A stretch of DNA of 64,000 nucleotides from Bacillota bacterium (GTDB lineage: Bacteria > Bacillota > Clostridia > Oscillospirales > Oscillospiraceae), in the NCBI GenBank assembly GCA_029225225.1, contig JAQXWB010000065.1, positions 253 to 64,252 of the forward strand, read 5' to 3'. Both the position numbers and the translations under genes were made by a program. A model generated the notes under the pieces. That model saw only the letters and a list, made by a program, of their open reading frames with translations, was not told the origin of the DNA and made no database searches. Below, piece after piece: positions 1-64,000 of this stretch (positions are counted from its first letter, which is position 1; the number at the start of each line of letters is the position of its first letter).

Positions 1-286
1 CGCACCGGTCTCGCAATGACAGATGAGGTAGCCTCTCCGTGTCATTGCGAGGAGCGAAGCGACGTGGCAATCTCGTGCAGGAACTACCGAGTGCGTACAA
101 ACCTATAACCGGAGATTGCCACGACCAGTGTGCGCACTGGTCTCGCAATGACAGATAGGGGTAGCCTTTCCATGTCATTGCGAGGAGCGCAGCGACGTGG
201 CAATCTCGTGCAGGAACTACCAAGTGCGTACAAACCTACAACCTGAGATTGCCACGACCAGTGTGCGCACTGGTCTCGCAATGACA
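1..286. repeat. Repeat locus R1: two and a fraction tandem 133-bp A-type units
   Basis: Module key used for all loci. A1 = GTCATTGCGAGGAGCGmAGCGACGTGGCAATCT. A2 = GTCATTGCGAGACCrGTGCGCACACTGGTCGTGGCAATCT. K = TTTGTACGCnnTnGGTAGTTCCTGCAC. B = GTAGGGGCGGCTATCAGCCGCCC. C = GTAGGGCGGGGACATGTCCCCGCC. H = GTGAATA/TATTCAC heptamer arrays. R1 is [A1-Krev-A2rev] starting at 41 and 174, with a partial A2rev at 1-20. Confidence 0.9.
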
Positions 287-341
287 ATTAGAGCGTGCGT
301 TTCATTCAAGATTCACTATCCCCCCACAAAACGGAGAAACT

Positions 342-797
342 ATGATTCGAATTGCAACCATTTCCGACAGAAACCTGTTAAAAACCATGTTTACCGAGTT
401 TTATGCTTCCGACGCTGTGATGCATACGATTCCGCAGGCGTATCACGAAACGGCGTTGGACGAGCTGTTTTCGGCATCCTCCCGTCAAAGAGCGTATGTG
501 CTTGAGGACGGCGAAACACCCGTGGGCTACGCGCTGATTTCCGAAAAATTCTCCCATGAGGCGGGCGGCTTGGAGCTTTGGGTGGAGGAGCTGTACCTCC
601 GCGAAGCCGCGCGCGGGAAGGGCTGCGGCAGCGCGTTTTTCCGTTTCTTGCTCGAAACCGCACAAAAAGAGGGCATCGCCCGCGTGCGTCTTGAGGTCGA
701 GCCGGAAAATACCCGCGCCGCCGCGCTTTACGTAAAGCTGGGCTTCCTGCCCTTACCCTACAACCAAATGGCGTGGACGCCGGAGGGAGCCATATGA
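342..797 (+). CDS. GNAT-family N-acetyltransferase
   Basis: 151-aa track ORF. GNAT-like core (ELYLREAARGKGCGSAFF ... ALYVKLGF). GGAG upstream of the ATG. Its TGA overlaps the next gene's ATG (ATGA at 794-797). Confidence 0.75.
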   Translation: MIRIATISDRNLLKTMFTEFYASDAVMHTIPQAYHETALDELFSASSRQRAYVLEDGETPVGYALISEKFSHEAGGLELWVEELYLREAARGKGCGSAFFRFLLETAQKEGIARVRLEVEPENTRAAALYVKLGFLPLPYNQMAWTPEGAI

Positions 798-1915
798 TCT
801 ATTTGGATAACGCCGCTACGACCCGCCCCTGCGCGGAGGCGGTTGAGGCGATCACAAAAACTTTGACGACCGATTGGGGCAACCCGAGCGCGCAATACCG
901 CTTCGGCATCGACGCGGCGCGGCTGCTGCGGAACGCAAGGCAGTCCGTCGCGGAGGCGCTCGGCGCGGAGACGGATCGCGTGTTTTTTACCTCCGGCGGC
1001 ACGGAGGCGGACAACTGGTCGATTTTTTCCTCTGCCGAACGCCTCGGCAAGCGCGGGAAGCACATCGTCACTACCGCCGTGGAGCATCACGCCGTCCTGC
1101 ACCCGATGCAAAAGTTGGAGGAGCGCGGCTTTGAGGTCACTTATTTGCAGCCGGATGCCCTCGGGCGCGTCAGTGTGGAGAGCCTGCAAGCGGCGCTGCG
1201 TCCGGATACGATCCTTGTGAGCGTCATGATGGTGAATAACGAATCGGGCGCGGTCATGCCCATTGAGGCCATGGCGAAGCTGACGCATCGGCTCTGTCTG
1301 AACGCGCTGTTCCATACCGACGCGGTGCAGGGCTTTTTCAAAGTGCCGTTTCGGGCGCGGACGCTCGGCGCGGATCTGATCTCCGTCTCGGGGCATAAGG
1401 TGCACGCGGGCAAGGGCGTCGGGGCGCTGTATATGGCAAAAAATCTGCCGCCGTTCATCCACGGAGGCGGGCAGGAGGGCGGTCTGCGCAGCGGTACGGA
1501 GAATCTGCCGATGATCGCGGGCTTCGGCGCCGCCTGCAAAGCGCAGCTTCCGACGCGGCTTGCCGCCATTTCGGAGCAGACAAGGCTGAAGAGGCTGCTG
1601 CAAGCGCTGCTTTCCGAGATCGACGGCGTGACCCTCCTCGGCGCGCAGGAGGCGCCGCATATCGTCAATTTGGCGGTGGTTGGGCTGCGTTCACAGGGAT
1701 TGCTCAATGCCTTGCAGGAAAACGGCTTCTGCGTGTCGGCAGGCTCCGCTTGCAGCAAGGGACACCGCAGCCACGTCTTAGAGGCTATGGGTGTCGCGCC
1801 GCAGCTGATCGACGGCTCGATCCGTGTCTCCCTGTCAAGCGAAACAACCGAAGAGGAGGTGCGCGCCTTCGCGGCAGCCCTTCCGCAGATCATCCACTCC
1901 CTTGGAAGACGGTGA
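794..1915 (+). CDS. cysteine desulfurase, NifS/IscS-like class V PLP enzyme
   Basis: N-terminus MIYLDNAATTRP, PLP-lysine motif SVSGHKVHAGKG, catalytic Cys loop SAGSACS. Start moved from the track's 773 to ATG 794. Confidence 0.85.
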   Translation: MIYLDNAATTRPCAEAVEAITKTLTTDWGNPSAQYRFGIDAARLLRNARQSVAEALGAETDRVFFTSGGTEADNWSIFSSAERLGKRGKHIVTTAVEHHAVLHPMQKLEERGFEVTYLQPDALGRVSVESLQAALRPDTILVSVMMVNNESGAVMPIEAMAKLTHRLCLNALFHTDAVQGFFKVPFRARTLGADLISVSGHKVHAGKGVGALYMAKNLPPFIHGGGQEGGLRSGTENLPMIAGFGAACKAQLPTRLAAISEQTRLKRLLQALLSEIDGVTLLGAQEAPHIVNLAVVGLRSQGLLNALQENGFCVSAGSACSKGHRSHVLEAMGVAPQLIDGSIRVSLSSETTEEEVRAFAAALPQIIHSLGRR

Positions 1916-1923
1916 AAAAATGA

Positions 1924-2118
1924 CTGTAGGGGGGACATGTCCCCGCAGGTGTAGGAACCACCGAGTGCGTACAGATTTGTTTCTACGTACCGGCGGGAGC
2001 CGCGCTGTAGGGGCGGCTATCAGCCGCCCGCTTGCAGGAACTACCGACTGCGTACAAACCTGTTCGCCTGTTTCTTCTGCCGCTTCGCGGACGGCGGGAA
2101 CATGTCCCCGCCCTGCAG
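1924..2118. repeat. Repeat locus R2 (C - Krev - B - Krev - Crev)
   Basis: CTGTAGGGGGGACATGTCCCCGC ... CTGTAGGGGCGGCTATCAGCCGCCC ... GGCGGGAACATGTCCCCGCCCTGCAG. Lies between convergent genes. Confidence 0.85.
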
Positions 2119-2148
2119 AGTGTCAGGGGAGTGGGTTCCTTGACAAAA

Positions 2149-2182
2149 ACGCACCCTGCCTCCGGTGGAAGCAGGGTGTGCT
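2149..2182 (-). terminator. intrinsic terminator for the zinc-ribbon gene
   Basis: On the minus strand: GCACACCCTGC-loop-GCAGGGTGCG followed by TTTTTG. Confidence 0.6.
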
Positions 2183-2198
2183 TGCAAATTGGCTTATT

Positions 2199-2861
2199 TT
2201 ATTTATTGAACAGTTGCTTGCGCTTGTTGAAGTATACGACGTTAATCACGATCATTACGATCGAAACGATGATGCTTACGATGGTGGGAACGATCTCCAG
2301 ATCGGTCATTGAGATTCCGGTGCCGGAAATGACCAAAGCAACGCCGAGCAGGTAGACGATATTACTCAGCGCGGCGAGACCGTAGGTCAGGTAGAGACAC
2401 AGGGGGCCGTTCTTATAGTAGCCCGACAGACGGAAACGCGTGTAAATGGAGAAGGCAACCAAGACGAGCAGGAGCAGCCCGACGATAATGTCTACCGTCT
2501 TCCAGCCCGGGAAGATGGCATAAAGCCACTGTGCCTCTGCGGACGAGCCGTTGACCAAACCCGTGAGAAAGCGGATTGCATTGACGGCGTTGACCACCGC
2601 GCCGGCAAACAGGGCAAAGTAGATCAGGAATTTGTACCAGTTCATCTGTGGCGCAGCAGCCTGCATCGGCTGATAGGGCTGCTGATATTGCGGCTGCGGG
2701 TATGGCGGCTGTTGGTACTGCGGTTGCGGATACTGCGGTGGTTGATACTGCTGCTGCGGTGCGGTGTCCATTGCCGGTTTTGCTACCTGCAAGGGCGTGC
2801 CGCAGTTCGGGCAAAAACGTCCGGCAGAGGAGACATCAGTGCCGCAATTCGGACAAAGCAT
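2199..2861 (-). CDS. zinc-ribbon membrane protein with Q/P/Y-rich linker
   Basis: MLCPNCG...FCPNCG double CxxC, a PQYQQP-type low-complexity linker, then several hydrophobic helices. GAGAGGGA precedes ATG 2861. The upstream part of the 387-aa track ORF runs through the rpmH promoter and gene and is rejected. Confidence 0.7.
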   Translation of the reverse strand: MLCPNCGTDVSSAGRFCPNCGTPLQVAKPAMDTAPQQQYQPPQYPQPQYQQPPYPQPQYQQPYQPMQAAAPQMNWYKFLIYFALFAGAVVNAVNAIRFLTGLVNGSSAEAQWLYAIFPGWKTVDIIVGLLLLVLVAFSIYTRFRLSGYYKNGPLCLYLTYGLAALSNIVYLLGVALVISGTGISMTDLEIVPTIVSIIVSIVMIVINVVYFNKRKQLFNK

Positions 2862-3025
2862 AGGGTTTCCCTCTCTTTCTGTAGGTGATAATTTCATCAT
2901 AGCAAATGTGAATTGGTTTTGCAAGGCGAAAAAATAACAAAGGATGATTTCTGCGCTATATTTTGTGGGTAAGCCAAAGCTTGGGCACAAGTTTGCGATT
3001 TTGTTTAAAATAATGAAAATTTCGG

Positions 3026-3055
3026 TTGACTTTCCCCGCATCCTTGCGTTATAAT
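3026..3055 (+). promoter_or_regulatory. sigma-A-type promoter for rpmH-rnpA
   Basis: TTGACT (3026-3031), 18-nt spacer, TATAAT (3050-3055). Lies in an AT-rich gap about 85 nt upstream of rpmH. Confidence 0.6.
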
Positions 3056-3140
3056 ACCATTTGCGCAAATATGTGCAATAATTTGGTTTGCTACTGCCGT
3101 TTCGGCTGTTGAGCATATTTTTACAGGAGGTGTACACGAG

Positions 3141-3275
3141 ATGCTGCGTACCTATCAGCCCAGAAAGCGCCATCGCGCTAAGGTTCATGGTTTCCGCAAG
3201 AGAATGGCTACCGCCAACGGCCGCAAGGTCCTTGCCCGCCGTCGTGCTAAAGGCAGAGCTGTCCTGTCCGCCTAA
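3141..3275 (+). CDS. rpmH: 50S ribosomal protein L34
   Basis: 44-aa ORF below the track cutoff, read by hand: [50 protein letters not shown] lies about 10 nt upstream. Confidence 0.95.
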
Positions 3276-3360
3276 GGAACCGTGACCGCACCATACTGTT
3301 TGAATGTCATCAGGGGCGAACGGAGCGATCTGTTCGCCTTCTTTGTATTGGAGGAAACGC

Positions 3361-3699
3361 ATGGTCGTTTCGCTGAAAGAGAACGCCGCCTTCCGCCGCC
3401 TGTATTACCGCGGCGCAAACGCGGGCAACCGCTATCTTGTCATCTATTGCCGCCGCAACGGTCTGAAGGTCAGCCGTATGGGCCTGACGGTCAGCACCAA
3501 GCTCGGGCACGCGGTCGTGCGCAATCGGGTCAGACGCCGTCTGCGCGAAATTGTCCGCCTGCATGAGGACAAGCTCCTGTCGGGCTATGATTTCGTGATC
3601 GTTGCGCGTTCCGCAGCAGTCGAGGCGGAGTTTTCCGCGCTGACCAAGGCGTTCCTGTCGCTGACCGACAAGCTCGGTATGCAGAAGAAGCTACCCTGA
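3361..3699 (+). CDS. rnpA: ribonuclease P protein component
   Basis: Basic RnpA motif GLTVSTKLGHAVVRNRVRRRLRE. Directly downstream of rpmH. Start set to ATG 3361 after GGAGGAA (track ORF begins 3304). Confidence 0.85.
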   Translation: MVVSLKENAAFRRLYYRGANAGNRYLVIYCRRNGLKVSRMGLTVSTKLGHAVVRNRVRRRLREIVRLHEDKLLSGYDFVIVARSAAVEAEFSALTKAFLSLTDKLGMQKKLP

Positions 3700-3988
3700 T
3701 TGCCGGTGCGCACACTACCCGCAATACCCGCAAAGGGCGCGCCACAGCCGTAGGGCTTCTTTGTCGCCGACGGCTGTGCAGGGGGGTATGCCGCATCCGT
3801 AGCGCTCGTTTCTCGCGAACGACAGCGCAGTGGCTGGAGCAAACCCAAAATATAGGTTTGTATGCACCTGTCTGTGCCTGCACGAGATTGCCACGTCGCT
3901 GCGCTCCTCGCAATGACAAGGAAGAAAGTACCTGTGAGTCAATTTAGCTGTGCGCTATTCACCATTCACGAAACAGTCATTCACCCTT
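3698..3988. repeat. Repeat locus R3 (A2-derived + D module, A1rev, H)
   Basis: GATTGCCGGTGCGCACACTACCCGCAA...CGCTCGTTTCTCGCGAACG is shared with 35210-35300. Followed by AGATTGCCACGTCGCTGCGCTCCTCGCAATGACA and then CTATTCACCATTCAC. The locus starts within the rnpA stop codon. Confidence 0.85.
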
Positions 3989-4013
3989 AGCCTTAAAAAG
4001 AGGTGTGCGTTTT

Positions 4014-4226
4014 ATGAAAAAAATCCTGCTTGCGCTCATCCGCTTTTACCGCAAATTTATCTCCCCCGCATTTCCCGGGAAATGCCGCTTTATTCCGACC
4101 TGTTCGGAATACGGTTTGGAGGCCATTGAGAAATACGGCGCGGCAAAGGGCGGCTGGCTGACGTTCAAACGGTTATTACGGTGCAACCCCTTCAATCACG
4201 GCGATTTTTACGACCCCGTGCCGTGA
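4014..4226 (+). CDS. yidD: membrane protein insertion efficiency factor YidD
   Basis: FYRKFISP...[19 protein letters not shown] hallmark. ATG 4014 is preceded by AGAGGTG (track start 4005 is a GTG). Confidence 0.85.
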
Positions 4227-4280
4227 CCGTCCACCCGCCGCGTTCTGCGGCAGCTACCCCAACCCTTTTGGAGAGTAACG

Positions 4281-5450
4281 ATGTTCAATATTCCCTTTAT
4301 CCAGATCCCCTTCGGTTATGTGCTGGAGTTCTTCTACAACTTCTTCAGCAACTACGGCATCGCTCTGATTCTCTTCTCACTGGCGGTCAAGCTGATTCTT
4401 CTGCCGATGAGCGCCAAGAGCAAAAAGAGCATGATGAAAACCACCCGCCTCCAGCCGATGGTCAAGCAGATCGAGCTTGCCTGCGGCGACGATAAGGCAA
4501 AATACCAGCAGGAGGTGCAGAAGCTCTATAAAGAGGAAGGCGCCAGCATGACCGGCGGCTGCATCTGGGCGTTCATCCCCCTGCTCATTCTCATTCCGCT
4601 GTATAATGTCATTCGCGAGCCGCTGGAATACCTGCTTCACCTGAGCAGTGAGCAGATTGCTGCCGTCAAGGAGGCGCTTGCGGCAATCGAGGGCGTATCT
4701 GCGGACAAGCTCGATGTCTACTGGCAGTACCGCGCCGCGAGCAACGCGGCCGTGCTTCCCGCAGGTGTCGAAGTGCTGAATTTCTTCTTCTGCGGCATTG
4801 ACCTCGGCTTGAAGCCGAGCTGGAAGGTTTGGAAGATGCGCTCATGGGCAGAGATCGGCGGCTTTATCATCCCGCTTGCTTCCGGCGGTCTGAACTACCT
4901 GTCCATGTTCATCAGTCAGAAGATGAACGCCACCGTCGTCCGCGACGAGAACGGCGAGAAGGATGAGGCTGCGGCAAAGGCGGCTTCCACCGGCAAGGTG
5001 ATGAATCTGCTCATGCCGCTGATGTCCGTGTGGTTCGGCTTTATCATGCCGCTCGGTATCTCCATTTACTGGATCGCGCAGAGTATTTTCGGCATCGTGC
5101 AGGACTATTTCCTGACGAAGCATTACCGCAAGGTCTATGACGCCGAGGACGCCATAAAGCGCGAAAAAGCCGCCCAGCGCGCCGCCGAGGAGGCGGAAAA
5201 GGAGCGCATCCGCGCCGCCAAACGCGCTGCGAATCCCGACGGCATCACCGAAAACACCAGCAAAAAGAAGCAGCAGCTCCGCGACAAACAGACCCGTGAG
5301 GCTGCCGCAAAGGATTATGAGGCGAAAAAGCGCGCCGCGCAGGGTCTTGCGCCCGAGGAGTCGGCGGAGCTTTTGGGCGGTGAAAAGGATCGCCCCTATG
5401 CGCGCGGCAGGGCTTACCAGCCTGACCGCTATCGCTCTGACGAAGAATAA
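4281..5450 (+). CDS. yidC: YidC/Oxa1-family membrane insertase with long basic C-terminal tail
   Basis: Multi-TM core. Conserved position after rnpA/yidD. About 110-aa K/R/E-rich tail. GGAGAG RBS. Confidence 0.9.
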   Translation: MFNIPFIQIPFGYVLEFFYNFFSNYGIALILFSLAVKLILLPMSAKSKKSMMKTTRLQPMVKQIELACGDDKAKYQQEVQKLYKEEGASMTGGCIWAFIPLLILIPLYNVIREPLEYLLHLSSEQIAAVKEALAAIEGVSADKLDVYWQYRAASNAAVLPAGVEVLNFFFCGIDLGLKPSWKVWKMRSWAEIGGFIIPLASGGLNYLSMFISQKMNATVVRDENGEKDEAAAKAASTGKVMNLLMPLMSVWFGFIMPLGISIYWIAQSIFGIVQDYFLTKHYRKVYDAEDAIKREKAAQRAAEEAEKERIRAAKRAANPDGITENTSKKKQQLRDKQTREAAAKDYEAKKRAAQGLAPEESAELLGGEKDRPYARGRAYQPDRYRSDEE

Positions 5451-5459
5451 GGAGTTATC

Positions 5460-6413
5460 ATGGAAAAATATATAGTCACGACAGGCAAGACGATTGAGCT
5501 TGCCATCGAGGCGGCGCTGGCGCAGCTGAAACTGGACAGAGACAGCGTTTCCGTCGAGGTACTCAAGAACGCGCGTTCCGGCTTCCTCGGCATCGGCTCG
5601 TCTCCCGCAGAGGTCAAGGTGACCTACGAGGTGCCCGACGAGGACACCGCGCCCAAGACGGCGCTCTCCTCCGCCTCGCGTTCGAAGCCGAAGGAGCGCC
5701 CCGAGATTCCCGTTACCACCGGCGTGATCTCCCGCCCCGGAAAGAAGCCTGAGCCGGAGCAGAGACCCGCGAAGAAGCAGCCCGAGCGCAAGCCCGAGAG
5801 GAAAGCAGAGCAGCGTCCGGAAAAGAAAGTCGAGCCGCGGCCCGAAAAGAAGCCCGAGCGTAAGCAGGAGAAGAAAGCCGAGCGCAAGCCGGAGGCGCAG
5901 CCGAAGCCCGTGGAGGAGCCGAAGCCTGCCCGTACCTATGCTCCCGCAGAGCCGGGCAGCGTAGAGGAGAAGATCGAAAGCTTCCTCAAGGGGCTGCTTG
6001 AGCATATGGGCTCCGACGCCGTGCCGCACGCCTACAAGCTCGATGAAGAAAGCTATCGCGCCGATCTGGTCGGCGGCGACGCAGGTCTTCTGATCGGCAG
6101 ACGCGGCGACACCCTCGACGCCATCCAATATCTGACCGGCTACGCCATCAACCGCGACCGTGAAAAGCGCCTGCGCATCAGTGTAGATGCCGGCGACTAC
6201 CGCCTCAAGCGCGAGGATTCCCTGCGCCAGCTTGCCAATAAGATGGCAGCCAAAGCGGTCAAATACCGCCGCAACTTCACGCTCGAGCCGATGAACGCTT
6301 ACGAGCGGCACATCATCCACGCAGCCCTGCAGGATTACCCCGAGGTTACGACCTTCTCCACCGGCACGGAGCCGCACCGCCGCATCGTCGTTGCCTACGC
6401 AAAAGAGAAATAA
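5460..6413 (+). CDS. jag: RNA-binding protein Jag/KhpB (Jag_N-KH-R3H)
   Basis: Jag_N start MEKYIVTTGKTIELAIEAAL, a PEKK-rich linker, and a C-terminal KH/R3H region (YERHIIHAAL). Follows yidC, as is typical. Confidence 0.85.
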   Translation: MEKYIVTTGKTIELAIEAALAQLKLDRDSVSVEVLKNARSGFLGIGSSPAEVKVTYEVPDEDTAPKTALSSASRSKPKERPEIPVTTGVISRPGKKPEPEQRPAKKQPERKPERKAEQRPEKKVEPRPEKKPERKQEKKAERKPEAQPKPVEEPKPARTYAPAEPGSVEEKIESFLKGLLEHMGSDAVPHAYKLDEESYRADLVGGDAGLLIGRRGDTLDAIQYLTGYAINRDREKRLRISVDAGDYRLKREDSLRQLANKMAAKAVKYRRNFTLEPMNAYERHIIHAALQDYPEVTTFSTGTEPHRRIVVAYAKEK

Positions 6414-6423
6414 ACCTTCCCCC

Positions 6424-6456
6424 AACCGCTGAGAGCTTTCCCTCTCAGCGGTTTTT
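6424..6456 (+). terminator. intrinsic terminator after jag
   Basis: AACCGCTGAGAG-cttTcc-CTCTCAGCGGTT followed by TTT. Confidence 0.7.
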
Positions 6457-6482
6457 GTCAGCGTTTTTTCGGAAGGGGCTAC

Positions 6483-6511
6483 TTGCAAAACCGACCTTGA
6501 TGCGCTATAGT
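6483..6511 (+). promoter_or_regulatory. sigma-A-type promoter for the M20 hydrolase gene
   Basis: TTGCAA, 17 nt, TATAGT. Confidence 0.5.
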
Positions 6512-6557
6512 ATTATGTACGCGAAACAAGCCGTTTGCCCGAAAAGGAGAACTGATT

Positions 6558-7622
6558 ATGCTGCAACAAACGCTTTCCGCGCATCGGCGGGCGCTGCACC
6601 GCATTGCGGAGACGGACCGCGAGCTTCCGCGCACCGCCGCTTACCTGAAAAACACTTTACAGCAGTTGCCTTGCACGGTCTTTTCTCCGGTCGGAGACGC
6701 CGTTTGCGCTTATTTTGACTTCGGCAAGCCCGAGACCGTCGCCCTGCGCAGCGATATGGACGCCCTGCCGATCTGTGAGCAGACGGGACTGCCCTTTGCC
6801 TCGGAAAACGCCGAGACGATGCACGCCTGCGGGCATGACGGGCATATGGCAATCCTGCTGACGCTGGCGGGGCTGCTCCCGTCCCTGCCGACCGCGCGGA
6901 ATGTTTTACTCGTTTTCGAGCCTGCCGAGGAGACGACGGGTGGGGCAAAGCCCATCTGCGAGACGGGGCTGTTTGAAAGATACCATGTCACACGTGTGTT
7001 CGGGCTGCATCTGTGGCCGGAGCTGCCGAAAAATATCGTCGCCTCCCGTGCGGGCGGGATGATGGCGCGTTCCTGTGAGCTGACGGTTACGGTCGAGGGC
7101 AGGAGCGTGCATCTTGCCAAGTGGAGAGAGGGAGCGGATGCGCTTGCCGCCGCTGTGGAATTTATTACGCGTGCCTATGGTCTTGCGGAGAATCTGCCCT
7201 GCCTGCTCCGCTTTGGGCGCATGGAGAGCGGCGAGGCGCGCAACAGTGTGAGTAAGCGCTCCGTTTTGCAAGGTTCTCTGCGCTGCTTTGACGATATACT
7301 GTTTTTGAAGCTTTGGAACGGATTGCAAGCGCTTGCGGACGAGCTTTCCGAGAAAAGCGGCTGCAAATTCGTCCTCTCGCGCTCTGAAGGCTACCCGCCC
7401 GTGACGAACGACGCGGCGCTGCTTACGGAGGTGCGGGAACGCTTTCCCGTGGAGGAGACTGCGCCGACCTTCATCACGGAGGATTTTTCCGAATATCAAA
7501 AGCACGCGCCCGGGGTGTTCTTCCTCCTCGGCACCGGCGGCGAACCGCTGCACTCCCCGCGCTTCGATTTCGACGAAGCCGTCCTGCAAACAGGCGTCTC
7601 ATTGTTCACCGCCCTCCTATAG
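6558..7622 (+). CDS. M20-family amidohydrolase (peptidase M20D-like)
   Basis: Metal-site motif MHACGHDGH and overall M20D-like layout. AAGGAGA RBS. The last codons and stop lie inside repeat locus R4. Confidence 0.8.
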   Translation: MLQQTLSAHRRALHRIAETDRELPRTAAYLKNTLQQLPCTVFSPVGDAVCAYFDFGKPETVALRSDMDALPICEQTGLPFASENAETMHACGHDGHMAILLTLAGLLPSLPTARNVLLVFEPAEETTGGAKPICETGLFERYHVTRVFGLHLWPELPKNIVASRAGGMMARSCELTVTVEGRSVHLAKWREGADALAAAVEFITRAYGLAENLPCLLRFGRMESGEARNSVSKRSVLQGSLRCFDDILFLKLWNGLQALADELSEKSGCKFVLSRSEGYPPVTNDAALLTEVRERFPVEETAPTFITEDFSEYQKHAPGVFFLLGTGGEPLHSPRFDFDEAVLQTGVSLFTALL

Positions 7623-7768
7623 CCGCCCCTACGAGAACAGGTGGGAGTCGCGCTGTAGGGGCGGCTATCAGCCGCCAGCCGGTACGTAAAAACAAGCTTG
7701 TACACAGTCGGTAGTTCCTGCACGCGGCTTATGACTGTCCCTGCCCTACAATAGTCATTCACCCATAG
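7609..7768. repeat. Repeat locus R4 (Brev - B - K - degenerate Crev - H fragment)
   Basis: ...CTATAGCCGCCCCTACGAGAACAG...CTGTAGGGGCGGCTATCAGCCGCC...CGGTAGTTCCTGCACG... It covers the last codons and stop of the M20 gene. Confidence 0.85.
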
Positions 7769-7788
7769 TCTTTCAAAGAGGTATTATT

Positions 7789-8856
7789 ATGACAAAAACC
7801 ATCCTTCGGCTGATGCTTTCGGGCGCGCTTGTCGTGCTGACTGCCATTATGGTGCTCGCGGCAAAGTTCCTGACGCCCGTTGTGTTCTCCTTCTACCCCG
7901 ATTTTTCCCGCAGCGCGATCAAGGTCGTTGCGGCGATTACCTCAGTGATTCCGATTGCGCTGTGTGAGCTGCTGCTGGTATTTTTGGTGTTTTGGTTCTT
8001 CTTCACCTTGATCCGCGCCATTATGCGGGCGCGGATGGTGCGGTGGCTGACGGGCGTCTTGCTGTCCGTTTGCATCCTTGTGACGGTGTTTGTCGGGCTT
8101 TGGGGTCTGAATTACTACGCGCCCCCCATGCAGGAGCGCCTGAATATTGACAGCCGCCAATACTCCGCGCAGGAGCTGAAAGAGGCGACGATCTATTACC
8201 GCGACATGGCGAATTCGCTTGCGGCGCAGGTCGAGCGCGACGCGGACGGCGTTATGGTCGCATATGATTTTGACACGCTTGCCGAACAGGCGGGAGAGGG
8301 CTTTGAAACACTCACGAAGACCTATGATTGCTTCGACGGCTCGACCGTCCGCGTGAAAAAGCTCCTGTCCAGTCCGCTCATGGGCAAGATCGGCATGACC
8401 GGCGGCTTCATCTGCTTCACCGGCGAGAGCTGCGTCAGCACGACCACACACACCGCCTCTATGCCCTTCACGATGTGCCACGAGATTGGGCACCGCATGG
8501 CGTTTGCCCGGGAGGATGAGGCGAATTTTGCCGGTTTTTTGGCATGCGCGGCAAATGAGCGGCCCGAATTCCGCTACTCCGGCTACTATGCCGCCTTCCG
8601 CTACTGCTATAACGCGCTCTACAAGGCGGATGCACAGGCGGCGCTTGATGTCTGGTCGGGTGTGTGCGCCGAGATCGCGGCGGATTGGAACGCATCGGTG
8701 GAGCACTACGAAGCCATTCGCAGCGAGACGGCCGCCGAGGTCACGGACAATGTATATGATACCTATTTGAAATCCTTCTCTGTCGAATCAGGCGTGCAAT
8801 CCTATGGGGAAGTCACAGACCTGCTTCTAGATTGGTACTTTGGAGGTGAGGCATGA
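7789..8856 (+). CDS. DUF3810-like membrane zinc-metallopeptidase-like protein
   Basis: N-terminal TM helices, then a HEIGH zincin motif followed by FAREDEANFAGF. This matches my recollection of the DUF3810 family. Confidence 0.65.
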   Translation: MTKTILRLMLSGALVVLTAIMVLAAKFLTPVVFSFYPDFSRSAIKVVAAITSVIPIALCELLLVFLVFWFFFTLIRAIMRARMVRWLTGVLLSVCILVTVFVGLWGLNYYAPPMQERLNIDSRQYSAQELKEATIYYRDMANSLAAQVERDADGVMVAYDFDTLAEQAGEGFETLTKTYDCFDGSTVRVKKLLSSPLMGKIGMTGGFICFTGESCVSTTTHTASMPFTMCHEIGHRMAFAREDEANFAGFLACAANERPEFRYSGYYAAFRYCYNALYKADAQAALDVWSGVCAEIAADWNASVEHYEAIRSETAAEVTDNVYDTYLKSFSVESGVQSYGEVTDLLLDWYFGGEA

Positions 8857-10022
8857 AACAACGCATTTCGCTCTGTTATGCACTGGTGCAAGCGGCGATT
8901 TGGGGGAGCTACGGTTTTTTGTTCTCCTTCGCCAACCGCTATCTGCTGGCGCGCGGGCTGTCCAGTTTGCGGATCGGATTGATCCTCGGCGTTGCGACGG
9001 GAATCGCCTTCCTGCTCCAACCGCTTTTGACGGCGCTGAGTGACCGCTTCCGCTTCTTCTCCTGCCGCCGGATCTTGGTCCTCTGTGCGGGATTCATGAC
9101 GCTGTGCGCGGCGGCGCTGTTGCTGCGGCTGACTACGCCGGTGATCATCGTGCTGTACGCCTTTGCGACCGTATGTCTGCAAGCCCTGCCTGCCTTTGCC
9201 AACGCCCTCGGTATGAACGCCATCCGCAACGGAAAGACGCTGAATTTCGGCGTCTCGCGCGGGATCGGTTCCGTGCTCTTCGGCGTGGCGGCGCAGGTCG
9301 CGATCCCGCTGATCGACCGCTTCGGGCTAAACACGGTGCCCTTTTGCAGCGCCGTACTCGGCATTTTACTGATGACGGCCGTGCTGGCGTTCCCCGAGCT
9401 GGAAAAGCGCGCCGAGGAACCGGCGGAGCAGCCCACGCCTGCGCTCGCGTTTTTCCGCGCGAACGGACGCTTCGCGTTGCTGCTGGTCGGCGTGGTGCTG
9501 CTGTACATCGGGCATAACGCCTTGAGCAACTGTATGTATCAGATCGCGGTCTACAAGGGAGACGGCAACGCGCAGGGGACGGCGCTGCTGATTGCCGCCT
9601 TTGTCGAGCTGCCGACGATGTTCCTGTTTACGAAGCTGCTCAAGCTCGCAAAATGTGAGCGGTGGCTGTGCCTGTCCTGCGTCTTCTTTACGCTGCGGCT
9701 GGCGCTGACGCTTTTGCTGCCCGGCGTTTACGGACTGTACGCCGCGCAGCTGGCGCAGATGCTCGGCTTTGCCCTGTTTGCGGTCAGCTCGGTCTACTAT
9801 GTCGGCATGGTCATTGACAAGCGCGATGTTGTCAAGGGGCAGACCTACCTCGCCGTTGCGAATACCCTCGGCTGCCTGATTGCGCATTTCCTCGGCGGCG
9901 CATTGATTGACGGCGTCGGCGTGGGCATGGCGCTCGTCATTTTCACGGTGCTCTCCATCCTCGGCGGCGCAATTGCAATCGGCGCGGTTGTGTCCAAGCC
10001 CGCCGCAAAACAGTCGGCGTAA
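8853..10022 (+). CDS. MFS-type transporter
   Basis: 389 aa, about 12 hydrophobic segments. ATGA start/stop overlap with the upstream gene. Confidence 0.7.
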   Translation: MKQRISLCYALVQAAIWGSYGFLFSFANRYLLARGLSSLRIGLILGVATGIAFLLQPLLTALSDRFRFFSCRRILVLCAGFMTLCAAALLLRLTTPVIIVLYAFATVCLQALPAFANALGMNAIRNGKTLNFGVSRGIGSVLFGVAAQVAIPLIDRFGLNTVPFCSAVLGILLMTAVLAFPELEKRAEEPAEQPTPALAFFRANGRFALLLVGVVLLYIGHNALSNCMYQIAVYKGDGNAQGTALLIAAFVELPTMFLFTKLLKLAKCERWLCLSCVFFTLRLALTLLLPGVYGLYAAQLAQMLGFALFAVSSVYYVGMVIDKRDVVKGQTYLAVANTLGCLIAHFLGGALIDGVGVGMALVIFTVLSILGGAIAIGAVVSKPAAKQSA

Positions 10023-10035
10023 ACAAAAAGCCATT

Positions 10036-10264
10036 CTGTAGGCCGCGGACATGTCCCCGCCGGTGTAGGAACTACCAACCGCGTACAAGCTCGTTTCTAT
10101 GTACCGGCGGGCGGCTGATAGCTGCCCCTACGAGAACAGTCGGATGTCGCGCTGTAGGGGCGGCTATCAGCCGCCCGCGTGCAGGTACTACCGGCTCATA
10201 CAGATTTGCTCGTCTGTGCCGTCTGCCGCTTACGCGGTCTTAGGGGATAGGTCTCCGCCCTGCA
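10036..10264. repeat. Repeat locus R5 (C - Krev - Brev - B - Krev - degenerate Crev)
   Basis: CTGTAGGCCGCGGACATGTCCCCGCC...GGGCGGCTGATAGCTGCCCCTACGAGAACAG...CTGTAGGGGCGGCTATCAGCCGCCC... Confidence 0.85.
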
Positions 10265-10308
10265 TTGACTGGTTTGCGCAACGCACGCTCCTTTTTTATA
10301 AAATCAAA

Positions 10309-10340
10309 CGACCCACCCGGGCGGGTGGGTCGTTTTGTTT
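10309..10340. terminator. bidirectional intrinsic terminator (MFS gene / rpiB)
   Basis: CGACCCACCC-gggc-GGGTGGGTCG flanked by an A-run and TTTTGTTT. Confidence 0.7.
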
Positions 10341-10346
10341 GGGTAC

Positions 10347-10787
10347 TCAGGCTTCTTCGATTGCCATCATTTTGTCGATGCGGCGTTGGTGGCGGCCGCC
10401 ATCGTAGGGGGTATCCAGCCAAGTATCGACGATTTGCAGCGCCATATACGGTGCGACGAGATTCTGACCGAGCGCCATCATATTGGTGTCGTTATGGTGC
10501 CGCGTGGCGGCGGCGGCAATTGTGTCTGTCAGCAGGGCGCAACGGATGCCCTTGACCTTATTCGCGACGATGGACACACCGATACCCGTTGTGCAAATGA
10601 CGATGCCGCGCGCACATTCGCCCGAGGCGACCGCTTCGGCAGCGGGACGGGCAAAATCAGGGTAGTCGCAGCTTTCCTTGGTATGCGTGCCGAAATCGCA
10701 GACCTCAAAGCCGCGTTCGATCAGATGCGCCTTGACCAGTTCCTTCAGTTCTAAGCCGCCGTGATCGCAAGCGATTGAAATTTTCAT
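10347..10787 (-). CDS. rpiB: ribose-5-phosphate isomerase B
   Basis: MKISIACDHGG...ICTTGIGVSIVANKV...RHHNDTN, RpiB/LacAB family. Start set to MKIS (track ORF starts 15 nt upstream). Confidence 0.9.
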   Translation of the reverse strand: MKISIACDHGGLELKELVKAHLIERGFEVCDFGTHTKESCDYPDFARPAAEAVASGECARGIVICTTGIGVSIVANKVKGIRCALLTDTIAAAATRHHNDTNMMALGQNLVAPYMALQIVDTWLDTPYDGGRHQRRIDKMMAIEEA

Positions 10788-10806
10788 GTGTAAAACCTCC
10801 AAACTA

Positions 10807-11988
10807 TCAGATCAAAATAAGTTTTGCCAAAAAGCACAGGCAAACGGCGCAGAAGAAAACGACGGTATATTCCGAATGCCCGCGTTCGGTATAGCTCTGC
10901 CAAAGCCTGCCGAGGGAGAGCAGCAGCGGAATCGGCAGCAGATAGGCGCCGCCGAGCAGCCATGCGCACAGACAGAACGGCAGAAGACAGAGAATCAACA
11001 GGCATCGTGTGTCGCGCTGCTTGAGCGTGCCGTGAAGCAGGGGAATCAGGGAGATCAGCCCGGCAAGGAACACAAAGCTGTCTTCGAGTCTTACGTTTCT
11101 CAGCAGCGAACCGCTGTGGAACAGGGAGGCGAGCTTTTTCCCGAAGGTCGGCAGCATCTCGCGATAGAAGCGGAAGGAGCGCAGCAGCTCCACGGGAGAG
11201 CCTTTCATACGGTGCGATAGGAGGCAGTAGAGCAGCCACAGCAGGAGTGTTGTGAAAAGAAAGGCGAGAAGGGTCAACAGCAGGGAGGCGGCGAGCTTTC
11301 TGCCGCGTTGCTCACGATTCCCACCGCGCCAGCGCAGCACCTGCGTGACAAGATAGGCGGCGAAGTAGCAGGGCGCGAGCCATGCGGTCTGCCGACACAA
11401 CAGCAGCGCCGGAGCATAGAGCATACCGGCAGCGAGCAGCCAAAATGCGTGGAAAAACAGCGGCGCGTCATAGGGCGCGGACATCCATACATACAGGCAA
11501 AGCAGGGAAGCAAAGAGCAGCGCGGTGGAAGCCGGGGCGGCATTTTGCGTAAAGCCTGCCAGTATCGCGCAGTGCAGCGCGGGCAGCGGCTTCCCGCCGA
11601 ACATCGTCCGCAGCAGCAGATACAGCGCAAGCGCCAAAAATACGCTTAGAAGCACCTGCCGTTCCAGCTGGGGCATACAGGACGAGAGAATCTGCATTGC
11701 ATTGCTTTTCAGGTGCAGCCTCAGGGAGAAAAAATAGTAGACGAACCGCAGCGCGGCGGCGCAGACAGCGGTGAGCAGCGCCCAAAGGATATCCGTCCAA
11801 CCCGGAAATTGAACCTGCACGGGGGCAAAACGCGGCGGATCCAGACGCTGAATCCATTCGGTTGTTCCGCGGCGCGGACGTATCGCATAGTAATACGCAG
11901 GGACAGACAGACTCAGCAGCACCGCGCAGAGGATCACCAAGGGCAGCCAAAACGGTGATACGGAGAGGAAATCAGAAACGGTACGCAT
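10807..11988 (-). CDS. polytopic membrane protein, function unknown
   Basis: 393 aa, many hydrophobic helices. GGAGGTGAG RBS. Lies 20 nt upstream of rpiB, so probably co-transcribed. Confidence 0.6.
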   Translation of the reverse strand: MRTVSDFLSVSPFWLPLVILCAVLLSLSVPAYYYAIRPRRGTTEWIQRLDPPRFAPVQVQFPGWTDILWALLTAVCAAALRFVYYFFSLRLHLKSNAMQILSSCMPQLERQVLLSVFLALALYLLLRTMFGGKPLPALHCAILAGFTQNAAPASTALLFASLLCLYVWMSAPYDAPLFFHAFWLLAAGMLYAPALLLCRQTAWLAPCYFAAYLVTQVLRWRGGNREQRGRKLAASLLLTLLAFLFTTLLLWLLYCLLSHRMKGSPVELLRSFRFYREMLPTFGKKLASLFHSGSLLRNVRLEDSFVFLAGLISLIPLLHGTLKQRDTRCLLILCLLPFCLCAWLLGGAYLLPIPLLLSLGRLWQSYTERGHSEYTVVFFCAVCLCFLAKLILI

Positions 11989-12057
11989 GTACTCACCTCC
12001 GGAAGATTCTTCAAGTTTCTATTGTTTATAGTTTATCACAGCTTTACGCCGCAAGCA

Positions 12058-12100
12058 ACAAAAAAATGCAGCTCCCCCTCCTTCTTGTGAGAGGGGGAGC
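12058..12100 (-). terminator. intrinsic terminator for the lipoprotein gene
   Basis: GCTCCCCCTC-loop-GAGGGGGAGC with a T-run downstream on the minus strand. Confidence 0.6.
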
Positions 12101-12112
12101 CTTTTAGAAAGC

Positions 12113-12778
12113 TTATTTTTTCGTGAAAGACCACGGCAGCTCTAAGCCGAGCTCCTCAAGCTGCGAAAACGAGTCATCCTCCGTCGTGATGGAATCGAAG
12201 ATCAGCGTTTCGCCGTCAAAGTGATAGGTGGTTTCGTCAATGTCGTCGCCGGAGAAGTCCTTCTCATCGGAGAAATAGAGCTTGCCGTCTTCAACCTTCC
12301 AATAGCCATCTTCCGTGGACTCTACTTCGTCAAGCAGTGTATCGGCGTCATAGCCTTCCAGCATCGTATCAACGTAGCTCTTGACATCCATGCCATACTG
12401 TGTTGCAAAGACGGAGTCAAAGGTCTCGCGGTCAACACCGGCCTCCTCGCCGCTTTGGTACAGCATTTCAATCACACCGTCAGAAAGCGATGCGATGTAT
12501 GCGTTGAATGCGTCCTTATCGAGCGCCACCGCTATCGTGCAGGCTTGCTTCTCTGCCAAGGTTAACGTAAGCGTTATGGACACCGTGGTATCCGTCGGAA
12601 GGTAGGCTGCATCAATTCCGCTGCTTCCCGACAAAGCCTCGCTCAATGCCTCCGTGAGATCCAATTCGGTCTGCCATGTACCGAGAAGCTTCTTTTCTTC
12701 CTGATTACCGCAGGCAACAAGCGACAGCGCTAAAACAAGAACAAGCAAAAGCGCGGCGATTCTTTTTGTGGTTTTCAT
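12113..12778 (-). CDS. lipoprotein, acidic, function unknown
   Basis: Signal peptide with lipobox LSLVAC|G. AGAGAGGA RBS. Consensus sigma-A-type promoter upstream. Confidence 0.7.
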   Translation of the reverse strand: MKTTKRIAALLLVLVLALSLVACGNQEEKKLLGTWQTELDLTEALSEALSGSSGIDAAYLPTDTTVSITLTLTLAEKQACTIAVALDKDAFNAYIASLSDGVIEMLYQSGEEAGVDRETFDSVFATQYGMDVKSYVDTMLEGYDADTLLDEVESTEDGYWKVEDGKLYFSDEKDFSGDDIDETTYHFDGETLIFDSITTEDDSFSQLEELGLELPWSFTKK

Positions 12779-12810
12779 TTTTGTCCTCTCTTTTGTTGTA
12801 AAGTGGGATT

Positions 12811-12839
12811 ATTATAGCAGCATCACATGGGATTGTCAA
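12811..12839 (-). promoter_or_regulatory. consensus sigma-A promoter for the lipoprotein gene
   Basis: Minus strand reads TTGACA, 17 nt, TATAAT, a perfect consensus. Confidence 0.65.
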
Positions 12840-12891
12840 TAGCGATTGCGTGTATCGTTTCAAAAAGTACAGTGAAGAGATTCGGAGCAGG

Positions 12892-12920
12892 TTGCAAATT
12901 CCGCTGCGATATGATACACT
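12892..12920 (+). promoter_or_regulatory. promoter for the tetR-like operon
   Basis: TTGCAA, 17 nt, TACACT with an upstream TG. Bracketed by the inverted repeat AGTGAAGAGAT / ATCTTCACT, a possible operator. Confidence 0.45.
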
Positions 12921-12994
12921 ATCTTCACTTAACCGCGGGCTTCCTGTCCCAAAGCGGCGGATAGAACGGAGCTTGAAATAAGGAGGCGGCAGGG

Positions 12995-13576
12995 TTGAAA
13001 TCCGATACCAAACAGACGATTCAGGCATCCTTTCGGACACTTTTGCTGGCAAAGTCTCTGGATAAGATCACCGTCCGCGATATCGTCGAGGACTGCGGGC
13101 TGACGCGGAATACCTTTTACTATCATTATGAGGATATCTACGATCTGTTTGACGATTACCTCGACACGCAGCTGCAAACGGCCATTGAAACGCTTCCCGC
13201 AGACAGCACTTGGGATGCGCTGCTGCTCAAGCTGCTCGAGAGCGTCTGCGAAACCCCGCAGATGGGCAGGCACGTCTTCTTCTCCCGCAAGCGGGAAGCG
13301 ATGCGCCAATATCTGCATAAGGTTCTGAGCGCGGTGCTTGACCGTTATATCAACGACAGTATGCAGGGCTTGCTGATCACCGCCGACGACCGGCGCCTGA
13401 TCTGCGACACCTGCTGTCATGCCGTTTACGGACTGATTGAGCAATCCCTTACGGGACCTGACGCGCCGCTGATGCGCGCGAGACTGCGCCGCGTTGCGAG
13501 GAGCTTTGACGGCGCGATCCGGCTGGCACTGGAATACTGCGCCGACCACCCGATTGCTAAGGAGGAACTGCTATGA
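12995..13576 (+). CDS. TetR/AcrR-family transcriptional regulator
   Basis: N-terminal HTH ITVRDIVEDCGLTRNTFYYHY. TTG start 7 nt after AAGGAGG. Confidence 0.8.
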   Translation: MKSDTKQTIQASFRTLLLAKSLDKITVRDIVEDCGLTRNTFYYHYEDIYDLFDDYLDTQLQTAIETLPADSTWDALLLKLLESVCETPQMGRHVFFSRKREAMRQYLHKVLSAVLDRYINDSMQGLLITADDRRLICDTCCHAVYGLIEQSLTGPDAPLMRARLRRVARSFDGAIRLALEYCADHPIAKEELL

Positions 13577-14166
13577 AACAGCATAATACGATTGTAAGGA
13601 GCGCAAAGATATTAAACGTCATCTCGGCAGGGCTGATGTTTGTAACGGGACTGCTGCTTTTGGTGATCCCCAATCTCGGCACGACCACTGCGCAGCGCAT
13701 TTTGCTCGGCGTTCTGTTCGGGCTGACGGGTGGGGCGAAGATTTTCGGCTATTTTTCCAATGACCTCTACCGTTTGGCGTTCCAGTTTGATTTTGCCATC
13801 GGCGTCTATTGTGAGCTGCTGACGCTTCTGATTGCGCTGCTGCCCGAACGTGTGTTTGACGCGCTTCCGCTGCTGATCTCGGTCTATGTCACGCTGGACG
13901 CGCTTTTGAAGCTGCAAATGAGCTTTGATGCCAGGCGCTTCGGTATGAAAAGCTGGGTCGCGCTGTTTGTGACGGCGCTGTTCCTGTGCGGTGTGGGCGG
14001 CTTCGCGGTCGGCTCCACCATCGCCGAGCTGATGCGCTATGTCGCAACGGTCGGTATCGCGCTGATGGTGGATGGCTTGGAGAACGCTTGGGTCACCGCG
14101 CATACCGTGCGTATCCGCGCCAAAAAGAAGAATGTCAGCGAGCATTTCGGCATTGAGGAGAAATGA
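13573..14166 (+). CDS. small multi-TM membrane protein (DUF308/HdeD-like?)
   Basis: 197 aa, about 6 hydrophobic helices. ATGA overlap with the tetR-like gene. Confidence 0.55.
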   Translation: MKQHNTIVRSAKILNVISAGLMFVTGLLLLVIPNLGTTTAQRILLGVLFGLTGGAKIFGYFSNDLYRLAFQFDFAIGVYCELLTLLIALLPERVFDALPLLISVYVTLDALLKLQMSFDARRFGMKSWVALFVTALFLCGVGGFAVGSTIAELMRYVATVGIALMVDGLENAWVTAHTVRIRAKKKNVSEHFGIEEK

Positions 14167-14235
14167 ACGGCTGCGCAGACACCGCCTGTGTAGGAGTGCT
14201 CCGCTCGGATTAAAAATGTGAAGGCGTCCCTCCCA

Positions 14236-14454
14236 TGTCATTGCGAGCCGAGGAACGAGGCGTGGCAATCTCGTGCAGGAACTACCGAGTGCGTACAAAT
14301 CTACAGCCTGAGATTGCCACAGCCGGTGTGCGCACTGGCTTCGCAACGACAAAAGGGGTGGTTCCTCCGTGTCATTGCGAGGAGCGCAGCGACGTGGCAA
14401 TCTTGTGCAGGAAATATCCGGTGAGTACTAACTCGTTTCGCCGTACCGTCTGCC
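14236..14454. repeat. Repeat locus R6 (A1 variant - Krev - A2rev - A1 - degenerate Krev)
   Basis: TGTCATTGCGAGCCGAGGAACGAGGCGTGGCAATCTCGTGCAGGAACTACCGAGTGCGTACAAATC... then GTCATTGCGAGGAGCGCAGCGACGTGGCAATCT. Confidence 0.85.
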
Positions 14455-14481
14455 AAATCAGGCATTCAAAATGCAAAATAT

Positions 14482-14520
14482 GCGCGTGCCGCGAAACTTT
14501 CTCTGTTTCGCGGCACGCGC
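14482..14520. terminator. bidirectional intrinsic terminator (downstream of spo0A-like gene)
   Basis: GCGCGTGCCGCGAAAC-tttctct-GTTTCGCGGCACGCGC, a 16-bp stem, followed by TTTTCC on plus and T-rich sequence on minus. Confidence 0.7.
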
Positions 14521-14553
14521 TTTTCCTCCCTGTGTTGTGCGGCTGTTCGCCGC

Positions 14554-15330
14554 TTACATTGCAGCAGGCTCCATGTTTTTGAGCTGTAATTGCAGCTTGT
14601 CCGCAATGAGCGCGATGAATTCCGAATTCGTCGGCTTTCCCTTGGTGTTTGACACCGTGTAGCCGAAGAACCGCTGCAGCGTCTCCAAATCGCCGCGATC
14701 CCATGCGACTTCAATGGCATGGCGGATTGCGCGCTCTACCCGTGAGGGCGTGGTCGCGAAGGTCTTCGCTACCTGCGGGTAGAGAACCTTCGTGATCGCA
14801 TTGATCACATCCATGTTGTTCACCGCGATGATGATCGCCTCGCGCAGGTACTGATAGCCTTTGATGTGCGCGGGTACGCCGATCTCGTGGATCATTGAAG
14901 TGACCATTGCTTCAATGCTTGCCTCTCTGTTGCGCGTGCCGGGGCTGTGCGGGATGAGACTGTCCCGCATCTCATCGAGCCGCTCGAGGACGGCGCGGCA
15001 GGTGCAGGGCTTGAGCAGTACATACTGCACGCCGAGAGATACCAGCAAATTCGACACAAACTCCGTCATAAAATCCGCGAGAACTAACACCGTTGGTTTC
15101 TTGTCCAAGGCGTTTGCCGCTTTGACCACGGCAATCCCATCCGCTTGCGGCAGCATCATGTCTACGACGAGGAACTCCGGTTTTGTCTCCCGCAGAAGCT
15201 CCGTTGCGTGGATTCCGTCGTTTGCCGTTCCGACGACAGCGTACCGGTCGGACTGCTTTAAAACGGCGGCGAGTTTCTTTGTATATTCCTCACTGCTGTT
15301 GGCAAGCAGAACGCGATACATTTTTTCCAT
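14554..15330 (-). CDS. spo0A: Spo0A-family response regulator with atypical receiver domain
   Basis: C-terminal domain is nearly identical to the Spo0A signature ([19 protein letters not shown] ... [15 protein letters not shown] ... KPTNSEFIA). The receiver keeps the phospho-Asp context (LVVDMMLP) and Lys (LLKP). The acidic pair reads LLANSS instead of the usual ADD. Start at MEKMYRV after GGAGGAGGAAGGAGAG. Confidence 0.85.
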
Positions 15331-15381
15331 AAACTCTCCTTCCTCCTCCAATAGAGTTTCCGTGTTCCATACGGTAATAAT

Positions 15382-15410
15382 AATTTAGCATACCATTCGA
15401 TGTTTTGCAA
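15382..15410 (-). promoter_or_regulatory. candidate promoter for the spo0A-like gene
   Basis: Minus strand: TTGCAA, 17 nt, TAAATT with TGC immediately upstream. Confidence 0.4.
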
Positions 15411-15451
15411 GGAATTTTCATCAAAAATAAGTAATTTCTTTTTGACATTGC

Positions 15452-15476
15452 TCGACGAAATTCGTCATACGACAAA
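15452..15476. promoter_or_regulatory. cluster of 0A-box-like heptamers upstream of the spo0A-like gene
   Basis: TCGACGAAATTCGTCATACGACAAA. It contains TGACGAA/TTCGTCA and TGTCGTA on the gene strand, each one mismatch from the Spo0A box TGTCGAA. Confidence 0.35.
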
Positions 15477-15561
15477 TAGTGACGACTTTTCTGATTATCC
15501 GTGCATATTCTTCCGACCCTATGCATCCCCTTCGTGAAAACGTTTCACCGAGAAGCAAAAA

Positions 15562-15603
15562 ATGCCGCAAAGCCTACGCGACAGCGTGGTTCTTGCGGCA
15601 TTT
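15562..15603 (-). terminator. terminator-like hairpin downstream of mscL
   Basis: AATGCCGCAA ... TTGCGGCATT flanked by A6 and T6 runs. The loop is large, about 22 nt. Confidence 0.45.
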
Positions 15604-15623
15604 TTTCCATATGTGGTTTCCGC

Positions 15624-16073
15624 TTATTTTTTCAGCAAATCGCGGATCTCGGTGAGAAGCTTTTCCTCATTGCTCGGCTCGGGAGGAGGCGCAGGCGCTT
15701 CTTCCTCTTTCTTCTTGCCCAACTCGCGCAGGCGGTTCATGCCTTTGACCATCATGAAGATGACAAATGCGAGGATCAGAAAGCTGATCACGGCGGACAG
15801 AAAATCGCCGAAGCACAGGTAGTTTTCAATGACCTCGCCCGTCTCGGGGTTGATCTTGTCCCCAAAGAGAGACGGCAGGCGGATCTTCCAGCTGGAGAAG
15901 TCAATGCTGCCCGTGAAGATCGAGATAATCGGCATAATGATATTGTTGGTGAAGGAGCTGACAAGATCCTTGAACACACCGCCGATGATTACGCCGATTG
16001 CCATGTCGAACATATTGCCCTTTACGGCGAATTCCTTGAACTCCTTTAGAAATTTGCTGCTCTTCTTTGCCAT
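15624..16073 (-). CDS. mscL: large-conductance mechanosensitive channel
   Basis: MAKKSSKFLKEFKEFAVKGNMFDMAIGVIIGGVF...IIMPII signature. The true ATG at 16073 was verified in sequence (track ORF is extended to 16229). Confidence 0.9.
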   Translation of the reverse strand: MAKKSSKFLKEFKEFAVKGNMFDMAIGVIIGGVFKDLVSSFTNNIIMPIISIFTGSIDFSSWKIRLPSLFGDKINPETGEVIENYLCFGDFLSAVISFLILAFVIFMMVKGMNRLRELGKKKEEEAPAPPPEPSNEEKLLTEIRDLLKK

Positions 16074-16155
16074 AGCTTTTCTCCTTTCTTTCAAATTTTG
16101 GGGTATTGCGAAATGCCTCGGTGAGCCGATCGAGGCTCGCCGTTGTGAACTGCGT

Positions 16156-17442
16156 TTACTTTTGAATGATCTCCAGTCCGCCCAGGTACTTACGCAGCAC
16201 CTCCGGCACCACAACCGAACCGTCGGCACGCTGGTTCTGCTCGACCATCGCCGGGAAAATACGAGAGGTTGCCAGACCGGAGCCGTTCAGCGTGTGGACA
16301 AACTCTGTCTTGCCTGTTGCCTCGCGGCGGAAACGGATGTTGCCGCGCCGCGCCTGATAGTCACGGGCGTTCGAAACCGAGGAGACCTCCTTATAGCCGT
16401 TCATGGACGGGATCTGAATCTCAATGTCGTAGGTACGCGCCATGGATGCCGAGCAGTCACCTGCGGCGAGCTTGACGGTGCGGAAGTGGAAGCCGAGATC
16501 GCGTACAATGGCCTCCGCCTTGCCGACCAGCTCCTCAAATGCCTCGTCGGACTTCTCGGGCAGGGTATACTGGAACATCTCCACCTTGTTGAACTGATGC
16601 CCGCGCACCATGCCGCGCTCGTCCGCGCGGTGCGAGCCTGCCTCGCGGCGGAAGCAGGGGGTATAGGCAAAGAGCTTATGGGGCAGCTCCGCCTCCGTCA
16701 GAATTTCTCCGCGATGCAGCGAGGCGAGTGCTGTCTCGGCGGTCGGGAGCATAAAGTGCATCCGATCATCCGTCGGATTTTCGATCTTATAGACCTCGTC
16801 GGCAAATTTTGGGAACTGTCCCGCCGTTTCGCCGCATTGGTACTCGAGCATATGCGGAAGAATGACCATTTCGTAGCCGTCGCGCAGATGGCAGTCGATG
16901 AAATAGTTGAGCAATGCCCATTCCAACCGCGCGCCCAGCCCGCGATAGATCCAAAAGCCGGAGCCTGCCAGCCGTGTGCCGCGCTCATAGTCGATCAGTC
17001 CGAGGTCGGTGCAGAGGTCAACATGGTGCTTCGGTTCAAAATCAAACTTGTGCGGCTCGCCGTTATAGCGCAGCGGCTCGTTATTCTCCTTGCCGCCCGG
17101 CTTGAGATCGGGGTCGGGGAGATTGGGAAGGGAGAGCATCAGTGTGCGGTATTCCGCCTCGACCTCGGTCAGCGCCTTGTCGTTTTCCGCAATCTGCGCC
17201 TTCAGCTCCGCCATACGTTTGAAAATCGGCGCGACATCTTCGCCCGCCTTTTTCTTCATCGGGATTTCCTTCGAGACGCGGTTCTGTTCCGCCTTATCCG
17301 TCTCTGTTTCGAGAATCAGCGCGCGGCGCTTGGCGTCCAGCTCCAAAATACGGTCAATCTGTGCGTCGCAATCGACCTCCTTTGCCCGAAGCCCTGCCTT
17401 GACTGCCTCGGGATTGTCCTTGATTCGCTTGATATCCAGCAT
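16156..17442 (-). CDS. serS: serine--tRNA ligase
   Basis: MLDIKRIKDNPEAV start with a coiled-coil arm. Class II motifs (TPCFRREAGS, GSGLATSR). In-frame ATG 17442 verified (track ORF extended to 17775). Confidence 0.95.
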   Translation of the reverse strand: MLDIKRIKDNPEAVKAGLRAKEVDCDAQIDRILELDAKRRALILETETDKAEQNRVSKEIPMKKKAGEDVAPIFKRMAELKAQIAENDKALTEVEAEYRTLMLSLPNLPDPDLKPGGKENNEPLRYNGEPHKFDFEPKHHVDLCTDLGLIDYERGTRLAGSGFWIYRGLGARLEWALLNYFIDCHLRDGYEMVILPHMLEYQCGETAGQFPKFADEVYKIENPTDDRMHFMLPTAETALASLHRGEILTEAELPHKLFAYTPCFRREAGSHRADERGMVRGHQFNKVEMFQYTLPEKSDEAFEELVGKAEAIVRDLGFHFRTVKLAAGDCSASMARTYDIEIQIPSMNGYKEVSSVSNARDYQARRGNIRFRREATGKTEFVHTLNGSGLATSRIFPAMVEQNQRADGSVVVPEVLRKYLGGLEIIQK

Positions 17443-17503
17443 GTTTTCCACCTCAAATGAAATAATATCTGTAACAGAAATTATAATGAAATTCTCTGCC
17501 GCC

Positions 17504-17938
17504 TCAGGGCAGCTTGTCCAGCAGGGCGTCATAGAGCTGCGCCGTCTCGTCAGACAGCGCGTCGGCATAGCCCTCCAGCTCTGCCATATAGCCGTGGAAG
17601 GAAACCGTGTTTTGCGTCTGCCACGCATTTTGCGCCAGTGCCAAAAGCTCGGCAGCCTTTGCGCTGCGTACCGTCGTGTCCAGCTCGGCGCGGAGCTGCT
17701 CGTTTTCGCTGTGCGCCGTCTCCAGCTCGTCTTCCATCTCTTCGATGTTTTCTCGCGCGCCGCTGTTTGCCGCATTCAAATCGTCCTGCATGGTATGTAC
17801 CTTCACCAGCAGCGACAGCGCTACCAGCAAAAAGGCGACCGCAAACATAATGCCTAAGTACTCCAACATAGCGCGCTTCTTTCGGGGGGAGAGCGGCGCC
17901 TCCTCGGTTTCCTTCATCTTTTGCACTTGTTCAGACAT
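17504..17938 (-). CDS. membrane-anchored coiled-coil protein, function unknown
   Basis: 144 aa with one TM (YLGIMFAVAFLLVALSLLV) followed by heptad-like acidic repeats. Its ATG overlaps the parB stop by 8 nt. Confidence 0.55.
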   Translation of the reverse strand: MSEQVQKMKETEEAPLSPRKKRAMLEYLGIMFAVAFLLVALSLLVKVHTMQDDLNAANSGARENIEEMEDELETAHSENEQLRAELDTTVRSAKAAELLALAQNAWQTQNTVSFHGYMAELEGYADALSDETAQLYDALLDKLP

Positions 17939-18812
17939 TTGCTTCCTCCGTGCGCGGCAATGCTAACAGCGCGTCATACAGGCGCTGTAGATCGTCCTCG
18001 CCGTAAAATTCCAACTCAAAACGCCCCTTGCGCTTGCCGCTGACGATTTTGACGCGCCGCCCAAGCTGCTTTGTCAGCATCTTTTCGCACTCGCCGACAT
18101 AATCGACAGCCGGTGCGGGCTTTGCTTTTTGCGGCTTCTCCTCTGCCGCCATGCGCTTGCACATGGCTTCCGCCTGCCGCACGGACAGCCGCAGCGCGAT
18201 GATTTTCTGCGCTGCCGCCTTTTGCAGACGTTCGTTTGGCAGGGACAGTACTGCGCGGGCGTGCCCTGCGGAGAGAGTTCCGTTCTCTACCAGCTCGCGC
18301 ACCTCGTCTGGCAGTGCGAGCAGACGCAGCGCATTTGTGACCGCCGGGCGTGATTTTCCCACCCGCGCCGCCGCCTGCTCCTGCGTCAGACCGTATTCCT
18401 CCATCAAAACGCGGTAGCCCTCCGCCTCTTCCATCGGGTTGAGATCCTGCCGCTGCAAGTTTTCAATGAGCGCAAGCTCCATCACCGTTCTGTCATCCGC
18501 TTCCAGAACGACGACCGGCACTTCCTCCAAACCTGCCATTCGCGCCGCTCGCCAACGGCGTTCACCGGCGATGATCTGATAAAAGCCGCCGTCCAGCGCG
18601 CGCACCGCAAGAGGCTGCAAGATGCCATGCTCCGCGATGGAGTCGGCAAGCGCTTGCAGCTCCGCCTCGTCAAAGCTCCTGCGGGGCTGGTTCGGGTTCG
18701 GCTCGACCTTTTGCAGGGGCAGCGATGTAATTGTATCCGATGCGGGCGCAGCGGAAAAGTCGTCGATCAGTGCGCCGAGACCTTTCCCAAGCCCCCGTTG
18801 CTTTGTTGCCAT
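17931..18812 (-). CDS. parB: chromosome partitioning protein ParB/Spo0J
   Basis: GLGKGLGALI N-terminus, ParB box IIAGERRWRAA, HTH. AGGAGGAA RBS. Confidence 0.9.
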   Translation of the reverse strand: MATKQRGLGKGLGALIDDFSAAPASDTITSLPLQKVEPNPNQPRRSFDEAELQALADSIAEHGILQPLAVRALDGGFYQIIAGERRWRAARMAGLEEVPVVVLEADDRTVMELALIENLQRQDLNPMEEAEGYRVLMEEYGLTQEQAAARVGKSRPAVTNALRLLALPDEVRELVENGTLSAGHARAVLSLPNERLQKAAAQKIIALRLSVRQAEAMCKRMAAEEKPQKAKPAPAVDYVGECEKMLTKQLGRRVKIVSGKRKGRFELEFYGEDDLQRLYDALLALPRTEEANV

Positions 18813-18823
18813 TTTGGTTCCTC

Positions 18824-19597
18824 CTATCGCGCGACCGCCGCGCCGTCCCGCTTCAGAATCTCCTCCGCTACGCTGAGGTATGCGACCGCGCCGCGTGAGC
18901 TTTTGTCATAAGCGGTTACCGGCAGACCGTGACTCGGCGCTTCGGCAAGCCGCACATTCCGCGGAATGACTGCGGCAAACACCTTGCCGGGGAAGTGGCG
19001 GCGCACCTCCTGCGCAACCTGATTTGAAAAATTCGTCCGTCCGTCAAACATCGTCAGCAGCACGCCGAAAATCTCTAACTTCGGGTTCAATCGCCGCTTG
19101 ATGGCGCGAAGGGTAGACATTAAATCGGATAAACCCTCAAGGGCGTAATACTCGCACTGCACGGGGATCAGAATGCTGTCTGCCGCGCACAGCGCGTTGA
19201 GCGTAAGCAGCTCGAGTGACGGCGGACAGTCAATAAAAATATAATCGTAGGCATAGCGCAGCGCGTCGAGCTGTGTTTTCAGCCGATATTCGCGTTTTTC
19301 GAGAGAAATCAATTCCACGGATGCGCCTGCCAGTGCTGCGGTCGAGGGAATGACATCTCCGAAATCCGTCTTGACGACGCATTTTTCAGGCATAACGCCG
19401 CCGATCACCATCTCGTAAGCGCCGTTTGTGACCTGACGCTTTTCAACGCCGAGTCCCGAGGTTGCGTTTGCCTGCGGGTCAAAATCGCACAGCAACACTC
19501 GCGCGCCCGAGGCGGCAAGCGCTGCGGTCAGGTTAACGGCGCTTGTCGTTTTCCCGACACCGCCTTTTTGGTTGACGACCGCGATGATCTTGCCCAT
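18824..19597 (-). CDS. parA: chromosome partitioning ATPase ParA/Soj
   Basis: Deviant Walker A NQKGGVGKTT. Immediately upstream of parB. AAGGAGG RBS. Confidence 0.9.
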   Translation of the reverse strand: MGKIIAVVNQKGGVGKTTSAVNLTAALAASGARVLLCDFDPQANATSGLGVEKRQVTNGAYEMVIGGVMPEKCVVKTDFGDVIPSTAALAGASVELISLEKREYRLKTQLDALRYAYDYIFIDCPPSLELLTLNALCAADSILIPVQCEYYALEGLSDLMSTLRAIKRRLNPKLEIFGVLLTMFDGRTNFSNQVAQEVRRHFPGKVFAAVIPRNVRLAEAPSHGLPVTAYDKSSRGAVAYLSVAEEILKRDGAAVAR

Positions 19598-19696
19598 TGC
19601 GCCGCCTCCTTTTCTTTCTTTTCGCTTCCTTTAATCATAGCACAGTCGAATCGGTTTTGCAACTGTTTCCCCCAAATCAAAAAATAAAAATTCCTA

Positions 19697-19712
19697 TGTT
19701 TCACGTGAAACA
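19697..19712. other. parS: parS centromere-like site 1
   Basis: TGTTTCACGTGAAACA matches the Firmicute parS consensus TGTTNCACGTGAAACA. It is embedded in a perfect 28-bp palindrome (19691-19718), 100 bp upstream of parA. Confidence 0.85.
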
Positions 19713-19727
19713 TAGGAATGGAAAAAA

Positions 19728-20297
19728 TCAGTATTCGCGGATGACCGCGCGGACTTTGCCTAAGATCACCGCCTCACGCCCGTCAATAGGGGAATAGGCG
19801 GGATTCTCCGGCATGAGCCAAACCTCGCCGTTCTTTCGACAGAGCCGCTTCACGGTGGCCTCGTCGCCGAGCAGCGCTACAACGATATCACCGTGGTCTG
19901 CGGTTTGCTGCGCGCGGACAATGACCTTATCTCCGTTCAAAATTCCCGCCTCGATCATCGAATCTCCACGCACCCGAAGCGCGAAACAGCCCTCCTCCGC
20001 GTTCCACGGGAGATATCCTTCGATGTTTTCCACGGCAAGGATCGGCTGACCTGCCGTGACAACGCCGACAATCGGCACACCCTGCGGCGCGGTTACGGAA
20101 ATGGCGCGGTTCTTTGAGCCGTCAACGGATATCTCCCCAAGTCGATCTAATTCGGAGAGATGATAATGCACCGACGCGGTAGAACGCAGCCCGACGGCCT
20201 GCATGATCTCCCGCACCGTCGGGGGATACCCGTTTTGCGCGGTGTATTCTCTTAAATACGCAAGAATTTCCTCCCGCTTTGTGCTTTTGCGTCCCAT
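19728..20297 (-). CDS. lexA: LexA repressor
   Basis: wHTH N-domain (GYPPTVREIMQAVGLRSTASVHYHL), an Ala-Gly cleavage context (VTAGQPI), and S24 peptidase Ser (RVRGDSM) and Lys (ATVKRL). Confidence 0.9.
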   Translation of the reverse strand: MGRKSTKREEILAYLREYTAQNGYPPTVREIMQAVGLRSTASVHYHLSELDRLGEISVDGSKNRAISVTAPQGVPIVGVVTAGQPILAVENIEGYLPWNAEEGCFALRVRGDSMIEAGILNGDKVIVRAQQTADHGDIVVALLGDEATVKRLCRKNGEVWLMPENPAYSPIDGREAVILGKVRAVIREY

Positions 20298-20382
20298 AGC
20301 TTCATCTCCCGTAAAGTCGTTATCGAATCTGTCCTTTTCGCATTTCGTATCATTCAGTGAGGTTACCCTCTTCTACCTTTAT

Positions 20383-20550
20383 CTTGGGAACCTCTGAACA
20401 AATCGGTTGCGGCGCTCACCGGAGCTTTTACCGCAACTCTTCGGTTCGAAAATCTTGAAATACAAAAAGTATTCCTCCGGTTTTCCAACCACAATTTGCG
20501 GCAAAATTCCTCGCCGACCGCTCTTGCAGATTGATTCAGAGCTTCCCTGG
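20383..20550 (+). repeat. F2 element copy a (about 168-bp long imperfect hairpin/MITE-like)
   Basis: About 85% identical by eye to 35693-35858, in the same orientation. Termini are GGGAAnCTCTGAA ... TTCAGAGCTTCCC. Central palindrome GAAATACAAAAAGTATTCC. Confidence 0.8.
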
Positions 20551-20558
20551 AAATGATA

Positions 20559-20742
20559 TGTAGGGCAGGGACATGTTCAAGCCGGCCGCGTAAGCGGCAG
20601 ACAGTGCGAATGACCAAGTTTGTACGCAATTGGTAGTTCCTGCACGCGCCGAGGACATGTCCCCCCCTACATGGAGTTTTTGACAATGCTGTGAGATTCC
20701 CTATACTGTCATTGCTAGCCGAGGAGCGAGGCGTGGCAATCT
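20559..20742. repeat. Repeat locus R7 (degenerate C - K - Crev - A1 variant)
   Basis: TGTAGGGCAGGGACATGTTC...TTTGTACGCAATTGGTAGTTCCTGCACGCGCCGAGGACATGTCCCCCCCTACA...GTCATTGCTAGCCGAGGAGCGAGGCGTGGCAATCT. Confidence 0.8.
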
Positions 20743-20797
20743 GCGGCATCTATATCTATACTATAGCACAATAAAAACGGGATTGCAAACATTTGTT

Positions 20798-21679
20798 TTA
20801 AAAAATGCCCTCAAAATTAAAATCCGGCAGAAATTCCGTTGTTGCGGAAGAAAACTCCTGTGTGTAGCCGTTTATCACGCCGCAAAGCTCCATCCATGAT
20901 ACTGCACCGTCGTATTCCGCCTGCGTTAGGGTCCTGTCGAGCGGCGGCTTTTGCGCGCCCATCGGTACGTACTGACACATCAGAGAAAACAGCACATCCC
21001 TTTTCGGGAAGCTGTCCGCGACCCATTCAATGACCCGCAGCGTATTCTCCAAATACCCCGGTAATACCAAATGACGGATTAAAACGCCGCGCAGCAGAAT
21101 TCCGTTCTCGATCACAACGCCGCCGGTCTGTCGATACATCTCCAAGATCGCCGCGGTTGCTGTTTCAAAATAATCCGGCGCGCGGGACAGCTCTGCCGCG
21201 AGTGCGTTGTCGGCATATTTGAAATCGGGCAGATATACGTCAATTTTTCCATCCAGCTCCCGCAGCGTTTCAACCCGCTCATAGCCGCCGCAGTTCATCA
21301 CGACCGGCACGGGCAGCTTCGGCGTGAGCGCAGGCAGGATAGAGGGTAAAAAATGCGTCGGCGTTACAAGGTCGATAGTCTCCGCACCTTGCGCGATCAG
21401 ACGATCAAAAATCTCCCGCAAATGCGCAGCGGATACCGCGACGCCGCGAGCGCCAACGGAGATTTCTGCGTTTTGGCAAAAGGAACAGCGCAGTGTACAG
21501 CCGCTGAAAAAGACCGCACCGGTGCCTTTTTTGCCGCTGATCACCGGTTCTTCGCCATGATGCAGCATCGCCCGCGCAAGCGTTGGCTCGGCAGGCATTT
21601 GACAAAAGCCGCGCTCTCCCTGCAAGCGATTTACTCCGCATCGGCGCGGACAGAGGGCGCAGTTTTCATAGGTCAGCAT
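20798..21679 (-). CDS. radical SAM protein, PflX-like (pyruvate formate-lyase activase homolog)
   Basis: N-terminal CALCPRRCGVNR...GFCQ plus the radical-SAM CTLRCSFCQN motif. Confidence 0.75.
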   Translation of the reverse strand: MLTYENCALCPRRCGVNRLQGERGFCQMPAEPTLARAMLHHGEEPVISGKKGTGAVFFSGCTLRCSFCQNAEISVGARGVAVSAAHLREIFDRLIAQGAETIDLVTPTHFLPSILPALTPKLPVPVVMNCGGYERVETLRELDGKIDVYLPDFKYADNALAAELSRAPDYFETATAAILEMYRQTGGVVIENGILLRGVLIRHLVLPGYLENTLRVIEWVADSFPKRDVLFSLMCQYVPMGAQKPPLDRTLTQAEYDGAVSWMELCGVINGYTQEFSSATTEFLPDFNFEGIF

Positions 21680-21790
21680 AAAATTCCTCCGATTTCGGAT
21701 TTACGAAAGCTTAAGAGTATGGTACAATAATAACAGATAACGCCGCGTCTGCCAAGCCTGAATTTCCGGCGCGGATAAAACAAAAAAGAA

Positions 21791-21806
21791 TGTTTCACGT
21801 GAAACA
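21791..21806. other. parS: parS centromere-like site 2
   Basis: Identical 16-mer TGTTTCACGTGAAACA, 14 nt upstream of the rlmD start. Confidence 0.85.
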
Positions 21807-21819
21807 AAGGAAAAATGCC

Positions 21820-23169
21820 ATGAAGAAAAATGAAATCTACCGCGCGGAGGTCACGGGCTTTACCAGCGAAGGACTCGGCGTATGCCGTGTGGACGGCTGC
21901 GCGGTCTTTGTGCCGAACGCCGCGCCCGATGAGGAATATGAGCTGCGCATTACCCACGTCGGAAAGAATGCAGCGCACGGGAAAATTGAAAAGATTCTCC
22001 GCCGTTCGCCGGAGCGGATCAATCGCCGCTGCCCTTACGCGAAGCAATGCGGCGGCTGCGAATTCTGGCACCTGACCTATGAGGTGGAGACACAGATCAA
22101 AAAGCAGCGTGTCCTTGACGCTTTGAATAGAATCGGCGGACAGAACCTGAACGATCTGCCGATCACACCCGCGCCGACCTGTGAAAGCTATCGTAATAAA
22201 GCCCTCTATCCCGTTGCAGCAGGAAAAAAAGGACTTGTCGCAGGGTTTTATAAAAAGGGAACGCACGAGGTCGTGCCGATTGACCGCTGTTTCATTTTGC
22301 CGGAGTGCGCAGACCGCGCTGTTGCCGCCGTTCTTGCATGGGCGAAGCAGGCGAAGGTCAGCGCGTATGACGAAACCACGCATACGGGACTTTTGCGCCA
22401 TATCTTCGTCCGTCACGCCGAAATGACAAAACAGGTGATGGTCTGCCTCGTCGTCACCCGCGACGAAATCCCAAAAAAGGAGCTGCTATTGTCACTCCTG
22501 CAAGAAAATGTCAAAGGTCTTGCATCAGTCGCAGTGAATGTCAACCCGCGCCGAGGCAACGCCGTCCTCGGAGATACGACGCGCATTGTATGGGGTAAGG
22601 ATGCGATTGAGGACGTCCTGTGCGGACTGCGCTTCCGCATTTCGCCGCGCTCGTTCTATCAGGTCAACCGCACGCAGGCGGAAAAGCTGTATGAAAAAGC
22701 CCTCGAAGCTGCCGACCTGCACGGCACGGAACGCGTCCTCGACCTCTACTGCGGCACGGGAACGATCACCCTCTGCCTCGCCAAACGCGCCAAAAGCGTC
22801 ATCGGCGTCGAGCTGATCGAGGCAGCGATCCAAGACGCAAAGAAAAACGCCCGCCGCAACGGCATCGAAAACGCCCGCTTCTTCTGCGCCGACGCAGGGG
22901 AGGCAGCAAAAAAACTCGCGCAGGAAAATGAGCTGCCCGACGTGATCGTCGTTGACCCCCCGCGCAAGGGCCTGTCCGCCGATGTCATAGAGGCCATCGC
23001 CCAAATGTCCCCAACCCGCGTTGTCTATGTCTCCTGTGACCCCGCCACCCTCGCCCGCGACCTCCGCCTCCTCGAAGAACGCGGCTATCAACTAAAGCGC
23101 GCCGAAGCCTTAGACCTCTTCCCCCGCTGCGCCCATATTGAAACGGTGTGCTTATTGTCTCGACAATAA
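21820..23169 (+). CDS. rlmD: 23S rRNA (uracil-5-)-methyltransferase RlmD/RumA
   Basis: TRAM-like N-domain, Fe-S cysteines (C...CGGC), SAM motif DLYCGTGT, DPPRKG, CDPATLARD. Start at MKKNEIY (track ORF begins inside the parS site). Confidence 0.85.
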   Translation: MKKNEIYRAEVTGFTSEGLGVCRVDGCAVFVPNAAPDEEYELRITHVGKNAAHGKIEKILRRSPERINRRCPYAKQCGGCEFWHLTYEVETQIKKQRVLDALNRIGGQNLNDLPITPAPTCESYRNKALYPVAAGKKGLVAGFYKKGTHEVVPIDRCFILPECADRAVAAVLAWAKQAKVSAYDETTHTGLLRHIFVRHAEMTKQVMVCLVVTRDEIPKKELLLSLLQENVKGLASVAVNVNPRRGNAVLGDTTRIVWGKDAIEDVLCGLRFRISPRSFYQVNRTQAEKLYEKALEAADLHGTERVLDLYCGTGTITLCLAKRAKSVIGVELIEAAIQDAKKNARRNGIENARFFCADAGEAAKKLAQENELPDVIVVDPPRKGLSADVIEAIAQMSPTRVVYVSCDPATLARDLRLLEERGYQLKRAEALDLFPRCAHIETVCLLSRQ

Positions 23170-23293
23170 GGCAGCAAAGGAGAGCGTATTGCGTCGAGGG
23201 GAGATTCCTTAACACAGACAGCCACAGTGAAAAAGAAAACGTGATTTCAGAAGCAATGAGATACTTTGGAATGCTCTGACATAGGAGACAACG

Positions 23294-23923
23294 ATGAGAT
23301 TTACAAATGTTTATTTTATCAACGGCACGGCCTATGCAGGAAAGTCCACCTTGGTGAAGCTGTTAGCGGAAAAGTACGGTGGTATCGCCTGCGAAGAAAA
23401 CTACCATGACAGCATGGTTGCAGACTTGGACGCGAAGGAATTTCCAAATCTGACGTACACCCGTGATTTGCAAAATTGGAGCGATTTTATTCGGCGGACA
23501 CCGGACGAGTACGAGGCGTGGGTCGATGGAGTAACCATGGAATGTGCCGCGCTGGAACTGAAAATTTTGGAGAAATTGAGCCAAACCGGGCAAAAAATCT
23601 TCGTTGACACCAACATCCCGGCGGAGATGCTTCGTGAAATTTCCGATGACAAGCATGTGCTGATTATGCTGGCTGATCCGAACATTTCCGTCAACCGTTT
23701 CTTTGACAGACCGGACAGAGAAAAGCAGTTTTTATACCAATTGCTTTTGCAGGAGGATGATCCCCAAGCGGCGATGGAGAATTTCCGAGAATGTCTGCGC
23801 CGGATCAATTCCAAGGAGCGATATGAGGCTTTTTATAACGCCGGTTTCTCTGTCATTGTCAGAGACGACAACAGGAGCATAGAAGAAACACTCAAATTGG
23901 CAGAGCAGGCATTCGAACTATAA
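23294..23923 (+). CDS. P-loop NTPase/kinase-like protein, function unknown
   Basis: Walker A GTAYAGKST at residues 11-19, 209 aa. AT-richer codon usage than its neighbours. Confidence 0.55.
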   Translation: MRFTNVYFINGTAYAGKSTLVKLLAEKYGGIACEENYHDSMVADLDAKEFPNLTYTRDLQNWSDFIRRTPDEYEAWVDGVTMECAALELKILEKLSQTGQKIFVDTNIPAEMLREISDDKHVLIMLADPNISVNRFFDRPDREKQFLYQLLLQEDDPQAAMENFRECLRRINSKERYEAFYNAGFSVIVRDDNRSIEETLKLAEQAFEL

Positions 23924-23931
23924 TTCCTCCC

Positions 23932-23977
23932 GTAGGGCACGGCGACTCGGCGTGCCGTCCGCGAAGCGGCAGACAGG
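23932..23977. repeat. Degenerate C-type fragment inside the AT-rich islet
   Basis: GTAGGGCACGGCGACTCGGCGTGCCGTCCGCGAAGCGGCAGACAGG. Compare 53271-53308: GTAGGGCGGGGACATGCCCCCGCCGTCCGCGAAGCGGCAGACGG. Confidence 0.6.
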
Positions 23978-24080
23978 GAAAGCAAGCATATTAGTGCGTC
24001 AAGGGGACGTATCCGTTGACACACTTTTTCAGAGAGGATTTGCCCTTGGGTTCTGTCGCAAAAGGAGGAATATTTCTAAA

Positions 24081-24329
24081 ATGAGCAAGGTTTTACTGAC
24101 GGTCACTGAGAGTAGATGCAGGTGCGGGTATTTGAAGGCGGGGGATACCTTTGTTGTTGAGGATCTCTGCCCGCCGATTTGTCATGAGCTTTGGAATAAC
24201 ATATACCCGTCTGTGTATGCGTTACAAAACGGCGCGACATTGGACTACGGGAATAGCAAAGAGAAATGCTTTGACGCATTGTGTCCCGACGAAGGCAGGG
24301 TATGTATTCATGGGGAAGTCATGGAATGA
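24081..24329 (+). CDS. small Cys-rich protein (TIGR04076-like)
   Basis: 82 aa, AAAGGAGGAA RBS. Cys pattern CRCG...CPPIC...C...CPD...C resembles the TIGR04076 family as I recall it. Confidence 0.5.
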   Translation: MSKVLLTVTESRCRCGYLKAGDTFVVEDLCPPICHELWNNIYPSVYALQNGATLDYGNSKEKCFDALCPDEGRVCIHGEVME

Positions 24330-24636
24330 AAAAAGTGTCACGGGATCCGTCCCCATGGCACGCAAGCAGGGGTTCATCGACCAATTCAACAAAGTATGAG
24401 ACAAGCGCAGAGTAATGGGGCACGCCGATGCCTGTCCGCCGGTGCTTCGTGTTGAGGATTTTGACAAAACGGAATAGAAAAGATGGGATTGGTAAAAAAG
24501 TCACGGAAAGAGGTAGCCGGTGCAAAATGGCACCGGCTACAAAAATAAGCAGAAGAAACGACTGCTTCCGGTGGGGTAGCAGCCGTATCGTGGCAAAATA
24601 AAGGGCAAAAAACAATAATCCATACCGTGAAGTGAA

Positions 24637-24855
24637 TTTCAAGGAAAACGAGAAAGAATAGTCGGCAACAGGGCGTTGACAGAGCTTGACAAAAGTGACA
24701 GCAGCTTCGTAAAAAACTTTCAAGTAAACAAGGGAAACTTTCAAGTAGCATTTGCGCTACAAAAGAAAATAGGCTATATCTTGTTGTTTTCCCTCAAAAA
24801 AGAAACAATATTTAGACTTTTTCACTTTCAAGTAGTACAAAGCAAATTTCAAGTA
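24637..24855 (+). repeat. TTTCAAG(T/G)A direct repeats (five copies) 3' of the AlbA_2 gene
   Basis: TTTCAAGG at 24637. TTTCAAGTA at 24718, 24739, 24826 and 24847. These form two pairs, each spaced exactly 21 bp. Confidence 0.85.
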
Positions 24856-24876
24856 AAACAAGAAAATTTACTACCC

Positions 24877-26337
24877 TTACTTCCGTCGTATGGTGTAATA
24901 CTTTGTGGGATCGTTTACTGCTGTACTGTGTTCTTCAACAATACCCAGTTCGATGAGTTTCTTTACATGTCCTGATACTGTCGGTCGTGTGCGTCCGAGC
25001 ATTGTTGTCAGTTCGCTCGGTGTGCATCGCTCCATATTCGCAATATAAAACACGATCTGCCGATCTATGGCGCTCAGTTTCGACCAGATATTTTCTAACA
25101 TAGCTGCACAGGACTCGATATTTCGCAAAGAACGCGCCGCTATATTATTCTTTAACTCCAATTCCACGGTATTTCCATTTGGCTCAGAAAACACCGGAGG
25201 ATCAAGAAAAAAATTGTTCATATCCACATAGATTCTTTTAACGCCTTCATTCAGTTCACGAACCCATCCAAAGTCACTCAGTACGCGCGCAATGACAGGA
25301 TTTCTGGAAAACCTTGTGTTTTGAATGTTTTCGACAGTAACAATACTGGGTAGTCTGCCCGGGCTGCGGAATTCAATTCGGTCATCGTACATCGTGATGC
25401 GAATATAATCGCCCTGTATCGAATAATCGCGATGCGTTACTGCGTTAACAAGTCCTTCCAGCCATGCAAAGTCAGGATACTCCGGCACACGAACAAACTT
25501 CCCGTTCATCCCCAACCGCTGGAATTCTCGCATTTGAGACTTTAAAAGTTGTTGCCCTTCGGCGATAGCCAAACTAAGAGGCTTTTCAATCGTTACATCC
25601 TTTATCAGATTCATGCTTATTCCGACTCCGGCATAAAGCCCCTCATATCGAAGAAATCGGATTCTTGCAGATGGCAAAAACTGAGTAGGGTGTCGTCCGA
25701 ATAAAAGAATCGCGGCAACTGTTAATTTCCAGTTTCCTGCTTCCCGTTTCAGCAGCCCTCGAGCTTTCAGCACATCAAGTGCAGTACTTGCGGAGAGTCC
25801 AAGTATTTCAACATACTGCCGTATCAGATTCTCGTCTAAGTCGTCCATGGTTGCATCGGGAATAATGCGGGATTCGTAGCTTTTAATGCCACGGGAATAC
25901 TCCAACGCAGTAAACTCTTGAGGCGTCAGCTTATGTGATGTATCACCGATTCGGAGATAGGCATCTCCGTTTTTCATACAGATGATTTCATCCGGACTGA
26001 CTCGAATATGAAACAGTAAAATACTGCAAGGCGCTCCGTTTGTGTCATTACAGAGCACCTTTTCAATCTCCATATGAGGAGGAAACCTAAGATGGTCTAT
26101 GGCTGCTTTGCGAAAATCATTTTCGTGCTCCGCGGTAACACCGGTGATCGTACCATCGTCCTCAACACCGACTGCTATCACACCGCCGCTGGCGTTGGCG
26201 AAGGCAGAAAGTTGGTGTGCAAAGTCCTTTGTCGCAATTTTTTCACTTTTGCGTTCAAAGTATTGTCCCTCTGTCAGACTCTGCAGTTTATCCAATGATA
26301 ATGTCGGGTCAAACTTTGAAATGCTGATAAATTCCAT
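24877..26337 (-). CDS. Schlafen/AlbA_2 - HATPase_c_4 - wHTH protein ('divergent AAA/putative DNA-binding' family)
   Basis: AlbA_2 motif EGQYFERKS...AFANASGGVIAVGVEDDGTITGV. HATPase_c_4-like LVNAVTHRDY...IEFRSPG...RNPVIARVL...NEGVKRI. C-terminal MarR/ArsR-like wHTH (TPSELTTMLGRTRPTVSGHVKKLIELGIVE). Start MEFISIS after GGAGG. Confidence 0.7.
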   Translation of the reverse strand: MEFISISKFDPTLSLDKLQSLTEGQYFERKSEKIATKDFAHQLSAFANASGGVIAVGVEDDGTITGVTAEHENDFRKAAIDHLRFPPHMEIEKVLCNDTNGAPCSILLFHIRVSPDEIICMKNGDAYLRIGDTSHKLTPQEFTALEYSRGIKSYESRIIPDATMDDLDENLIRQYVEILGLSASTALDVLKARGLLKREAGNWKLTVAAILLFGRHPTQFLPSARIRFLRYEGLYAGVGISMNLIKDVTIEKPLSLAIAEGQQLLKSQMREFQRLGMNGKFVRVPEYPDFAWLEGLVNAVTHRDYSIQGDYIRITMYDDRIEFRSPGRLPSIVTVENIQNTRFSRNPVIARVLSDFGWVRELNEGVKRIYVDMNNFFLDPPVFSEPNGNTVELELKNNIAARSLRNIESCAAMLENIWSKLSAIDRQIVFYIANMERCTPSELTTMLGRTRPTVSGHVKKLIELGIVEEHSTAVNDPTKYYTIRRK

Positions 26338-26395
26338 ACAGACCGCCTCCACTCTATAAGAGAATTATAGCACAGATCCGTTAAAAATAACAGTG

Positions 26396-26483
26396 TTTCA
26401 AGGAAATGAAAACCAAAAAGTTTGTATCCTTGTTGTGTAAACCGAAGGAAGCTTTCCTCAAAAGACATATTAGTATTTCAAGG
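26396..26483 (+). repeat. TTTCAAGG direct repeats (two copies) 5' of the AlbA_2 gene
   Basis: GTTTCAAGGAAA at 26395 and ATTTCAAGGCAT at 26475, in the divergent AlbA_2/miaB intergenic region. Confidence 0.75.
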
Positions 26484-26530
26484 CATGATTCCCCTGATGC
26501 TGGGAGTTTTTGTTTTTCCTGTTCGAACGC

Positions 26531-26559
26531 TTGCAAAGGGACGAAAAAAATGCTACAAT
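26531..26559 (+). promoter_or_regulatory. promoter for miaB(-mutS...)
   Basis: TTGCAA, 17 nt, TACAAT with TGC upstream (extended -10). Confidence 0.55.
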
Positions 26560-26595
26560 ATACTGTAAAAATGTATCATTCGGAGGACTCTCCCA

Positions 26596-28011
26596 TTGGA
26601 AACGAAAACGACTGTGATCTCCCCGGAGGAGATTCGGCGGCAGAACGCGATCTGCGGCGAGATCAGGGAATATTGGGCGGCGCAGGGGGTTACGCCTTTG
26701 GCGTTTGTGGACACCTACGGCTGCCAGCAAAATGAGGCGGATTCCGAGCGGATTCGCGGGATGCTCGTGGAGGCGGGCTACGCTTTAACGGACACTGAGG
26801 AGGGCGCGGACGTCATTGTCTTAAACACCTGCGCCATCCGTGAGCACGCCGAGCAGCGCGTGTTTGGCAATGTCGGCGCGCTTGTGCACACGAAACGCCG
26901 CCATCCGAGGCAAAAAATCTTTCTCTGCGGCTGCATGATGGGGCAGCCTGCCGTCTCTGACCGCATCAAGCACTCCTATCCCCATGTGGACGGCGTATTC
27001 TCGACCCATCATCTCTGGGAATTTCCCGCGCTGCTGCTGCGTGTGCTGAAAACGGGTAAGCGCGTCTTTGCCGTCGAGGATTCGGCGGGGTCCATCGCCG
27101 AGGGGCTGCCCGTCGCACGGACGAACAAGCTCAAGGCGTGGGTCAGCGTGATGTACGGGTGCAACAATTTCTGCTCCTACTGCATTGTGCCCTATGTGCG
27201 CGGACGGGAGCGCAGCCGTCTGCCGGAGGAGATTTACCGCGAGTGCGAGGATTTGATCGCGGCGGGCTATAAGGAGATCACCCTTTTGGGGCAGAATGTC
27301 AACTCCTACGGCAAGGATTTGGGGATCGGTGTCGATTTTGCCGATTTAATGGCGCATATCGCGGAGCTGGACGGCGATTTCCGTCTGCGCTTTATGACCT
27401 CGCACCCGAAGGACGCGAGCTTTAAGCTCTTTGACACGATTGCGAAATATCCCAAAATCTGCAAGCAGTTCCACCTTCCCTTCCAATCGGGCAATGACCG
27501 CGTTCTGAAGGAGATGAACCGGCATTATACGAGAGAGCAGTATCTGCGCCTCGTCGATTACGGCAGGAGCTTGATGCCCGACCTCGTTTTGACGAGCGAT
27601 GTGATTGTCGGCTTCCCCGGCGAGACGGAGGAGGAATTTGAGGACACAATCAGCCTGATCGAGCGCGTGCGCTATGACGCGCTGTTTACCTTCATTTTCT
27701 CGCCCAGAGGAGGCACACCTGCGGCGAAAATGGCGGATCCCTTTACCAAAGCCGACAAGAACCGCCGCTTTGACCGGCTCTGCGCCGTGCAGAACGGTAT
27801 TTCCGAGGAAAAGCACCGCGCCTATGTTGGCAAGACGCTGCGCGTGCTGATTGACGGCAGAGACGGCGAGCTGCTCACCGCCCGCACCGACGGCGGCAGA
27901 CTGGTGCGTCTCGCAGGCGGCGACGAGCTGATCGGCCGGTTTGCCGACGTTCGGATCGACGGCTGCACAACATGGAGCCTGACGGGAAGGCTGTGTAAAG
28001 GCAGTGAATAG
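26596..28011 (+). CDS. miaB: tRNA-i6A37 methylthiotransferase
   Basis: UPF0004 N-domain (TYGCQQNEADSE), radical SAM CNNFCSYC, C-terminal TRAM. TTG start 8 nt after GGAGGA. The stop lies in heptamer repeat R8. Confidence 0.85.
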   Translation: METKTTVISPEEIRRQNAICGEIREYWAAQGVTPLAFVDTYGCQQNEADSERIRGMLVEAGYALTDTEEGADVIVLNTCAIREHAEQRVFGNVGALVHTKRRHPRQKIFLCGCMMGQPAVSDRIKHSYPHVDGVFSTHHLWEFPALLLRVLKTGKRVFAVEDSAGSIAEGLPVARTNKLKAWVSVMYGCNNFCSYCIVPYVRGRERSRLPEEIYRECEDLIAAGYKEITLLGQNVNSYGKDLGIGVDFADLMAHIAELDGDFRLRFMTSHPKDASFKLFDTIAKYPKICKQFHLPFQSGNDRVLKEMNRHYTREQYLRLVDYGRSLMPDLVLTSDVIVGFPGETEEEFEDTISLIERVRYDALFTFIFSPRGGTPAAKMADPFTKADKNRRFDRLCAVQNGISEEKHRAYVGKTLRVLIDGRDGELLTARTDGGRLVRLAGGDELIGRFADVRIDGCTTWSLTGRLCKGSE

Positions 28012-28243
28012 AGAATCGTGAATTGTGCATCGCGCGGATGAAAAAACATGAAGGCTCCCCTCGCGTGTCATTGCGAGCCGAGGAACGAGGCGTGGCAATC
28101 TATGCAGTCTCGTTCTTGTACACGGTTGGTAGTTCCTGCACGAGATTGCCGCGTCGCTGCGCTCCTCGTAATGAGAAAGCAGGGAGTCTGTGCGTAAGCT
28201 ATTCACCATTCACTATTCACTATTCACTATTCACTGTTCACTG
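28001..28243. repeat. Repeat locus R8 (H - A1 variant - K - A1rev - H)
   Basis: GCAGTGAATAGAGAATCGTGAAT ... GTCATTGCGAGCCGAGGAACGAGGCGTGGCAATCT ... TTGGTAGTTCCTGCACGAGATTGCCGCGTCGCTGCGCTCCTCGTAATGA ... then six TTCACyr heptamers at 28202-28243. The miaB stop lies inside. Confidence 0.85.
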
Positions 28244-28269
28244 AAATAGTAGAAACGGAGGAACACGGC

Positions 28270-30861
28270 ATGGCGGAACTGACGCCGATGATGCGGCAGT
28301 ACCTTGAGATCAAAGAGCAGCATCCGGACTGTATCTTATTTTTCCGGCTGGGCGATTTCTATGAGATGTTTGCCGACGACGCGCGGCTGGCGTCGAAGGA
28401 GCTGGATCTCACGCTCACGACCCGCGACCGGGGCAAGGAAAAATCGGAGCAGACACCGATGTGTGGCGTGCCGTACCATTCCGCCGAGGCCTATATTGCG
28501 CGCCTTGTGCAGCGGGGCTACAAGGTCGCCATCTGTGAGCAGATGGAGGATCCCGCCCTTGCCAAGGGGTTGGTCAAGCGGGATATCACCCGCATTGTCA
28601 CGCCGGGCACGGTCGTGGAAAGCTCCATGCTTGACGAGAGCAGAAACAACTATTTTGCCTGCGTGTTCGGAAACGACGGGCGTTATGGTCTCAGCTTCTG
28701 TGATGTCTCGACCGGTGCGTTTTACGCAACCTTTGCCGAGGGGGAGCAGGCGATGGATCGCGTGATTTCCGAATTGGGGCGTTTTGCGCCGTCGGAGGTG
28801 CTGCGCGGCGGCACGGCGGTGAAGGATGAGACGCTGACAGAGGCGCTGCGCGAACGCTTGAACTGCTGCGCGGATATGGGCGCAAACGAGCTGTTCGAGA
28901 CGGACGCTACGGCGGCGCGGGTCACGGCGCAATTCGGAAAATCCCTCGAAGCCCTCGGGCTTGTAAAATATGAAGAGGTCTGGCGCAGCGCGGGTGCGCT
29001 GTTGCGGACGCTGCGGGAGCTGCAAAAGGTCAGCCTGACGCATGTGCGCAATTTGGAATTCTATGTCCACGGGCGTTTTTTGGAGCTGGACCTCTCCGCG
29101 CGCCGCAACTTGGAGCTGACGGAGACGCTGCGCGGCGGCGAAAAGCGCGGCAGCCTCCTGTGGGTGCTCGACCATACCAAGACCGCGATGGGCAGCCGTA
29201 TGCTCCGAAGCTGGCTGGAAAAGCCGCTCTTAAGCCCTAAACGCATTTCCATGCGGTTAAACGCGGTTGAGGAGCTGACGAAAAATACGCCGGAGCGCGA
29301 CGGCTTGCAGGAGCTTTTGCGCACCGTGTCCGATTTTGAGCGCGTTATGGCAAGAATCGTCACCGGCGCCGCGAATGCGCGGGACCTGTTATCTCTACAG
29401 TACGGCTGCGAGCCTCTGCCTGCCTTGAAAGCCGCGCTTGCGCAGTTTCAAAGCCCGATGCTCGGCGTCGTGCAGGACGAGATAGACGATTTGCAGGATA
29501 TCTGGAAGCTGCTCGCCGCTGCGATTGAAGAAAATCCGCCCTTTACCGTCCGTGAGGGCGGCATCATCCGCGCGGGCTACTCCAAGGAACTGGACGAGCT
29601 GCGGGATATTGTCTCTGGCGGCAAGGGCACCTTGGCGCGCATTGAGGCGGAGGAGAAGGAGAAGACCGGCATTAAAAACCTGCGCGTGGGCTACAACCGC
29701 GTGTTCGGTTACTATATCGAGGTCGCAAAGGGACAGGTTGACCTCGTCCCTGAGACCTATATCCGCAAGCAGACCCTTGCCAACGGAGAGCGCTACATCA
29801 CGCCGGAGCTGAAGGAACTGGAATCGACCATCCTGACGGCGAAGGATCGCATCACGGCGCTGGAATATGACTTATTCACCCAAATTCGCGAGCATTTGGC
29901 ATTGCAAGCCGAGCGGGTGCAGCGCACGGCGCAGGCAATCGCCTGCCTCGACGTGCTGACGAATTTCGCGGCGCTTGCCGTGCGGCAGAATTACTGCAAG
30001 CCTGAGGTGGATGTCTCGGAGGAAATCGTGATCCGTGAGGGGCGGCATCCCGTGGTGGAACAGGTGCTGAAATCCAGCCTGTTCGTCCCGAACGATACCG
30101 TCCTCGACTGCGGCGAAAACCGCACCGCGATCATCACGGGCCCCAATATGGCGGGCAAGTCCACCTATATGCGGCAGGTCGCGCTGATTGTGCTGATGGC
30201 GCAGATCGGCTCGTTTGTGCCGGCAAAGTCCGCGCATATCGGCATTGTTGACCGCATCTTCACCCGAATCGGCGCGTCGGACGATCTCTCCATGGGAAAA
30301 TCCACCTTTATGGTGGAGATGTCGGAGGTTGCAGAGATCTTGGCGCATGCCACGGCGCGGAGTCTGCTGATCCTCGACGAGATCGGGCGCGGCACGTCTA
30401 CCTTTGACGGCATGGCGATTGCCCGCGCGGTGGTCGAGTATGTTACGGACAAGAAGCGCCTCGGCGCAAAGACGCTGTTTGCGACGCATTACCACGAGCT
30501 GACCGATATCGAGCGCGAGATCGGCGGCGTGAAGAATTATAATATCGCGGTCAAAAAGCGCGGCGGGGATATCGTCTTTTTGCGCAAGATCGTCCCCGGT
30601 GCGGCGGACGACTCCTACGGCGTGGAGGTCGCGAAGCTGGCGGGTCTGCCGGAGAAGGTCGTATCCCGTGCGCGGCAGCTTTTGCATGATTTGGAGAGCG
30701 GCGCGCCCGTGCGGACGGTCGAGGTTGCGGCAAATGACCAGATCTCGATCATGAGCATGGAAAACGACGCCCTGCGCAAGCGGTTGGAGTCGATGTCCGT
30801 CGAGACGATGACCCCGATTGAGGCGATGAACGCCTTGTTTGAATTAAAAAAGATGGTTTGA
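28270..30861 (+). CDS. mutS: DNA mismatch repair protein MutS
   Basis: 863 aa. N-terminal mismatch-binding domain (MMRQYLEIK...GDFYEMF), Walker A GPNMAGKSTYMRQ. Confidence 0.95.
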   Translation: MAELTPMMRQYLEIKEQHPDCILFFRLGDFYEMFADDARLASKELDLTLTTRDRGKEKSEQTPMCGVPYHSAEAYIARLVQRGYKVAICEQMEDPALAKGLVKRDITRIVTPGTVVESSMLDESRNNYFACVFGNDGRYGLSFCDVSTGAFYATFAEGEQAMDRVISELGRFAPSEVLRGGTAVKDETLTEALRERLNCCADMGANELFETDATAARVTAQFGKSLEALGLVKYEEVWRSAGALLRTLRELQKVSLTHVRNLEFYVHGRFLELDLSARRNLELTETLRGGEKRGSLLWVLDHTKTAMGSRMLRSWLEKPLLSPKRISMRLNAVEELTKNTPERDGLQELLRTVSDFERVMARIVTGAANARDLLSLQYGCEPLPALKAALAQFQSPMLGVVQDEIDDLQDIWKLLAAAIEENPPFTVREGGIIRAGYSKELDELRDIVSGGKGTLARIEAEEKEKTGIKNLRVGYNRVFGYYIEVAKGQVDLVPETYIRKQTLANGERYITPELKELESTILTAKDRITALEYDLFTQIREHLALQAERVQRTAQAIACLDVLTNFAALAVRQNYCKPEVDVSEEIVIREGRHPVVEQVLKSSLFVPNDTVLDCGENRTAIITGPNMAGKSTYMRQVALIVLMAQIGSFVPAKSAHIGIVDRIFTRIGASDDLSMGKSTFMVEMSEVAEILAHATARSLLILDEIGRGTSTFDGMAIARAVVEYVTDKKRLGAKTLFATHYHELTDIEREIGGVKNYNIAVKKRGGDIVFLRKIVPGAADDSYGVEVAKLAGLPEKVVSRARQLLHDLESGAPVRTVEVAANDQISIMSMENDALRKRLESMSVETMTPIEAMNALFELKKMV

Positions 30862-30868
30862 AAAACGA

Positions 30869-31235
30869 TGTAGGGCGGGGACATAATTGTCCTACAAAGC
30901 GTTGATGGGCAACCCTAATTTGTCATTGCAAGACCACTGCGCACACTGGTTGTGGCAATCTCCGGATGTGGGTTTGTATGCAGCTGACAGTTCCTGCACA
31001 AGATTGCCGCGTCGCTGCGCTCCTCGCAATGACAGAAAAGGCTACCCTATTCTGTCATTGCGAGACCAGTGCGCACACTGGTTGTGGCAATCTCCTCCGG
31101 ATGTGGGTTTGTATGCAGCTGACAGTTCCTGCACAAGATTGCCGCGTCGCTGCGCTCCTCACAATGACATATACGGGAAGCTTGTACGCAGTTGATGCTT
31201 CCCTGCACCGTCTGGGACATGTCCCCGACCTACAG
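30869..31235. repeat. Repeat locus R9 (C, two tandem [A2-K-A1rev] units of 132 bp, Crev) between mutS and the CPBP gene
   Basis: Units start at 30921 and 31053. Flanked by TGTAGGGCGGGGACAT... and ...GGGACATGTCCCCGACCTACAG. Orientation is opposite to R1. Confidence 0.9.
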
Positions 31236-31259
31236 AGGATAAAATGAAGGAGATCATGG

Positions 31260-31982
31260 ATGCGCGAGACGTTTCGGGAGCGCGATGTTGTTGCGCCGAC
31301 TAAAATAGAGCTGCTTTGCGGTTTGGGGTGCTGGCTCCTTTATCTGTCCGGCATTCCGGAGCTGCTGCGCTGGCTGCTTCCGCTGCTTGGCTTTGACCTT
31401 GCCGGCGTGCGGGGCGCGAGTTTTGCGCAGATTGCGGCGTTTGTGCTGGATTTTATTGTGATCCTGCTCGTCTTCCGCAAATTCCTTTGGCGCTCCGTCC
31501 AGCCGTTGAAGGGGAAGCGCTTGTTTTCCACCGTTCTGCGCGGATTTGTCTTTTACTGGCTGCTGGCGTATCTCGTCTCGCTGCTGATTATGTTCCTCAG
31601 CGTCGGAATGGATGTGATGCCCGAAAACCGCAATAACGAGGCGATTGGCACGATCCTGACGAATTACACGCTCCCGATGGCGATCAGCACGGTCATTTTT
31701 GCGCCGGTGACGGAGGAGTGCCTTGTGCGCGGCGTGCTGTTCGCGCCGTTTTGCAGGCACAAGCCGTGGGTCGCCTATCTTGTGACAACGGTGCTGTTCG
31801 GGCTGCTGCATACGTTCCAGTATATCGGCGTGCAGCCGTGGAGCGTGCTTGCCCTTTCCTTCCTGCAATATCTGCCCGCCGGGATTGCGCTCGGCTGGGT
31901 TTATCAGCGCACGCGCAGCATCTGGGGCGCGATTGTGCTGCACAGCCTGATCAATTTGGTCGCCGTCGTGGCGATGGTCTGA
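31260..31982 (+). CDS. CPBP-family intramembrane glutamic endopeptidase (CAAX protease-like)
   Basis: Motifs EECLVRG, FGLLH and HSLIN in a multi-TM protein. GAAGGAGA RBS. Confidence 0.8.
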   Translation: MRETFRERDVVAPTKIELLCGLGCWLLYLSGIPELLRWLLPLLGFDLAGVRGASFAQIAAFVLDFIVILLVFRKFLWRSVQPLKGKRLFSTVLRGFVFYWLLAYLVSLLIMFLSVGMDVMPENRNNEAIGTILTNYTLPMAISTVIFAPVTEECLVRGVLFAPFCRHKPWVAYLVTTVLFGLLHTFQYIGVQPWSVLALSFLQYLPAGIALGWVYQRTRSIWGAIVLHSLINLVAVVAMV

Positions 31983-31995
31983 CGGAGGTGGAACC

Positions 31996-34140
31996 ATGCC
32001 AAAAATTCAACAGCTTTCGCCCCATGTGGCGGACCTGATCGCAGCGGGTGAGGTCGTGGACCGTCCCGCAGGCGCGGCAAAGGAGCTGGTCGAAAACGCC
32101 ATTGACGCAGGGGCGAAAAATATTACCGTGGAAATACAAAACGGCGGCATGACCTTCCTGCGGGTGACCGACGACGGCTGCGGTATGAGCGCCGAGGACG
32201 CGCCGACCGCCTTTTTGCGCCACGCGACGAGCAAGCTCCGCGAGGCGAGCGATTTGGAAGCCATTCATACCCTCGGCTTTCGCGGTGAGGCGCTGGCGGC
32301 GATCTCCGCCGTCTCCAGAGTCGATCTGATGACGAAAACCGCCGATGCGGAATTCGGCACGGGGCTGCATTTGGATGCCGGCATCGTGACGGAACAGGGC
32401 GATGTCGGCTGCCCGAACGGGACGACGATCATCGTCCGCGACCTGTTTTATAACACACCCGCGCGCATGAAGTTTATGAAGCGCGACACCGTGGAAGCCT
32501 CGGCGCTTTTGAGCATGGTGCAGCGGCTTGCCCTCGCGCATCCGGAGGTTGCCTTCCGCGTCCTTAGAGACGGGGAAGAGCAGCTTCATACGGCAGGGGA
32601 CGGGCGGCTTTACAGCGCGGTCTATGCCGTGATGGGCAGAACGACCGCACAGGAGATGACCGAGGTGGACAGCCGCTATGAGAAATATGCGCTCACGGGC
32701 TATGTTTCCAAGCCAAACGCCTCCCGCGGCAACCGCAGCAATCAGATATTCTTTGTCAACGGCCGCCATGTGCGCTCAAAGTCCATGACCGCCGCCCTTG
32801 AGGAGGCGTACCGCAACGCGCTGATGGTCGGGCGCTATCCGTCCTGCGTGCTGCATTTGACGATGCCGGAGCATTTGGTCGATGTCAATGTCCATCCCGC
32901 CAAGACCGAGGTGCGGTTTCTGAACGAGCGGGATGTGTTTGACTGCATCCGCTACGGCGTGCAGGGCGCTTTGGAGCGGGCGAGCGGGCGCGTGCCGTTA
33001 CAGCTTCCGCATTCGGAGAAACCGAGGACGCAGACGACTGCCGTACCGAAACAGAATTTTTTCCGCCGGATGAGCGCCGAGGATTACCGCGCCGTCGCCG
33101 CCGTGATGCAGGACAGCGCGAGGGCTGACAAGCTTGCTTATGACACTGTAGGGGCGGATATTATCCGCCCGCGAAGAGTGGAAGGCACCGCTGAAACGGA
33201 GAAGATTGCCACGGCCGCTGCGCAGTCTCGCAATGACAACGTAGGACAGGGACATGTCCCCGCCGGTGCAGAAACTACCGACTGCGTGCAAACCTGTTCA
33301 CCCGTACCGTCTGCCGCTTCGCGGACGGCGGGGACATGTCCCCAGACTACAGTGGGCGATGACACAGTAGGGGCGGATATTATCCGCCCGCGAGATACGG
33401 AGGAAGGCACCGGAACGGACAAGATTGCCACGGCGCAAGCGCCTCGCAATGACGGCGTAGGTTCGAAAGCGCCTGCTGCGGAAGATGATGATGCCTGCAC
33501 CGGCGCGTCAGGGATGCCGCAGGCTACGGCTTCTCAGGAGACGGAAATTCAGCAGGAGCTGCCGTTACAGACGCAGTCTTACCGTGTGGTAGGCGAGGTC
33601 TTGGATACCTATATTATTGTCGAGCAGGACAGACAGGTCTTGCTCATCGACAAGCACGCGGCGCATGAGCGGATCCTTTTTGAAAAGCTCCGCAGAAGCA
33701 GCGAACCCATCATGTCGCAGCTTCTGCTGGAACCGATTTTATGTCAGCCGGAGCGCGAGGAGGCGGCGATTCTGATCGAAAACGCTGCGCTTCTGAATGA
33801 ATGCGGCTTTGAGGTCAGCGACTACGGCGACGGGACGCTTGCCGTGCGCCGCGTTCCCGCAGAGCTGGATCCTGCCGACGCGGAGAGCGCGCTCAATCAG
33901 CTCTCAAGCGATCTCCTGAGCGGCAAGCGCACCGATCCTGCCGCGCTGCGCGACACGATGCTGCACACGGTGGCGTGCAAAGCCGCGATCAAGGGCGGCA
34001 GGCACACCGACGCCCGTGAGCGGGAGTCCTTGGTCAAGCAGGTGCTCTCCGACCCGTCGCTCAAATACTGCCCGCACGGCAGACCGATTGTTGCCGTGCT
34101 GACCGCTTCACAGTTGGAGCGGAGCTTTAAGAGGGCATGA
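31996..34140 (+). CDS. mutL: DNA mismatch repair protein MutL (linker carries repeat-derived sequence)
   Basis: GHKL N-domain (IAAGEVVDRPAGAAKELVENAIDAGA) and C-terminal dimerisation domain (LIDKHAAHERILFE). 714 aa. Residues about 384-488 are encoded by repeat locus R10. Confidence 0.9.
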   Translation: MPKIQQLSPHVADLIAAGEVVDRPAGAAKELVENAIDAGAKNITVEIQNGGMTFLRVTDDGCGMSAEDAPTAFLRHATSKLREASDLEAIHTLGFRGEALAAISAVSRVDLMTKTADAEFGTGLHLDAGIVTEQGDVGCPNGTTIIVRDLFYNTPARMKFMKRDTVEASALLSMVQRLALAHPEVAFRVLRDGEEQLHTAGDGRLYSAVYAVMGRTTAQEMTEVDSRYEKYALTGYVSKPNASRGNRSNQIFFVNGRHVRSKSMTAALEEAYRNALMVGRYPSCVLHLTMPEHLVDVNVHPAKTEVRFLNERDVFDCIRYGVQGALERASGRVPLQLPHSEKPRTQTTAVPKQNFFRRMSAEDYRAVAAVMQDSARADKLAYDTVGADIIRPRRVEGTAETEKIATAAAQSRNDNVGQGHVPAGAETTDCVQTCSPVPSAASRTAGTCPQTTVGDDTVGADIIRPRDTEEGTGTDKIATAQAPRNDGVGSKAPAAEDDDACTGASGMPQATASQETEIQQELPLQTQSYRVVGEVLDTYIIVEQDRQVLLIDKHAAHERILFEKLRRSSEPIMSQLLLEPILCQPEREEAAILIENAALLNECGFEVSDYGDGTLAVRRVPAELDPADAESALNQLSSDLLSGKRTDPAALRDTMLHTVACKAAIKGGRHTDARERESLVKQVLSDPSLKYCPHGRPIVAVLTASQLERSFKRA
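33146..33459. repeat. Repeat locus R10, inside the mutL coding sequence
   Basis: CTGTAGGGGCGGATATTATCCGCCC occurs twice (33146, 33365). AGATTGCCACGGCCGCTGCGCAGTCTCGCAATGAC. GTAGGACAGGGACATGTCCCCGCC-Krev-...GGCGGGGACATGTCCCCAGACTACAG. AGATTGCCACGGCGCAAGCGCCTCGCAATGAC, which is identical to units at 54791 and 54915. Confidence 0.85.
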
Positions 34141-35069
34141 GGATGGAGCTGTTTTGTATTGTCGGCCCGACCGCTACGGGAAAGACCCGCCTCTCGGTTG
34201 CCTTGGCGCAGAAGCTCGGCGCGGAGATTGTCTCCTGCGACTCCATGCAGCTCTACCGCGGCATGGACATCGGCACGGCGAAGCCGACGGCGGCGGAGAT
34301 GGGCGGCGTAAAGCACCATATGCTGGATTGCGTTGACCCGCAGGAGGAGTTTTCCGTCAGTCGCTATGTCGAGCTGACGGAAGCGTGCGTGCAGGAGATT
34401 TTATCGCGGGGCAAGCCCGTGATCGTCGTCGGCGGCACGGGGCTGTATGTGGATTCGCTCGTCGCGGGACGGGAGTTTGCGCCCTTTCCGCAGACGGGCA
34501 GACGGGAGGCGCTGACCCTTCGGGCGCAGAGAGAGGGCATCGAGCCGCTGATGGAGGAACTCCGTGCGGTCGATCCCGAGGCGGCGGCAAACATTCACCC
34601 CTCGAATCAAAAACGCGTCATCCGCGCGTTGGAGGTCTATTTGGAGACGGGCAAGACCATCACCGAGCACAACCGCGAGACGCAAAGCCGACCGCCGAAA
34701 TACTGCCCGCTTTGGATTGGACTGGATTATGTCAACCGATCTGCTCTCTATGCGCGCATTGACGCCCGTGTGGACGAGATGTTTGCACAGGGCTTGGTCG
34801 AGGAGGTGCGGCGGCTGCTGGAAAGCGGCGTTCCGCCGACTGCGACGAGTATGCAGGCAATTGGCTACAAGGAGCTGACAGCATTCCTGCGAGGAGAGGA
34901 CAGTGTGGACGCGGCGCGGGAAAAGATCAAGCTCGCCTCCCGCCGCTATGCCAAACGGCAAAGGACATGGTTCCGCCGTAATGCGGATATCCATTGGATT
35001 GAGCTGCCCGACGCGCCCGATTTCGACGCGGTTTTGCGGCAGGCGGAGGAAATCTGCGCAGGTCAATAA
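34137..35069 (+). CDS. miaA: tRNA dimethylallyltransferase
   Basis: P-loop GPTATGKT, DSMQLYRGMDIGTAKP. ATGA-type overlap with mutL. Confidence 0.9.
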   Translation: MRMELFCIVGPTATGKTRLSVALAQKLGAEIVSCDSMQLYRGMDIGTAKPTAAEMGGVKHHMLDCVDPQEEFSVSRYVELTEACVQEILSRGKPVIVVGGTGLYVDSLVAGREFAPFPQTGRREALTLRAQREGIEPLMEELRAVDPEAAANIHPSNQKRVIRALEVYLETGKTITEHNRETQSRPPKYCPLWIGLDYVNRSALYARIDARVDEMFAQGLVEEVRRLLESGVPPTATSMQAIGYKELTAFLRGEDSVDAAREKIKLASRRYAKRQRTWFRRNADIHWIELPDAPDFDAVLRQAEEICAGQ

Positions 35070-35070
35070 A

Positions 35071-35364
35071 CTGTAGACAGGGGCATGTCCCCGCCTACAG
35101 AATCGTGCGAAGCACACCGCAGTCATTCACCCTTCGCCCTTCGCCTAATAGATTGCCACGTCGCTGCGCTCCTAGCAATGACACAATAGGGTGACCCATT
35201 TGTCATTGCGAGACCGGTGCGCACACTACCCGCAAGGGGTACGCCACATCCGTAACGCTCGTTCCTCGCGAACGGCTGCGCAGTGGTCGTGGTAATCTCC
35301 GGTTGCAGCTCGGTACGCACTTGGTAGTTCCTACACCGGCTTAGGACGTGTCCCCGGCCTACAG
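35071..35364. repeat. Repeat locus R11 (C palindrome, H fragment, A1rev, A2+D, K, Crev)
   Basis: CTGTAGACAGGGGCATGTCCCCGCCTACAG ... AGATTGCCACGTCGCTGCGCTCCTAGCAATGACA ... TGTCATTGCGAGACCGGTGCGCACACTACCCGCAAGGGG... ...TTGGTAGTTCCTACACCGGCTTAGGACGTGTCCCCGGCCTACAG. Confidence 0.85.
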
Positions 35365-35469
35365 GGGCAAAAATTATTTCATGGTTTCCGACTGGAGATT
35401 CGGGAATTCGACAAGGACAAGCCATTACAATAGGAGTATCCCAAAAATAAGAAAAGAGGTACTCAAAAA

Positions 35470-35691
35470 ATGGCAAACACAGAAAATTTGCAGGATCTGA
35501 TCTTAAACGAGGTACGCAAGGAGCATATTCCGGTGACGATGTTCCTGATGAACGGCTTTCAGATGAAAGGCATCATCACGGGCTTTGACAGCTTTATCGT
35601 CGTCTTGAGCTCTGAGGGCAAACAGCAGATGATCTACAAGCACGCGATCTCCACACTTGTGCCGCTGCAGCCCGTGCGTGTCCCGCTGTAA
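35470..35691 (+). CDS. hfq: RNA chaperone Hfq
   Basis: Sm1/Sm2 motifs: [25 protein letters not shown] ... [10 protein letters not shown]. Confidence 0.9.
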
Positions 35692-35692
35692 G

Positions 35693-35858
35693 CTTGGGAA
35701 TCTCTGAATCAATCGACTGCGGGGTTCAGCGGATCTTTTGCCGCAACTTTTCGGCTTGAAAACCTTGAAATACACAAAGTATTCCTGCGGTTTTCAAACC
35801 TCAGTTTGCAGCAAAATCCCTCGCTGACCGCTCTTGTAGATTCCTTCAGAGCTTCCTT
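35693..35858 (+). repeat. F2 element copy b, starting 2 nt after the hfq stop
   Basis: Aligns end to end with 20383-20550 and has the same terminal inverted repeats. Confidence 0.8.
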
Positions 35859-35909
35859 AGGTCGTCCTGCGTGCCGACTCCCGTGGGGAAGACGTAATAG
35901 GAGGACCCA

Positions 35910-37124
35910 ATGAGAAAGCAGGGCGAATTTTACTTAAAGCTCATTTCCATACTGCTGGCGGTCGTAATCGCGGCGTATGTGCTGTTTTCGGTGATACTGA
36001 ACTCCGGCAGCAGCTATGCGCTTGAGACGGCTGTCTACTGCGAAGTCGGCGACGGGGTGACCGTTTCCGGCTTTGTGGTGCGTTCTGAGGAGGTGCTGGT
36101 GAGCAATGCGCCGATTGTCGTATGCGAGCTGACCGAGGGCGAACGCGTCGGCGGCGGACAGCGCGTGGCGACCGGCTATCAGTCCGGCAGCGCACGGGAA
36201 AACCGAGAGGAGCTGAATTCGCTGAAAAAACAGCGCGATCAGCTTGCCTATGCCGCAGAAGGGTCGGACAGCAGCAATGCCGCCGCGCTCGACGGCGAGA
36301 TCTCCGGCATGATCGTCAACCTTGCAGTGCAGACCTCGCAGCAGCGCTTCAGCGCAGCGCGGGCTACCGCCTCGGAGCTGGAGCCGTTGGTTTTGCGCCG
36401 CAGCGTCTCCGGCGACGACAGCGCGCTGATCCGTCAGCGTATTTCGGACATTGATCAGCGCATTTCCGTGCTGTCGGCGCAGACCTCGACCGGTGCGACC
36501 GCCATTACGGTTGCGGAATCGGGCTATTTCTCGGAGCAGACGGACGGGCTGGAGCGCATTTTAACCCCGGAGCGCGTGGAGACGATGAGCCTCTCGGAGC
36601 TGCGCGCCTTGGAGGAGGGAGAATACAGCGCGCCCGATCACGCCATCGGCAGGCTGATTCAAGGGCAGAAATGGTACTTTATCGCGGAGATTCCGCAAGC
36701 ACGCGCCGAGCAGTGCGAGGAGGGCGACCGTCTGACCGTCAATTTTGCCGACGGCGCGCTGCAGGGACTGCGAATGCGCGTGGAGCGGATCGGTGCGGCG
36801 GAGGACGGAAGCTGTGTGATTGTCCTCTCGTGCGAAAAAATGCTGCAAAATGTCACGGCGCTGCGGCGGCAGACGGTGGACATCGTGTTTGACACCTATG
36901 AGGGTCTGCGGGTGCCGAAGGCGGCGATCTATTATGTGAACGGCGAGACGGGCGTTTATATTTTGGAGAGTGCCCGTGCCGACTGGAAGAAAGTCGAGAT
37001 CCTTTTTGAGTACGGCAATGACTATCTCGTCCGCTGGGACGACAGCGATACGGACAACCTCTGGCCGAAGGATGAGATCATTTTGACGGCGGAGGACATT
37101 TCGGATGGGAAGGTGATGGAATGA
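35910..37124 (+). CDS. membrane-anchored HlyD/membrane-fusion-like protein
   Basis: Single N-terminal TM, a central coiled-coil-like region and beta-rich ends. Its stop overlaps the yggS-like start. Confidence 0.45.
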   Translation: MRKQGEFYLKLISILLAVVIAAYVLFSVILNSGSSYALETAVYCEVGDGVTVSGFVVRSEEVLVSNAPIVVCELTEGERVGGGQRVATGYQSGSARENREELNSLKKQRDQLAYAAEGSDSSNAAALDGEISGMIVNLAVQTSQQRFSAARATASELEPLVLRRSVSGDDSALIRQRISDIDQRISVLSAQTSTGATAITVAESGYFSEQTDGLERILTPERVETMSLSELRALEEGEYSAPDHAIGRLIQGQKWYFIAEIPQARAEQCEEGDRLTVNFADGALQGLRMRVERIGAAEDGSCVIVLSCEKMLQNVTALRRQTVDIVFDTYEGLRVPKAAIYYVNGETGVYILESARADWKKVEILFEYGNDYLVRWDDSDTDNLWPKDEIILTAEDISDGKVME

Positions 37125-37822
37125 TAGCGGAAAACATCGCGGCGATCCGCGCAAGAATGGAGGATGCCGCACGCCGCGCGGGAAGGGATCCGAAGGAGAT
37201 CCTTCTGTGCGCCGCGACGAAAATGAATGACGCAAGCCGGGTGCGCGAGGCGATTGCGGCGGGCGTGGACTGTTGCGGGGAAAACCGCGTGCAGGAGCTG
37301 GTGCAAAAGAGCGCCGAACACGCCTATGACGGCGCGCCCGTGCATTTCATCGGACATTTGCAGACCAATAAGGTCAAGCAGGTTGTGGGAAAGGTGACGC
37401 TGATCCAGTCCGTAGACCGGCTGCCCTTGCTCGAATGCATCGAGAAGGAGGCGGCGCGGCAGGGCATTGTGCAGGATATCCTGCTGGAGATCAATGTCGG
37501 GCAGGAGGAGAGCAAATCCGGCTTCACGGCGGAGGAGACTCCCGAGATCGCTGCTTCGATGGCGCAATATCCGCATTGCCGCCTGCGCGGTTTGATGGCA
37601 ATTCCTCCCGTCAGCGAAAAAAGCGGCGATAATTGCAGATATTTTGAAAAAATCCGCAGAATTGCTGTTGACATAACAGCCAAAAAACAGCATAATAGTC
37701 TTATGGATATTTTGTCGATGGGGATGACGGACGACTTTGAGGACGCCATTGCCTGCGGCAGTACGATGGTGCGCGTCGGCACTGCCATTTTCGGCGCAAG
37801 ATATTACCACAACAACGGATAA
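37121..37822 (+). CDS. YggS/YlmE-family PLP-binding protein
   Basis: PLP-lysine context LLCAATK, 233 aa. Conserved position upstream of sepF. Confidence 0.85.
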   Translation: MIAENIAAIRARMEDAARRAGRDPKEILLCAATKMNDASRVREAIAAGVDCCGENRVQELVQKSAEHAYDGAPVHFIGHLQTNKVKQVVGKVTLIQSVDRLPLLECIEKEAARQGIVQDILLEINVGQEESKSGFTAEETPEIAASMAQYPHCRLRGLMAIPPVSEKSGDNCRYFEKIRRIAVDITAKKQHNSLMDILSMGMTDDFEDAIACGSTMVRVGTAIFGARYYHNNG

Positions 37823-37842
37823 CATAACGGAGGAATGTACTC

Positions 37843-38316
37843 ATGGGCTTCATGGATGAAATCAGAAAGCTGACCCACCCTTATTCCGATCAGGAAGAAG
37901 AATATGACGATTACGACGAGGAAGAGGAGCTGCCCGAAGAAACGCCCGCTCCCGCCTCCCGCCGCAGCTATAGCCGTACCGCCGCACCCGAGGCGCCGCG
38001 CTCCAGCGCGACCAGCCGCGTTGTGAATATTAACGCGACCACGCAGCTTCAGGTCGTTTTGGTCAAGCCGGAACGCTTCGATCAGGTTTCCGAAATCGCG
38101 GATCATCTGCGCGATAAGAAGGCGGTCGTGCTGAATCTGGAAACGACCAACAAGGATGTCTCCCGTCGTTTGGTGGACTTTCTCTCCGGCTGCGCCTATG
38201 CGCTCGACGGCAAGATCAAAAAGGTTGCGATTTCCACTTATCTGATCACCCCGTATAATGTCGGTGTGGTCGGCGATTTAGTGGAGGAGCTGGAATCGAG
38301 CGGTATGCGTTTTTAA
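37843..38316 (+). CDS. sepF: cell division protein SepF
   Basis: Acidic N-terminus plus the conserved C-domain (VVLNLETTNKDVSRRLVDFLSGCAYALDGKI). Confidence 0.85.
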   Translation: MGFMDEIRKLTHPYSDQEEEYDDYDEEEELPEETPAPASRRSYSRTAAPEAPRSSATSRVVNINATTQLQVVLVKPERFDQVSEIADHLRDKKAVVLNLETTNKDVSRRLVDFLSGCAYALDGKIKKVAISTYLITPYNVGVVGDLVEELESSGMRF

Positions 38317-38368
38317 AGGCTGCCCGCGATAAAGAAATAACAACGGCAAAGAGAAGGAGTAGAGAACG

Positions 38369-39121
38369 ATGCTGACACCGCAGCAGATACAGGAAGTTAG
38401 CTTTGAAAAGGCTTTGTTCGGCGGATATGACATGGACTCGGTGGATGATTTTTTGGAACCGCTGACGGACGATTATATCACGCTGTATAAGGAAAACTCC
38501 GTTCTGAAAAGTAAAATGCGGATCCTTGTGGATAAAATTGAGGAATACCGCAAGCATGAGGCCTCCATGCAGAACGCGCTGATCGCCACGCAGAAGACCT
38601 GCGACCAGATGATTGCGGAGGCGGAGAAGAAGTGCGCGAAAATGCTCCACGACGCTGAGGAGAATGCTTCTGCGAAAGCGGAGAATGTTGACGCCTTGGT
38701 CGGCGAGGAAAAGGAGCGCTTAGAGGCTGCGCGGAATGCCACCGCCCAGTTCATCGACGGCATGGAAAAACGAATTCGCCGCCAGTTAGAGCTTTTGGAG
38801 GAGCTGCGCAAAAAGGAGCTCTCCGCGCCGAAGCGGGATGACAGGACAAGAGTCTTCGGGAAACGCGAGCCGGCAGCGGAGACGCCGAAGCAGGCCTATG
38901 ACTACGACAAAGAGCCTTCCGCGCCGACCACGCAGGAGAAAGCGGACGCCTTGATTGAGGAGATCGGGATGCGCATTGAGGAGAGCCTCGGCGGGCCAAC
39001 CCTCGGCGACATAGCAACGGAAAAACCCGAGCATTCGACCCACGGCGAGCTGCCTCCGGCAAAGCAGAAGCTCTTTGATGAGCTGAAGTTCGGCAGAAAC
39101 GCCGAATCGAAGAAGAAATGA
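38369..39121 (+). CDS. divIVA: DivIVA-domain protein
   Basis: MLTPQQIQEVSFEKALFGGYDMDSVDDFL N-terminal DivIVA motif followed by coiled coil. Confidence 0.85.
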   Translation: MLTPQQIQEVSFEKALFGGYDMDSVDDFLEPLTDDYITLYKENSVLKSKMRILVDKIEEYRKHEASMQNALIATQKTCDQMIAEAEKKCAKMLHDAEENASAKAENVDALVGEEKERLEAARNATAQFIDGMEKRIRRQLELLEELRKKELSAPKRDDRTRVFGKREPAAETPKQAYDYDKEPSAPTTQEKADALIEEIGMRIEESLGGPTLGDIATEKPEHSTHGELPPAKQKLFDELKFGRNAESKKK

Positions 39122-39169
39122 CGGTAGCCGCAGCCGCGGGGCTGTGCTGACGTCCAAAACCGAATAGCA

Positions 39170-39410
39170 TGATGCGTCGATGGGGACGAGTAGCCCGTTT
39201 GCCGCGTACAGAGAGCTGTCGTTTGGTGCGAGACAGCCGCGGTGCCGTGTGAATATCACCCCGTAGCACCCTGCCCGAATGCAGTAGGGCGGGACGGCTT
39301 GCGCCCGTTACCGCGCACGAAAGTGTCCTTTCCGCAGGCGGAGAGGGAACAAGAGTGGTACCGCAGAGCACGTCTCTGTCTCTTGATGAGACAGAGACGT
39401 TTCTTATTTT
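39170..39410 (+). promoter_or_regulatory. T-box riboswitch leader (Ile specifier) for ileS
   Basis: Stem I elements (GAGTAG, AGAGA, UGGUGCGAG distal loop). Specifier-loop GAATATCAcc carries the AUC Ile codon plus A at 39255-39258. T-box sequence AGAGTGGTACCGCAG lies at 39351-39365. Terminator CGTCTCTGTCTC-ttgat-GAGACAGAGACG plus TTCTTATTTT spans 39371-39410. Confidence 0.75.
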
Positions 39411-39433
39411 GCAGCAGTGCGCCGAACGGTGCC

Positions 39434-39551
39434 GTAGGGGCGGCTATCAGCCGCCCGCAATTCAAATCCGTGCGAAGCACACCACAGTCATTCACTTTTA
39501 GTTCTTAGCCCAAATCGGTTCCTACACCGGGCGGCTGATAGCTGCCCCTAC
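39434..39551. repeat. Repeat locus R12 (B ... Brev) between the T-box terminator and the ileS start
   Basis: GTAGGGGCGGCTATCAGCCGCCC ... GTGCGAAGCACACCACAGTCATTCAC ... GGGCGGCTGATAGCTGCCCCTAC. Confidence 0.85.
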
Positions 39552-39610
39552 GCCGTTTGAATGTGTTGGGCGTATCATATGCAAGAAAATCAATTCTCAT
39601 GGAGGATTTT

Positions 39611-42406
39611 ATGGATTACAAGAACACCATCATCACACCGAAAACCGATTTTCCCATGCGCGCGGGGCTGCCCACGCGGGAGCCGCCGATGCTGGAGCAT
39701 TGGAACAAGATCGACGTCTATTCCCTTTTGCTCGAAAAGAACAAGGGTAAGCCTGCTTTTATCCTGCATGACGGGCCTCCCTTCTCCAACGGCGATATCC
39801 ACATGGGGCACGCACTCAACAAGACCTTGAAGGATTTCATCGTCCGCTCCTACGCCATGCGCGGCTACTATACGCCGTTCACGCCCGGCTGGGACAACCA
39901 CGGCATGCCCATCGAGTCCGCGATCATCAAGAAGAACAAGCTCAACCACAAGACCATGCCCGTGACGGAGTTCCGCTCCGCATGCGAAGCCTTTGCCGAG
40001 GACTTTATTCAGCGGCAGATGGCGGGCTTCCGCCGTTTGGGCGTCTTGGGCGATTGGGAGCATCCCTACCGCACGATGGACAAGCACTTTGAAGCCGAAG
40101 AAGTTAAGGTATTCGGCGAGATGTACCGCAAGGGCTACATCTACAAGGGCTTGAAGCCCGTTTACTGGTGCCCGAAGGACGAGACGGCGCTTGCCGAGGC
40201 GGAGATCGAGTATCAGGACGATCCCTGCACCTCCATCTATGTCAAGTTCGCCCTCAAGGACACGCAGGGCAAAATGAACACCGAAAACACCTACGTCGTC
40301 ATCTGGACGACCACGCCGTGGACGCTGCCCGGCAACCTCGCCATTGCTTTGAACGCCAACGAGAGCTATGTCCTCGTGGACGCGAAAAACGGCGAACGCT
40401 ATATCGTTGCGGAGGCGCTGCTGGAAAAGACGATGAAAGCAGGCGGCATCGCGGAATATGAAATTTTAGAGCGTCACGAGGGCAAATTCTTCGAGTATAT
40501 GACCGCGCAGCACCCCTTCTTGGAGCGCGATTCCCTGCTTGTCTGCGCGGACTATGTCACAATGGACTCCGGCACGGGCTGCGTCCACACCGCCCCCGGC
40601 TTCGGCGCGGATGACTATCAGACCTGCCGCCGCTACAAGATCGACCTCATCGTCCCCGTGGACGACAGAGGCTATCAGACCGCAGACGCGGGCAAGTACG
40701 CGGGGATGCGCTATGATGTCTCCAACGAGCAGATCGTCACCGATTTGAAGGAATCGGGCGCGCTGTTTGCTTCCGAGGTTTTCACCCACAGCTATCCGCA
40801 CTGCTGGCGCTGCAAGAGCCCGATCATCTTCCGCGCCACGCCGCAGTGGTTCTGCTCGGTCGAGTCCTTCAAGGATGAGGCGGTCGCCGCGTGCGAAAAG
40901 GTCCAATGGCTGCCCGCGTGGGGCAAGGATCGCATGGTTGCCATGATCCGCGACCGCGCCGACTGGTGCATTTCGCGTCAGCGCCGCTGGGGTCTGCCGA
41001 TCCCCGTGTTCTACTGCAAGGACTGCGGCAAGCCCGTCTGCACGCCTGAGACGATTGATCATATCTCCAAGCTCTTCGACGAGAACGGCTCGAACATCTG
41101 GTTCGCCAAGGAAGCGATGGAGCTGGTTCCCGAGGGACTGACCTGCCCGCACTGCGGCGGCAAAGCCTTTGAGAAAGAGACGGACACCCTCGACGGTTGG
41201 TTCGACTCCGGTTCGACGCACATCGCCTCCCTGCGCCGAGAGCATCCCGACCTGTGGCCGGCGACGATGTACCTTGAGGGCGCGGATCAGTACCGCGGCT
41301 GGTTCCAGTCGAGCCTGCTGACGAGCGTCGGCGCACTCGGACAGGGCGCACCCTTTACCAAGTGCCTCACCCACGGCTGGACGGTGGACGGCGAGGGCAA
41401 GGCGATGCATAAATCCCTCGGCAACGGCGTCGATCCCGCCGACCTGATCCGCGATTTCGGCGCGGACATCGTGCGTCTGTGGGCGGCGTCGGCGGATTAC
41501 CGTGCGGACGTGCGCTGCTCCAAGGAGATTTTCAAGCAGCTCTCGCAGAACTATCTGAAATTCCGCAACACCGCGCGCTACTGCCTCGGCAACCTCGACG
41601 GCTTCGACGCGAATCATCTTGTAAAGCCGGAGGAAATGCTCGAGCTTGACCGCTGGGCGATGACGAAGCTGAACGGACTGATCCGCACCGCGTTTGAAGC
41701 CTATGACAACTACGAATTCCATGTTCTGACCCACGCGATCAACGATTTCTGCGTGGTGGAGCTGTCGAATTTCTACCTCGACATTCTCAAAGACCGCCTC
41801 TACTGCGAGGCGAAGGACGGTCTGAAGCGCCGCAGTGCCCAGACCGCGCTGTTCCTGATCGTGGACGCGATGGCGAAGATGTTCGCGCCCATCCTGCCCT
41901 TCACCTGCGACGAGATCTGGCAGGCGATGCCGCACCGCGAGGGCGACGACACGCGCAACATCGTCCTCAACGAGATGGCAAAGCCCTATGACGAATATGC
42001 GCTCAGCGAAGCGGAGATGGCGAAGTGGGACACCCTCATCGCCCTTCGCAGCGACGTCAACGGCGTTCTGGAGACGGCCCGCGCCGATAAGCGCATCGGC
42101 AAGGCGCTCGAAGCGCATGTCGCCCTGTATCCGACGGATGACGCCGCAAAGACCTGCCTCGAAGCGGTCAGGGAGATGAATCTTGCGGAGCTGTTCATCG
42201 TCTCGGACGTGCTGCTCGAGGGCGAGAAGCCGCAGGAAGCAAGCGTCTGCGCGCACGGGGAGAACTTCTCCGGCATGCTGATCGAGGTTCGTAACGCCGA
42301 GGGCGTCAAGTGCCCGCGCTGCTGGATGCACTCGACCAAGGCGAACGAGGAAGGACTCTGCCCGCGCTGCGCGGCAGTCATTGCGGAGATGGATCTCGGC
42401 GCATAA
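39611..42406 (+). CDS. ileS: isoleucine--tRNA ligase
   Basis: HIGH-type motif (GDIHMGHALNK), KMSKS-type (GKAMHKSLGN), and two C-terminal CxxC zinc motifs. ATG 39611 follows GGAGGA. Preceded by a T-box leader with an AUC specifier. Confidence 0.95.
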   Translation: MDYKNTIITPKTDFPMRAGLPTREPPMLEHWNKIDVYSLLLEKNKGKPAFILHDGPPFSNGDIHMGHALNKTLKDFIVRSYAMRGYYTPFTPGWDNHGMPIESAIIKKNKLNHKTMPVTEFRSACEAFAEDFIQRQMAGFRRLGVLGDWEHPYRTMDKHFEAEEVKVFGEMYRKGYIYKGLKPVYWCPKDETALAEAEIEYQDDPCTSIYVKFALKDTQGKMNTENTYVVIWTTTPWTLPGNLAIALNANESYVLVDAKNGERYIVAEALLEKTMKAGGIAEYEILERHEGKFFEYMTAQHPFLERDSLLVCADYVTMDSGTGCVHTAPGFGADDYQTCRRYKIDLIVPVDDRGYQTADAGKYAGMRYDVSNEQIVTDLKESGALFASEVFTHSYPHCWRCKSPIIFRATPQWFCSVESFKDEAVAACEKVQWLPAWGKDRMVAMIRDRADWCISRQRRWGLPIPVFYCKDCGKPVCTPETIDHISKLFDENGSNIWFAKEAMELVPEGLTCPHCGGKAFEKETDTLDGWFDSGSTHIASLRREHPDLWPATMYLEGADQYRGWFQSSLLTSVGALGQGAPFTKCLTHGWTVDGEGKAMHKSLGNGVDPADLIRDFGADIVRLWAASADYRADVRCSKEIFKQLSQNYLKFRNTARYCLGNLDGFDANHLVKPEEMLELDRWAMTKLNGLIRTAFEAYDNYEFHVLTHAINDFCVVELSNFYLDILKDRLYCEAKDGLKRRSAQTALFLIVDAMAKMFAPILPFTCDEIWQAMPHREGDDTRNIVLNEMAKPYDEYALSEAEMAKWDTLIALRSDVNGVLETARADKRIGKALEAHVALYPTDDAAKTCLEAVREMNLAELFIVSDVLLEGEKPQEASVCAHGENFSGMLIEVRNAEGVKCPRCWMHSTKANEEGLCPRCAAVIAEMDLGA

Positions 42407-42520
42407 AGCGGAGACTGTTTGCATGAAAGTGTGTCTTACGCACAGAGCTTGTGCGGGAACTGCCAATGCGCAGAATTTTTTCTCCCGTAAATGATTCTTT
42501 CGAAGGTTCGGCAAGTTTTA

Positions 42521-42557
42521 CCCCCCTCGGAGGCGTATGCTTTCGAGGGGGGATTTT
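42521..42557 (+). terminator. ileS terminator-like hairpin that overlaps the next gene's RBS
   Basis: CCCCCCTCG-14 nt-CGAGGGGGG followed by ATTTTC, then ATG 42559. Confidence 0.5.
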
Positions 42558-42558
42558 C

Positions 42559-43056
42559 ATGAAGCATGAGAAGCGATATTTTCTGTTTGCGTGTTTGGGA
42601 GCGATCATCGGCGGCAGTGCGCTGCATTTTCTCTATACGGCGCTGCCGAATCCGCTGACGGCATTGATCGCGCCGGTCAATGAGAGCGTTTGGGAGCATC
42701 TGAAGCTGCTGTATTATCCAACGCTGCTGGCGGCGTATCTGCTCTCGCAATGTACCATGGAGCGGCAACGACTTTGGAGCGGCTTTTTGCTCGCGGTGCT
42801 TGCCATGCCGCTTTTTCTGGTGGGGGTGTATTATCTGCTCGTCTGCGGCTTTGGCGTGGAGGGACTGCTTGCGGATATTGGGCTGTATGTTTTCACGATG
42901 GCAGGCGGCTTTGCGCTTGCCTATGCGATTTATCGCAAGGGGGTTGACGTCCGCACGACGGGAGTGCTGCTGATGCTTGTGATCTTTTACGGCGCGTTTT
43001 TGGTCGTTTTCTCGTTTGCAGCGCCGCATTTCGGCATTTTTCTTCCGCCGCAATAG
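42559..43056 (+). CDS. small polytopic membrane protein, function unknown
   Basis: 165 aa, 5-6 hydrophobic helices. ATG 42559 verified (track ORF starts 42451). Confidence 0.55.
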   Translation: MKHEKRYFLFACLGAIIGGSALHFLYTALPNPLTALIAPVNESVWEHLKLLYYPTLLAAYLLSQCTMERQRLWSGFLLAVLAMPLFLVGVYYLLVCGFGVEGLLADIGLYVFTMAGGFALAYAIYRKGVDVRTTGVLLMLVIFYGAFLVVFSFAAPHFGIFLPPQ

Positions 43057-43081
43057 AAGACTGCCGTGCATACAGACAAAA

Positions 43082-43202
43082 GATTTGTACGCAGGAGCCG
43101 AAACTGCGGCTGTAGGGGCGGCTATCAGCCGCCCGTCGGTACAGCGGAACAGGTTTGTACACGGTCGGTAGTTCCTGCACGCAGGCGGCTGATAGCCGAC
43201 CC
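43082..43202. repeat. Repeat locus R13 (K-like - B - K - Brev)
   Basis: GATTTGTACGCAGG...CTGTAGGGGCGGCTATCAGCCGCCC...GGTTTGTACACGGTCGGTAGTTCCTGCACGCAGGCGGCTGATAGCCG. Confidence 0.85.
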
Positions 43203-43221
43203 GATGCCATGGAGGAGAGCT

Positions 43222-43258
43222 GCATAAAATGAAATCTCCCCTCGTTGGGAGGGGAGAT
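43222..43258 (-). terminator. intrinsic terminator for arcA
   Basis: ATCTCCCCTC-loop-GAGGGGAGAT, then TTCATTTTAT on the minus strand. Starts 6 nt after the arcA stop. Confidence 0.65.
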
Positions 43259-43263
43259 GGTGG

Positions 43264-44481
43264 TTATTCTCGGATTAAGGGCATGCTCATGCAGCGGGGG
43301 CCGCCTCTGCCGCGGCTCAGCTCGCCGCTGGGGATTTTTAAGACGGTGATGCCCTCCGCCTCCATCAGCGCGTTGGTGACATAGTTACGGTCGTATGCGA
43401 TCACCGTACCGGGGCGAATGCACAGGGCGTTCGAGCCGTCGTTCCACTGCTCGCGCTGCGCCGCGATTTGGTCGCCGCCGCCGCAGCGCAGTAAGGTTAC
43501 CTGTTCCGCGCCGACTGCGTCGGCAAGCACCTTTTCAATCGGGGCATCTAAACGCCGCGCTCTCGGACTTCCGTGGACGCCCGGCGTCAGCTCAAAGATT
43601 TGCAGAGATTCTAAAATGGTCGGATGGATCAGGAATTTGTCCGTGTCGATCTGCGTCAGCACGGTATCCAGATGCATAAAGGCGCGGCGGCTGGGGATAT
43701 CAAATGCCAATACCCGCCGAATCTGCGCCGCCTCGTCACGGAAAATGTTCCTTGCCAGCCGCTCGACTGCCTCCGGCATCGTGCGCTGAGAAATACCGAC
43801 GGCGATTGTCTCAGCGCTCAGGTTGAGAATGTCGCCGCCCTCTAAGCTGAACGGCTCCTCCGGCTTATAATAAAACGGCACTTTCCCCGCGTAATCGGGG
43901 TGGTGATGCAGGATATAGTCGCTGTAGATCGTCTCGCGATTGCGCGTGTCGGAGTACATATGGTGCAGGGAGACGCCGTGCCCGATGCTGGCAAAGGGGT
44001 CGCGCGTGAAATAGAGGTTCGGAATGGGGTCGAGGACAAAATGGGTGCGGTCGCTGCGCAGTGCGGCAAGCGAGGCGGCTCCGTGGATGGGCAGCTCGTC
44101 AAAGCACACGCCGGACATCGTCTTGTTCACCAGCTCGGCAGCATCCCGCGAGGCAAGCAAAACCTCTGTAAGCGGTTCGCGATAGCTGTCGGCGACGGGG
44201 CCGCTGCGGTGAATAAAATCCGCGACAAATTGCTCCTGCAACGCCGCGCTTTGCGCTAAGGTCTGCGCTGCCAGTTCGCTCAAATAGACGACCTCAACGC
44301 CGTTTTCACGCAGAGTCCGGGCGAAGGCATCATGCTCGGATTGCGCGCCGAGGAGATACGGTATGTCGTCAAACAGGAGCTGCTGGAGGGAATTCGGCAC
44401 AAGCTGTTCCAGCTCGCTGCCGGGGCGCTGCAAAAGTACCTTTTTCAGCGGTCGGACTTCACTTCTAACATGGATTGACAT
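43264..44481 (-). CDS. arcA: arginine deiminase
   Basis: 405 aa, MSIHVRSEVRPLKKVLL start. C-terminal catalytic Cys context GGPRCMSMPL. Confidence 0.9.
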   Translation of the reverse strand: MSIHVRSEVRPLKKVLLQRPGSELEQLVPNSLQQLLFDDIPYLLGAQSEHDAFARTLRENGVEVVYLSELAAQTLAQSAALQEQFVADFIHRSGPVADSYREPLTEVLLASRDAAELVNKTMSGVCFDELPIHGAASLAALRSDRTHFVLDPIPNLYFTRDPFASIGHGVSLHHMYSDTRNRETIYSDYILHHHPDYAGKVPFYYKPEEPFSLEGGDILNLSAETIAVGISQRTMPEAVERLARNIFRDEAAQIRRVLAFDIPSRRAFMHLDTVLTQIDTDKFLIHPTILESLQIFELTPGVHGSPRARRLDAPIEKVLADAVGAEQVTLLRCGGGDQIAAQREQWNDGSNALCIRPGTVIAYDRNYVTNALMEAEGITVLKIPSGELSRGRGGPRCMSMPLIRE

Positions 44482-44616
44482 GGTATTTTCCTCTTTTCAT
44501 ATTCGGTGCCGAAATGGAAACATCTCATTTAGTGTATCATACTTTAAGCGGAAAGGCAATAATCTTTCGTCGTTTCCGGGGTGGATTTCGAGTGATATTG
44601 CTGACGCAGTTTTGGG

Positions 44617-45909
44617 TTATGGGAGCGGGACACCAAGGACGGCGTCCGGAAGAAGCGCCTCAATTTTGACGCGGCGGAGCGTGTTTTGCTCCATCGGCTC
44701 ACGGACGCAGACCTTTTCGCCGTTCGGGGCGTGCCCGGTAAAATACGCCCCCTCGGGCTGCTCAAACAGCACCTCCTGCACCGTGCCGATCAGCGCGCGG
44801 TCGTAGCGCTCCCGCAGCTTTGCGGCGGTCTGCCCGGCTCTTGCAGCCCGTTCTGTCTTGACCGCCTTCGCGATCTGGTCGGGCATGGCGTCGGCAGGCG
44901 TTCCCGCGCGACGGGAATAGGGGAAGATATGCATTGCCGCAAAGCCGCATTTTTCGGCAAATGCTAAGGATTCCTCCAGCTCCGCCTCCGTTTCGCCGGG
45001 GAAGCCGACAATCAGGTCTGTTGTCACCGCGCAGCCGGGGAAAGCATCGTTCAGCAGACGCACGCTTTCATAATATCGCGCGGTGTCATATTTGCGGTGC
45101 ATCCGTTTTAATACCGTATCACTGCCGCTTTGCAGGCTGAGATGGAACTGCGGGCAGAGATTGGGCAGAGCGGACAGGCGCTTGCAGAATGCCTCGTCCA
45201 CCACTCGCGGTTCGAGCGAGCCGAGACGGACGCGCAGCTCGGGCACGGCACGGCAGAGCGCCTCGGCAAGGTCGACAAAGCGGCTGCTGTCCTTAAAATC
45301 CCAGCCCCATGAGGCGATCTCAATGCCCGTGACGACGATCTCGCGGTAGCCTGCCGCAGCCAGCGCCTTTGCCTGCTCTACCGCTTCGGCAAGGGGCAGG
45401 GAGCGGACAGGGCCGCGCGCATAGGGGATGATGCAGTAGGTGCAGAAGTTGTTGCAGCCGTCCTGCACCTTGAGCATGGCGCGAGTACGCTCAAACAAGC
45501 CGCCTGCGGGCAGAACCTCATAGGTGCGACGCCGCAGCGCCTCATCCACGGAAACGAGAGGTGTGCGCTCCTTCTGCGCGCAAGCCTGCAAAAGCAGCTG
45601 CACGAATTCCTCTCTGCCGCCGCTGCCGCTGATCACATCCACGCCCATCTCCCGCACCGCGTCGGTGCTGACCTGTGCGTAGCAGCCGCATACGCCGAGT
45701 ACCGCGTCGGGATGCTCGCGACGCAGACGGTGAATCAGCGTTCGGTTTTTACGATCCGCGACCGCAGTGACGGTGCAGGTGTTGACGATCAAGGCGTCGC
45801 TCTCCGCTTCCGGTGCGAGGGTGTTTCCCAATGCGATGAGCTGCTGCTCCATCGCCTGCGTTTCGTACTGGTTGACCTTACAGCCGAGGGTAAAACAATG
45901 AAATTTCAT
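44617..45909 (-). CDS. mtaB: tRNA-t6A37 methylthiotransferase MtaB
   Basis: MKFHCFTLGCKVNQYE N-domain, radical SAM CNNFCTYC, TRAM-like C-terminus. Confidence 0.85.
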   Translation of the reverse strand: MKFHCFTLGCKVNQYETQAMEQQLIALGNTLAPEAESDALIVNTCTVTAVADRKNRTLIHRLRREHPDAVLGVCGCYAQVSTDAVREMGVDVISGSGGREEFVQLLLQACAQKERTPLVSVDEALRRRTYEVLPAGGLFERTRAMLKVQDGCNNFCTYCIIPYARGPVRSLPLAEAVEQAKALAAAGYREIVVTGIEIASWGWDFKDSSRFVDLAEALCRAVPELRVRLGSLEPRVVDEAFCKRLSALPNLCPQFHLSLQSGSDTVLKRMHRKYDTARYYESVRLLNDAFPGCAVTTDLIVGFPGETEAELEESLAFAEKCGFAAMHIFPYSRRAGTPADAMPDQIAKAVKTERAARAGQTAAKLRERYDRALIGTVQEVLFEQPEGAYFTGHAPNGEKVCVREPMEQNTLRRVKIEALLPDAVLGVPLP

Positions 45910-45964
45910 ATATTATCTCCAAAAATCCTTTTTGAAACCTTCAAAAAATTGAACAAAAGATGCA

Positions 45965-45994
45965 TTGCATTTTTGTGCAAATAGACGGTATAAT
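45965..45994 (+). promoter_or_regulatory. promoter for the HPr-like gene / dacB
   Basis: TTGCAT, 18 nt, TATAAT. Confidence 0.5.
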
Positions 45995-46102
45995 GTGCAT
46001 ATTACTATTTTAACAGGGTTTAGAGAAAAAGTACAGTCCAAAGTTGCTTGAACTGCAAAATGGGCTGCCCTGCGCCGCAGAGGCGGCAGAAGGAGATTGT
46101 TT

Positions 46103-46330
46103 ATGACTGTAAGATTCGAGTCTTTGGGTGATGTCAAGGAATTTGTCGGGCTTGCGACCTTACAGCCCTATGCCGTACAGGTACAGGATGGCGACCGCAT
46201 GGTGAACGCAAAGAGCTTTATGGAGATGTTCACCATCAATTTTACGCAGCCGCTGCTCGTTGAGGTCGCCGGGAAGGAGAACGAAGCGGATTTTGCCCGC
46301 GCCGCAAAGCGATTCCTCGTCTGTGCTTGA
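46103..46330 (+). CDS. HPr-like small protein lacking the His15 phosphorylation motif
   Basis: 75 aa. VNAKSFMEMFTINFTQPLLVEV resembles the C-terminal half of the HPr fold. No G-x-HARP motif is present. GAAGGAGA RBS. Confidence 0.45.
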   Translation: MTVRFESLGDVKEFVGLATLQPYAVQVQDGDRMVNAKSFMEMFTINFTQPLLVEVAGKENEADFARAAKRFLVCA

Positions 46331-46420
46331 AATTCCCAAGGGCTGACCTTTTTCAAAGAACACATATTCCATCCCCTTGCTTCATACGCTTGTACTGCGA
46401 TGAAGCGGAGGGGATTTTTT

Positions 46421-47569
46421 ATGAAACAACGAATTTTGTCTGTTCTTTTGGCGTTGGCGCTGATGCTCTGCGTGCTGCCTGCGGCGCGGGCGGAGGGAGT
46501 GGAGATTGCCGCGCCCTCTGCCATTTTGATGGACGCGGCGACGGGGACGATCCTCTATGAGAAAAACGCCCACGAAAAATTAGCGCCTGCCTCTGTGACA
46601 AAGGTCATGACGCTGCTTTTGGTCATGGAAGCGCTGGACAGCGGGCGTATCTCGTGGGACGATATGGTTACCGCCTCCGAGACGGCGGCAGGCAAGGGCG
46701 GCAGTCAGGTCTATTTGGAGGTCGGCGAACAGATGAGCATGGACGAAATGCTGAAGTCCGTCGTGGTCAGCTCCGCCAACGACTGCGCGACTGCGCTTGC
46801 CGAGCATGTCGCGGGCAGCGAGGCGGCGTTCGTGGAGCGGATGAACGCCCGCGCGGCGGAGCTGGGACTGGAGGACACGCATTTTGTCAACTGTACGGGG
46901 CTGGACGACGAGCCGAACGCCGCAGAGCATCTGACAAGCGCGTATGACATCGCGGTGATGTCGCGGGAGCTTTTGAAGCACGACGAGATCCGAAAGTACA
47001 CAACCATTTGGATGGATACGGTGCGCGACGGGCAGTTCGGCCTGTCAAACACCAACAAGCTCGTGCGCTTTTATCAGGGGACGACGGGGCTAAAAACGGG
47101 TTACACCAAGGCGGCGGGTCATTGCCTCTCGGCTTCCGCGCAACGCGACGGGATCGAGCTGATCGCGGTTGTGCTGCATTGTGAAAGCTCTTCCGACCGC
47201 TTCCAATCGGCGAAAGCACTGCTTGACTATGGCTTTGCCAATTACGCGCTGGTCAGCGCGGAGCTGCCGGAAGCGCCGGAGCCGATCCGGGTAAAGCTCG
47301 GCACGCAGAGCCTTTTGACGCCCGTTTTGCAGGAGTCCGCACCGATTCTGATTGAGAAGGGGGAACAGGCGCGGGTGACAAAGACGGTGACGCTGCCGGA
47401 GGAGGTGACCGCCCCGATTGCGGCGGGGCAGCAGGTCGGCACGCTGACGATTGCCACGGACGAGCGCACGCTGGCGGAAATTCCGATCATCTCCCCGACG
47501 GCAATTGACCGCCTGACCCTTTGGGAGCTGACCGTGCAGCTGTTAAGGCGGACTTGTATGGGAAGCTGA
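46421..47569 (+). CDS. D-alanyl-D-alanine carboxypeptidase (S11, PBP5/DacB-like)
   Basis: Signal peptide. SxxK (SVTK), SxN (SSAN) and KTG (LKTGYT) motifs. Confidence 0.85.
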   Translation: MKQRILSVLLALALMLCVLPAARAEGVEIAAPSAILMDAATGTILYEKNAHEKLAPASVTKVMTLLLVMEALDSGRISWDDMVTASETAAGKGGSQVYLEVGEQMSMDEMLKSVVVSSANDCATALAEHVAGSEAAFVERMNARAAELGLEDTHFVNCTGLDDEPNAAEHLTSAYDIAVMSRELLKHDEIRKYTTIWMDTVRDGQFGLSNTNKLVRFYQGTTGLKTGYTKAAGHCLSASAQRDGIELIAVVLHCESSSDRFQSAKALLDYGFANYALVSAELPEAPEPIRVKLGTQSLLTPVLQESAPILIEKGEQARVTKTVTLPEEVTAPIAAGQQVGTLTIATDERTLAEIPIISPTAIDRLTLWELTVQLLRRTCMGS

Positions 47570-47577
47570 AGGGCGTC

Positions 47578-47826
47578 GCAGTGAATAGAGAATAGTGAAT
47601 GGTGAATAGGTCGCCGCAGCGGCTTTTTCCGTTGCTTACAGCTTATTACGCGCTTGGTAGTTTCCGCCGACAGATTTTCAATCCGCGCGGAGCGCTCCGA
47701 CACTGTTCACTGTTCACTATTCATCATTCACTATTCACTGAAGCCCTGCAAAGGCGCGTCAGGGATGCCGCGCGCTACAGATTCTAAAAAGGTGCCTGCA
47801 CGCGAGCGGCTGATAGCAGCCCCTAC
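47578..47826. repeat. Repeat locus R14 (inverted H arrays, then Brev)
   Basis: GCAGTGAATAGAGAATAGTGAATGGTGAATAGG ... CACTGTTCACTGTTCACTATTCATCATTCACTATTCACTG ... GCGGCTGATAGCAGCCCCTAC. Confidence 0.8.
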
Positions 47827-47850
47827 GGCGCGAAGCGGTATATGGAAAAA

Positions 47851-47882
47851 ACGAAGCAGGCGGGGTGCCTGCTTCGTTTTTT
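47851..47882. terminator. bidirectional terminator (dacB-like / acsB)
   Basis: A6-ACGAAGCAGG-cggggtg-CCTGCTTCGT-T6. Confidence 0.75.
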
Positions 47883-47886
47883 ATGA

Positions 47887-50022
47887 TTACATATCGAAGG
47901 GTTCCATGCTGAGGACGGGGTGACCGACCTCGCTCAGGAAGGCGAGCAGCTGCTCGGGATCCTCGGTGCAGATCGTTTCATCGGCGATCATGTCGGTGAA
48001 GTTATCGACATCGTACAGCTCCTTTGCCGTCGCGTCGAGCTTCTCGCGCATCTGCTCCTTCAGATCCTTCGGCAGCCAGACGATTCTGCCGGGACCGCCT
48101 TCGGCAGCGATGAACTTCTTCGAAGCGATGAAGTGCTTACCGTGACCCATGAAGCCCGGGGTCTGCACGCCGCCGCCGGTCATGGAAGCCATCTCGGAGA
48201 AGGTCATGCCCAGCGGAGTCATGCCGGTATGCTCGCGGGTGGTGATGACAACGCCCATGGAGCAAGGCTCGACGCCGCAGATACACTCGAAGCAGCCGCA
48301 GGAGGTCATCGGGTCTTGGAACAGGGAGTAGAGTGTGACATGCTCCAAAGCGCCGTGAGAGTACTTATTGACTGCCTCGTCAACGTCCTCATAGGCACCG
48401 AGGCGCTCGTCAACGCACTTCTCCTTCGTGACAACTTGGCACGGACCCTGCGGATCCAGCTCGTTGGTCGCCTTCGCGTCCAGCCACGAGACAGCGCCGC
48501 ACAGACCGAGACGCTCGGGGGTGACGATGCAGACGTGGCTCGGGGAGAACGCCTGACACATGATACAGGAATAGAACACGGGCACGGACTCGTCGGTCAT
48601 GGAGGACAGACGCTCGTCGCGCTTGTCAAAGATCTCGTTCGCGGCGGCACGGAGCGCCTTGTTCGGCTCGTCGCCGACGACGATGCGGACTTGGCACTTG
48701 TCCACGACCGTGTCAAACTCGCTCTTGATCTTGGCGTAGAGGACTTCGCCGATGTGCTTGAAGCGGAAGCCCGCCTCGTAGTCCGCCTTGCTCACGCGGA
48801 TGCGGATCATGTCGCGCTGACCGGTGTGCATGACGCCCTCGACGCAGTTGAGGAACTGGTGGATCTTACGCTCGAAGACCGGCTCGAAGTCGGGCTGCAT
48901 CGCCTTGCCCGCGACCTCGACGGTGTAGGACAGGGAGATCTTGCTGCCGACGGGAATCTCGTCCATCTCGGGGCCTTCGACGATGATCTTGTGATCCTCG
49001 ATCTCGGAGGCCTCCTTGGTGACGACCAGCTCGAAGCAGTCCTTGCGGGAGCCGTCAACCTCGACCTGCATATCGCCCTTGCGGATGATCTCGCCCTCGA
49101 AGGCAGAGGAGAAGGAGACGGGAATGTCGATGTTCGTAACCTTGAGCTTGATGCCGCGCGCCTCAATGGAGGTTTCGATCCAGTCGCGGGTATTCTCGTT
49201 GATGATGAGGGACTTCGGAACCGCCCACATATCATTGGTGTCGTTGGTGATGACGGGGAAGCCCATCTTGATGGCGCCTGCGCCGCAAGCGACGACGATA
49301 TCGCTCACGGGGGCGTAAGCGTTGACCATTGCGTTGATGCGGTCGAAGGTGTAGCGATGGAAGCCGTTGGCGTCGCCGGGCTGGATGGCGCCGAAGATGA
49401 ACGCCGCACGGACGACGAGGGAGATGATATGTCCGACCGCCCAGATGTCGTTGCCGACCGGCACGACGCGAACGCCGAAGTTCATTTTGTAGTCCTTCTC
49501 AACGAGCTGGTCAATGATGCCGCCGATGAGGAAGACGAAGATGCCGCGGGACTGATAGCCCTTGACGGTCTCGACGGCTTCTTCCGCCGAGGGAGCTGCG
49601 CCGATCATAACGACGAAGCCGGGAATGTCGCCCGTGACGAGCGGGACGCCAAGCTCACGAACCTCTGCGTCCGTGAAGTGGCCGTGGTAGACGGTGTCTG
49701 CGTAAGGCTCGGCGCTGCGGGCGTACTTGCAAGCCTCAATGACCTCGGCGGCAATGGCGGTGCCGATGCCGGAGGAGAAGATGGAGGCGGTGCGGTTTTC
49801 GCGCGTCATCATCGCGCGGATGTCGGTCATTGCAGCCTTCAGCTCGCCGAGGGTGGTGACCTTCTTGCCGATGTAAGCGTAGATGCAGGCGAGGTAGTAA
49901 GCGGTCGAGGGCATGGTCAGGGGAGCGGCTTCGCCCAGCTCCGCGATGACAGCGTCCAGCTCCGCTTCCGCCTTGCCGAGCATTTCGTCGGAGCCGCGGA
50001 ATACGCGTTCAAAAAGTGCCAT
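47887..50022 (-). CDS. acsB: acetyl-CoA synthase (CODH/ACS complex, A-cluster subunit)
   Basis: 711 aa, colinear with Moorella-type AcsB as I recall it. Carries FYSCIMCQAFSPSHVCIVTPERLGLCGAVSWLDAKA and the A-cluster motif MTSCGCFEC. Confidence 0.9.
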   Translation of the reverse strand: MALFERVFRGSDEMLGKAEAELDAVIAELGEAAPLTMPSTAYYLACIYAYIGKKVTTLGELKAAMTDIRAMMTRENRTASIFSSGIGTAIAAEVIEACKYARSAEPYADTVYHGHFTDAEVRELGVPLVTGDIPGFVVMIGAAPSAEEAVETVKGYQSRGIFVFLIGGIIDQLVEKDYKMNFGVRVVPVGNDIWAVGHIISLVVRAAFIFGAIQPGDANGFHRYTFDRINAMVNAYAPVSDIVVACGAGAIKMGFPVITNDTNDMWAVPKSLIINENTRDWIETSIEARGIKLKVTNIDIPVSFSSAFEGEIIRKGDMQVEVDGSRKDCFELVVTKEASEIEDHKIIVEGPEMDEIPVGSKISLSYTVEVAGKAMQPDFEPVFERKIHQFLNCVEGVMHTGQRDMIRIRVSKADYEAGFRFKHIGEVLYAKIKSEFDTVVDKCQVRIVVGDEPNKALRAAANEIFDKRDERLSSMTDESVPVFYSCIMCQAFSPSHVCIVTPERLGLCGAVSWLDAKATNELDPQGPCQVVTKEKCVDERLGAYEDVDEAVNKYSHGALEHVTLYSLFQDPMTSCGCFECICGVEPCSMGVVITTREHTGMTPLGMTFSEMASMTGGGVQTPGFMGHGKHFIASKKFIAAEGGPGRIVWLPKDLKEQMREKLDATAKELYDVDNFTDMIADETICTEDPEQLLAFLSEVGHPVLSMEPFDM

Positions 50023-50058
50023 TATCGTTTCATCCTTTCAGATCTGTTTTAGGAAAAG

Positions 50059-50197
50059 GGGGTAGCCTCTTTGTCATTGCGAGACCGGTGCGCACACCGG
50101 TCGTGGCAATCTGTGGCTGTAGATTTGTAAGCGCTTGGTAGTGCCGGCACGAGATTGCCGCGTCGCTGCGCTCCTCGCAATGACATGGGAGGGTAGC
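50059..50197. repeat. Repeat locus R15 (A2 - degenerate K - A1rev) between cooC and acsB
   Basis: TGTCATTGCGAGACCGGTGCGCACACCGGTCGTGGCAATCT...GAGATTGCCGCGTCGCTGCGCTCCTCGCAATGACA. Confidence 0.9.
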
Positions 50198-50222
50198 TTG
50201 CCGTGACAATCCAAAACGCAAA

Positions 50223-50987
50223 TTACATTGCGTCTAATTTGGCTTTGATTGCGCGGATCTCTTCCAGCGCGGTGGGGGAGCAGTCGTAGGGGGACAAGCC
50301 CTTGCGGTCGGCGTCGATGACCTCGGCGTTATAGCTGACAAAGCCGAGCAGGTCTTCTTCCGGGATGCGCGCGCGGATAAATTCGCGGTCGGAATCGTCG
50401 CGGATCTTATTGGCGACCACGCGCACCTTGGTGATGCCGATGTCGCGGGCGAGCTGCTTGATGCGGGTGTAGGTCTGCACGGAGCGCGCGCCCGGCTCGA
50501 GCACGACGATGAACTGATCCATGCAGCTTGCCGTGCCGCGTCCGAGGTGCTCCAAGCCCGCCTCCATGTCCATGATGACCACATCGTCCTTGCGGAAGAC
50601 GAGGCTGGACAGGATCGCCTTGAGCATCACATGCTCGGGACAGACGCAGCCGCTGCCGCCCACATCCACCGTGCCCATGACGAGCAGCTTCACGCCGTTG
50701 ATCTCGCGGGAGAGCTTGTCGGGCAGGTCGGAGACTTCGGGGTTGAGCTTATAGAAGGTGTTGCTGTCGTTCGCGCCGGTGCGCTCCTTGGCAAGCTGCT
50801 TCATCTTCGACACGGGGACGATGGAGTTGACCTCCTCCTCCGTCATGCCGAGCGCTAAGCCCAAGTTGGCATCCGGATCGACGTCGGCAGCCAAGACCTG
50901 CCTGCCCTCGTCGGCGTACAGCCTTGCGAGCGTGGCGGCAAGGGTGGTCTTTCCGACGCCGCCCTTGCCCGTGATGGCGACCTTCAT
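50223..50987 (-). CDS. cooC: CODH/ACS nickel-insertion accessory ATPase CooC/AcsF
   Basis: P-loop GKGGVGKTT and the CxC metal motif (GSGCVCPEH). Confidence 0.85.
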   Translation of the reverse strand: MKVAITGKGGVGKTTLAATLARLYADEGRQVLAADVDPDANLGLALGMTEEEVNSIVPVSKMKQLAKERTGANDSNTFYKLNPEVSDLPDKLSREINGVKLLVMGTVDVGGSGCVCPEHVMLKAILSSLVFRKDDVVIMDMEAGLEHLGRGTASCMDQFIVVLEPGARSVQTYTRIKQLARDIGITKVRVVANKIRDDSDREFIRARIPEEDLLGFVSYNAEVIDADRKGLSPYDCSPTALEEIRAIKAKLDAM

Positions 50988-50988
50988 A

Positions 50989-52887
50989 TCAGATGCCCAA
51001 AGCGGCGCGCTTCTGCTCGATGCGCTCGATCATCAAATCGCCGAGTTTGTCAATGTCCAGCTCGACGGTGTAGTTCGCTTCGACCCAGTCCTTCACGCCG
51101 TGCTCGCCCTGCAGCAGGGCAGTGACTTCCTCGCTGCCCTTGGTGTAAGGATCAACGCCGAGGAAGGTGTCAATGCCGGTAGCGACGACGTAGTTGCCGA
51201 TGGAGACGGCCTTTTCGCTCATCCACTCCGGCGCGCAGCCGACGACGGGAACCTGAGAAATGTTGACGCCCCAGTCCTTCGCAATGTCGGAGGCGAGGAT
51301 CATCATACGGGAGATATCAACGCAGGAGCCCATGTGCAGCACGGGCGGAATATCGACCAGCTCACAGACGCGCTTCAGGCCCTCGCCGCAAAGCTCCTTG
51401 GCTTCCTTGTCCATCAGACCTGCCTTGGCAGCCGCCTGTGCGGAGCAGCCGGAGACGATGAGGATGATGTCGTTCTTGATGAGCTTCTTCATCAGTTCAA
51501 TGTGCGCGGTATCGGGGCGCACTTTGGGGTTGTTGCAGCCGACCATCGCCACGGCGCCGCGCAGAACGCCGGACTTGACCACATCCACGAGAGGCTTGGT
51601 CGTGCCGGTGACATCGACATGGCTGTTCGTCACGCCGTCGAGGCAGCCCTTGATCGCTTCAACGGAGTAGCCGACGGTCGCCTTGGTCTTGAGCTGCGGG
51701 ATGTTGACCATGCTCTGGTCGCGGTTCTTAAAGTTCTCGATTGCCATCTTCACGATTGCCTTGGCGTTCTCGCCCGCGTTTTCGGAGCTGAAGCGGATGA
51801 ACTCGGAGTCCGGCATCCGCGCAATCGGAGAGGTGGTGATGAATTTCGTATGGAAGCACTTGGACAGGGGTCCGAGTGCGGGGAAGATGCACTGCACGTC
51901 AACGACGATGGCTTCGCAAGCGCCCGTGAGGACGACGTTCTCCTGCGAGAGGAAGTTGCCTGCCATCGGGATGCCGTGGCGCATGGCGACCTCGTTGGAG
52001 GTGCAGCAGACACCGGCGATGTTGATGCCCTTTGCGCCCATGGACTTGGCATAGGCGATCATCTCGGGGTCGTTGGCGTAGAAGACGATCATCTCCGACA
52101 GGGAGGGGTCATGACCGTGGACGATGATATTGACCATGTCCTTTTCCATGACGCCGATGTTGGCGCTGGTGTCCACGGGCTTCGGCGTGCCGAACAGGAC
52201 ATCGGAGAACTCCGTGCCCATCATCGAGCCGCCCCAGCCGTCGGACAGGCCTGCGCGCAGGGACTGACGGATCAGCGCTTCGGGCAGGGACGAGCAGCCC
52301 ATGTGGGTCATGTGCAGCGACTGCGAAACCTCGCGGTCAATGGCGCGGGGAGCAATCTCCGCCTTTTCCCACAGCTCCTGCGTATGCTCGGGTGCACGCT
52401 TCAGGAAGCGCTGCGTGCCGAAGGGCTTGCCGTATTCCATCAGGCCGGTCTCGGCGACCTCGTGCGCAAGGTCGTAAATGTCCCTGCCCTCGGTCTCGAT
52501 GCCCCATTCCGTGGCGATGCGCTTCAGCTTTTCGGGATCCTTGACGGTGTAGTTGCCGCCCTCGCGGGTCTGGTAAAGGGTGTGGCAGATTTCGCGGCCG
52601 TGGTCGGAGTGCGTTGCCGCGCCGCCTGCGGTGAAGCGCAGGTAGTTACGGGCGACGATACCGTGGACGTCGCAGCCGCAGATGCCTCTCGGCGCCTTCG
52701 GGGTGATGCGGCACGGGCCCATCGAGCAGATACGGCAGCAGGTGCCCGCTTCGCCGAAGCCGCAGTGCGGCGTCTGGTTCTTCACGCGCTGCTGCCAGCT
52801 GTCCGCGCCGACCTTCTTGCCGTTTTCCAGAAGAGAGGCGGTTGCTTCCTCCATCTGTTCGACCGTGATGTAGCGTTCTTGGCTCAT
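50989..52887 (-). CDS. cooS: anaerobic carbon-monoxide dehydrogenase catalytic subunit
   Basis: N-terminal Fe-S cysteines HCGFGEAGTCCRICSMGPCRI, 632 aa. ATG 52887 follows AGGAGGAA (track ORF extended to 52947). Confidence 0.9.
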   Translation of the reverse strand: MSQERYITVEQMEEATASLLENGKKVGADSWQQRVKNQTPHCGFGEAGTCCRICSMGPCRITPKAPRGICGCDVHGIVARNYLRFTAGGAATHSDHGREICHTLYQTREGGNYTVKDPEKLKRIATEWGIETEGRDIYDLAHEVAETGLMEYGKPFGTQRFLKRAPEHTQELWEKAEIAPRAIDREVSQSLHMTHMGCSSLPEALIRQSLRAGLSDGWGGSMMGTEFSDVLFGTPKPVDTSANIGVMEKDMVNIIVHGHDPSLSEMIVFYANDPEMIAYAKSMGAKGINIAGVCCTSNEVAMRHGIPMAGNFLSQENVVLTGACEAIVVDVQCIFPALGPLSKCFHTKFITTSPIARMPDSEFIRFSSENAGENAKAIVKMAIENFKNRDQSMVNIPQLKTKATVGYSVEAIKGCLDGVTNSHVDVTGTTKPLVDVVKSGVLRGAVAMVGCNNPKVRPDTAHIELMKKLIKNDIILIVSGCSAQAAAKAGLMDKEAKELCGEGLKRVCELVDIPPVLHMGSCVDISRMMILASDIAKDWGVNISQVPVVGCAPEWMSEKAVSIGNYVVATGIDTFLGVDPYTKGSEEVTALLQGEHGVKDWVEANYTVELDIDKLGDLMIERIEQKRAALGI

Positions 52888-53025
52888 AGTAGATTCATTC
52901 CTCCTGTTTTGTTTTGAGGCACAAAAAATGCACGATGCGAAAGGCACCGTTATATGAAAGCGCTTTCCGCCCCGCCGGGGACGACACGCTTTCGAATGGG
53001 CAATACGCCCAAATTAACCGATATG

Positions 53026-53054
53026 ATTTTATCAATAAAGGGCTCTGATGTCAA
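53026..53054 (-). promoter_or_regulatory. candidate promoter for cooS-cooC-acsB
   Basis: Minus strand: TTGACA, 17 nt, TAAAAT. Leaves a structured leader of about 130 nt. Confidence 0.5.
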
Positions 53055-53174
53055 TGCTTATTTCGGAAAAAGCGACCTTTTTTGCACAATCTTGCGGGAA
53101 AAAGGATATCCCCCCTGCGGGGTTGGAAACGGAATGCCGCATTTTCGGCAGGACGATGTTCGGCGCACGGTATA

Positions 53175-53203
53175 TTGACTTTTTCCTCGCGGAAAACTAT
53201 ACT
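53175..53203 (+). promoter_or_regulatory. candidate promoter for the second M20 hydrolase
   Basis: TTGACT, 17 nt, TATACT. Repeat locus R16 lies between it and the start codon. Confidence 0.5.
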
Positions 53204-53208
53204 GTGAG

Positions 53209-53379
53209 GTAGTGAATAGAAAGCGGAAAATCGTTCACTGCTTGGAGTTTGTATATGCTTTGTAGGGCGGGGACATGCCCCCGCCGTCCGCGAAGCGGCA
53301 GACGGTACAGACGAACGAGTTTGTACGTACTTGGTAGTTCCTACACGCGGCGGGGACATGTCCCCGCCCTACAGAATAG
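53209..53379. repeat. Repeat locus R16 (H - C - K - Crev)
   Basis: GTAGTGAATAG...TGTAGGGCGGGGACATGCCCCCGCCGTCCGCGAAGCGGCAGACGGTACAGACG...TTTGTACGTACTTGGTAGTTCCTACACGCGGCGGGGACATGTCCCCGCCCTACAG. Confidence 0.9.
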
Positions 53380-53407
53380 AATATTATTCATTATGGAGGG
53401 ATAGGAT

Positions 53408-54631
53408 ATGGACGCGGAACGGTTTTTACGGGAAGCGGAGGCATTGCAGCAGACGCTTGTACAGGAGCGGCGCTGTCTGCATCAGAACGCGGAGGTCGGC
53501 TTTGCTTTGGAGCATACCGTCGCCTTTGTGAAGGAGGAACTGACGGCAATGGGGCTGACGCCGACACCCTGCGGAAAGGCGGGGCTTGTCGCGCAGGTCG
53601 GCGGCAAGCAGGCGGGGAAGGTCTTCCTGCTGCGTGCGGATATGGATGCCTTACCCATTCACGAAGAGGCGGACGTTCCCTTTGCCTCGCAGAACGGTAA
53701 TATGCACGCCTGCGGACATGACATGCACACGGCGATGCTGCTCGGCGCGGCAAGACTCCTAAAGGTACACGAAGCGGAGCTTGCGGGAACGGTCAAGCTG
53801 ATGTTCCAGCCCTCGGAGGAGACCTTTGAGGGCTCAAAGGATATGCTTGCGGCGGGTCTGCTCGAAAACCCGAAGGTTGACGCGGCGCTGATGATTCATG
53901 TGATGGCGGGGATGCCGCTGTCTGCGGGGTCGGTGGTCGTCTCTGCGCCCGGAGTGAGTGCGCCTGCGGCGGATTATTTTGAGATCACAGTACAGGGCAA
54001 GGGCTGCCACGGCTCCATGCCGAACACCGGCGTCGATCCCTTGAGCGCCGCCGCCCATATTCTGCTGGCATTGCAGGAGATTCACGCCCGGGAGCTGGCG
54101 ATGGAGGACCGCGCCGTGCTGACCGTCGGCACGCTGCACGCGGGCACGGCGGCAAACGCGATCCCCGACACCGCCGTCATGGGCGGCAGCCTGCGCACCT
54201 TTGACGAGGAGACGCGCGCGTTTGTTAAGCAGCGCCTGACCGAGATCGCGGAGTGGACGGCAAAGGCATTCCGCGCGGAGGCAAGCGTGCGCTTCGGCAC
54301 GGGCTGCCCGACCTTGCGCAATGACGCGGCGCTTTCGCAGTGCGCGGAGAAGTACGTCAAGGAGCTTTTGGGCACGGGCAGAGCCTTTTCCGTCGCGGAG
54401 CTGAACGCGGCGGGCGGCGGAACCTCGTCCAAGAGCGCGGGCTCGGAGGATTTTGCCTATGTCAGCCAGCAGGTTCCCTCGATCATGCTTGCGCTGGCAA
54501 GCGGACAGCCGGAAAAGGGCTACCGCTATCCGCAGCATCACCCGCTGGTCAAATTCGACGAAAGCGTCCTCTCCGTCGGCGCGGCGGTGTACGCCTACAA
54601 CGCAATGCGCTGGCTGGAGGAGCATGCGTAA
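53408..54631 (+). CDS. M20-family amidohydrolase (second paralog)
   Basis: MHACGHDMH metal motif, 407 aa. GGAGGGA RBS. Confidence 0.8.
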   Translation: MDAERFLREAEALQQTLVQERRCLHQNAEVGFALEHTVAFVKEELTAMGLTPTPCGKAGLVAQVGGKQAGKVFLLRADMDALPIHEEADVPFASQNGNMHACGHDMHTAMLLGAARLLKVHEAELAGTVKLMFQPSEETFEGSKDMLAAGLLENPKVDAALMIHVMAGMPLSAGSVVVSAPGVSAPAADYFEITVQGKGCHGSMPNTGVDPLSAAAHILLALQEIHARELAMEDRAVLTVGTLHAGTAANAIPDTAVMGGSLRTFDEETRAFVKQRLTEIAEWTAKAFRAEASVRFGTGCPTLRNDAALSQCAEKYVKELLGTGRAFSVAELNAAGGGTSSKSAGSEDFAYVSQQVPSIMLALASGQPEKGYRYPQHHPLVKFDESVLSVGAAVYAYNAMRWLEEHA

Positions 54632-54656
54632 GCAAAGGAAAAACATGCGTAACTAA

Positions 54657-54693
54657 AAAGATGCCAAAGGAACGGACTCTCGGCATCTTTTTT
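54657..54693 (+). terminator. intrinsic terminator after M20 hydrolase 2
   Basis: AAAGATGCC-loop-GGCATCTTT followed by TTT. Confidence 0.6.
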
Positions 54694-54704
54694 GTATGCA
54701 CTCG

Positions 54705-55064
54705 ATAATTCCTGTACCGGCACGCCGTGCCGCGCGAGCGACAAGAGGTAAAAGTAAACAGGGTTGAACACAGTTGGTAGCTCCTGCACGAGATTGCCAC
54801 GGCGCAAGCGCCTCGCAATGACACAGAGGGCAGCCTTTTCGTGTCATTGCGAGGAGCGCAGCGACGTGGCAATCTCCGGTTGCTAACTTGTACGCAGTTG
54901 GTCGTTCCTGCACAAGATTGCCACGGCGCAAGCGCCTCGCAATGACACGGAGGGCAGCCTTTTCGTGTCATTGCGAGGAGCGCAGCGACGCGGCAATCTC
55001 CGGTTCCTAACTTGTACGCAGTCAGTCGTTCCTGCACCGGCGGGGACATGTCCCCACCCTACAG
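54705..55064. repeat. Repeat locus R17 (K, two tandem [A3rev-A1-K] units of 124 bp, Crev)
   Basis: AGATTGCCACGGCGCAAGCGCCTCGCAATGACA at 54791 and 54915, each followed by TGTCATTGCGAGGAGCGCAGCGACGyGGCAATCT. Ends with GGCGGGGACATGTCCCCACCCTACAG. Confidence 0.9.
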
Positions 55065-55076
55065 AGGAGATATAGG

Positions 55077-55110
55077 AAAAGCTGCCGAACGGGGGTGTTC
55101 GGCAGCTTTT
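55077..55110. terminator. bidirectional terminator (downstream of pta)
   Basis: AAAAGCTGCCGAAC-gggggt-GTTCGGCAGCTTTT. Confidence 0.7.
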
Positions 55111-55119
55111 CTTGGATGT

Positions 55120-56118
55120 TTACGCCTGTGCGGCGGTGATGATTGCCATTTTGTAGACCTCGTCGGCGTTGCAGCCGCGGGAGAGGTCGTTGATCGGGGC
55201 GTTCAGACCGAGCAGGATGGGGCCGTAAGCTTCATAGCCGCCGAGACGCTGCGCGATCTTATAGCCGATGTTGCCCGCCTCAATGCACGGGAACACAAAG
55301 GTATTGGCATAGCCCGCGACGGGGGAGCCGGGGAACTTGAGCTGACCGACGACGGGAGAGACTGCCGCGTCGAACTGCATCTCGCCGTCGAGGGCGAGAT
55401 CGGGTGCCATTTCCTTTGCCTTTGCGGTGGCCGCCTGCGAGAGGCTGACCGTGCCGCCCTTGCCGGAGCCCTTGGTTGAGAAGCTCAGCATGGCGACCTT
55501 CGGGTCGATGCCGAAGAGCTTTGCGCAATTCGCAACCTCGATGGCGACCTCCGCCAGCTTGTCCGCAGCGGAGACAACGACATTGCCCTCTTTGTCAAGG
55601 GTGTCTTCATAGGAGATGTTGATGGCGCAGTCGCCCATGGCAAGCTTCTCCTCGCCGCGGACGAGAATGAAGCAGGACGAGACAAGGTGCGCGCCGGGCT
55701 TGGTCTTGACGAGCTGGAGCGCGGGACGGACGGTGTCGGCGGTGGAGTAGGTTGCGCCGCCGAGCAGGGCGTCGGCATAGCCCATCTTGACGAGCATCGT
55801 GCCGAAATAGTTGCCCTTGGAGAGGGCGTCGCGGCACTGCTCCTCGGTCATCTTGCCCTTGCGCAGGGCAACCATCGTCTCGACCATCTTGTCCATTTCG
55901 GGATAGGTCGCGGGGTCGAGGATTTCCAGACCCTCAATGTCAAAGCCGCATTCCTTTGCCTTGCCCGTGACGACATCGACATTGCCGACGAGGATCGGGG
56001 TCAGGAAGCCTTCCTTCTTCAGGCGGGCGGCAGCTTCCAAAATACGCGCGTCGTGACCCTCGGTGAAGACGATCTTACGCGGGGTTTCCTTTAATTTTTC
56101 AATGAGACGATCAAACAT
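55120..56118 (-). CDS. pta: phosphate acetyltransferase
   Basis: MFDRLIEKLKETPRKIVFTEGHDARIL start, about 332 aa short-form Pta. AGGAGGAA RBS. Start verified at 56118. Confidence 0.9.
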   Translation of the reverse strand: MFDRLIEKLKETPRKIVFTEGHDARILEAAARLKKEGFLTPILVGNVDVVTGKAKECGFDIEGLEILDPATYPEMDKMVETMVALRKGKMTEEQCRDALSKGNYFGTMLVKMGYADALLGGATYSTADTVRPALQLVKTKPGAHLVSSCFILVRGEEKLAMGDCAINISYEDTLDKEGNVVVSAADKLAEVAIEVANCAKLFGIDPKVAMLSFSTKGSGKGGTVSLSQAATAKAKEMAPDLALDGEMQFDAAVSPVVGQLKFPGSPVAGYANTFVFPCIEAGNIGYKIAQRLGGYEAYGPILLGLNAPINDLSRGCNADEVYKMAIITAAQA

Positions 56119-56164
56119 GATGTTCCTCCTAAATTTCGGGCGAATGCCCGATTTTTCCCATCTA

Positions 56165-57058
56165 TTATATATCCGCAGAGGAGAGAAAATCAAGGGTTAC
56201 AGCAAAATCGGAGCGAATTTCGACGATTTTTTCACGGAGCGGGTGGCAAAACCGTAGGGAAGCGGCGCAGAGCTGCTGAGAAAAAAGCCCGCGCGTTTGG
56301 GAGAACGCCTGCGACGCCTCTGTGCCGTACTGCGGGTCGCCCAAAATGGGACAGCCGAGGTAAGCGCAGTGCAGGCGAAGCTGATGCGTCCTGCCTGTCA
56401 GCGGGTGCAGCTCCAAAAGGCTCGCTCCGTCCGCCGAAGCAAGGACGCGGTAGCGCGAACGGGCGGGCTTTCCGTCCTCGCGGATGCAGCGGAGCAGGCT
56501 CGTTTCGCTGACCCTTGCGATGGGCGCGTCGATCAAGCCCTCCGATTTGGTCGGAGCGCCGAAGACAAGGGCGCGGTAGGTCTTTTCGATGGCGCCGCTT
56601 TTGGACATGGCGCAGAGCTTGGCGTGGATATGGGCGTCTTTTGCCAACAGGACAACGCCGAGGGTGTCGCGGTCGAGGCGGCTGACAGGATGGACGGCGC
56701 AGGGCTGACCGGTCTTTTGATAGTAGCCCAGCAGACGGTTGGCAAGCGTGCCCGTGTTGCGCGAGAAGGACGGATGCACAAGCATACCCGCAGGCTTGTC
56801 CACGGCGATGAGGGCTTCATCCTCATATAAAATATGTAATCCGCCGTCCTCTGCGGGGTAGTCGGGCGTGTCCTCGTCGAGCCGAACGCGTACGGTATCG
56901 CCGATCTTTACGGGGTGATCCGTGTGGGCGGGCGCGCCGTTGACGGTGAAGGCGCCGCGATATTTCAGGCGCTTGACAAGTCCCGACGACAGCGCAAGCT
57001 CCCGCCGAAGGATCGACAGGAGCTTTGCGTCTCTTGGACTGATACAGGTCAGCTCCAT
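56165..57058 (-). CDS. RluA-family pseudouridine synthase
   Basis: S4-like N-terminus and the catalytic motif HPVSRLDRDTLGV. Its ATG overlaps the upstream gene's TGA (TGATG). Confidence 0.85.
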   Translation of the reverse strand: MELTCISPRDAKLLSILRRELALSSGLVKRLKYRGAFTVNGAPAHTDHPVKIGDTVRVRLDEDTPDYPAEDGGLHILYEDEALIAVDKPAGMLVHPSFSRNTGTLANRLLGYYQKTGQPCAVHPVSRLDRDTLGVVLLAKDAHIHAKLCAMSKSGAIEKTYRALVFGAPTKSEGLIDAPIARVSETSLLRCIREDGKPARSRYRVLASADGASLLELHPLTGRTHQLRLHCAYLGCPILGDPQYGTEASQAFSQTRGLFSQQLCAASLRFCHPLREKIVEIRSDFAVTLDFLSSADI

Positions 57059-57483
57059 CACCGCGCCTCCGTGAGCTGCGGCGCGATGTACTGCTCCAAG
57101 CAGTAGCGCATGATGGCGCGGCGGGTGACAATGCCGATAAACGCGCCCTTGTCATCCACGACGGGCACGAAGTTTTGATCGGTCGCCTTTAAAAGCAGCT
57201 CCTGCATATCCGTCGAGACGGACACGGGCAGATTATCTCTGCGGTGGCTGATGGACATAATGCCGTGCTCCTCGGTATCGCGCAGATCCATGCAGCAGAG
57301 GTTCTTGACCGCCCAGAGGAGGTCACCCTCGGTGAGCGTGCCGCAGTATTCGCCGCTGCGGCTGAGAATGGGCAGCGCGGTATAGCCCGAATGCTCCATG
57401 CGTTCGAGCGCCTGACGGAGGGTATAGTCATCGTATAAGTAAGAGCAAGAGGATTTGGGCGTGAGGAAAAATAATAAATTCAA
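57058..57483 (-). CDS. CBS-domain pair protein
   Basis: The family-typical N-terminus (LNLLFFLTPKSS...) begins at TTG 57483, preceded by AAGGAAGG. The track's 197-aa ORF gains 56 extra residues that are translated repeat sequence (R18). Confidence 0.65.
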   Translation of the reverse strand: MNLLFFLTPKSSCSYLYDDYTLRQALERMEHSGYTALPILSRSGEYCGTLTEGDLLWAVKNLCCMDLRDTEEHGIMSISHRRDNLPVSVSTDMQELLLKATDQNFVPVVDDKGAFIGIVTRRAIMRYCLEQYIAPQLTEAR

Positions 57484-57528
57484 TGGAAACCTTCCTTTTT
57501 GGATGAAGTAAATGGTGCGCTTTGTGAT

Positions 57529-57904
57529 CTGTAGTACGGGGATATGTCCCCGCCGTCCGCGAATCGGCAGACGGTACAGACGCACAGGTTTGTACGCGGT
57601 TGGTAGTTCCTGCACGGGATTGCCGCGTCGCTGCGCTCCTCGCAATGACATAATTGGCTACCCTATCTGTCATTGCGAAACCAGTGCGCACACTGGTCGT
57701 GGCAATCTTGTGCCGTTGGTAGTATGCAGTCGGTAGTTCCTGCACGGGATTGCCGCGTCGCTGCGCTCCTCGCAATGACATAATAGGCTACCCTATCTGT
57801 CATTGCGAGACCAGTGCGCACACTGGTCGTGGCAATCTTGTGCCGTTGGGTAGTATGCAGTCGGTAGTTCCTTCACCGGCTTAGGACATGTCCCCACCCT
57901 ACAG
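57529..57904. repeat. Repeat locus R18 (C, K, two tandem [A1rev-A2-K] units of 130-131 bp, Crev)
   Basis: GGTAGTTCC junctions at 57602, 57732 and 57863. Flanked by CTGTAGTACGGGGATATGTCCCCGCC and GGACATGTCCCCACCCTACAG. Confidence 0.9.
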
Positions 57905-57949
57905 AGTCAGTATAACATATTTTGCCGTCGAAGTCTGTTAAGAAAATAT

Positions 57950-57992
57950 AAAAAAGAAAAAACGCATCGGAGAAAAACTCCGATGCGTTTTG
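57950..57992. terminator. bidirectional terminator (downstream of tpiA)
   Basis: A-rich run, AACGCATCGG-loop-CCGATGCGTT, then TT. On the minus strand the hairpin is followed by a long T-rich run. Confidence 0.7.
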
Positions 57993-58009
57993 TGCAAATT
58001 GCTGATTCC

Positions 58010-58786
58010 TTATGCCGTGGGCTGGTTTGCGTCCTCGATGATCTTGACGAATTTCTCGGGGACGAGGCTTGCGCCGCCGATCAGACCACCGTCGATATCC
58101 GGCTGCGCCAGCAGCTCGTAGGCGTTCTTCTCGTTCATGGAGCCGCCGTAGAGGATGGTGGTCGCGCGGGCGTTCTTCGAGCCGAAAAGCTTACGCACGA
58201 CAACACGGATGAGCTGGCAGACTTCCTCCGCCTGCTCAGGGGTGGCGGTTCTGCCCGTGCCGATTGCCCAGATCGGCTCATAGGCGATGACGATCTTGCG
58301 GCTCTTTTCCTCGGGAATTCCCGCAAGCGCAAGCTTGATCTGCATGGTGATCCATTCCTCGGTGATGCCGCTCTCGCGCTGCTCCAAGCTCTCGCCGCAG
58401 CAGACGATGGGGATCAGTCCCGCTTCCAGAACGGTCTTGACCTTCGCGTTGACCTCCGCGTCCGTCTCGCCCATGGCGCGGCGCTCGGAGTGCCCGATAA
58501 TGACATATTTGCAGCCTGCGTCGGTCAGCATGGCAGTCGAGATCTCGCCGGTGTATGCGCCGGAAGCATTGGCGTTGCAGTTTTCCGCGCCGATGCCGAC
58601 TCTCGTCTCACGCATGGCGCGAACGGCGGCGGGGATGCACACGGCGGGGACGCACAGCGCGATATCGCACCAGCGGCCCTTCGGCAGCAGCGCCTTCAGC
58701 TCGGTCATAAATGCCTTCGTCTCCGAGGGGGTCTTATTCATCTTCCAGTTACCCGCGATCAGGGTCTTGCGGTATTTTCTGTTCAT
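58010..58786 (-). CDS. tpiA: triosephosphate isomerase
   Basis: AGNWKMN, IIGHSERR and AYEPIWAIGTG motifs. ATG 58786 verified. Confidence 0.95.
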   Translation of the reverse strand: MNRKYRKTLIAGNWKMNKTPSETKAFMTELKALLPKGRWCDIALCVPAVCIPAAVRAMRETRVGIGAENCNANASGAYTGEISTAMLTDAGCKYVIIGHSERRAMGETDAEVNAKVKTVLEAGLIPIVCCGESLEQRESGITEEWITMQIKLALAGIPEEKSRKIVIAYEPIWAIGTGRTATPEQAEEVCQLIRVVVRKLFGSKNARATTILYGGSMNEKNAYELLAQPDIDGGLIGGASLVPEKFVKIIEDANQPTA

Positions 58787-58805
58787 CGGTAATTCTCCTT
58801 CAATC

Positions 58806-60005
58806 TTACTTGTCTTGCAGGCAGGCGATGCCGGGCAGCTCCAAACCCTCAAGGAACTCAAGGCTTGCGCCGCCGCCGGTGGAAATGTGGGTGATCTTGT
58901 CCGCGAAGCCGAGCTGCTCACAGGCAGCCGCGCTGTCACCGCCACCGACGATGGTCACGGCGTCGGAATCTGCAAGCGCCTGCGCTACGGCGATGGTGCC
59001 CTTGGCGAGGGTCGGGTTCTCGAACACGCCCATAGGCCCGTTCCAAACGACGGTCTTTGCGGACTTCACGGCGTCGGCAAACAGCGCACGGGTCGCCTCG
59101 CCGATGTCTAAGCCTTCCATATCGTCGGGAATCGCGTCCGCGGCGACGGTCTTGACCTCAATCGGCCCGTCGATGGGGTTCGGGAAGCCGGCTGCAACGA
59201 CGGTGTCAATCGGGAGCAGGAGCTTGACGCCCTTCTCCTCCGCCTTCTTCATCATGTCGCGGCAGTAGTCGATCTTTTCGCTGTCCAGCAGGGACTTGCC
59301 GACGGAGTAACCCTTCGCGGCGAGGAAGGTATATGCCATGCCGCCGCCGATGATGAGGGTGTCAACCTTTTCCAGCAGGTTATTGATGACATTGAGCTTG
59401 TCGGAAACCTTCGCGCCGCCGAGGATAGCGACGAACGGACGGGTCGGGTCGGCAAGTGCCTTGCCCATAATGGAGACTTCCTTCTCCACGAGGTAGCCGC
59501 AAACGGCAGGCAGGTAGTCTGCCACGCCTGCGGTGGAGGAGTGGGCGCGGTGGGCGGTGCCGAAGGCATCGTTTACGAAGATATCCGCCATCGAAGCCAG
59601 TTCCTTGGACAGCTCGGGGTCGTTCTTCGTCTCGCCCTTCATGTAGCGGACGTTCTCGAGCAGCATAACCTCGCCGTCCTTGAGCGCGGCGGCCTTTGCC
59701 TTGGCGTCCTCGCCGACGACGTCGGCCGCCATGATGACCTGCTGACCCAGCAGCTCGCTCAGACGGTCAGCGACGACCTTCAGAGACAGCTCGGGCTTCC
59801 ACTCGCCCTTGGGCTTGCCCATATGGGAGCAGAGAATGACGCGGGCACCGTGCTTGATGAGATATTCAATGGTGGGCAGTGCGGCGACGATGCGCTTGTC
59901 GCTGGTGATCTTGCCGTCCTTGGTGGGAACGTTGAAATCACAGCGGCACAGCACACGCTTTCCCTGCACATCAACGGATTCTACGGATTTCTTGTTGTAG
60001 TTCAT
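58806..60005 (-). CDS. pgk: phosphoglycerate kinase
   Basis: RCDFNVP N-terminal motif, 399 aa. AGGAGGTA RBS. ATG 60005 verified. Confidence 0.95.
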
Positions 60006-60056
60006 GGTGTACCTCCTAAATAATAAATGCGGTTGCATGGTTTAACGTAAGATTAA

Positions 60057-60097
60057 GTGAATAGTGAATTGCGTGATTACTTGTTCACTGTTCACTG
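60057..60097. repeat. Repeat locus R19: inverted heptamer arrays only
   Basis: GTGAATAGTGAAT-tgcgtgattactt-GTTCACTGTTCACTG. It contains the trmL stop codon. Confidence 0.7.
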
Positions 60098-60583
60098 TGC
60101 GGCGTCTTTCATCTTCCCATAGTCCTTCAAATGGGGGAAGTCTAACTGGCGCAGGGCTTCAAAGACGCCGACGGCGACGGAATTGCTCAAATTCAGGCTC
60201 CGTGCCTCCTCGCGCATCGGGATGCGGACGCAGCTTTCATCGTGCGCGTCCAAAAAGTCCTCTGGCAGACCCTTTGTCTCTCTGCCGAAAAACAGGTAGC
60301 AGCCGTCGCAATAATCCGCCTCGGCATAGGAGCGCGGCGCTTTCGTGGAAAACAGGCGCATTTGACGCACCTCGTTTTTCTCGAAGAAATCCGCAAGGCT
60401 TTCGTAGACGCGGACATCGACCAGATGCCAATAATCCAGCCCCGCGCGTTTGACGGCGGAAGCGGAGATATCAAAGCCGAGCGGCTTGATCAGATGTAAG
60501 ACGGAGCCGGTGGCGGCACAGGTACGGGCGATATTGCCGGTGTTCTGCGGAATCTCCGGCGCGACAAGGACGACATTCAGCAT
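60092..60583 (-). CDS. trmL: tRNA (cytidine/uridine-2'-O)-methyltransferase TrmL
   Basis: SpoU/TrmH fold motifs: PQNTGNIARTC, LFFGRETKGLP, SLNLSNSVAV. The stop codon lies inside heptamer repeat R19. Confidence 0.85.
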   Translation of the reverse strand: MLNVVLVAPEIPQNTGNIARTCAATGSVLHLIKPLGFDISASAVKRAGLDYWHLVDVRVYESLADFFEKNEVRQMRLFSTKAPRSYAEADYCDGCYLFFGRETKGLPEDFLDAHDESCVRIPMREEARSLNLSNSVAVGVFEALRQLDFPHLKDYGKMKDAAQ

Positions 60584-60738
60584 GATTTTGATCCTCTGCG
60601 GGGCGCGGAGTTTTTGGATGTTTGCGAACGCCCCAAAATGCTACGAGCTATATTCTATGATAAACTGATCCAAAATTCAACCGTTTTTCTGCAAATTTCA
60701 AAAATTTTTCACACATTTCCAAGCAAAAAAAACGACGG

Positions 60739-60767
60739 TTGCGTTTTGCGGGGAAATGCGCTATACT
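60739..60767 (+). promoter_or_regulatory. candidate promoter for the chrA pair
   Basis: TTGCGT, 17 nt, TATACT. Repeat locus R20 (about 240 bp) lies between it and the chrA start. Confidence 0.4.
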
Positions 60768-60813
60768 AAGTAAAATAAAGATTGTGTGAAGAAGTGCCCG
60801 CGGAGCGCTCCTT

Positions 60814-61052
60814 TGTCATTGCGAGACCGGTGCGCACACTGGTCGTGGCAATCTTCGGTTGCAGATTTATATGCAGTTGGTGATTCCTGCACGAGATTGC
60901 CACGTCGCTTCGCTCCTCGCAATGACACGGAGAGGCAACCCTTATTTGCCATTGCGAGACCGGTGCGCACACTGGTTGCGGCAATCTTCGGTTGCAGGTT
61001 TGTATGCAGTTGCTAGTTTCTGCACCGGTGGGGACGTGTCCTAAGCCCTACA
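60814..61052. repeat. Repeat locus R20 (A2-K-A1rev, A2-K, degenerate Crev) in the chrA leader
   Basis: A2 copies at 60814 and 60947, a 133-bp period. Ends with GGGGACGTGTCCTAAGCCCTACA. Confidence 0.85.
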
Positions 61053-61082
61053 AGAGGTTTTGCGATTAAAGGAGGTCTTTTC

Positions 61083-61652
61083 ATGCCCCTGCGGGAGCGA
61101 GTGAAAAAGGCGCTGCGGCTGTTCTTGATTTTTCTCAAGATCGGCGCGTTTACCTTTGGCGGCGGCTACGCCATGATCCCGCTGATCGAGTATGAGACGG
61201 CGGAAAAGCGCAGCTTGATTGAAAAAGACGAGATCTCCGACATTGTTGCCATTGCCGAGTCCACCCCCGGGCCCATTGCTGTGAACTCCGCTACCTTCGT
61301 CGGCTGCCGCACGGCGGGCTTCCTCGGCGCGTTCGCCGCGACGGTCGGTGTGGTGCTGCCCTCATTTATCATCATTCTGCTGATTGCGTTTTTCCTGCGC
61401 CGCGTGATGGACTACCGTATCGTGCAGTACGCCTTTTTCGGTATCCGCGCGGGCGTGCTGGCGCTGATTGTCAAGGCGGTCGTCTCGTTTTGGAGACGCG
61501 CGGAGCATAACGGCTTCTCTTGGTGCGTGATGGTCGCGGCGTTTCTCTGGGCGGCGATCCTCGATTGGAGCGTCATTGCTCTGATCGCCCTGTGCGGTCT
61601 GGCGGGCTTTGTCTACTGCCTTGTGCAGCGAAGGCGGGGTGCGACGCAATGA
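61083..61652 (+). CDS. chrA: chromate transporter family protein (half-size, N)
   Basis: FLKIGAFTFGGGYAMIPLI CHR motif. AAGGAGG RBS. Confidence 0.8.
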   Translation: MPLRERVKKALRLFLIFLKIGAFTFGGGYAMIPLIEYETAEKRSLIEKDEISDIVAIAESTPGPIAVNSATFVGCRTAGFLGAFAATVGVVLPSFIIILLIAFFLRRVMDYRIVQYAFFGIRAGVLALIVKAVVSFWRRAEHNGFSWCVMVAAFLWAAILDWSVIALIALCGLAGFVYCLVQRRRGATQ

Positions 61653-62218
61653 TGTGCCTGCTCGAGCTGTTCTATACCTTTTTTAAAATCGGCCTGTTCA
61701 CCTTCGGCGGCGGCTACGCGATGCTGCCGCTCATTCAGGCCGAGGTCGTCGCCCACGGCTGGCTGACGGTAGAGGGTCTGGTCGATTTTGTCGCCGTCAG
61801 CGAATCCACGCCCGGCCCCTTCGCCATCAACATCTCAACCTATGTCGGCGCGGAGACGGCGGGCATACTCGGTGCGCTTGCGGCGACAATGGGCGTCGTG
61901 CTGCCCTCGTTCCTCGTTATTTTAATTGTCGCAAAGTTTTATGTGAAATTCAAAAACAGCCGCGCGGTGAGCGGCGTGATGTACGGCTTGCGTCCGGCGG
62001 TCGTCGGACTGATGGCGTGCGCCCTGTGGGGAATGCTCCCGACGGTGTTTTTCCACAGCGGAGCGATCTCGTGGCGCGCGGTGATTCAACCCGAATTTTT
62101 GTGTACCGCCGGGATTTTTACCGTCGCCGTGATTGCGGCGCTGAAAAAGGTCAGCCCGATTTTGATCATCGTTTGCTCTGCCGCCCTCGGCATCGTCTGC
62201 GGACTGCTCTTTTTATGA
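61649..62218 (+). CDS. chrA: chromate transporter family protein (half-size, C)
   Basis: FFKIGLFTFGGGYAMLPLI CHR motif. ATGA overlap with the preceding half. Confidence 0.8.
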   Translation: MMCLLELFYTFFKIGLFTFGGGYAMLPLIQAEVVAHGWLTVEGLVDFVAVSESTPGPFAINISTYVGAETAGILGALAATMGVVLPSFLVILIVAKFYVKFKNSRAVSGVMYGLRPAVVGLMACALWGMLPTVFFHSGAISWRAVIQPEFLCTAGIFTVAVIAALKKVSPILIIVCSAALGIVCGLLFL

Positions 62219-62249
62219 GAGCAGCGGCTTGACGAAGGCTGAATGATAA

Positions 62250-62470
62250 TGTAGAACTCAGGACATGTTCCTGCCGACCGCGCAAGGGGAAGACGAGCAA
62301 ATCTGAATGCAGCCGGTAGTTCCTGCAAGAGGGCGGCTGATAGCTGCCCCTACAGCGCGACTTCCGCCTGTTCTCGTAGGGGCGGCTATCAGCTGGCCGC
62401 CGGGATGTAGAAACAAGCTTATACGCAGCCGGTAGTTCCTGCACCGGCTTGGGACGTGTCCACGCCCTAC
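62250..62470. repeat. Repeat locus R21 (degenerate C - K - Brev - B - K - degenerate Crev) upstream of trkH
   Basis: TGTAGAACTCAGGACATGTTCCTGCC...CCGGTAGTTCCTGCAAGAGGGCGGCTGATAGCTGCCCCTACAG...GTAGGGGCGGCTATCAGCTGGCC...CCGGTAGTTCCTGCACCGGCTTGGGACGTGTCCACGCCCTAC. Confidence 0.85.
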
Positions 62471-62532
62471 TTTCATTGCTGTTGGCATCAAAAGAAACCC
62501 GCCGCTTTTTGCGGGGGTTTGGAGGACTTTTT

Positions 62533-63870
62533 ATGAAGAAGAGAAAGCTTCGTCTGTCACCGGCACGCTTGATCGCGCTGGGGTTTTTTATTGTGATTCT
62601 GGTCGGCGCGCTGCTTTTGACGCTGCCCTTTGCGTCGAAGGACGGTTCTGCGAATTTCCTTGACGCACTGTTTACCTCAACGAGCGCCACCTGCGTGACG
62701 GGCTTGGTTGTGCGCGACACCTTCACCGGCTGGACGACCTTCGGGCAGCTCGTGATTCTGCTTTTGATCCAGCTCGGCGGTCTCGGCTTCATGACCGTCA
62801 TTACGCTGATCTCCTTTGCCCTCGGCAAGCGGCTGGGACTGTATGACCGCAAGGTGCTGATGCAGTCGGCGGGCAACATCTCCCTCTCCGGCATCGGCGG
62901 ACTGATCCGAAGAATCGTGCCGTTCACCTTTGTCTTTGAACTGCTCGGCGCGGTACTGCTCGCGATCCGCTTTGTGCCGGACTTCGGCTGGCTGCGCGGG
63001 ATCTATTTCTCCGTGTTCCATTCCATCTCCGCCTTCTGCAACGCGGGCTTCGATCTGATGGGCTTCCGAACGCCGTATTCTTCTTTGACGGCGTATGTGA
63101 ATGACCCCATTGTAAATCTGACCATCTGCGCGCTGATCGTTGTCGGCGGCTTGGGCTTCCTCGTCTGGCGCGACATGGCAAGAAACAAGTGGCGCTGGTC
63201 GAAATATCAGCTGCACACCAAGCTGGTGCTGTTTACGACGGGCGTGCTGATTCTCGGCGGCTGGCTTCTGTTTTTCGTATTCGAGCGCGATGCCTCCATG
63301 GCAGGTCTGTCTGTCCCGCAGCGCGTGCTTGCCTCGCTGTTCCAGTCGATCACGCCCCGCACGGCGGGCTTTAACACAGTGGACATGGCGGCGCTGAGCG
63401 AATCGGGTAATCTGCTCACCAATGTGTTCATGCTCATCGGCGGCAGCCCCGGCTCCACGGCGGGCGGTATCAAAACCACCACCGTTGCGGTATTGATTTT
63501 GAGCGCGATTACCTCCGCCCGCGGACGCTCCCGTGTCAACGCTTTCCGCTACAGCATCGACCGCGATACCCTGCGGCAGGCGTGCTCGATCCTGATGATC
63601 TACCTGATTATGGCGATTACAGCAATCCTTGCAATCTGCGCGCTCGAGCCGATCACGCTTCCGCAGGCGATGTTCGAGGTGAACTCCGCCATTGCCACGG
63701 TCGGACTCTCCATGGGCATCACCGCAAGCCTCGGTATTGCAAGCCGAATTATTCTTATTTTATTAATGTACGCCGGACGAATCGGCGGGCTGACCTTCGT
63801 GCTGCTCTTCTCCGAGCGGCGCACCGAGCCGCCCGTGGATCGCCCGAACGGGAAAATATTGATCGGATAA
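62533..63870 (+). CDS. trkH: TrkH/KtrB-family potassium transporter membrane subunit
   Basis: FTSTSATCVTGL and GGSPGSTAGGIKTTT selectivity-filter-like motifs. ATG 62533 follows GGAGGA. Confidence 0.85.
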   Translation: MKKRKLRLSPARLIALGFFIVILVGALLLTLPFASKDGSANFLDALFTSTSATCVTGLVVRDTFTGWTTFGQLVILLLIQLGGLGFMTVITLISFALGKRLGLYDRKVLMQSAGNISLSGIGGLIRRIVPFTFVFELLGAVLLAIRFVPDFGWLRGIYFSVFHSISAFCNAGFDLMGFRTPYSSLTAYVNDPIVNLTICALIVVGGLGFLVWRDMARNKWRWSKYQLHTKLVLFTTGVLILGGWLLFFVFERDASMAGLSVPQRVLASLFQSITPRTAGFNTVDMAALSESGNLLTNVFMLIGGSPGSTAGGIKTTTVAVLILSAITSARGRSRVNAFRYSIDRDTLRQACSILMIYLIMAITAILAICALEPITLPQAMFEVNSAIATVGLSMGITASLGIASRIILILLMYAGRIGGLTFVLLFSERRTEPPVDRPNGKILIG

Positions 63871-63883
63871 ACAGGAGGATAGA

Positions 63884-64000
63884 ATGATGAAATCCGTTTT
63901 GATTATCGGCATGGGCCGCATGGGGCGGCATCTTGCGAAAAGAATGCACCAGCTCGGCAACGATGTGATGATCGTAGACAACAACCCTGCGATCATTGAG
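63884..64000 (+). CDS. trkA: TrkA/KtrA-family NAD-binding subunit (5' fragment, runs off the window)
   Basis: Hand-read MMKSVLIIGMGRMGRHLAKRMHQLGNDVMIVDNNPAIIE, a Rossmann GxGxxG. AGGAGGA RBS. Confidence 0.75.
   Translation, partial: MMKSVLIIGMGRMGRHLAKRMHQLGNDVMIVDNNPAIIE

Follow-up and report, generated by a model that had tools for sequence, protein, structure and literature searches.

Repeat loci in the window

The window, by which we mean the whole 64,000-nucleotide stretch analyzed here, comes from a gut Faecousia sp. (Oscillospiraceae, Clostridia) whose nearest relatives are other Faecousia spp., in agreement with an earlier note, made from the sequence alone, that had called the host Clostridia-like. 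Self-BLAST and module annotation delimited 21 repeat loci with a total of approximately 4.6 kb (7.2% of the window), close to the approximately 21 loci, 4.8 kb and 7% that had been delimited by hand. The B, C, A and core modules described in that note were all found at their positions, in copy numbers far above shuffle expectation: at up to 3 mismatches, B was found 12 times, C 11 times and the core 20 times (0 expected), and GTCATTGCGAG is present 25 times, which corresponds to approximately 24 A modules (approximately 0 expected). More than 25 core copies had been claimed; a looser search of the window finds 28. GTAG is the top-ranking tetranucleotide 5' of GC-rich hairpins in the window and lies 5' of 23 of the named hairpins, which bears out the proposed GTAG-before-hairpin grammar; B and C are both GTAG hairpins as described, but further types exist besides them.

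On a rough gene map, the repeats account for 4.0 kb of the approximately 10.5 kb of non-coding sequence (approximately 38%) and are found in 19 of the 37 intergenic gaps of at least 40 bp, including most gaps of at least 190 bp. The statement that they occupy most intergenic space was therefore too strong; moreover, one locus (33140-33461) lies inside the mutL reading frame. As the earlier note had it, the window carries no mobility gene of its own: phmmer detected no RAYT, and Pfam scans of approximately 60 of its ORFs detected no transposase or integrase.

Several loci consist of A-type hairpins and the core. Two tandem A-type units (A, core, inverted A, repeated), defined by module annotation and sequence, lie at 1-291 on the minus strand, where the locus is cut by the window start; its modules are A(+) at 41, core(-) at 75, A(-) at 114, A(+) at 174, core(-) at 208 and A(-) at 247. 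A partial unit with a degenerate core and an inverted A is found upstream of yidD (3832-3925, plus strand), tandem units in the order A, core, A, A, core at 14196-14454 (minus strand), and a single unit (A, core, inverted A) between acsB and a cooC-like gene (50053-50200, plus strand). In the miaB/mutS gap, a plus-strand unit with A at 28067, the core at 28116 and a degenerate inverted A is followed by (TTCACTA)n (28025-28245). Two A-type units at 60811-61057 (plus strand) end in a degenerate inverted C.

Other loci are built on GTAG hairpins. The canonical 111-nt unit, with a GTAG-C hairpin, the mini-hairpin h, spacer, core and an inverted C ending in CTAC, is found at 53255-53377 (plus strand). 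A composite of two GTAG units occupies a convergent-gene gap on the minus strand at 1926-2120 (C, core(-), B(+) at 2007, core(-), h(-), inverted C at 2093), and another convergent-gene gap holds two tail-to-tail 110-nt units on the same strand at 10038-10264. The first consists of C(+), core(-) and B(-) at 10109, and a linker of 22 nt separates it from the second, which consists of B(+) at 10154, core(-), h(-) and a degenerate inverted C. Two further tail-to-tail units, also separated by a linker of 22 nt, are found at 62245-62470 (plus strand); one has a degenerate C(+), h, the core and B(-) at 62331, and the other has B(+) at 62376, the core and an inverted C. At 7619-7760 (plus strand), a partial inverted B provides the TAG at which the upstream gene ends. 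A linker of 22 nt separates it from B(+) at 7655, after which come the core at 7698 and a degenerate inverted C. Shorter plus-strand loci include B(+), core and a degenerate inverted B at 43109-43202, and, at 23932-23985, h preceded by a single GTAG hairpin that belongs to yet another type (GTAGGGCACGGCGACTCGGCGTGCC). At 20560-20742 (plus strand), a GTAG unit of 111 nt (20560-20670), whose C-like hairpins are degenerate, precedes a solo A at 20708. The minus-strand locus 47579-47833 carries (TTCACTA)n tracts together with two inverted hairpins, one of the D type at 47754 and, after GGTGCCTGCAC, a B at 47804. A type-2 doublet (39431-39555, plus strand) separates the T-box leader from the start codon of ileS and is composed of B(+), a t2 spacer ending in GTTCCTACAC and an inverted B; the compared locus L003 carries a C-type unit at this position.

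The two kinds of hairpin are also combined in the following cases, all on the plus strand except the insert in mutL, to which no strand is assigned. A C unit expanded by two A-A-core repeats is found at 57525-57906 (C(+), h, core, twice inverted A, A and core, then a degenerate inverted C), a core-A-A-core array ending in an inverted C hairpin in a convergent-gene gap at 54690-55068, and, downstream of miaA (35104-35367), a composite element in which a t2 motif and an inverted A are followed by the core, at 35311, and by an inverted C in degenerate form. The array in the mutS/mutL gap (30869-31239) has outer C-type hairpins and two A-core-A units inside; the outer C hairpins are kept in the compared loci L002, L003 and L005, and the number of inner units varies. 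The insert at 33140-33461, identified from Pfam domains, protein alignment with relatives and the modules, lies in frame in the mutL linker and encodes approximately residues 381-488 of MutL. It consists of B'(+), an inverted A, a complete minus-oriented C unit of 110 nt (33241-33350), and then a second B'(+) and a second inverted A, and alignment of the protein with its relatives revealed that one unit within mutL has opposite orientation between species.

Anatomy of the basic unit

The basic doublet of approximately 110 nt is composed of a GTAG-tagged hairpin, an asymmetric conserved spacer (h and the core) and an inverted hairpin ending in CTAC. Its length is nearly constant (110-113 nt) and its GTAG and CTAC ends are 97% conserved. 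The terminal hairpins B, B', C, D, E, F and G are interchangeable; B, C, D, E, F and G, all GTAG-tagged, swap at either end of one 110-nt backbone. A-type hairpins do not carry GTAG and form tandem arrays with the core. Pairing is maintained by compensatory changes concentrated in both terminal hairpins: 92.5% of cells were paired overall, a value reached in 0 of 500 shuffles. Sequence identity is higher in the spacer (h 87%, core 82%) than in the hairpins (67% and 54%), a conserved CCTGCAC lies just 5' of the right-hand inverted hairpin, and what is conserved in the core is its primary sequence, not structure. No classical DDE-type target-site duplications or terminal inverted repeats were found at the units.

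The units could also be structured-RNA genes or cis-elements, such as small RNAs, leaders or terminators, that are under selection for RNA function and are not mobile DNA. Several of the pairs predicted on the core strand are of the G-U type, the spacer folds slightly better on this strand (Wilcoxon p 0.004), the pair 48-76 shows GC to AU changes and many elements lie just past stop codons. However, orientation is unlinked to the flanking genes (approximately 5 loci are sense, 4 antisense and the rest in convergent or divergent gaps), there is no Rfam family match, T-tracts and consistent promoters are absent, and the spacer alone folds barely better than shuffled sequence (mean z -0.86 and -0.44). 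Taking into consideration also that a unit in mutL is inverted between species, we regard an RNA function as very unlikely to explain these elements.

Spread and turnover across genomes

The core and C modules are limited to one small clade, the B module was found in contigs of 30-68% GC and A modules are much more widespread than the GTAG hairpins. B doublets of other organisms have short variable spacers without CCTGCAC. Within the clade, orthologous sites differ between species in hairpin type, tandem unit number and even orientation; variable unit number and hairpin type per site are predicted by the BIME model (PMC3333891). The comparison of orthologous regions called for in the earlier note revealed turnover of content, and no case in which a GTAG unit was cleanly present in one genome and absent from another. 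All orthologous intergenic sites examined are occupied across clade members, down to 82% nucleotide identity, and no repeat indels were found among three conspecific strains at three repeat loci within 6.2 kb, other than one of 10 nt that is inside an unrelated 165-bp MITE. The elements favor convergent and co-directional gaps, a preference that is typical of REPs, as are the use of the TAG of the tag as a stop codon and the presence of REPs inside repair genes (PMC3733652).

The constant occupancy of these sites, the absence of gain or loss among conspecific strains and the conservation of the core as primary sequence rather than structure could indicate fixed DNA signals that are selected by the host and inherited in place, with the core serving, for example, as a site for a nucleoid- or replication-linked protein, comparable to the IHF site in E. 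coli BIME-1. Unit orientation leans the same way (13 vs 5 toward the positive-GC-skew strand), but this skew is not significant (p ~0.10). Site content does differ between species in hairpin type, unit number and orientation, so these sequences are not simply inherited, and the family is absent from the same loci in other genera. We therefore consider such a signal unlikely, and it would in any case be compatible with an origin by RAYT-driven spread.

A RAYT gene in close relatives

The single-copy Y1 gene predicted to lie beside the modules was found in both sister-species and conspecific assemblies. It occupies one syntenic site in the sister-species MAGs JBJDYD, JBJFGB, JAEDOK and JBJDYF and in two conspecific assemblies, of which JBJDYE is 99.6% identical to the window over 6.2 kb and ERZ10407399 is 98.6% identical. 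In every case, alternating B/B' hairpins lie immediately 5' of the gene; the array reads B'(+), B'(-), B(+), B'(-), B(+). The gene overlaps the next gene by 4 bp and contains two B hairpins in frame. Moreover, among 120 loci obtained by scanning metagenome contigs for the exact B module, approximately 9 have a RayT-like Y1/HUH ORF beside the B hairpins.

The RAYT is a 167-aa HUH/Y1 protein with REP-associated tyrosine transposase as best family match and 4ER8 as best structure match. The RayT-like proteins match Y1_Tnp in Pfam, and their sole NCBIfam match above noise is REP_Tyr_transpos, at 63-67 bits, which is below the equivalog cut-off of 80 bits; a match to IS200 was limited to one protein (21.7 bits). 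E. coli TnpA_REP (4ER8) is the sole match in PDB. The HUH motif, the catalytic Tyr and an Asn at Y+4, which is the RAYT-type residue (PMC6006769), are invariant. The protein differs from IS200 enzymes in having Asn instead of Gln at Y+4, in scoring far better against the RAYT model than against the IS200 model and in its single-copy, syntenic gene.

The earlier reading of the repeats as a REP/REPIN/BIME system with a RAYT is supported, with the link shown for B/B' only: searches for a RAYT that contains C, D, E, F or G hairpins, or has them on its flanks, found none. No RAYT was found either near A modules, which have no GTAG and are spread over very diverse contigs. The RAYT system could accordingly comprise B/B' only, with the core units and A-type arrays forming a separate miniature-element family that sits beside the REPs and is moved by another enzyme or spread by recombination, gene conversion or tandem duplication. 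Confinement of the core and C to one small clade while B ranges over contigs of 30-68% GC would fit this division, as would the wide spread of A and the spacers without CCTGCAC in other organisms. The spacers of the B doublets beside the RAYT, however, end in GTGCCTGCAC, the same as the core; the swapping of six GTAG hairpin types on one backbone and the lack of DDE-type hallmarks also speak against two families, and we find the division rather improbable.

Comparison with known systems

The E. coli REP/BIME elements with TnpA_REP (RayT), or REPtron (PMC3333891, PMC3479197, PMC8266576), share with the Faecousia system GTAG 5' of a GC-rich hairpin, alternating REP orientation with linkers of defined types, tandem unit number per locus that varies among relatives, and a single-copy HUH/Y1 gene flanked by its own REPs; TnpA_REP is also the closest match of the Faecousia protein by family and solved structure. 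By contrast, the Faecousia system is found in Bacillota (Clostridia), not gamma-Proteobacteria, its RAYT is only approximately 24% identical to E. coli RayT and below the NCBIfam cut-off, and its stems are almost perfectly paired, while a mismatch in the stem is required by the E. coli enzyme. Further differences are at least 7 hairpin types on one backbone and two REPs within the transposase reading frame.

Inverted REP doublets of approximately 100 nt, extragenic many-copy elements and vertical inheritance of the RAYT at a fixed syntenic site are shared with the REPIN-RAYT systems of Pseudomonas and its relatives (PMC3116915, PMC5581495, bioRxiv 10.1101/2021.07.10.451892). Unlike in REPINs, the two Faecousia arms are often of different types and therefore cannot pair with each other, arrays are interwoven with A-type hairpins without GTAG, and the spacer is more conserved than the arms, the reverse of classical REPINs (bioRxiv 10.1101/2021.07.10.451892). 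At the level of described features, the GTAG REP super-family of Di Nocera et al. 2013 (PMC3733652) is similar in its GTAG tag, 6-13 bp stems, short loops, head-head and tail-tail dimers, clusters, preference for convergent or co-directional gaps, stop codons formed by the TAG of the tag and in-frame REPs within DNA repair genes. With IS200/IS605-derived palindrome-associated elements (TnpA_IS200), the Faecousia elements share sub-terminal hairpins, the lack of target duplications and, as predicted from the protein sequence, Y1/HUH chemistry on single strands, but IS200 enzymes have Gln at Y+4 and are encoded by multi-copy genes.

Proposed mechanism and implications

Taken together, REP/BIME-type hairpins and a matching single-copy RAYT in close relatives identify a known kind of element, and these repeats are quite probably REP/BIME-class elements that belong, in the Faecousia lineage, to a REP-RAYT system, or REPtron. 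No earlier description of such elements was found for this lineage. RAYTs have been noted in Clostridia (PMC5581495), but no REP population is described there in PMC3733652 or PMC6006769, and the text of the survey of 24 families in 8 phyla mentions neither Firmicutes nor Clostridia (PMC3733652); the view that such systems are under-described in Clostridia agrees with this literature. Unusual features are the spacer conservation, the B hairpins in the RAYT frame and the mutL insert.

If it works like E. coli TnpA_REP, the HUH/Y1 enzyme of the lineage, encoded by a single-copy gene, would bind the GTAG-tagged hairpin on single-stranded DNA and would cut at nearby CT or CA dinucleotides, candidate sites being the CT just 5' of GTAG and the CCTGCAC 5' of the right-hand hairpin. 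Strand rejoining could then spread the elements, swap their hairpin types and let tandem arrays grow or shrink, and recombination at the shared core probably adds mosaic forms, including chimeras with A-type hairpins.

The RAYT carries inactivating lesions in two conspecific assemblies, and these lesions differ. The elements may therefore now be immobile in this species, which seems to be losing the enzyme. A pattern of loss followed by decay has been described for REPIN populations, and a decaying RAYT with static repeats in one species would match it. The elements of the window are therefore probably a static population now and may retain passive effects, such as serving as 3' hairpins of transcripts.

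Repeat modules and their position relative to genes

Counts against dinucleotide-preserving shuffles bore out the modules described from the sequence in the earlier note. At no more than 3 mismatches, the B module (GTAG-GGGCGGC-TATCA-GCCGCCC) has 12 matches in the window, as compared with 11 for the C module (GTAG-GGCGGGGAC-AT-GTCCCCGCC) and 20 for the 27-nt core, where 0 are expected for each; a looser search brings the core to 28 copies. The A-module motif GTCATTGCGAG occurs 25 times. Self-BLAST and module annotation delimited 21 repeat loci, which cover 7.2% of the window (about 4.6 kb), close to the hand estimate in the earlier note (about 21 loci, roughly 4.8 kb, about 7%). The statement that they occupy most intergenic space was somewhat overstated, since a rough gene map shows 19 of the 37 gaps of at least 40 bp to be occupied and about 38% of the non-coding bases to consist of repeats.

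GTAG is the top tetranucleotide found 5' of hairpins in the window, where it tags 23 named hairpins, and it is carried alike by hairpins of the B, B', C, D, E, F and G types. Consistent with REP elements, the repeats are mainly extragenic, high in copy number and sparse in divergent gaps (about 2 of 7 occupied, as against 4 of 5 convergent gaps), and the TAG stop codon of one upstream gene is supplied by a repeat element. The same positional habits, i.e., gap preference and use of TAG as a stop codon, have been described for GTAG REPs (PMC3733652). At the window loci, the orientation of the units showed no relation to the direction of the flanking genes. Of the units, 13 are oriented toward the strand of positive GC skew and 5 toward the other, a bias that is not significant (p ~0.10); as neither dnaA nor a DnaA-box cluster lies within the window, the replication origin could not be placed and the replichore could not be fixed, and this skew therefore stays suggestive. 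The window contains rpmH-rnpA-yidD-yidC-jag (3140-6413) and parB-parA (17931-19597), which are usually origin-proximal.

Heptamer tracts (TTCACTA/TTCACYR) and the motif AGTCATTCACCCTTAGCC adjoin the elements, often just 5' of ribosome-binding sites (28197-28245, 47579-47609, 47703-47750, 3960-4000, 7740-7765 and 35125-35150). A tRNA-derived origin of the repeats was rejected, as the window has no tRNA or tmRNA genes, and scans for intrinsic terminators and promoters inside the units gave no consistent matches. A sequence-based literature search on the repeats matched unrelated primers only.

Anatomy of the repeat unit and maintenance of its hairpins

In the window, as in five related genomes, the basic unit has a constant length of 110-113 nt. 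From 5' to 3', it consists of GTAG with a GC-rich hairpin, a mini-hairpin h (CCGC-GAAG/GTAA-GCGG), a short segment s, the core TTTGTACGCnnTnGGTAGTTCCTGCAC, 2-3 bases and an inverted hairpin ending in CTAC. Besides B and C, this one backbone carries terminal hairpins of the types B', D, D2, E, F and G, and the two ends of a unit are often of different types (e.g., E with B or C with D). Across 16 units, identity is 97% at the GTAG/CTAC ends, 87% in h, 82% in the core and 80% in the spacer, and drops below that of the spacer in the left (67%) and right (54%) hairpins. Pairing is nevertheless kept in these hairpins; 92.5% of cells are paired and 0 of 500 shuffles reached the observed paired fraction or covariation score. 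Compensatory changes are concentrated in the two terminal helices (helices 2 and 7, which account for 7 of the 9 pairs altered on both sides), and B and B' differ by a swap of C-G to A-T in the stem. The stems are thus kept by compensatory change across sub-families, as is characteristic of REPs.

The same modules also occur in other arrangements. A-type units, composed of A, 11 nt, the core and an inverted A, are arrayed in tandem, often with a C hairpin as the cap, and B modules are joined tail to tail into dimers through a conserved 22-nt linker. Type-2 doublets have another spacer (t2), which consists of the heptamer tracts and AGTCATTCACCCTTAGCC, yet has the 3' end GTTCCTRCAC. Inverted pairs of REPs, a unit of about 100 nt and tandem repetition are features of REPINs and BIMEs; the conserved, mutually pairing arms and variable spacer of strict REPINs were not found. 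With its heterologous arms and conserved spacer, the architecture resembles that of E. coli BIMEs more than that of strict REPINs.

Conserved units with paired stems could also represent structured RNAs, although this is unlikely; the units follow no orientation rule, their spacers fold hardly better than shuffled sequences (mean z -0.86 and -0.44), and Rfam matched no known RNA family other than the T-box, either at the gathering threshold over the whole window or at permissive E-values over 53-58.2 kb.

A REP-associated transposase is linked to the B and B' modules

In agreement with the earlier note, no RayT-like ORF (phmmer) and no transposase or integrase (Pfam, about 60 window ORFs) was found in the window. 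A scan of metagenome contigs for the exact B module yielded at least 120 loci. When the ORFs of all loci were compared with E. coli RayT by phmmer, RayT-like ORFs were found, among the matches listed, only in B-selected loci, and a tblastn search with two of these ORFs raised the number of B loci encoding them to about 9 among the matches listed. The RayT-like proteins match Pfam Y1_Tnp as well as the NCBIfam model for REP-associated tyrosine transposases (NF047646), the latter with E ~1e-17 and 63-67 bits, short of the 80-bit cut-off of the model. Among solved structures, only 4ER8, E. coli TnpA_REP, was matched. Residues H91, H93, Y152 and N156, representing the HUH motif, the catalytic Tyr and an Asn at Y+4, are invariant. 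A profile search identified 7,502 homologs at E <= 1e-10, three of which are named transposase [Faecousia sp.]; among the best 120 of these, the HUH pattern used is present in 115 and the Tyr...Asn pattern in 117. Asn rather than Gln at Y+4 distinguishes RAYTs from IS200 transposases (PMC6006769), and the proteins thus show the residues that define the enzyme of a REPtron. Membership in IS200/IS605 was rejected given this Asn, the IS200 model, which matches one protein only and at 21.7 bits, and the syntenic position of the gene with its overlapping neighbor.

Contigs encoding the RAYT were found in the MAGs of two of the related contigs used for comparison (JBJDYD for L001 and JBJFGB for L003) as well as in JAEDOK and JBJDYF. 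In six assemblies, the gene lies between a hutI-like amidohydrolase gene and a DUF362-Fer4 gene, with which it overlaps by 4 bp in most assemblies; each allele is recorded on one contig. Alternating B and B' hairpins are located 5' of the RAYT gene, and their spacers end in GTGCCTRCAC, the motif found at the 3' end of the core. B and B' lie within 250 nt upstream of the gene in loci L221, L219, L217 and L352-L359, and in locus L202 the gene is bracketed by an inverted B pair. RAYT loci also carry C/core/A composites like those in the window. The predicted REPtron arrangement, in which a RAYT gene is flanked by its own REPs, held for B and B' only, and in sister-species and conspecific MAGs rather than in the window itself. 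For C, a search with a chimeric query carrying C-encoded peptides returned no C-hairpin-specific RAYT among the matches listed (best 120), although such an enzyme may exist beyond these.

The E. coli enzyme (PMC3333891, PMC8266576) serves as a model here; by analogy, the RAYT would bind the GTAG-tagged hairpin on single-stranded DNA and would cut at CT or CA dinucleotides, with the choice made through GTAG, and strand exchange would come after cutting. In the window, CT is found directly 5' of GTAG in 13 of the 23 copies, and core-bearing units have CCTGCAC, with a CT as well as a CA, directly next to the right-hand hairpin. Recombination at the shared core would yield C/A chimeras.

Two REP hairpins are encoded in frame within the RAYT gene

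The RAYT gene itself contains two B/B' hairpins, in frame and inverted relative to each other, which flank the HUH motif (positions 1730-1752 and 1922-1944 of L221, within the RAYT ORF at 1616-2119; also in L129, L144, L153, L156, L217-L222 and L352-L359). The encoded peptides, VGAAISRP/VGADIIRP and GRLIAAPT/GRIISAPT, are inserted in the beta1-alphaA and beta3-alphaC loops and are present in at least 93 and at least 99, respectively, of the best 120 homologs, while the L103 and L202 types of RAYT are without them. Within the gene, the difference between B and B' is compensatory for the stem, yet changes the protein, which points to the hairpin, and not the peptide, as the target of selection. 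No published description of an in-frame REP pair in a RAYT was found.

Turnover between species and probable loss of the RAYT in the species of the window

The closest genomes, as judged by MutL relatives, are Faecousia sp. MAGs (Oscillospiraceae, Clostridia); nucleotide identity is 91-93% for contigs L001, L002 and L003 and about 82% for L005. Conspecific assemblies were found through the window Hfq and include JBJDYE010000010.1 (GCA_051867035.1), with 99.6% identity over 6.2 kb, and two more with 99.1% and 98.6%. Every orthologous intergenic site examined was occupied in all members of the clade, and the content of the sites varies. In the mutS-mutL array, the outer C hairpins are constant and the number of inner units changes between species; at the T-box/ileS site, the window and L001 have a B-t2-B doublet where L003 has a C unit and L005 a D-type doublet. 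In the window (39168-39586), the B-t2-B doublet lies inside a regulated 5' UTR, 3' of the T-box leader (39168-39386) and 5' of the ileS start codon. Variable tandem number and linker-based diversification are predicted by the model in which TnpA_REP cleaves and rejoins BIMEs (PMC3333891), and the turnover found here corresponds to this prediction. No clean insertion event was seen between species.

Repeats have also entered coding sequence. In the MutL linker, about 100 residues come from repeats read in frame (window 33140-33461; mutL 31996-34140), in the order B', A, a whole 110-nt C unit, B' and A, and MutL has 714 aa here versus about 615-650 aa in other genera. The inner C unit of mutL has the minus orientation in L001 as in the window and the plus orientation in L002-L005, with an open frame either way.

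Neither the core nor the C module occurred in 75 other Oscillospiraceae mutL loci or in 135 B-selected loci, and each had 0 matches in viral contigs. B modules occur in contigs of 30-68% GC, where they have short variable spacers.

No gain or loss of units was found among the three conspecific strains at three repeat loci in the 6.2 kb. The sole indel at these loci is 10 nt long and lies inside an unrelated 165-bp MITE. This miniature element, which has the terminal inverted repeats GGGAAnCTCTGAA...TTCAGAGCTTCCC, is present in the window at 20383-20545 and 35693-35856; the copy just 3' of hfq is missing in L001 and L003 (empty site CTGTAAGCGAAGGTCG) and present in most other strains sampled. 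A further stretch of the window, 24000-26400, has a low GC content (0.44-0.45) and is probably acquired DNA; a gene on its minus strand (24877-26352) encodes Schlafen/AlbA_2, HATPase_c_4 and MarR-like domains.

Two conspecific assemblies carry a damaged RAYT. In JBJDYE (L359:8001-8510, JBJDYE010000089.1), a TGA stop is located two codons before the catalytic Tyr and the B array upstream of the gene is degenerate, and in the other assembly (L358:3062-3538) HUH has become YIH, with Tyr in place of the first His, and the ORF is nine codons short. The RAYT ORFs of the sister species are intact (167 aa). From the two conspecific lesions and the constancy of units in three strains, we infer that the RAYT is being lost in the species of the window and that the elements are now static. 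The lesions may represent sequencing errors in the MAGs, although the two are independent.

A modules and possible roles of the conserved spacer

The A module is built from GTCATTGCGAG, a variable perfect hairpin and GTGGCAATC (e.g., 41-75 and 50073-50110 in the window), and is extremely widespread, being found in at least 120 viral contigs (including L223-L341) with a GC content of 32-66%. Its inner hairpin varies by compensatory substitution. The core and A parts may have a mover of their own: A modules lack GTAG, no RAYT was found near them in 119 viral loci, and no C-linked RAYT was present among the matches listed. It is also possible that the conserved core has a host-selected role, e.g., as a putative protein-binding site, which would be compatible with RAYT-driven spread.

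Beyond the anatomy of the elements, the maintenance of their hairpins, the link of B and B' to a RAYT and the turnover between species, all of which are observed, one could read the system as a composite element. A domesticated RAYT would spread a selected asymmetric spacer (h and core) as cargo, representing a putative protein-binding or strand-specific signal; the GTAG hairpins would be interchangeable adapters for the enzyme, and the in-frame REP pair, which many gut relatives of the RAYT gene share, could be a self-recognition circuit serving autoregulation or self-limitation. We consider this composite reading improbable. The defining features of GTAG REPs are present, those of REPtrons appear to be so for B and B', and the system is ordinary in kind, with three variant features, namely a conserved spacer with interchangeable hairpins, a REP pair in the RAYT frame and A-type arrays.

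Implications

RAYTs have been noted in Clostridia (PMC5581495), and a REP population in Firmicutes is not described in the REP surveys PMC3733652 and PMC6006769. Dense REP/REPIN-RAYT systems, reported from Proteobacteria and a few other phyla, now extend in range to abundant uncultured gut Clostridia, and in gut metagenomes the RAYT family behind this system numbers in the thousands (7,502 matches at E <= 1e-10). Related MAG contigs end at repeat loci, L001 at both ends (corresponding to window 31073 and 43115) and L002 at one (window 35791), and the elements thus fragment short-read assemblies of this lineage; such breakage matters for the binning and annotation of these genomes. The elements also reshape genes, as seen in the approximately 100 in-frame residues of the MutL linker and the unit in the ileS leader. 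Moreover, the intact RAYT in sister species versus the broken copies in the species of the window provides a clean natural comparison for asking whether REP populations freeze or decay.

Follow-up and report, generated by a model that had tools for sequence, protein, structure and literature searches.

How did palindromic repeats of an intergenic type come to lie in frame within a mismatch-repair gene, and what do they do to its product? This question is raised by the mutL gene of a Faecousia sp. (Oscillospiraceae), which was analysed together with its surroundings in one 64-kb stretch of DNA, the window. An initial annotation proposed that repeat modules were inserted in the interdomain linker of MutL and that they could act as a hotspot for deletion or frameshift, and so as a mutator switch. 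MutL has an N-terminal GHKL ATPase domain, a repeat-built linker and a C-terminal endonuclease/dimerisation domain, and the Pfam domains HATPase_c_3, DNA_mis_repair and MutL_C were identified. The translation contains DKHAAHERILFE, ACKAAIK, CPHGRP and SFKRA, which are invariant in the ortholog alignment and which we take to be the published MutL endonuclease motifs. With a GHKL ATPase, DNA_mis_repair and a MutL_C carrying endonuclease motifs, the protein is of the endonuclease type.

The repeat-derived stretch of mutL covers 33148-33527 and consists of in-frame copies of dispersed GTAG-tagged palindromic repeats (Table 1). The two GTAG hairpins, the central element and the A-arms were found where the initial annotation had placed them, and its interval, residues 384-488 of an open reading frame that is indeed intact, is real. 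The stretch does not end at 33459 as annotated and continues to about 33527, through a decayed third hairpin type. The modules are ordered as a 93-bp block of GTAG hairpin, spacer and A-arm, a 126-bp block, a 90-bp hairpin/A-arm unit and the decayed hairpin. The flanking units are composites in which a 32-nt spacer separates hairpin and A-arm; the hairpin GTAGGGGCGGATATTATCCGCCC occurs in both, and in front of its second copy stands CAG in place of CTG. The 126-bp block (33241-33366, residues 416-457) holds a 110-bp inverted-repeat element, whose 17-nt arms (33249-65 and 33326-42) are perfectly complementary. As single-stranded DNA the element is predicted to form one long hairpin (33241-33350, dG -28.6 kcal/mol, z -4.3).

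Table 1. Coordinates of mutL, its repeat modules and the neighbouring repeat arrays in the window.
Feature	Position	Strand	Description
Intergenic composite repeat array, same family	30870..31240	.	Upstream, mutS to Rce1-like gene
mutL CDS	31996..34140	+	714 aa; intact ORF; Faecousia sp. (Oscillospiraceae)
ATGAC-NNN-GTAGG junctions	33140, 33233, 33359, 33449 (33140..33461)	+	Only four in the 64-kb window
GTAG-tagged hairpin H1	33148..33170	+	GTAG + 8-bp stem + 3-nt loop; opens 93-bp block 33148-33240, residues 385-415
A-arm variant 1 (AGATTGCC...CGCAATGAC)	33203..33237	+	Closes block 1; A-arm family of intergenic composite arrays
Central REPIN-like element	33241..33352	+	Two GTAG-tagged palindromic ends, inverted, around ~62-nt core
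GTAG-tagged hairpin H2	33367..33389	+	Opens 90-bp block 33367-33456, residues 458-487
A-arm 2	33422..33453	+	Identical to intergenic 54791-54822 and 54915-54946
Tail block	33457..33527	+	Opens with GTAGG; ends in decayed third hairpin type (GGCGCGTCAGGGATGCCGC..CTAC) at 33502-33527
Intergenic composite repeat array, same family	35072..35365	.	Downstream, miaA to hfq

Each ATGAC-NNN-GTAGG junction sets GTA-GG (Val-Gly) in phase 0, and all blocks begin in this way. The block lengths of 93, 126 and 90 bp, and the spacing of 219 bp (73 codons) between the direct repeats 33140-33215 and 33359-33434, are all multiples of 3. Therefore, repeat-mediated deletion or duplication leaves the frame intact. 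A promoter/terminator scan found no terminator-like sites or promoters inside the insert, and the repeat region matched no known RNA family in Rfam.

The same repeats are abundant outside mutL. The window contains 27 merged repeat intervals, which are intergenic except for three in mutL (33148-33170, 33241-33453 and 33496-33530). Four relatives of the GTAG hairpin with 3 mismatches lie at 2007, 10154, 39434 and 43112, where 0 are expected by chance, and the window contains 21 occurrences of the arm motif of the central element, where 0.01 would be expected. Intergenic copies at 2033-2109, 53269-53364 and 57529-57615 share 86-90% identity with the central element, and the intergenic copy at 53264-53375 is also predicted to form a long hairpin (dG -37.2 kcal/mol, z -6.8). 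The third hairpin type (GGCGCGTCAGGGATGCCGC...CTAC) is also intergenic at 47753 and in the related locus L005. The identity of the second A-arm to the copies of intergenic array R17, which the initial annotation had noticed, was reproduced exactly, and so was the match of the encoded peptide to the non-coding locus R2, since the translation of intergenic 2034-2108 is AGTTDCVQTCSPVSSAASRTAGTCP.

No real gene other than mutL contains the repeats in the window or the related loci. An exhaustive HMMER peptide search found no second real gene in a library of limited sensitivity, holding one representative per 50%-identity cluster; the matches were only 16 short, spurious ORFs (84-204 aa), the 10 best of which had no match in Pfam. 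Searching proteins by word index with the 132-aa peptide of the linker was uninformative, with one match and not even the MutLs recovered.

Comparison with orthologs shows that the repeats are an insertion, as had been proposed. Between the anchor motifs FFR..SAEDY and RVVGEV there are 181 residues here and 71-107 in repeat-free relatives, and the alignment contained no repeat-free ortholog with an equally long, similar linker. The more distant orthologs carry none of the hairpin, A-arm, central element and tail hairpin. Hypervariability of linker architecture, both between and within species, is the main feature of the locus and had escaped the initial annotation. Close relatives, arranged on a tree from non-linker residues, show at least 10 module architectures, and strains that are 99.4-99.7% identical in the DNA of the N-terminal domain differ in having one or two 90-bp units, or a replaced block. 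A clean 90-bp tandem duplication was observed. In this lineage, the same 181-residue linker is present in eight independent assemblies with distinct SNPs, and the architecture of P0013 was found on 85 contigs.

The central core is reversed in two relatives, L002 and L003, and it has opposite orientations in P0005 and P0007, whose gene flanks are 97.8-99% identical. A simple inversion of the central element in place was considered and rejected. After flipping, only 49/61 positions of the P0005 and P0007 cores are identical, about 80%, compared with 98-99% in the flanks, which indicates a swap for another copy of the family.

Our explanation, which we consider probable, is that repeats of the GTAG-REP/REPIN/BIME type colonised the disordered linker of MutL and have been tolerated and reshuffled there. 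These palindromic repeats, very dense in the Faecousia lineage, would have entered the region between the ATPase and the endonuclease. Since variation in length and sequence is tolerated in the linker, selection would spare insertions that introduce neither a frameshift nor a stop codon. The modules may then have been reshuffled in place. Unequal recombination at the ATGAC-NNN-GTAGG junctions and the 90-bp units would change copy number, blocks may be replaced by ectopic gene conversion or by re-insertion through the palindromic ends of the element, and these ends would permit either orientation. MutL would keep its function, with the repeat-encoded peptide essentially a passenger spacer that is presumably neutral. 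The mobilising enzyme may be a RAYT-type Y1 transposase, although no RAYT or other transposase was found among the approximately 50 genes of the window.

Selection on the linker is relaxed, whereas the domains are strongly constrained. For mutL compared with relative L001, dN/dS was 0.65 for the linker and 0.03 and 0.07 for the N- and C-terminal domains, respectively; overall, purifying selection on the ATPase and endonuclease domains is strong (0.02-0.09). AlphaFold predicts the repeat insert to be disordered, giving residues 375-526 pLDDT values of about 27-33 without any secondary structure; the model, built from an alignment of 32 sequences, was of low overall quality (mean pLDDT 57) and was used only for the contrast between linker and domains. 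The MutL linker of E. coli is 100 aa long and disordered, its deletion by 40% causes no mutator phenotype, and bypass of roadblocks on DNA depends on its length (PMC6902014). The effect of linker length on bypass and a linker dN/dS below 1 count against neutrality.

Alternatively, changes that the repeats make to the linker could be under selection, in that a MutL clamp of different reach or cavity size, or a newly gained binding motif, would tune repair or anti-recombination. The control of roadblock bypass by linker length in E. coli, the functional motifs present in eukaryotic MLH1 linkers, a linker dN/dS that is not 1 and the stability of the 181-residue architecture in its lineage are consistent with such tuning. 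We nevertheless regard it as unlikely, because the different architectures share no conserved peptide, a given position may encode protein from one strand of the element or the other, intergenic non-coding copies match the modules and the whole region is predicted to be disordered. In a more far-reaching version, the linker would be a preferred, self-reinforcing target, and strain-specific lengths would measurably tune repair or anti-recombination and, through it, the spread of the elements themselves, so that the repeats would act as a rheostat for the stability of genomes in gut Clostridia. Linker lengths range from 88 to 175 residues between near-identical strains. To this version we give little credence. 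On this view, hairpin-forming, REPIN-like elements would build up in, and reshape, the linker of a protein that itself polices recombination and hairpin/loop mismatches.

The proposed mutator switch would be a contingency locus: MutL would often be turned off and on again, and the mutation rate modulated, by reversible frameshifts or deletions at the palindromic and direct repeats. There are precedents elsewhere for switching by repeats or mobile elements in or beside mismatch-repair genes. In Salmonella mutL, copy-number change of small tandem repeats toggles functional and defective alleles (PMC2955026), and mobile elements are involved at S. pyogenes mutL (SpyCIM1) and Vibrio mutS (PMC8875331). 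The mutL linker is also structurally unstable on the timescale of strains. In a survey biased towards intact proteins, the linker variants of all full-length relatives were in frame, as the unit lengths and spacings would allow. Apparently truncated cluster members of 191-220 aa were considered as evidence of switching and rejected, because the contigs examined, for fragments of 191-208 aa, had 100-N scaffold gaps in the linker or a contig end, and not frameshifts. No alleles alternating between functional and defective through repeat change were found among the variants and fragment contigs examined. The domains evolve under strong purifying selection. The changes lie in the linker, of which E. 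coli MutL can lose 40% without a mutator phenotype; the repeat change in Salmonella, by contrast, makes defective alleles. A mutator switch is therefore very improbable.

The insert might also have a purely local origin, by internal tandem duplication of native sequence, with the resemblance to intergenic repeats being secondary. In our data, the composite of hairpin, spacer and A-arm was seen only in mutL linkers, which suggests that part of the region may come from local duplication and not from fresh insertions; the 90-bp tandem duplication described above is of this kind. A scan of the JGI metagenome collection, which largely lacks the Faecousia lineage, gave 0 matches to the composite flank unit and 19 to the 20-nt terminal palindrome, just 3 of them genuine family members. 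As an account of the whole insert, local origin is scarcely plausible, because the hairpin, A-arm, central element and tail hairpin each have many independent intergenic copies and all are absent from more distant orthologs. That short-read assemblers spliced intergenic repeat copies into mutL is barely credible: all sequences are short-read metagenome assemblies, some of them demonstrably broken by the repeats, the linker is the exact site of 100-N gaps in several ENA scaffolds and contig P0127 is chimeric at both ends, but the eight assemblies with distinct SNPs and the 85 contigs of P0013 agree among themselves, the modules (up to 110 bp) are below typical read length and the frame is preserved in all cases.

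This locus adds mismatch repair, and the abundant uncultured Clostridia of the gut, to the settings in which selfish GTAG-REP/REPIN-type repeats occur and can be turned into translated protein. It is also a natural experiment on the amount of foreign, strain-variable sequence that a MutL linker absorbs. In practical terms, assemblies are fragmented by the repeats within an essential marker gene, public databases acquire spurious protein entries, and the length of MutL misleads when it is used as a character. If linker variants did differ in function, mobile repeats would be linked to variation in mutation and recombination rates within gut species.

The repeats resemble the GTAG-tagged REPs found within genes ('REP-decorated proteins'; Di Nocera et al. 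2013, PMC3733652), which have GTAG beside a short stem-loop, form pairs in opposite orientation, and are mostly intergenic with a minority in frame within genes. In the window, a terminal GTAG likewise adjoins a short stem-loop, and copies are numerous and predominantly intergenic. The H units consist of GTAG and GGGCGGAT/ATCCGCCC (8-bp stem, 3-nt loop), the ends of the central element of GTAGG and GCGGGGACATGTCCCCGC, and the tail of GCGCG..CGCGC and CTAC. GTAG REPs in frame often lie in DNA replication or repair genes, and their clusters encode 43-82 aa (PMC3733652). The insert here is larger (~105-127 aa), strain-variable and a mosaic of at least three hairpin types and A-arms, and its host is an Oscillospiraceae gut anaerobe, whereas the main text of that study does not mention mutL, mutS, Firmicutes or Clostridia.

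The central element also corresponds to REPINs and BIMEs (Bertels & Rainey, PMC3337134; Ton-Hoang et al., PMC3333891) in that two inverted REPs form a single long hairpin, and the intergenic arrays are BIME-like mosaics. REPINs are by definition extragenic, whereas the mutL copy is intragenic, and they have been described mainly in Proteobacteria, although Group 1 RAYTs occur in Clostridia (PMC5581495). Of the two traits of MITEs, terminal inverted repeats are present (CTGTAGG...CCTACAG), and inspection of the flanks of the intergenic copies showed no consistent target-site duplication; the mutL junctions read ATGAC-NNN-GTAGG. Like the RPEs of Rickettsia (Ogata et al. 2000), as outlined in the summary in PMC10969869, the repeats are dispersed palindromes that lie in frame in a housekeeping gene and are tolerated by the protein. 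According to that summary, RPEs hit dozens of genes per genome with a conserved peptide. Here, in contrast, neither the window and related loci nor the 50%-cluster library yielded a second real gene, and strains differ in the strand from which the element is read.

The mutL switches of Salmonella and E. coli (PMC2955026) share with this locus a change in the copy number of intragenic repeats through slippage or unequal recombination; unlike them, the units here are 90 bp long and in a disordered linker, and no defective allele was found. SpyCIM1 and the Vibrio mutS element (PMC8875331) are likewise mobile DNA physically tied to mismatch-repair genes, but those elements act on transcription, which they block or drive as large excisable islands, whereas the repeats here are small, non-autonomous and part of the ORF. 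In-frame GTAG-REPs in DNA-repair genes and Rickettsia RPEs have already been described; what is new here is the Clostridia host, the mutL target, and the unusual size and variability of the insert.

The 714-aa ORF on the forward strand is MutL, with HATPase_c_3, DNA_mis_repair and MutL_C domains, and it is about 100% identical to a protein of a Faecousia sp. (Oscillospiraceae) MAG. It lies in the gene order mutS, Rce1-like gene, mutL, miaA, hfq. In the alignment the motifs DKHAAHERILFE, ACK, CPHGRP and FKR, which we take to be the published endonuclease motifs, are unbroken in the window MutL and invariant in its relatives. The initial annotation placed GTAG hairpins, a central element and A-arms in the linker of this gene, and copies of all three are present there. 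The GTAG hairpin GTAGGGGCGGATATTATCCGCCC occurs twice and has four further relatives in the window with three mismatches (zero expected by chance); the A-arm is identical to two intergenic copies. The arm motif GGCGGGGACATGTCCCC occurs 21 times in the window against 0.01 expected. The central element has perfectly complementary arms of 17 nt, and is 86-90% identical to three intergenic copies. In three of its six frames, the two used in nature among them, it contains no stop codon. A peptide quoted from both the linker and a non-coding locus is indeed the translation of intergenic positions 2034-2108. GTA-GG (Val-Gly) in phase 0 opens every block and is preceded each time by ATGAC-NNN; all four window copies of this 13-nt junction, ATGAC-NNN-GTAGG, are in the mutL linker. 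From this anatomy the repeat-derived stretch measures about 380 bp (residues 385-511), so that the interval originally delimited, 33146-33459, does contain repeats but falls short of their end at about 33527.

Repeat modules and other features (window positions unless a locus is named)
Feature	Position	Description
mutL	31996-34140 (+)	714-aa ORF
Block 1	33148-33240	93 bp; GTAG hairpin (33148), 32-nt spacer, A-arm
Block 2	33241-33366	126 bp; 110-bp element with inverted-repeat ends, 16 nt
Central element	33241-33352	intergenic copies 2033-2109, 53269-53364, 57529-57615
Block 3	33367-33456	90 bp; second hairpin (33367)/spacer/A-arm unit
A-arm	33422-33453	identical copies at 54791, 54915
Tail	33457-33527	ends in decayed third hairpin type (GGCGCGTCAGGGATGCCGC..CTAC)
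Third hairpin type, intact	47753; locus L005 2763, 3165	in intergenic arrays
Long composite arrays	30870-31240, 35072-35365, 54760-55065, 57530-57905	nested A-arm inverted repeats
Spurious ORFs (examples)	30887-31195, 30966-31247, 35123-35476	created by composite arrays
T-box leader	39168-39386	Rfam RF00230, 118 bits; upstream of class-I tRNA synthetase gene (39557-42406)
GTAG hairpin copy	39434-39456	between T-box leader and synthetase start codon
Other genes, Pfam only	4281-6413, 14554-15351, 17931-20297, 47887-52947	yidC/jag, parB/parA (origin-proximal type), spo0A, lexA, CODH/ACS cluster (Wood-Ljungdahl type)

The anchors FFR..SAEDY and RVVGEV are separated by 181 residues in the window protein, compared with 71-107 in aligned Oscillospiraceae orthologs without repeats, which supports an insertion. 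Residues 375-526 lack secondary structure in the AlphaFold model (pLDDT about 27-33), and the flanking domains are better modelled. Because overall model quality is low (mean pLDDT 57), only this contrast was used. Relative to the closest species (locus L001), dN/dS is 0.03 in the N-terminal domain, 0.07 in the C-terminal domain and 0.65 in the linker. On these values selection maintains a functioning MutL, and the repeat-encoded part is nearly unconstrained. A search for terminators gave no candidate within the insert. The linker length, predicted disorder and linker dN/dS bear out the earlier proposal of an in-frame insertion in a tolerant linker.

Hypervariability of the linker is the main new finding. 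Annotation of the modules in 120 MutL orthologs revealed ten or more linker architectures in proteins sharing at least 80% identity with the window MutL (total lengths 626-714 aa), a reversed central element in a 71%-identity clade, and none of the modules in more distant ortholog clades. Linkers differ between strains that are 99.4-99.7% identical in N-terminal-domain DNA. The 90-bp hairpin/A-arm unit is single in the protein P0016 and in tandem duplicate in P0012, and P0013 has a tail-type hairpin and central element in place of the upstream part, an architecture found on 85 contigs. In the loci L106 (protein P0005) and L002 (P0007) the gene flanks are 97.8-99% identical, and the central cores, enclosed by identical palindromic ends, point in opposite directions. 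After one core is flipped the two agree at 49/61 positions, which rules out a simple inversion and indicates replacement by a different family copy. Such replacement probably proceeded by ectopic conversion or by re-insertion through the orientation-neutral palindromic arms. The linkers of L004 and L005, from the 71%-identity clade (P0023-P0033), carry more peptide modules, for example GHAPDLLNQRLCQRGQSPLANRLDSATPFCSLHPPQAALANVPD, beside the reverse-orientation central element; these may represent another repeat family at this site. One locus, L054 (CAVFYN010000168.1), has probably been misbinned or mislabelled: its title reads 'Bacteroidaceae bacterium', but its MutL is of the Oscillospiraceae type and shares 68% identity with the query.

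The suggestion that the repeats act as a mutator switch was not supported. MutL fragments of 191-220 aa in the same 90% cluster all start directly past the linker; wherever the contig was fetched, the fragment traced to a scaffold with a 100-N gap in the linker or to the end of a contig. The mutL linker is exactly where the 100-N gaps occur in four ENA scaffolds (L082-L085), and gene calling yields a C-terminal fragment of 191-208 aa plus an antisense ORF of 212-403 aa over the N-terminal domain (two in L084, 212 and 128 aa). The 755-aa MutL P0127, on a 3.9-kb NCBI contig, has an identical repeat linker and both ends from another organism or gene, and its contig is probably chimeric. An assembly artefact in the window is contradicted by eight of eight independent assemblies of its lineage, which keep the 181-residue linker and each have their own SNPs. 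Deletion could be mediated by the direct repeats, which have a spacing of 219 bp, and duplication involves a 90-bp unit; slippage or unequal crossing-over would therefore keep the frame. The Salmonella mutL switch operates by copy-number change of a small tandem repeat between functional and defective alleles (PMC2955026), and further known mismatch-repair switches are large excisable islands. In E. coli MutL, deletion of 40% of the 100-aa linker gave no mutator phenotype but abolished roadblock bypass in vitro (PMC6902014); because of the latter, linker length may have a quantitative effect on MutL.

Repeats are dense in the window (about 27 intervals in 64 kb), and outside mutL every locus is intergenic; the two cases in which a repeat seems to overlap an ORF involve an upstream region in one and an ORF antisense to TrkH in the other. 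The composite arrays create spurious ORFs of 93-117 aa. An exhaustive HMMER search with the linker peptide against 1.84 billion representative proteins, a library in which insert-free representatives can mask insert-bearing proteins, returned 16 matches (P0148-P0163), all of 84-204 aa. Pfam found no domain in the best 10 of the 16, which therefore appear spurious, and the matches look like ORFs running through intergenic arrays, a database contamination. No second real gene with a repeat copy was found in the window or fetched loci, and among the sequences examined the composite flank unit (hairpin, 32-nt spacer, A-arm) was seen only in mutL linkers. A metagenome scan for this unit gave no match in the JGI collection, which largely lacks the window lineage.

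In structure the repeats conform to the definition of GTAG-tagged REPs, having GTAG beside a 5-10-bp stem, inverted pairing of units and mosaic clusters (PMC3733652). The central element is also REPIN-like (PMC3337134), with a predicted fold as one long hairpin (z -4.3; intergenic copy z -6.8). No RAYT transposase, the defining partner of REPINs, was found within the 64-kb window; RAYT Group 1 is present in Clostridia (PMC5581495). No Rfam family matched the repeat region. The initial observation is confirmed and its interpretation partly supported, as an in-frame insertion in a tolerant linker and not as a mutator switch. Palindromic repeats lying in frame within genes are well documented, both as Rickettsia RPEs (PMC10969869) and as GTAG/CGTC REPs generally; intragenic REPs are reported to be in excess in the replication and repair genes uvrA, uvrD, polA, recBCD, dnaE2 and ligase, and REP clusters encode 43-82 aa (PMC3733652). 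Mentions of mutL, mutS and Firmicutes are absent from the main text of that study. Compared with these earlier intragenic REPs, the mutL insert stands out by its host, target, size (about 105-127 aa), mosaic make-up and strain-level variability.
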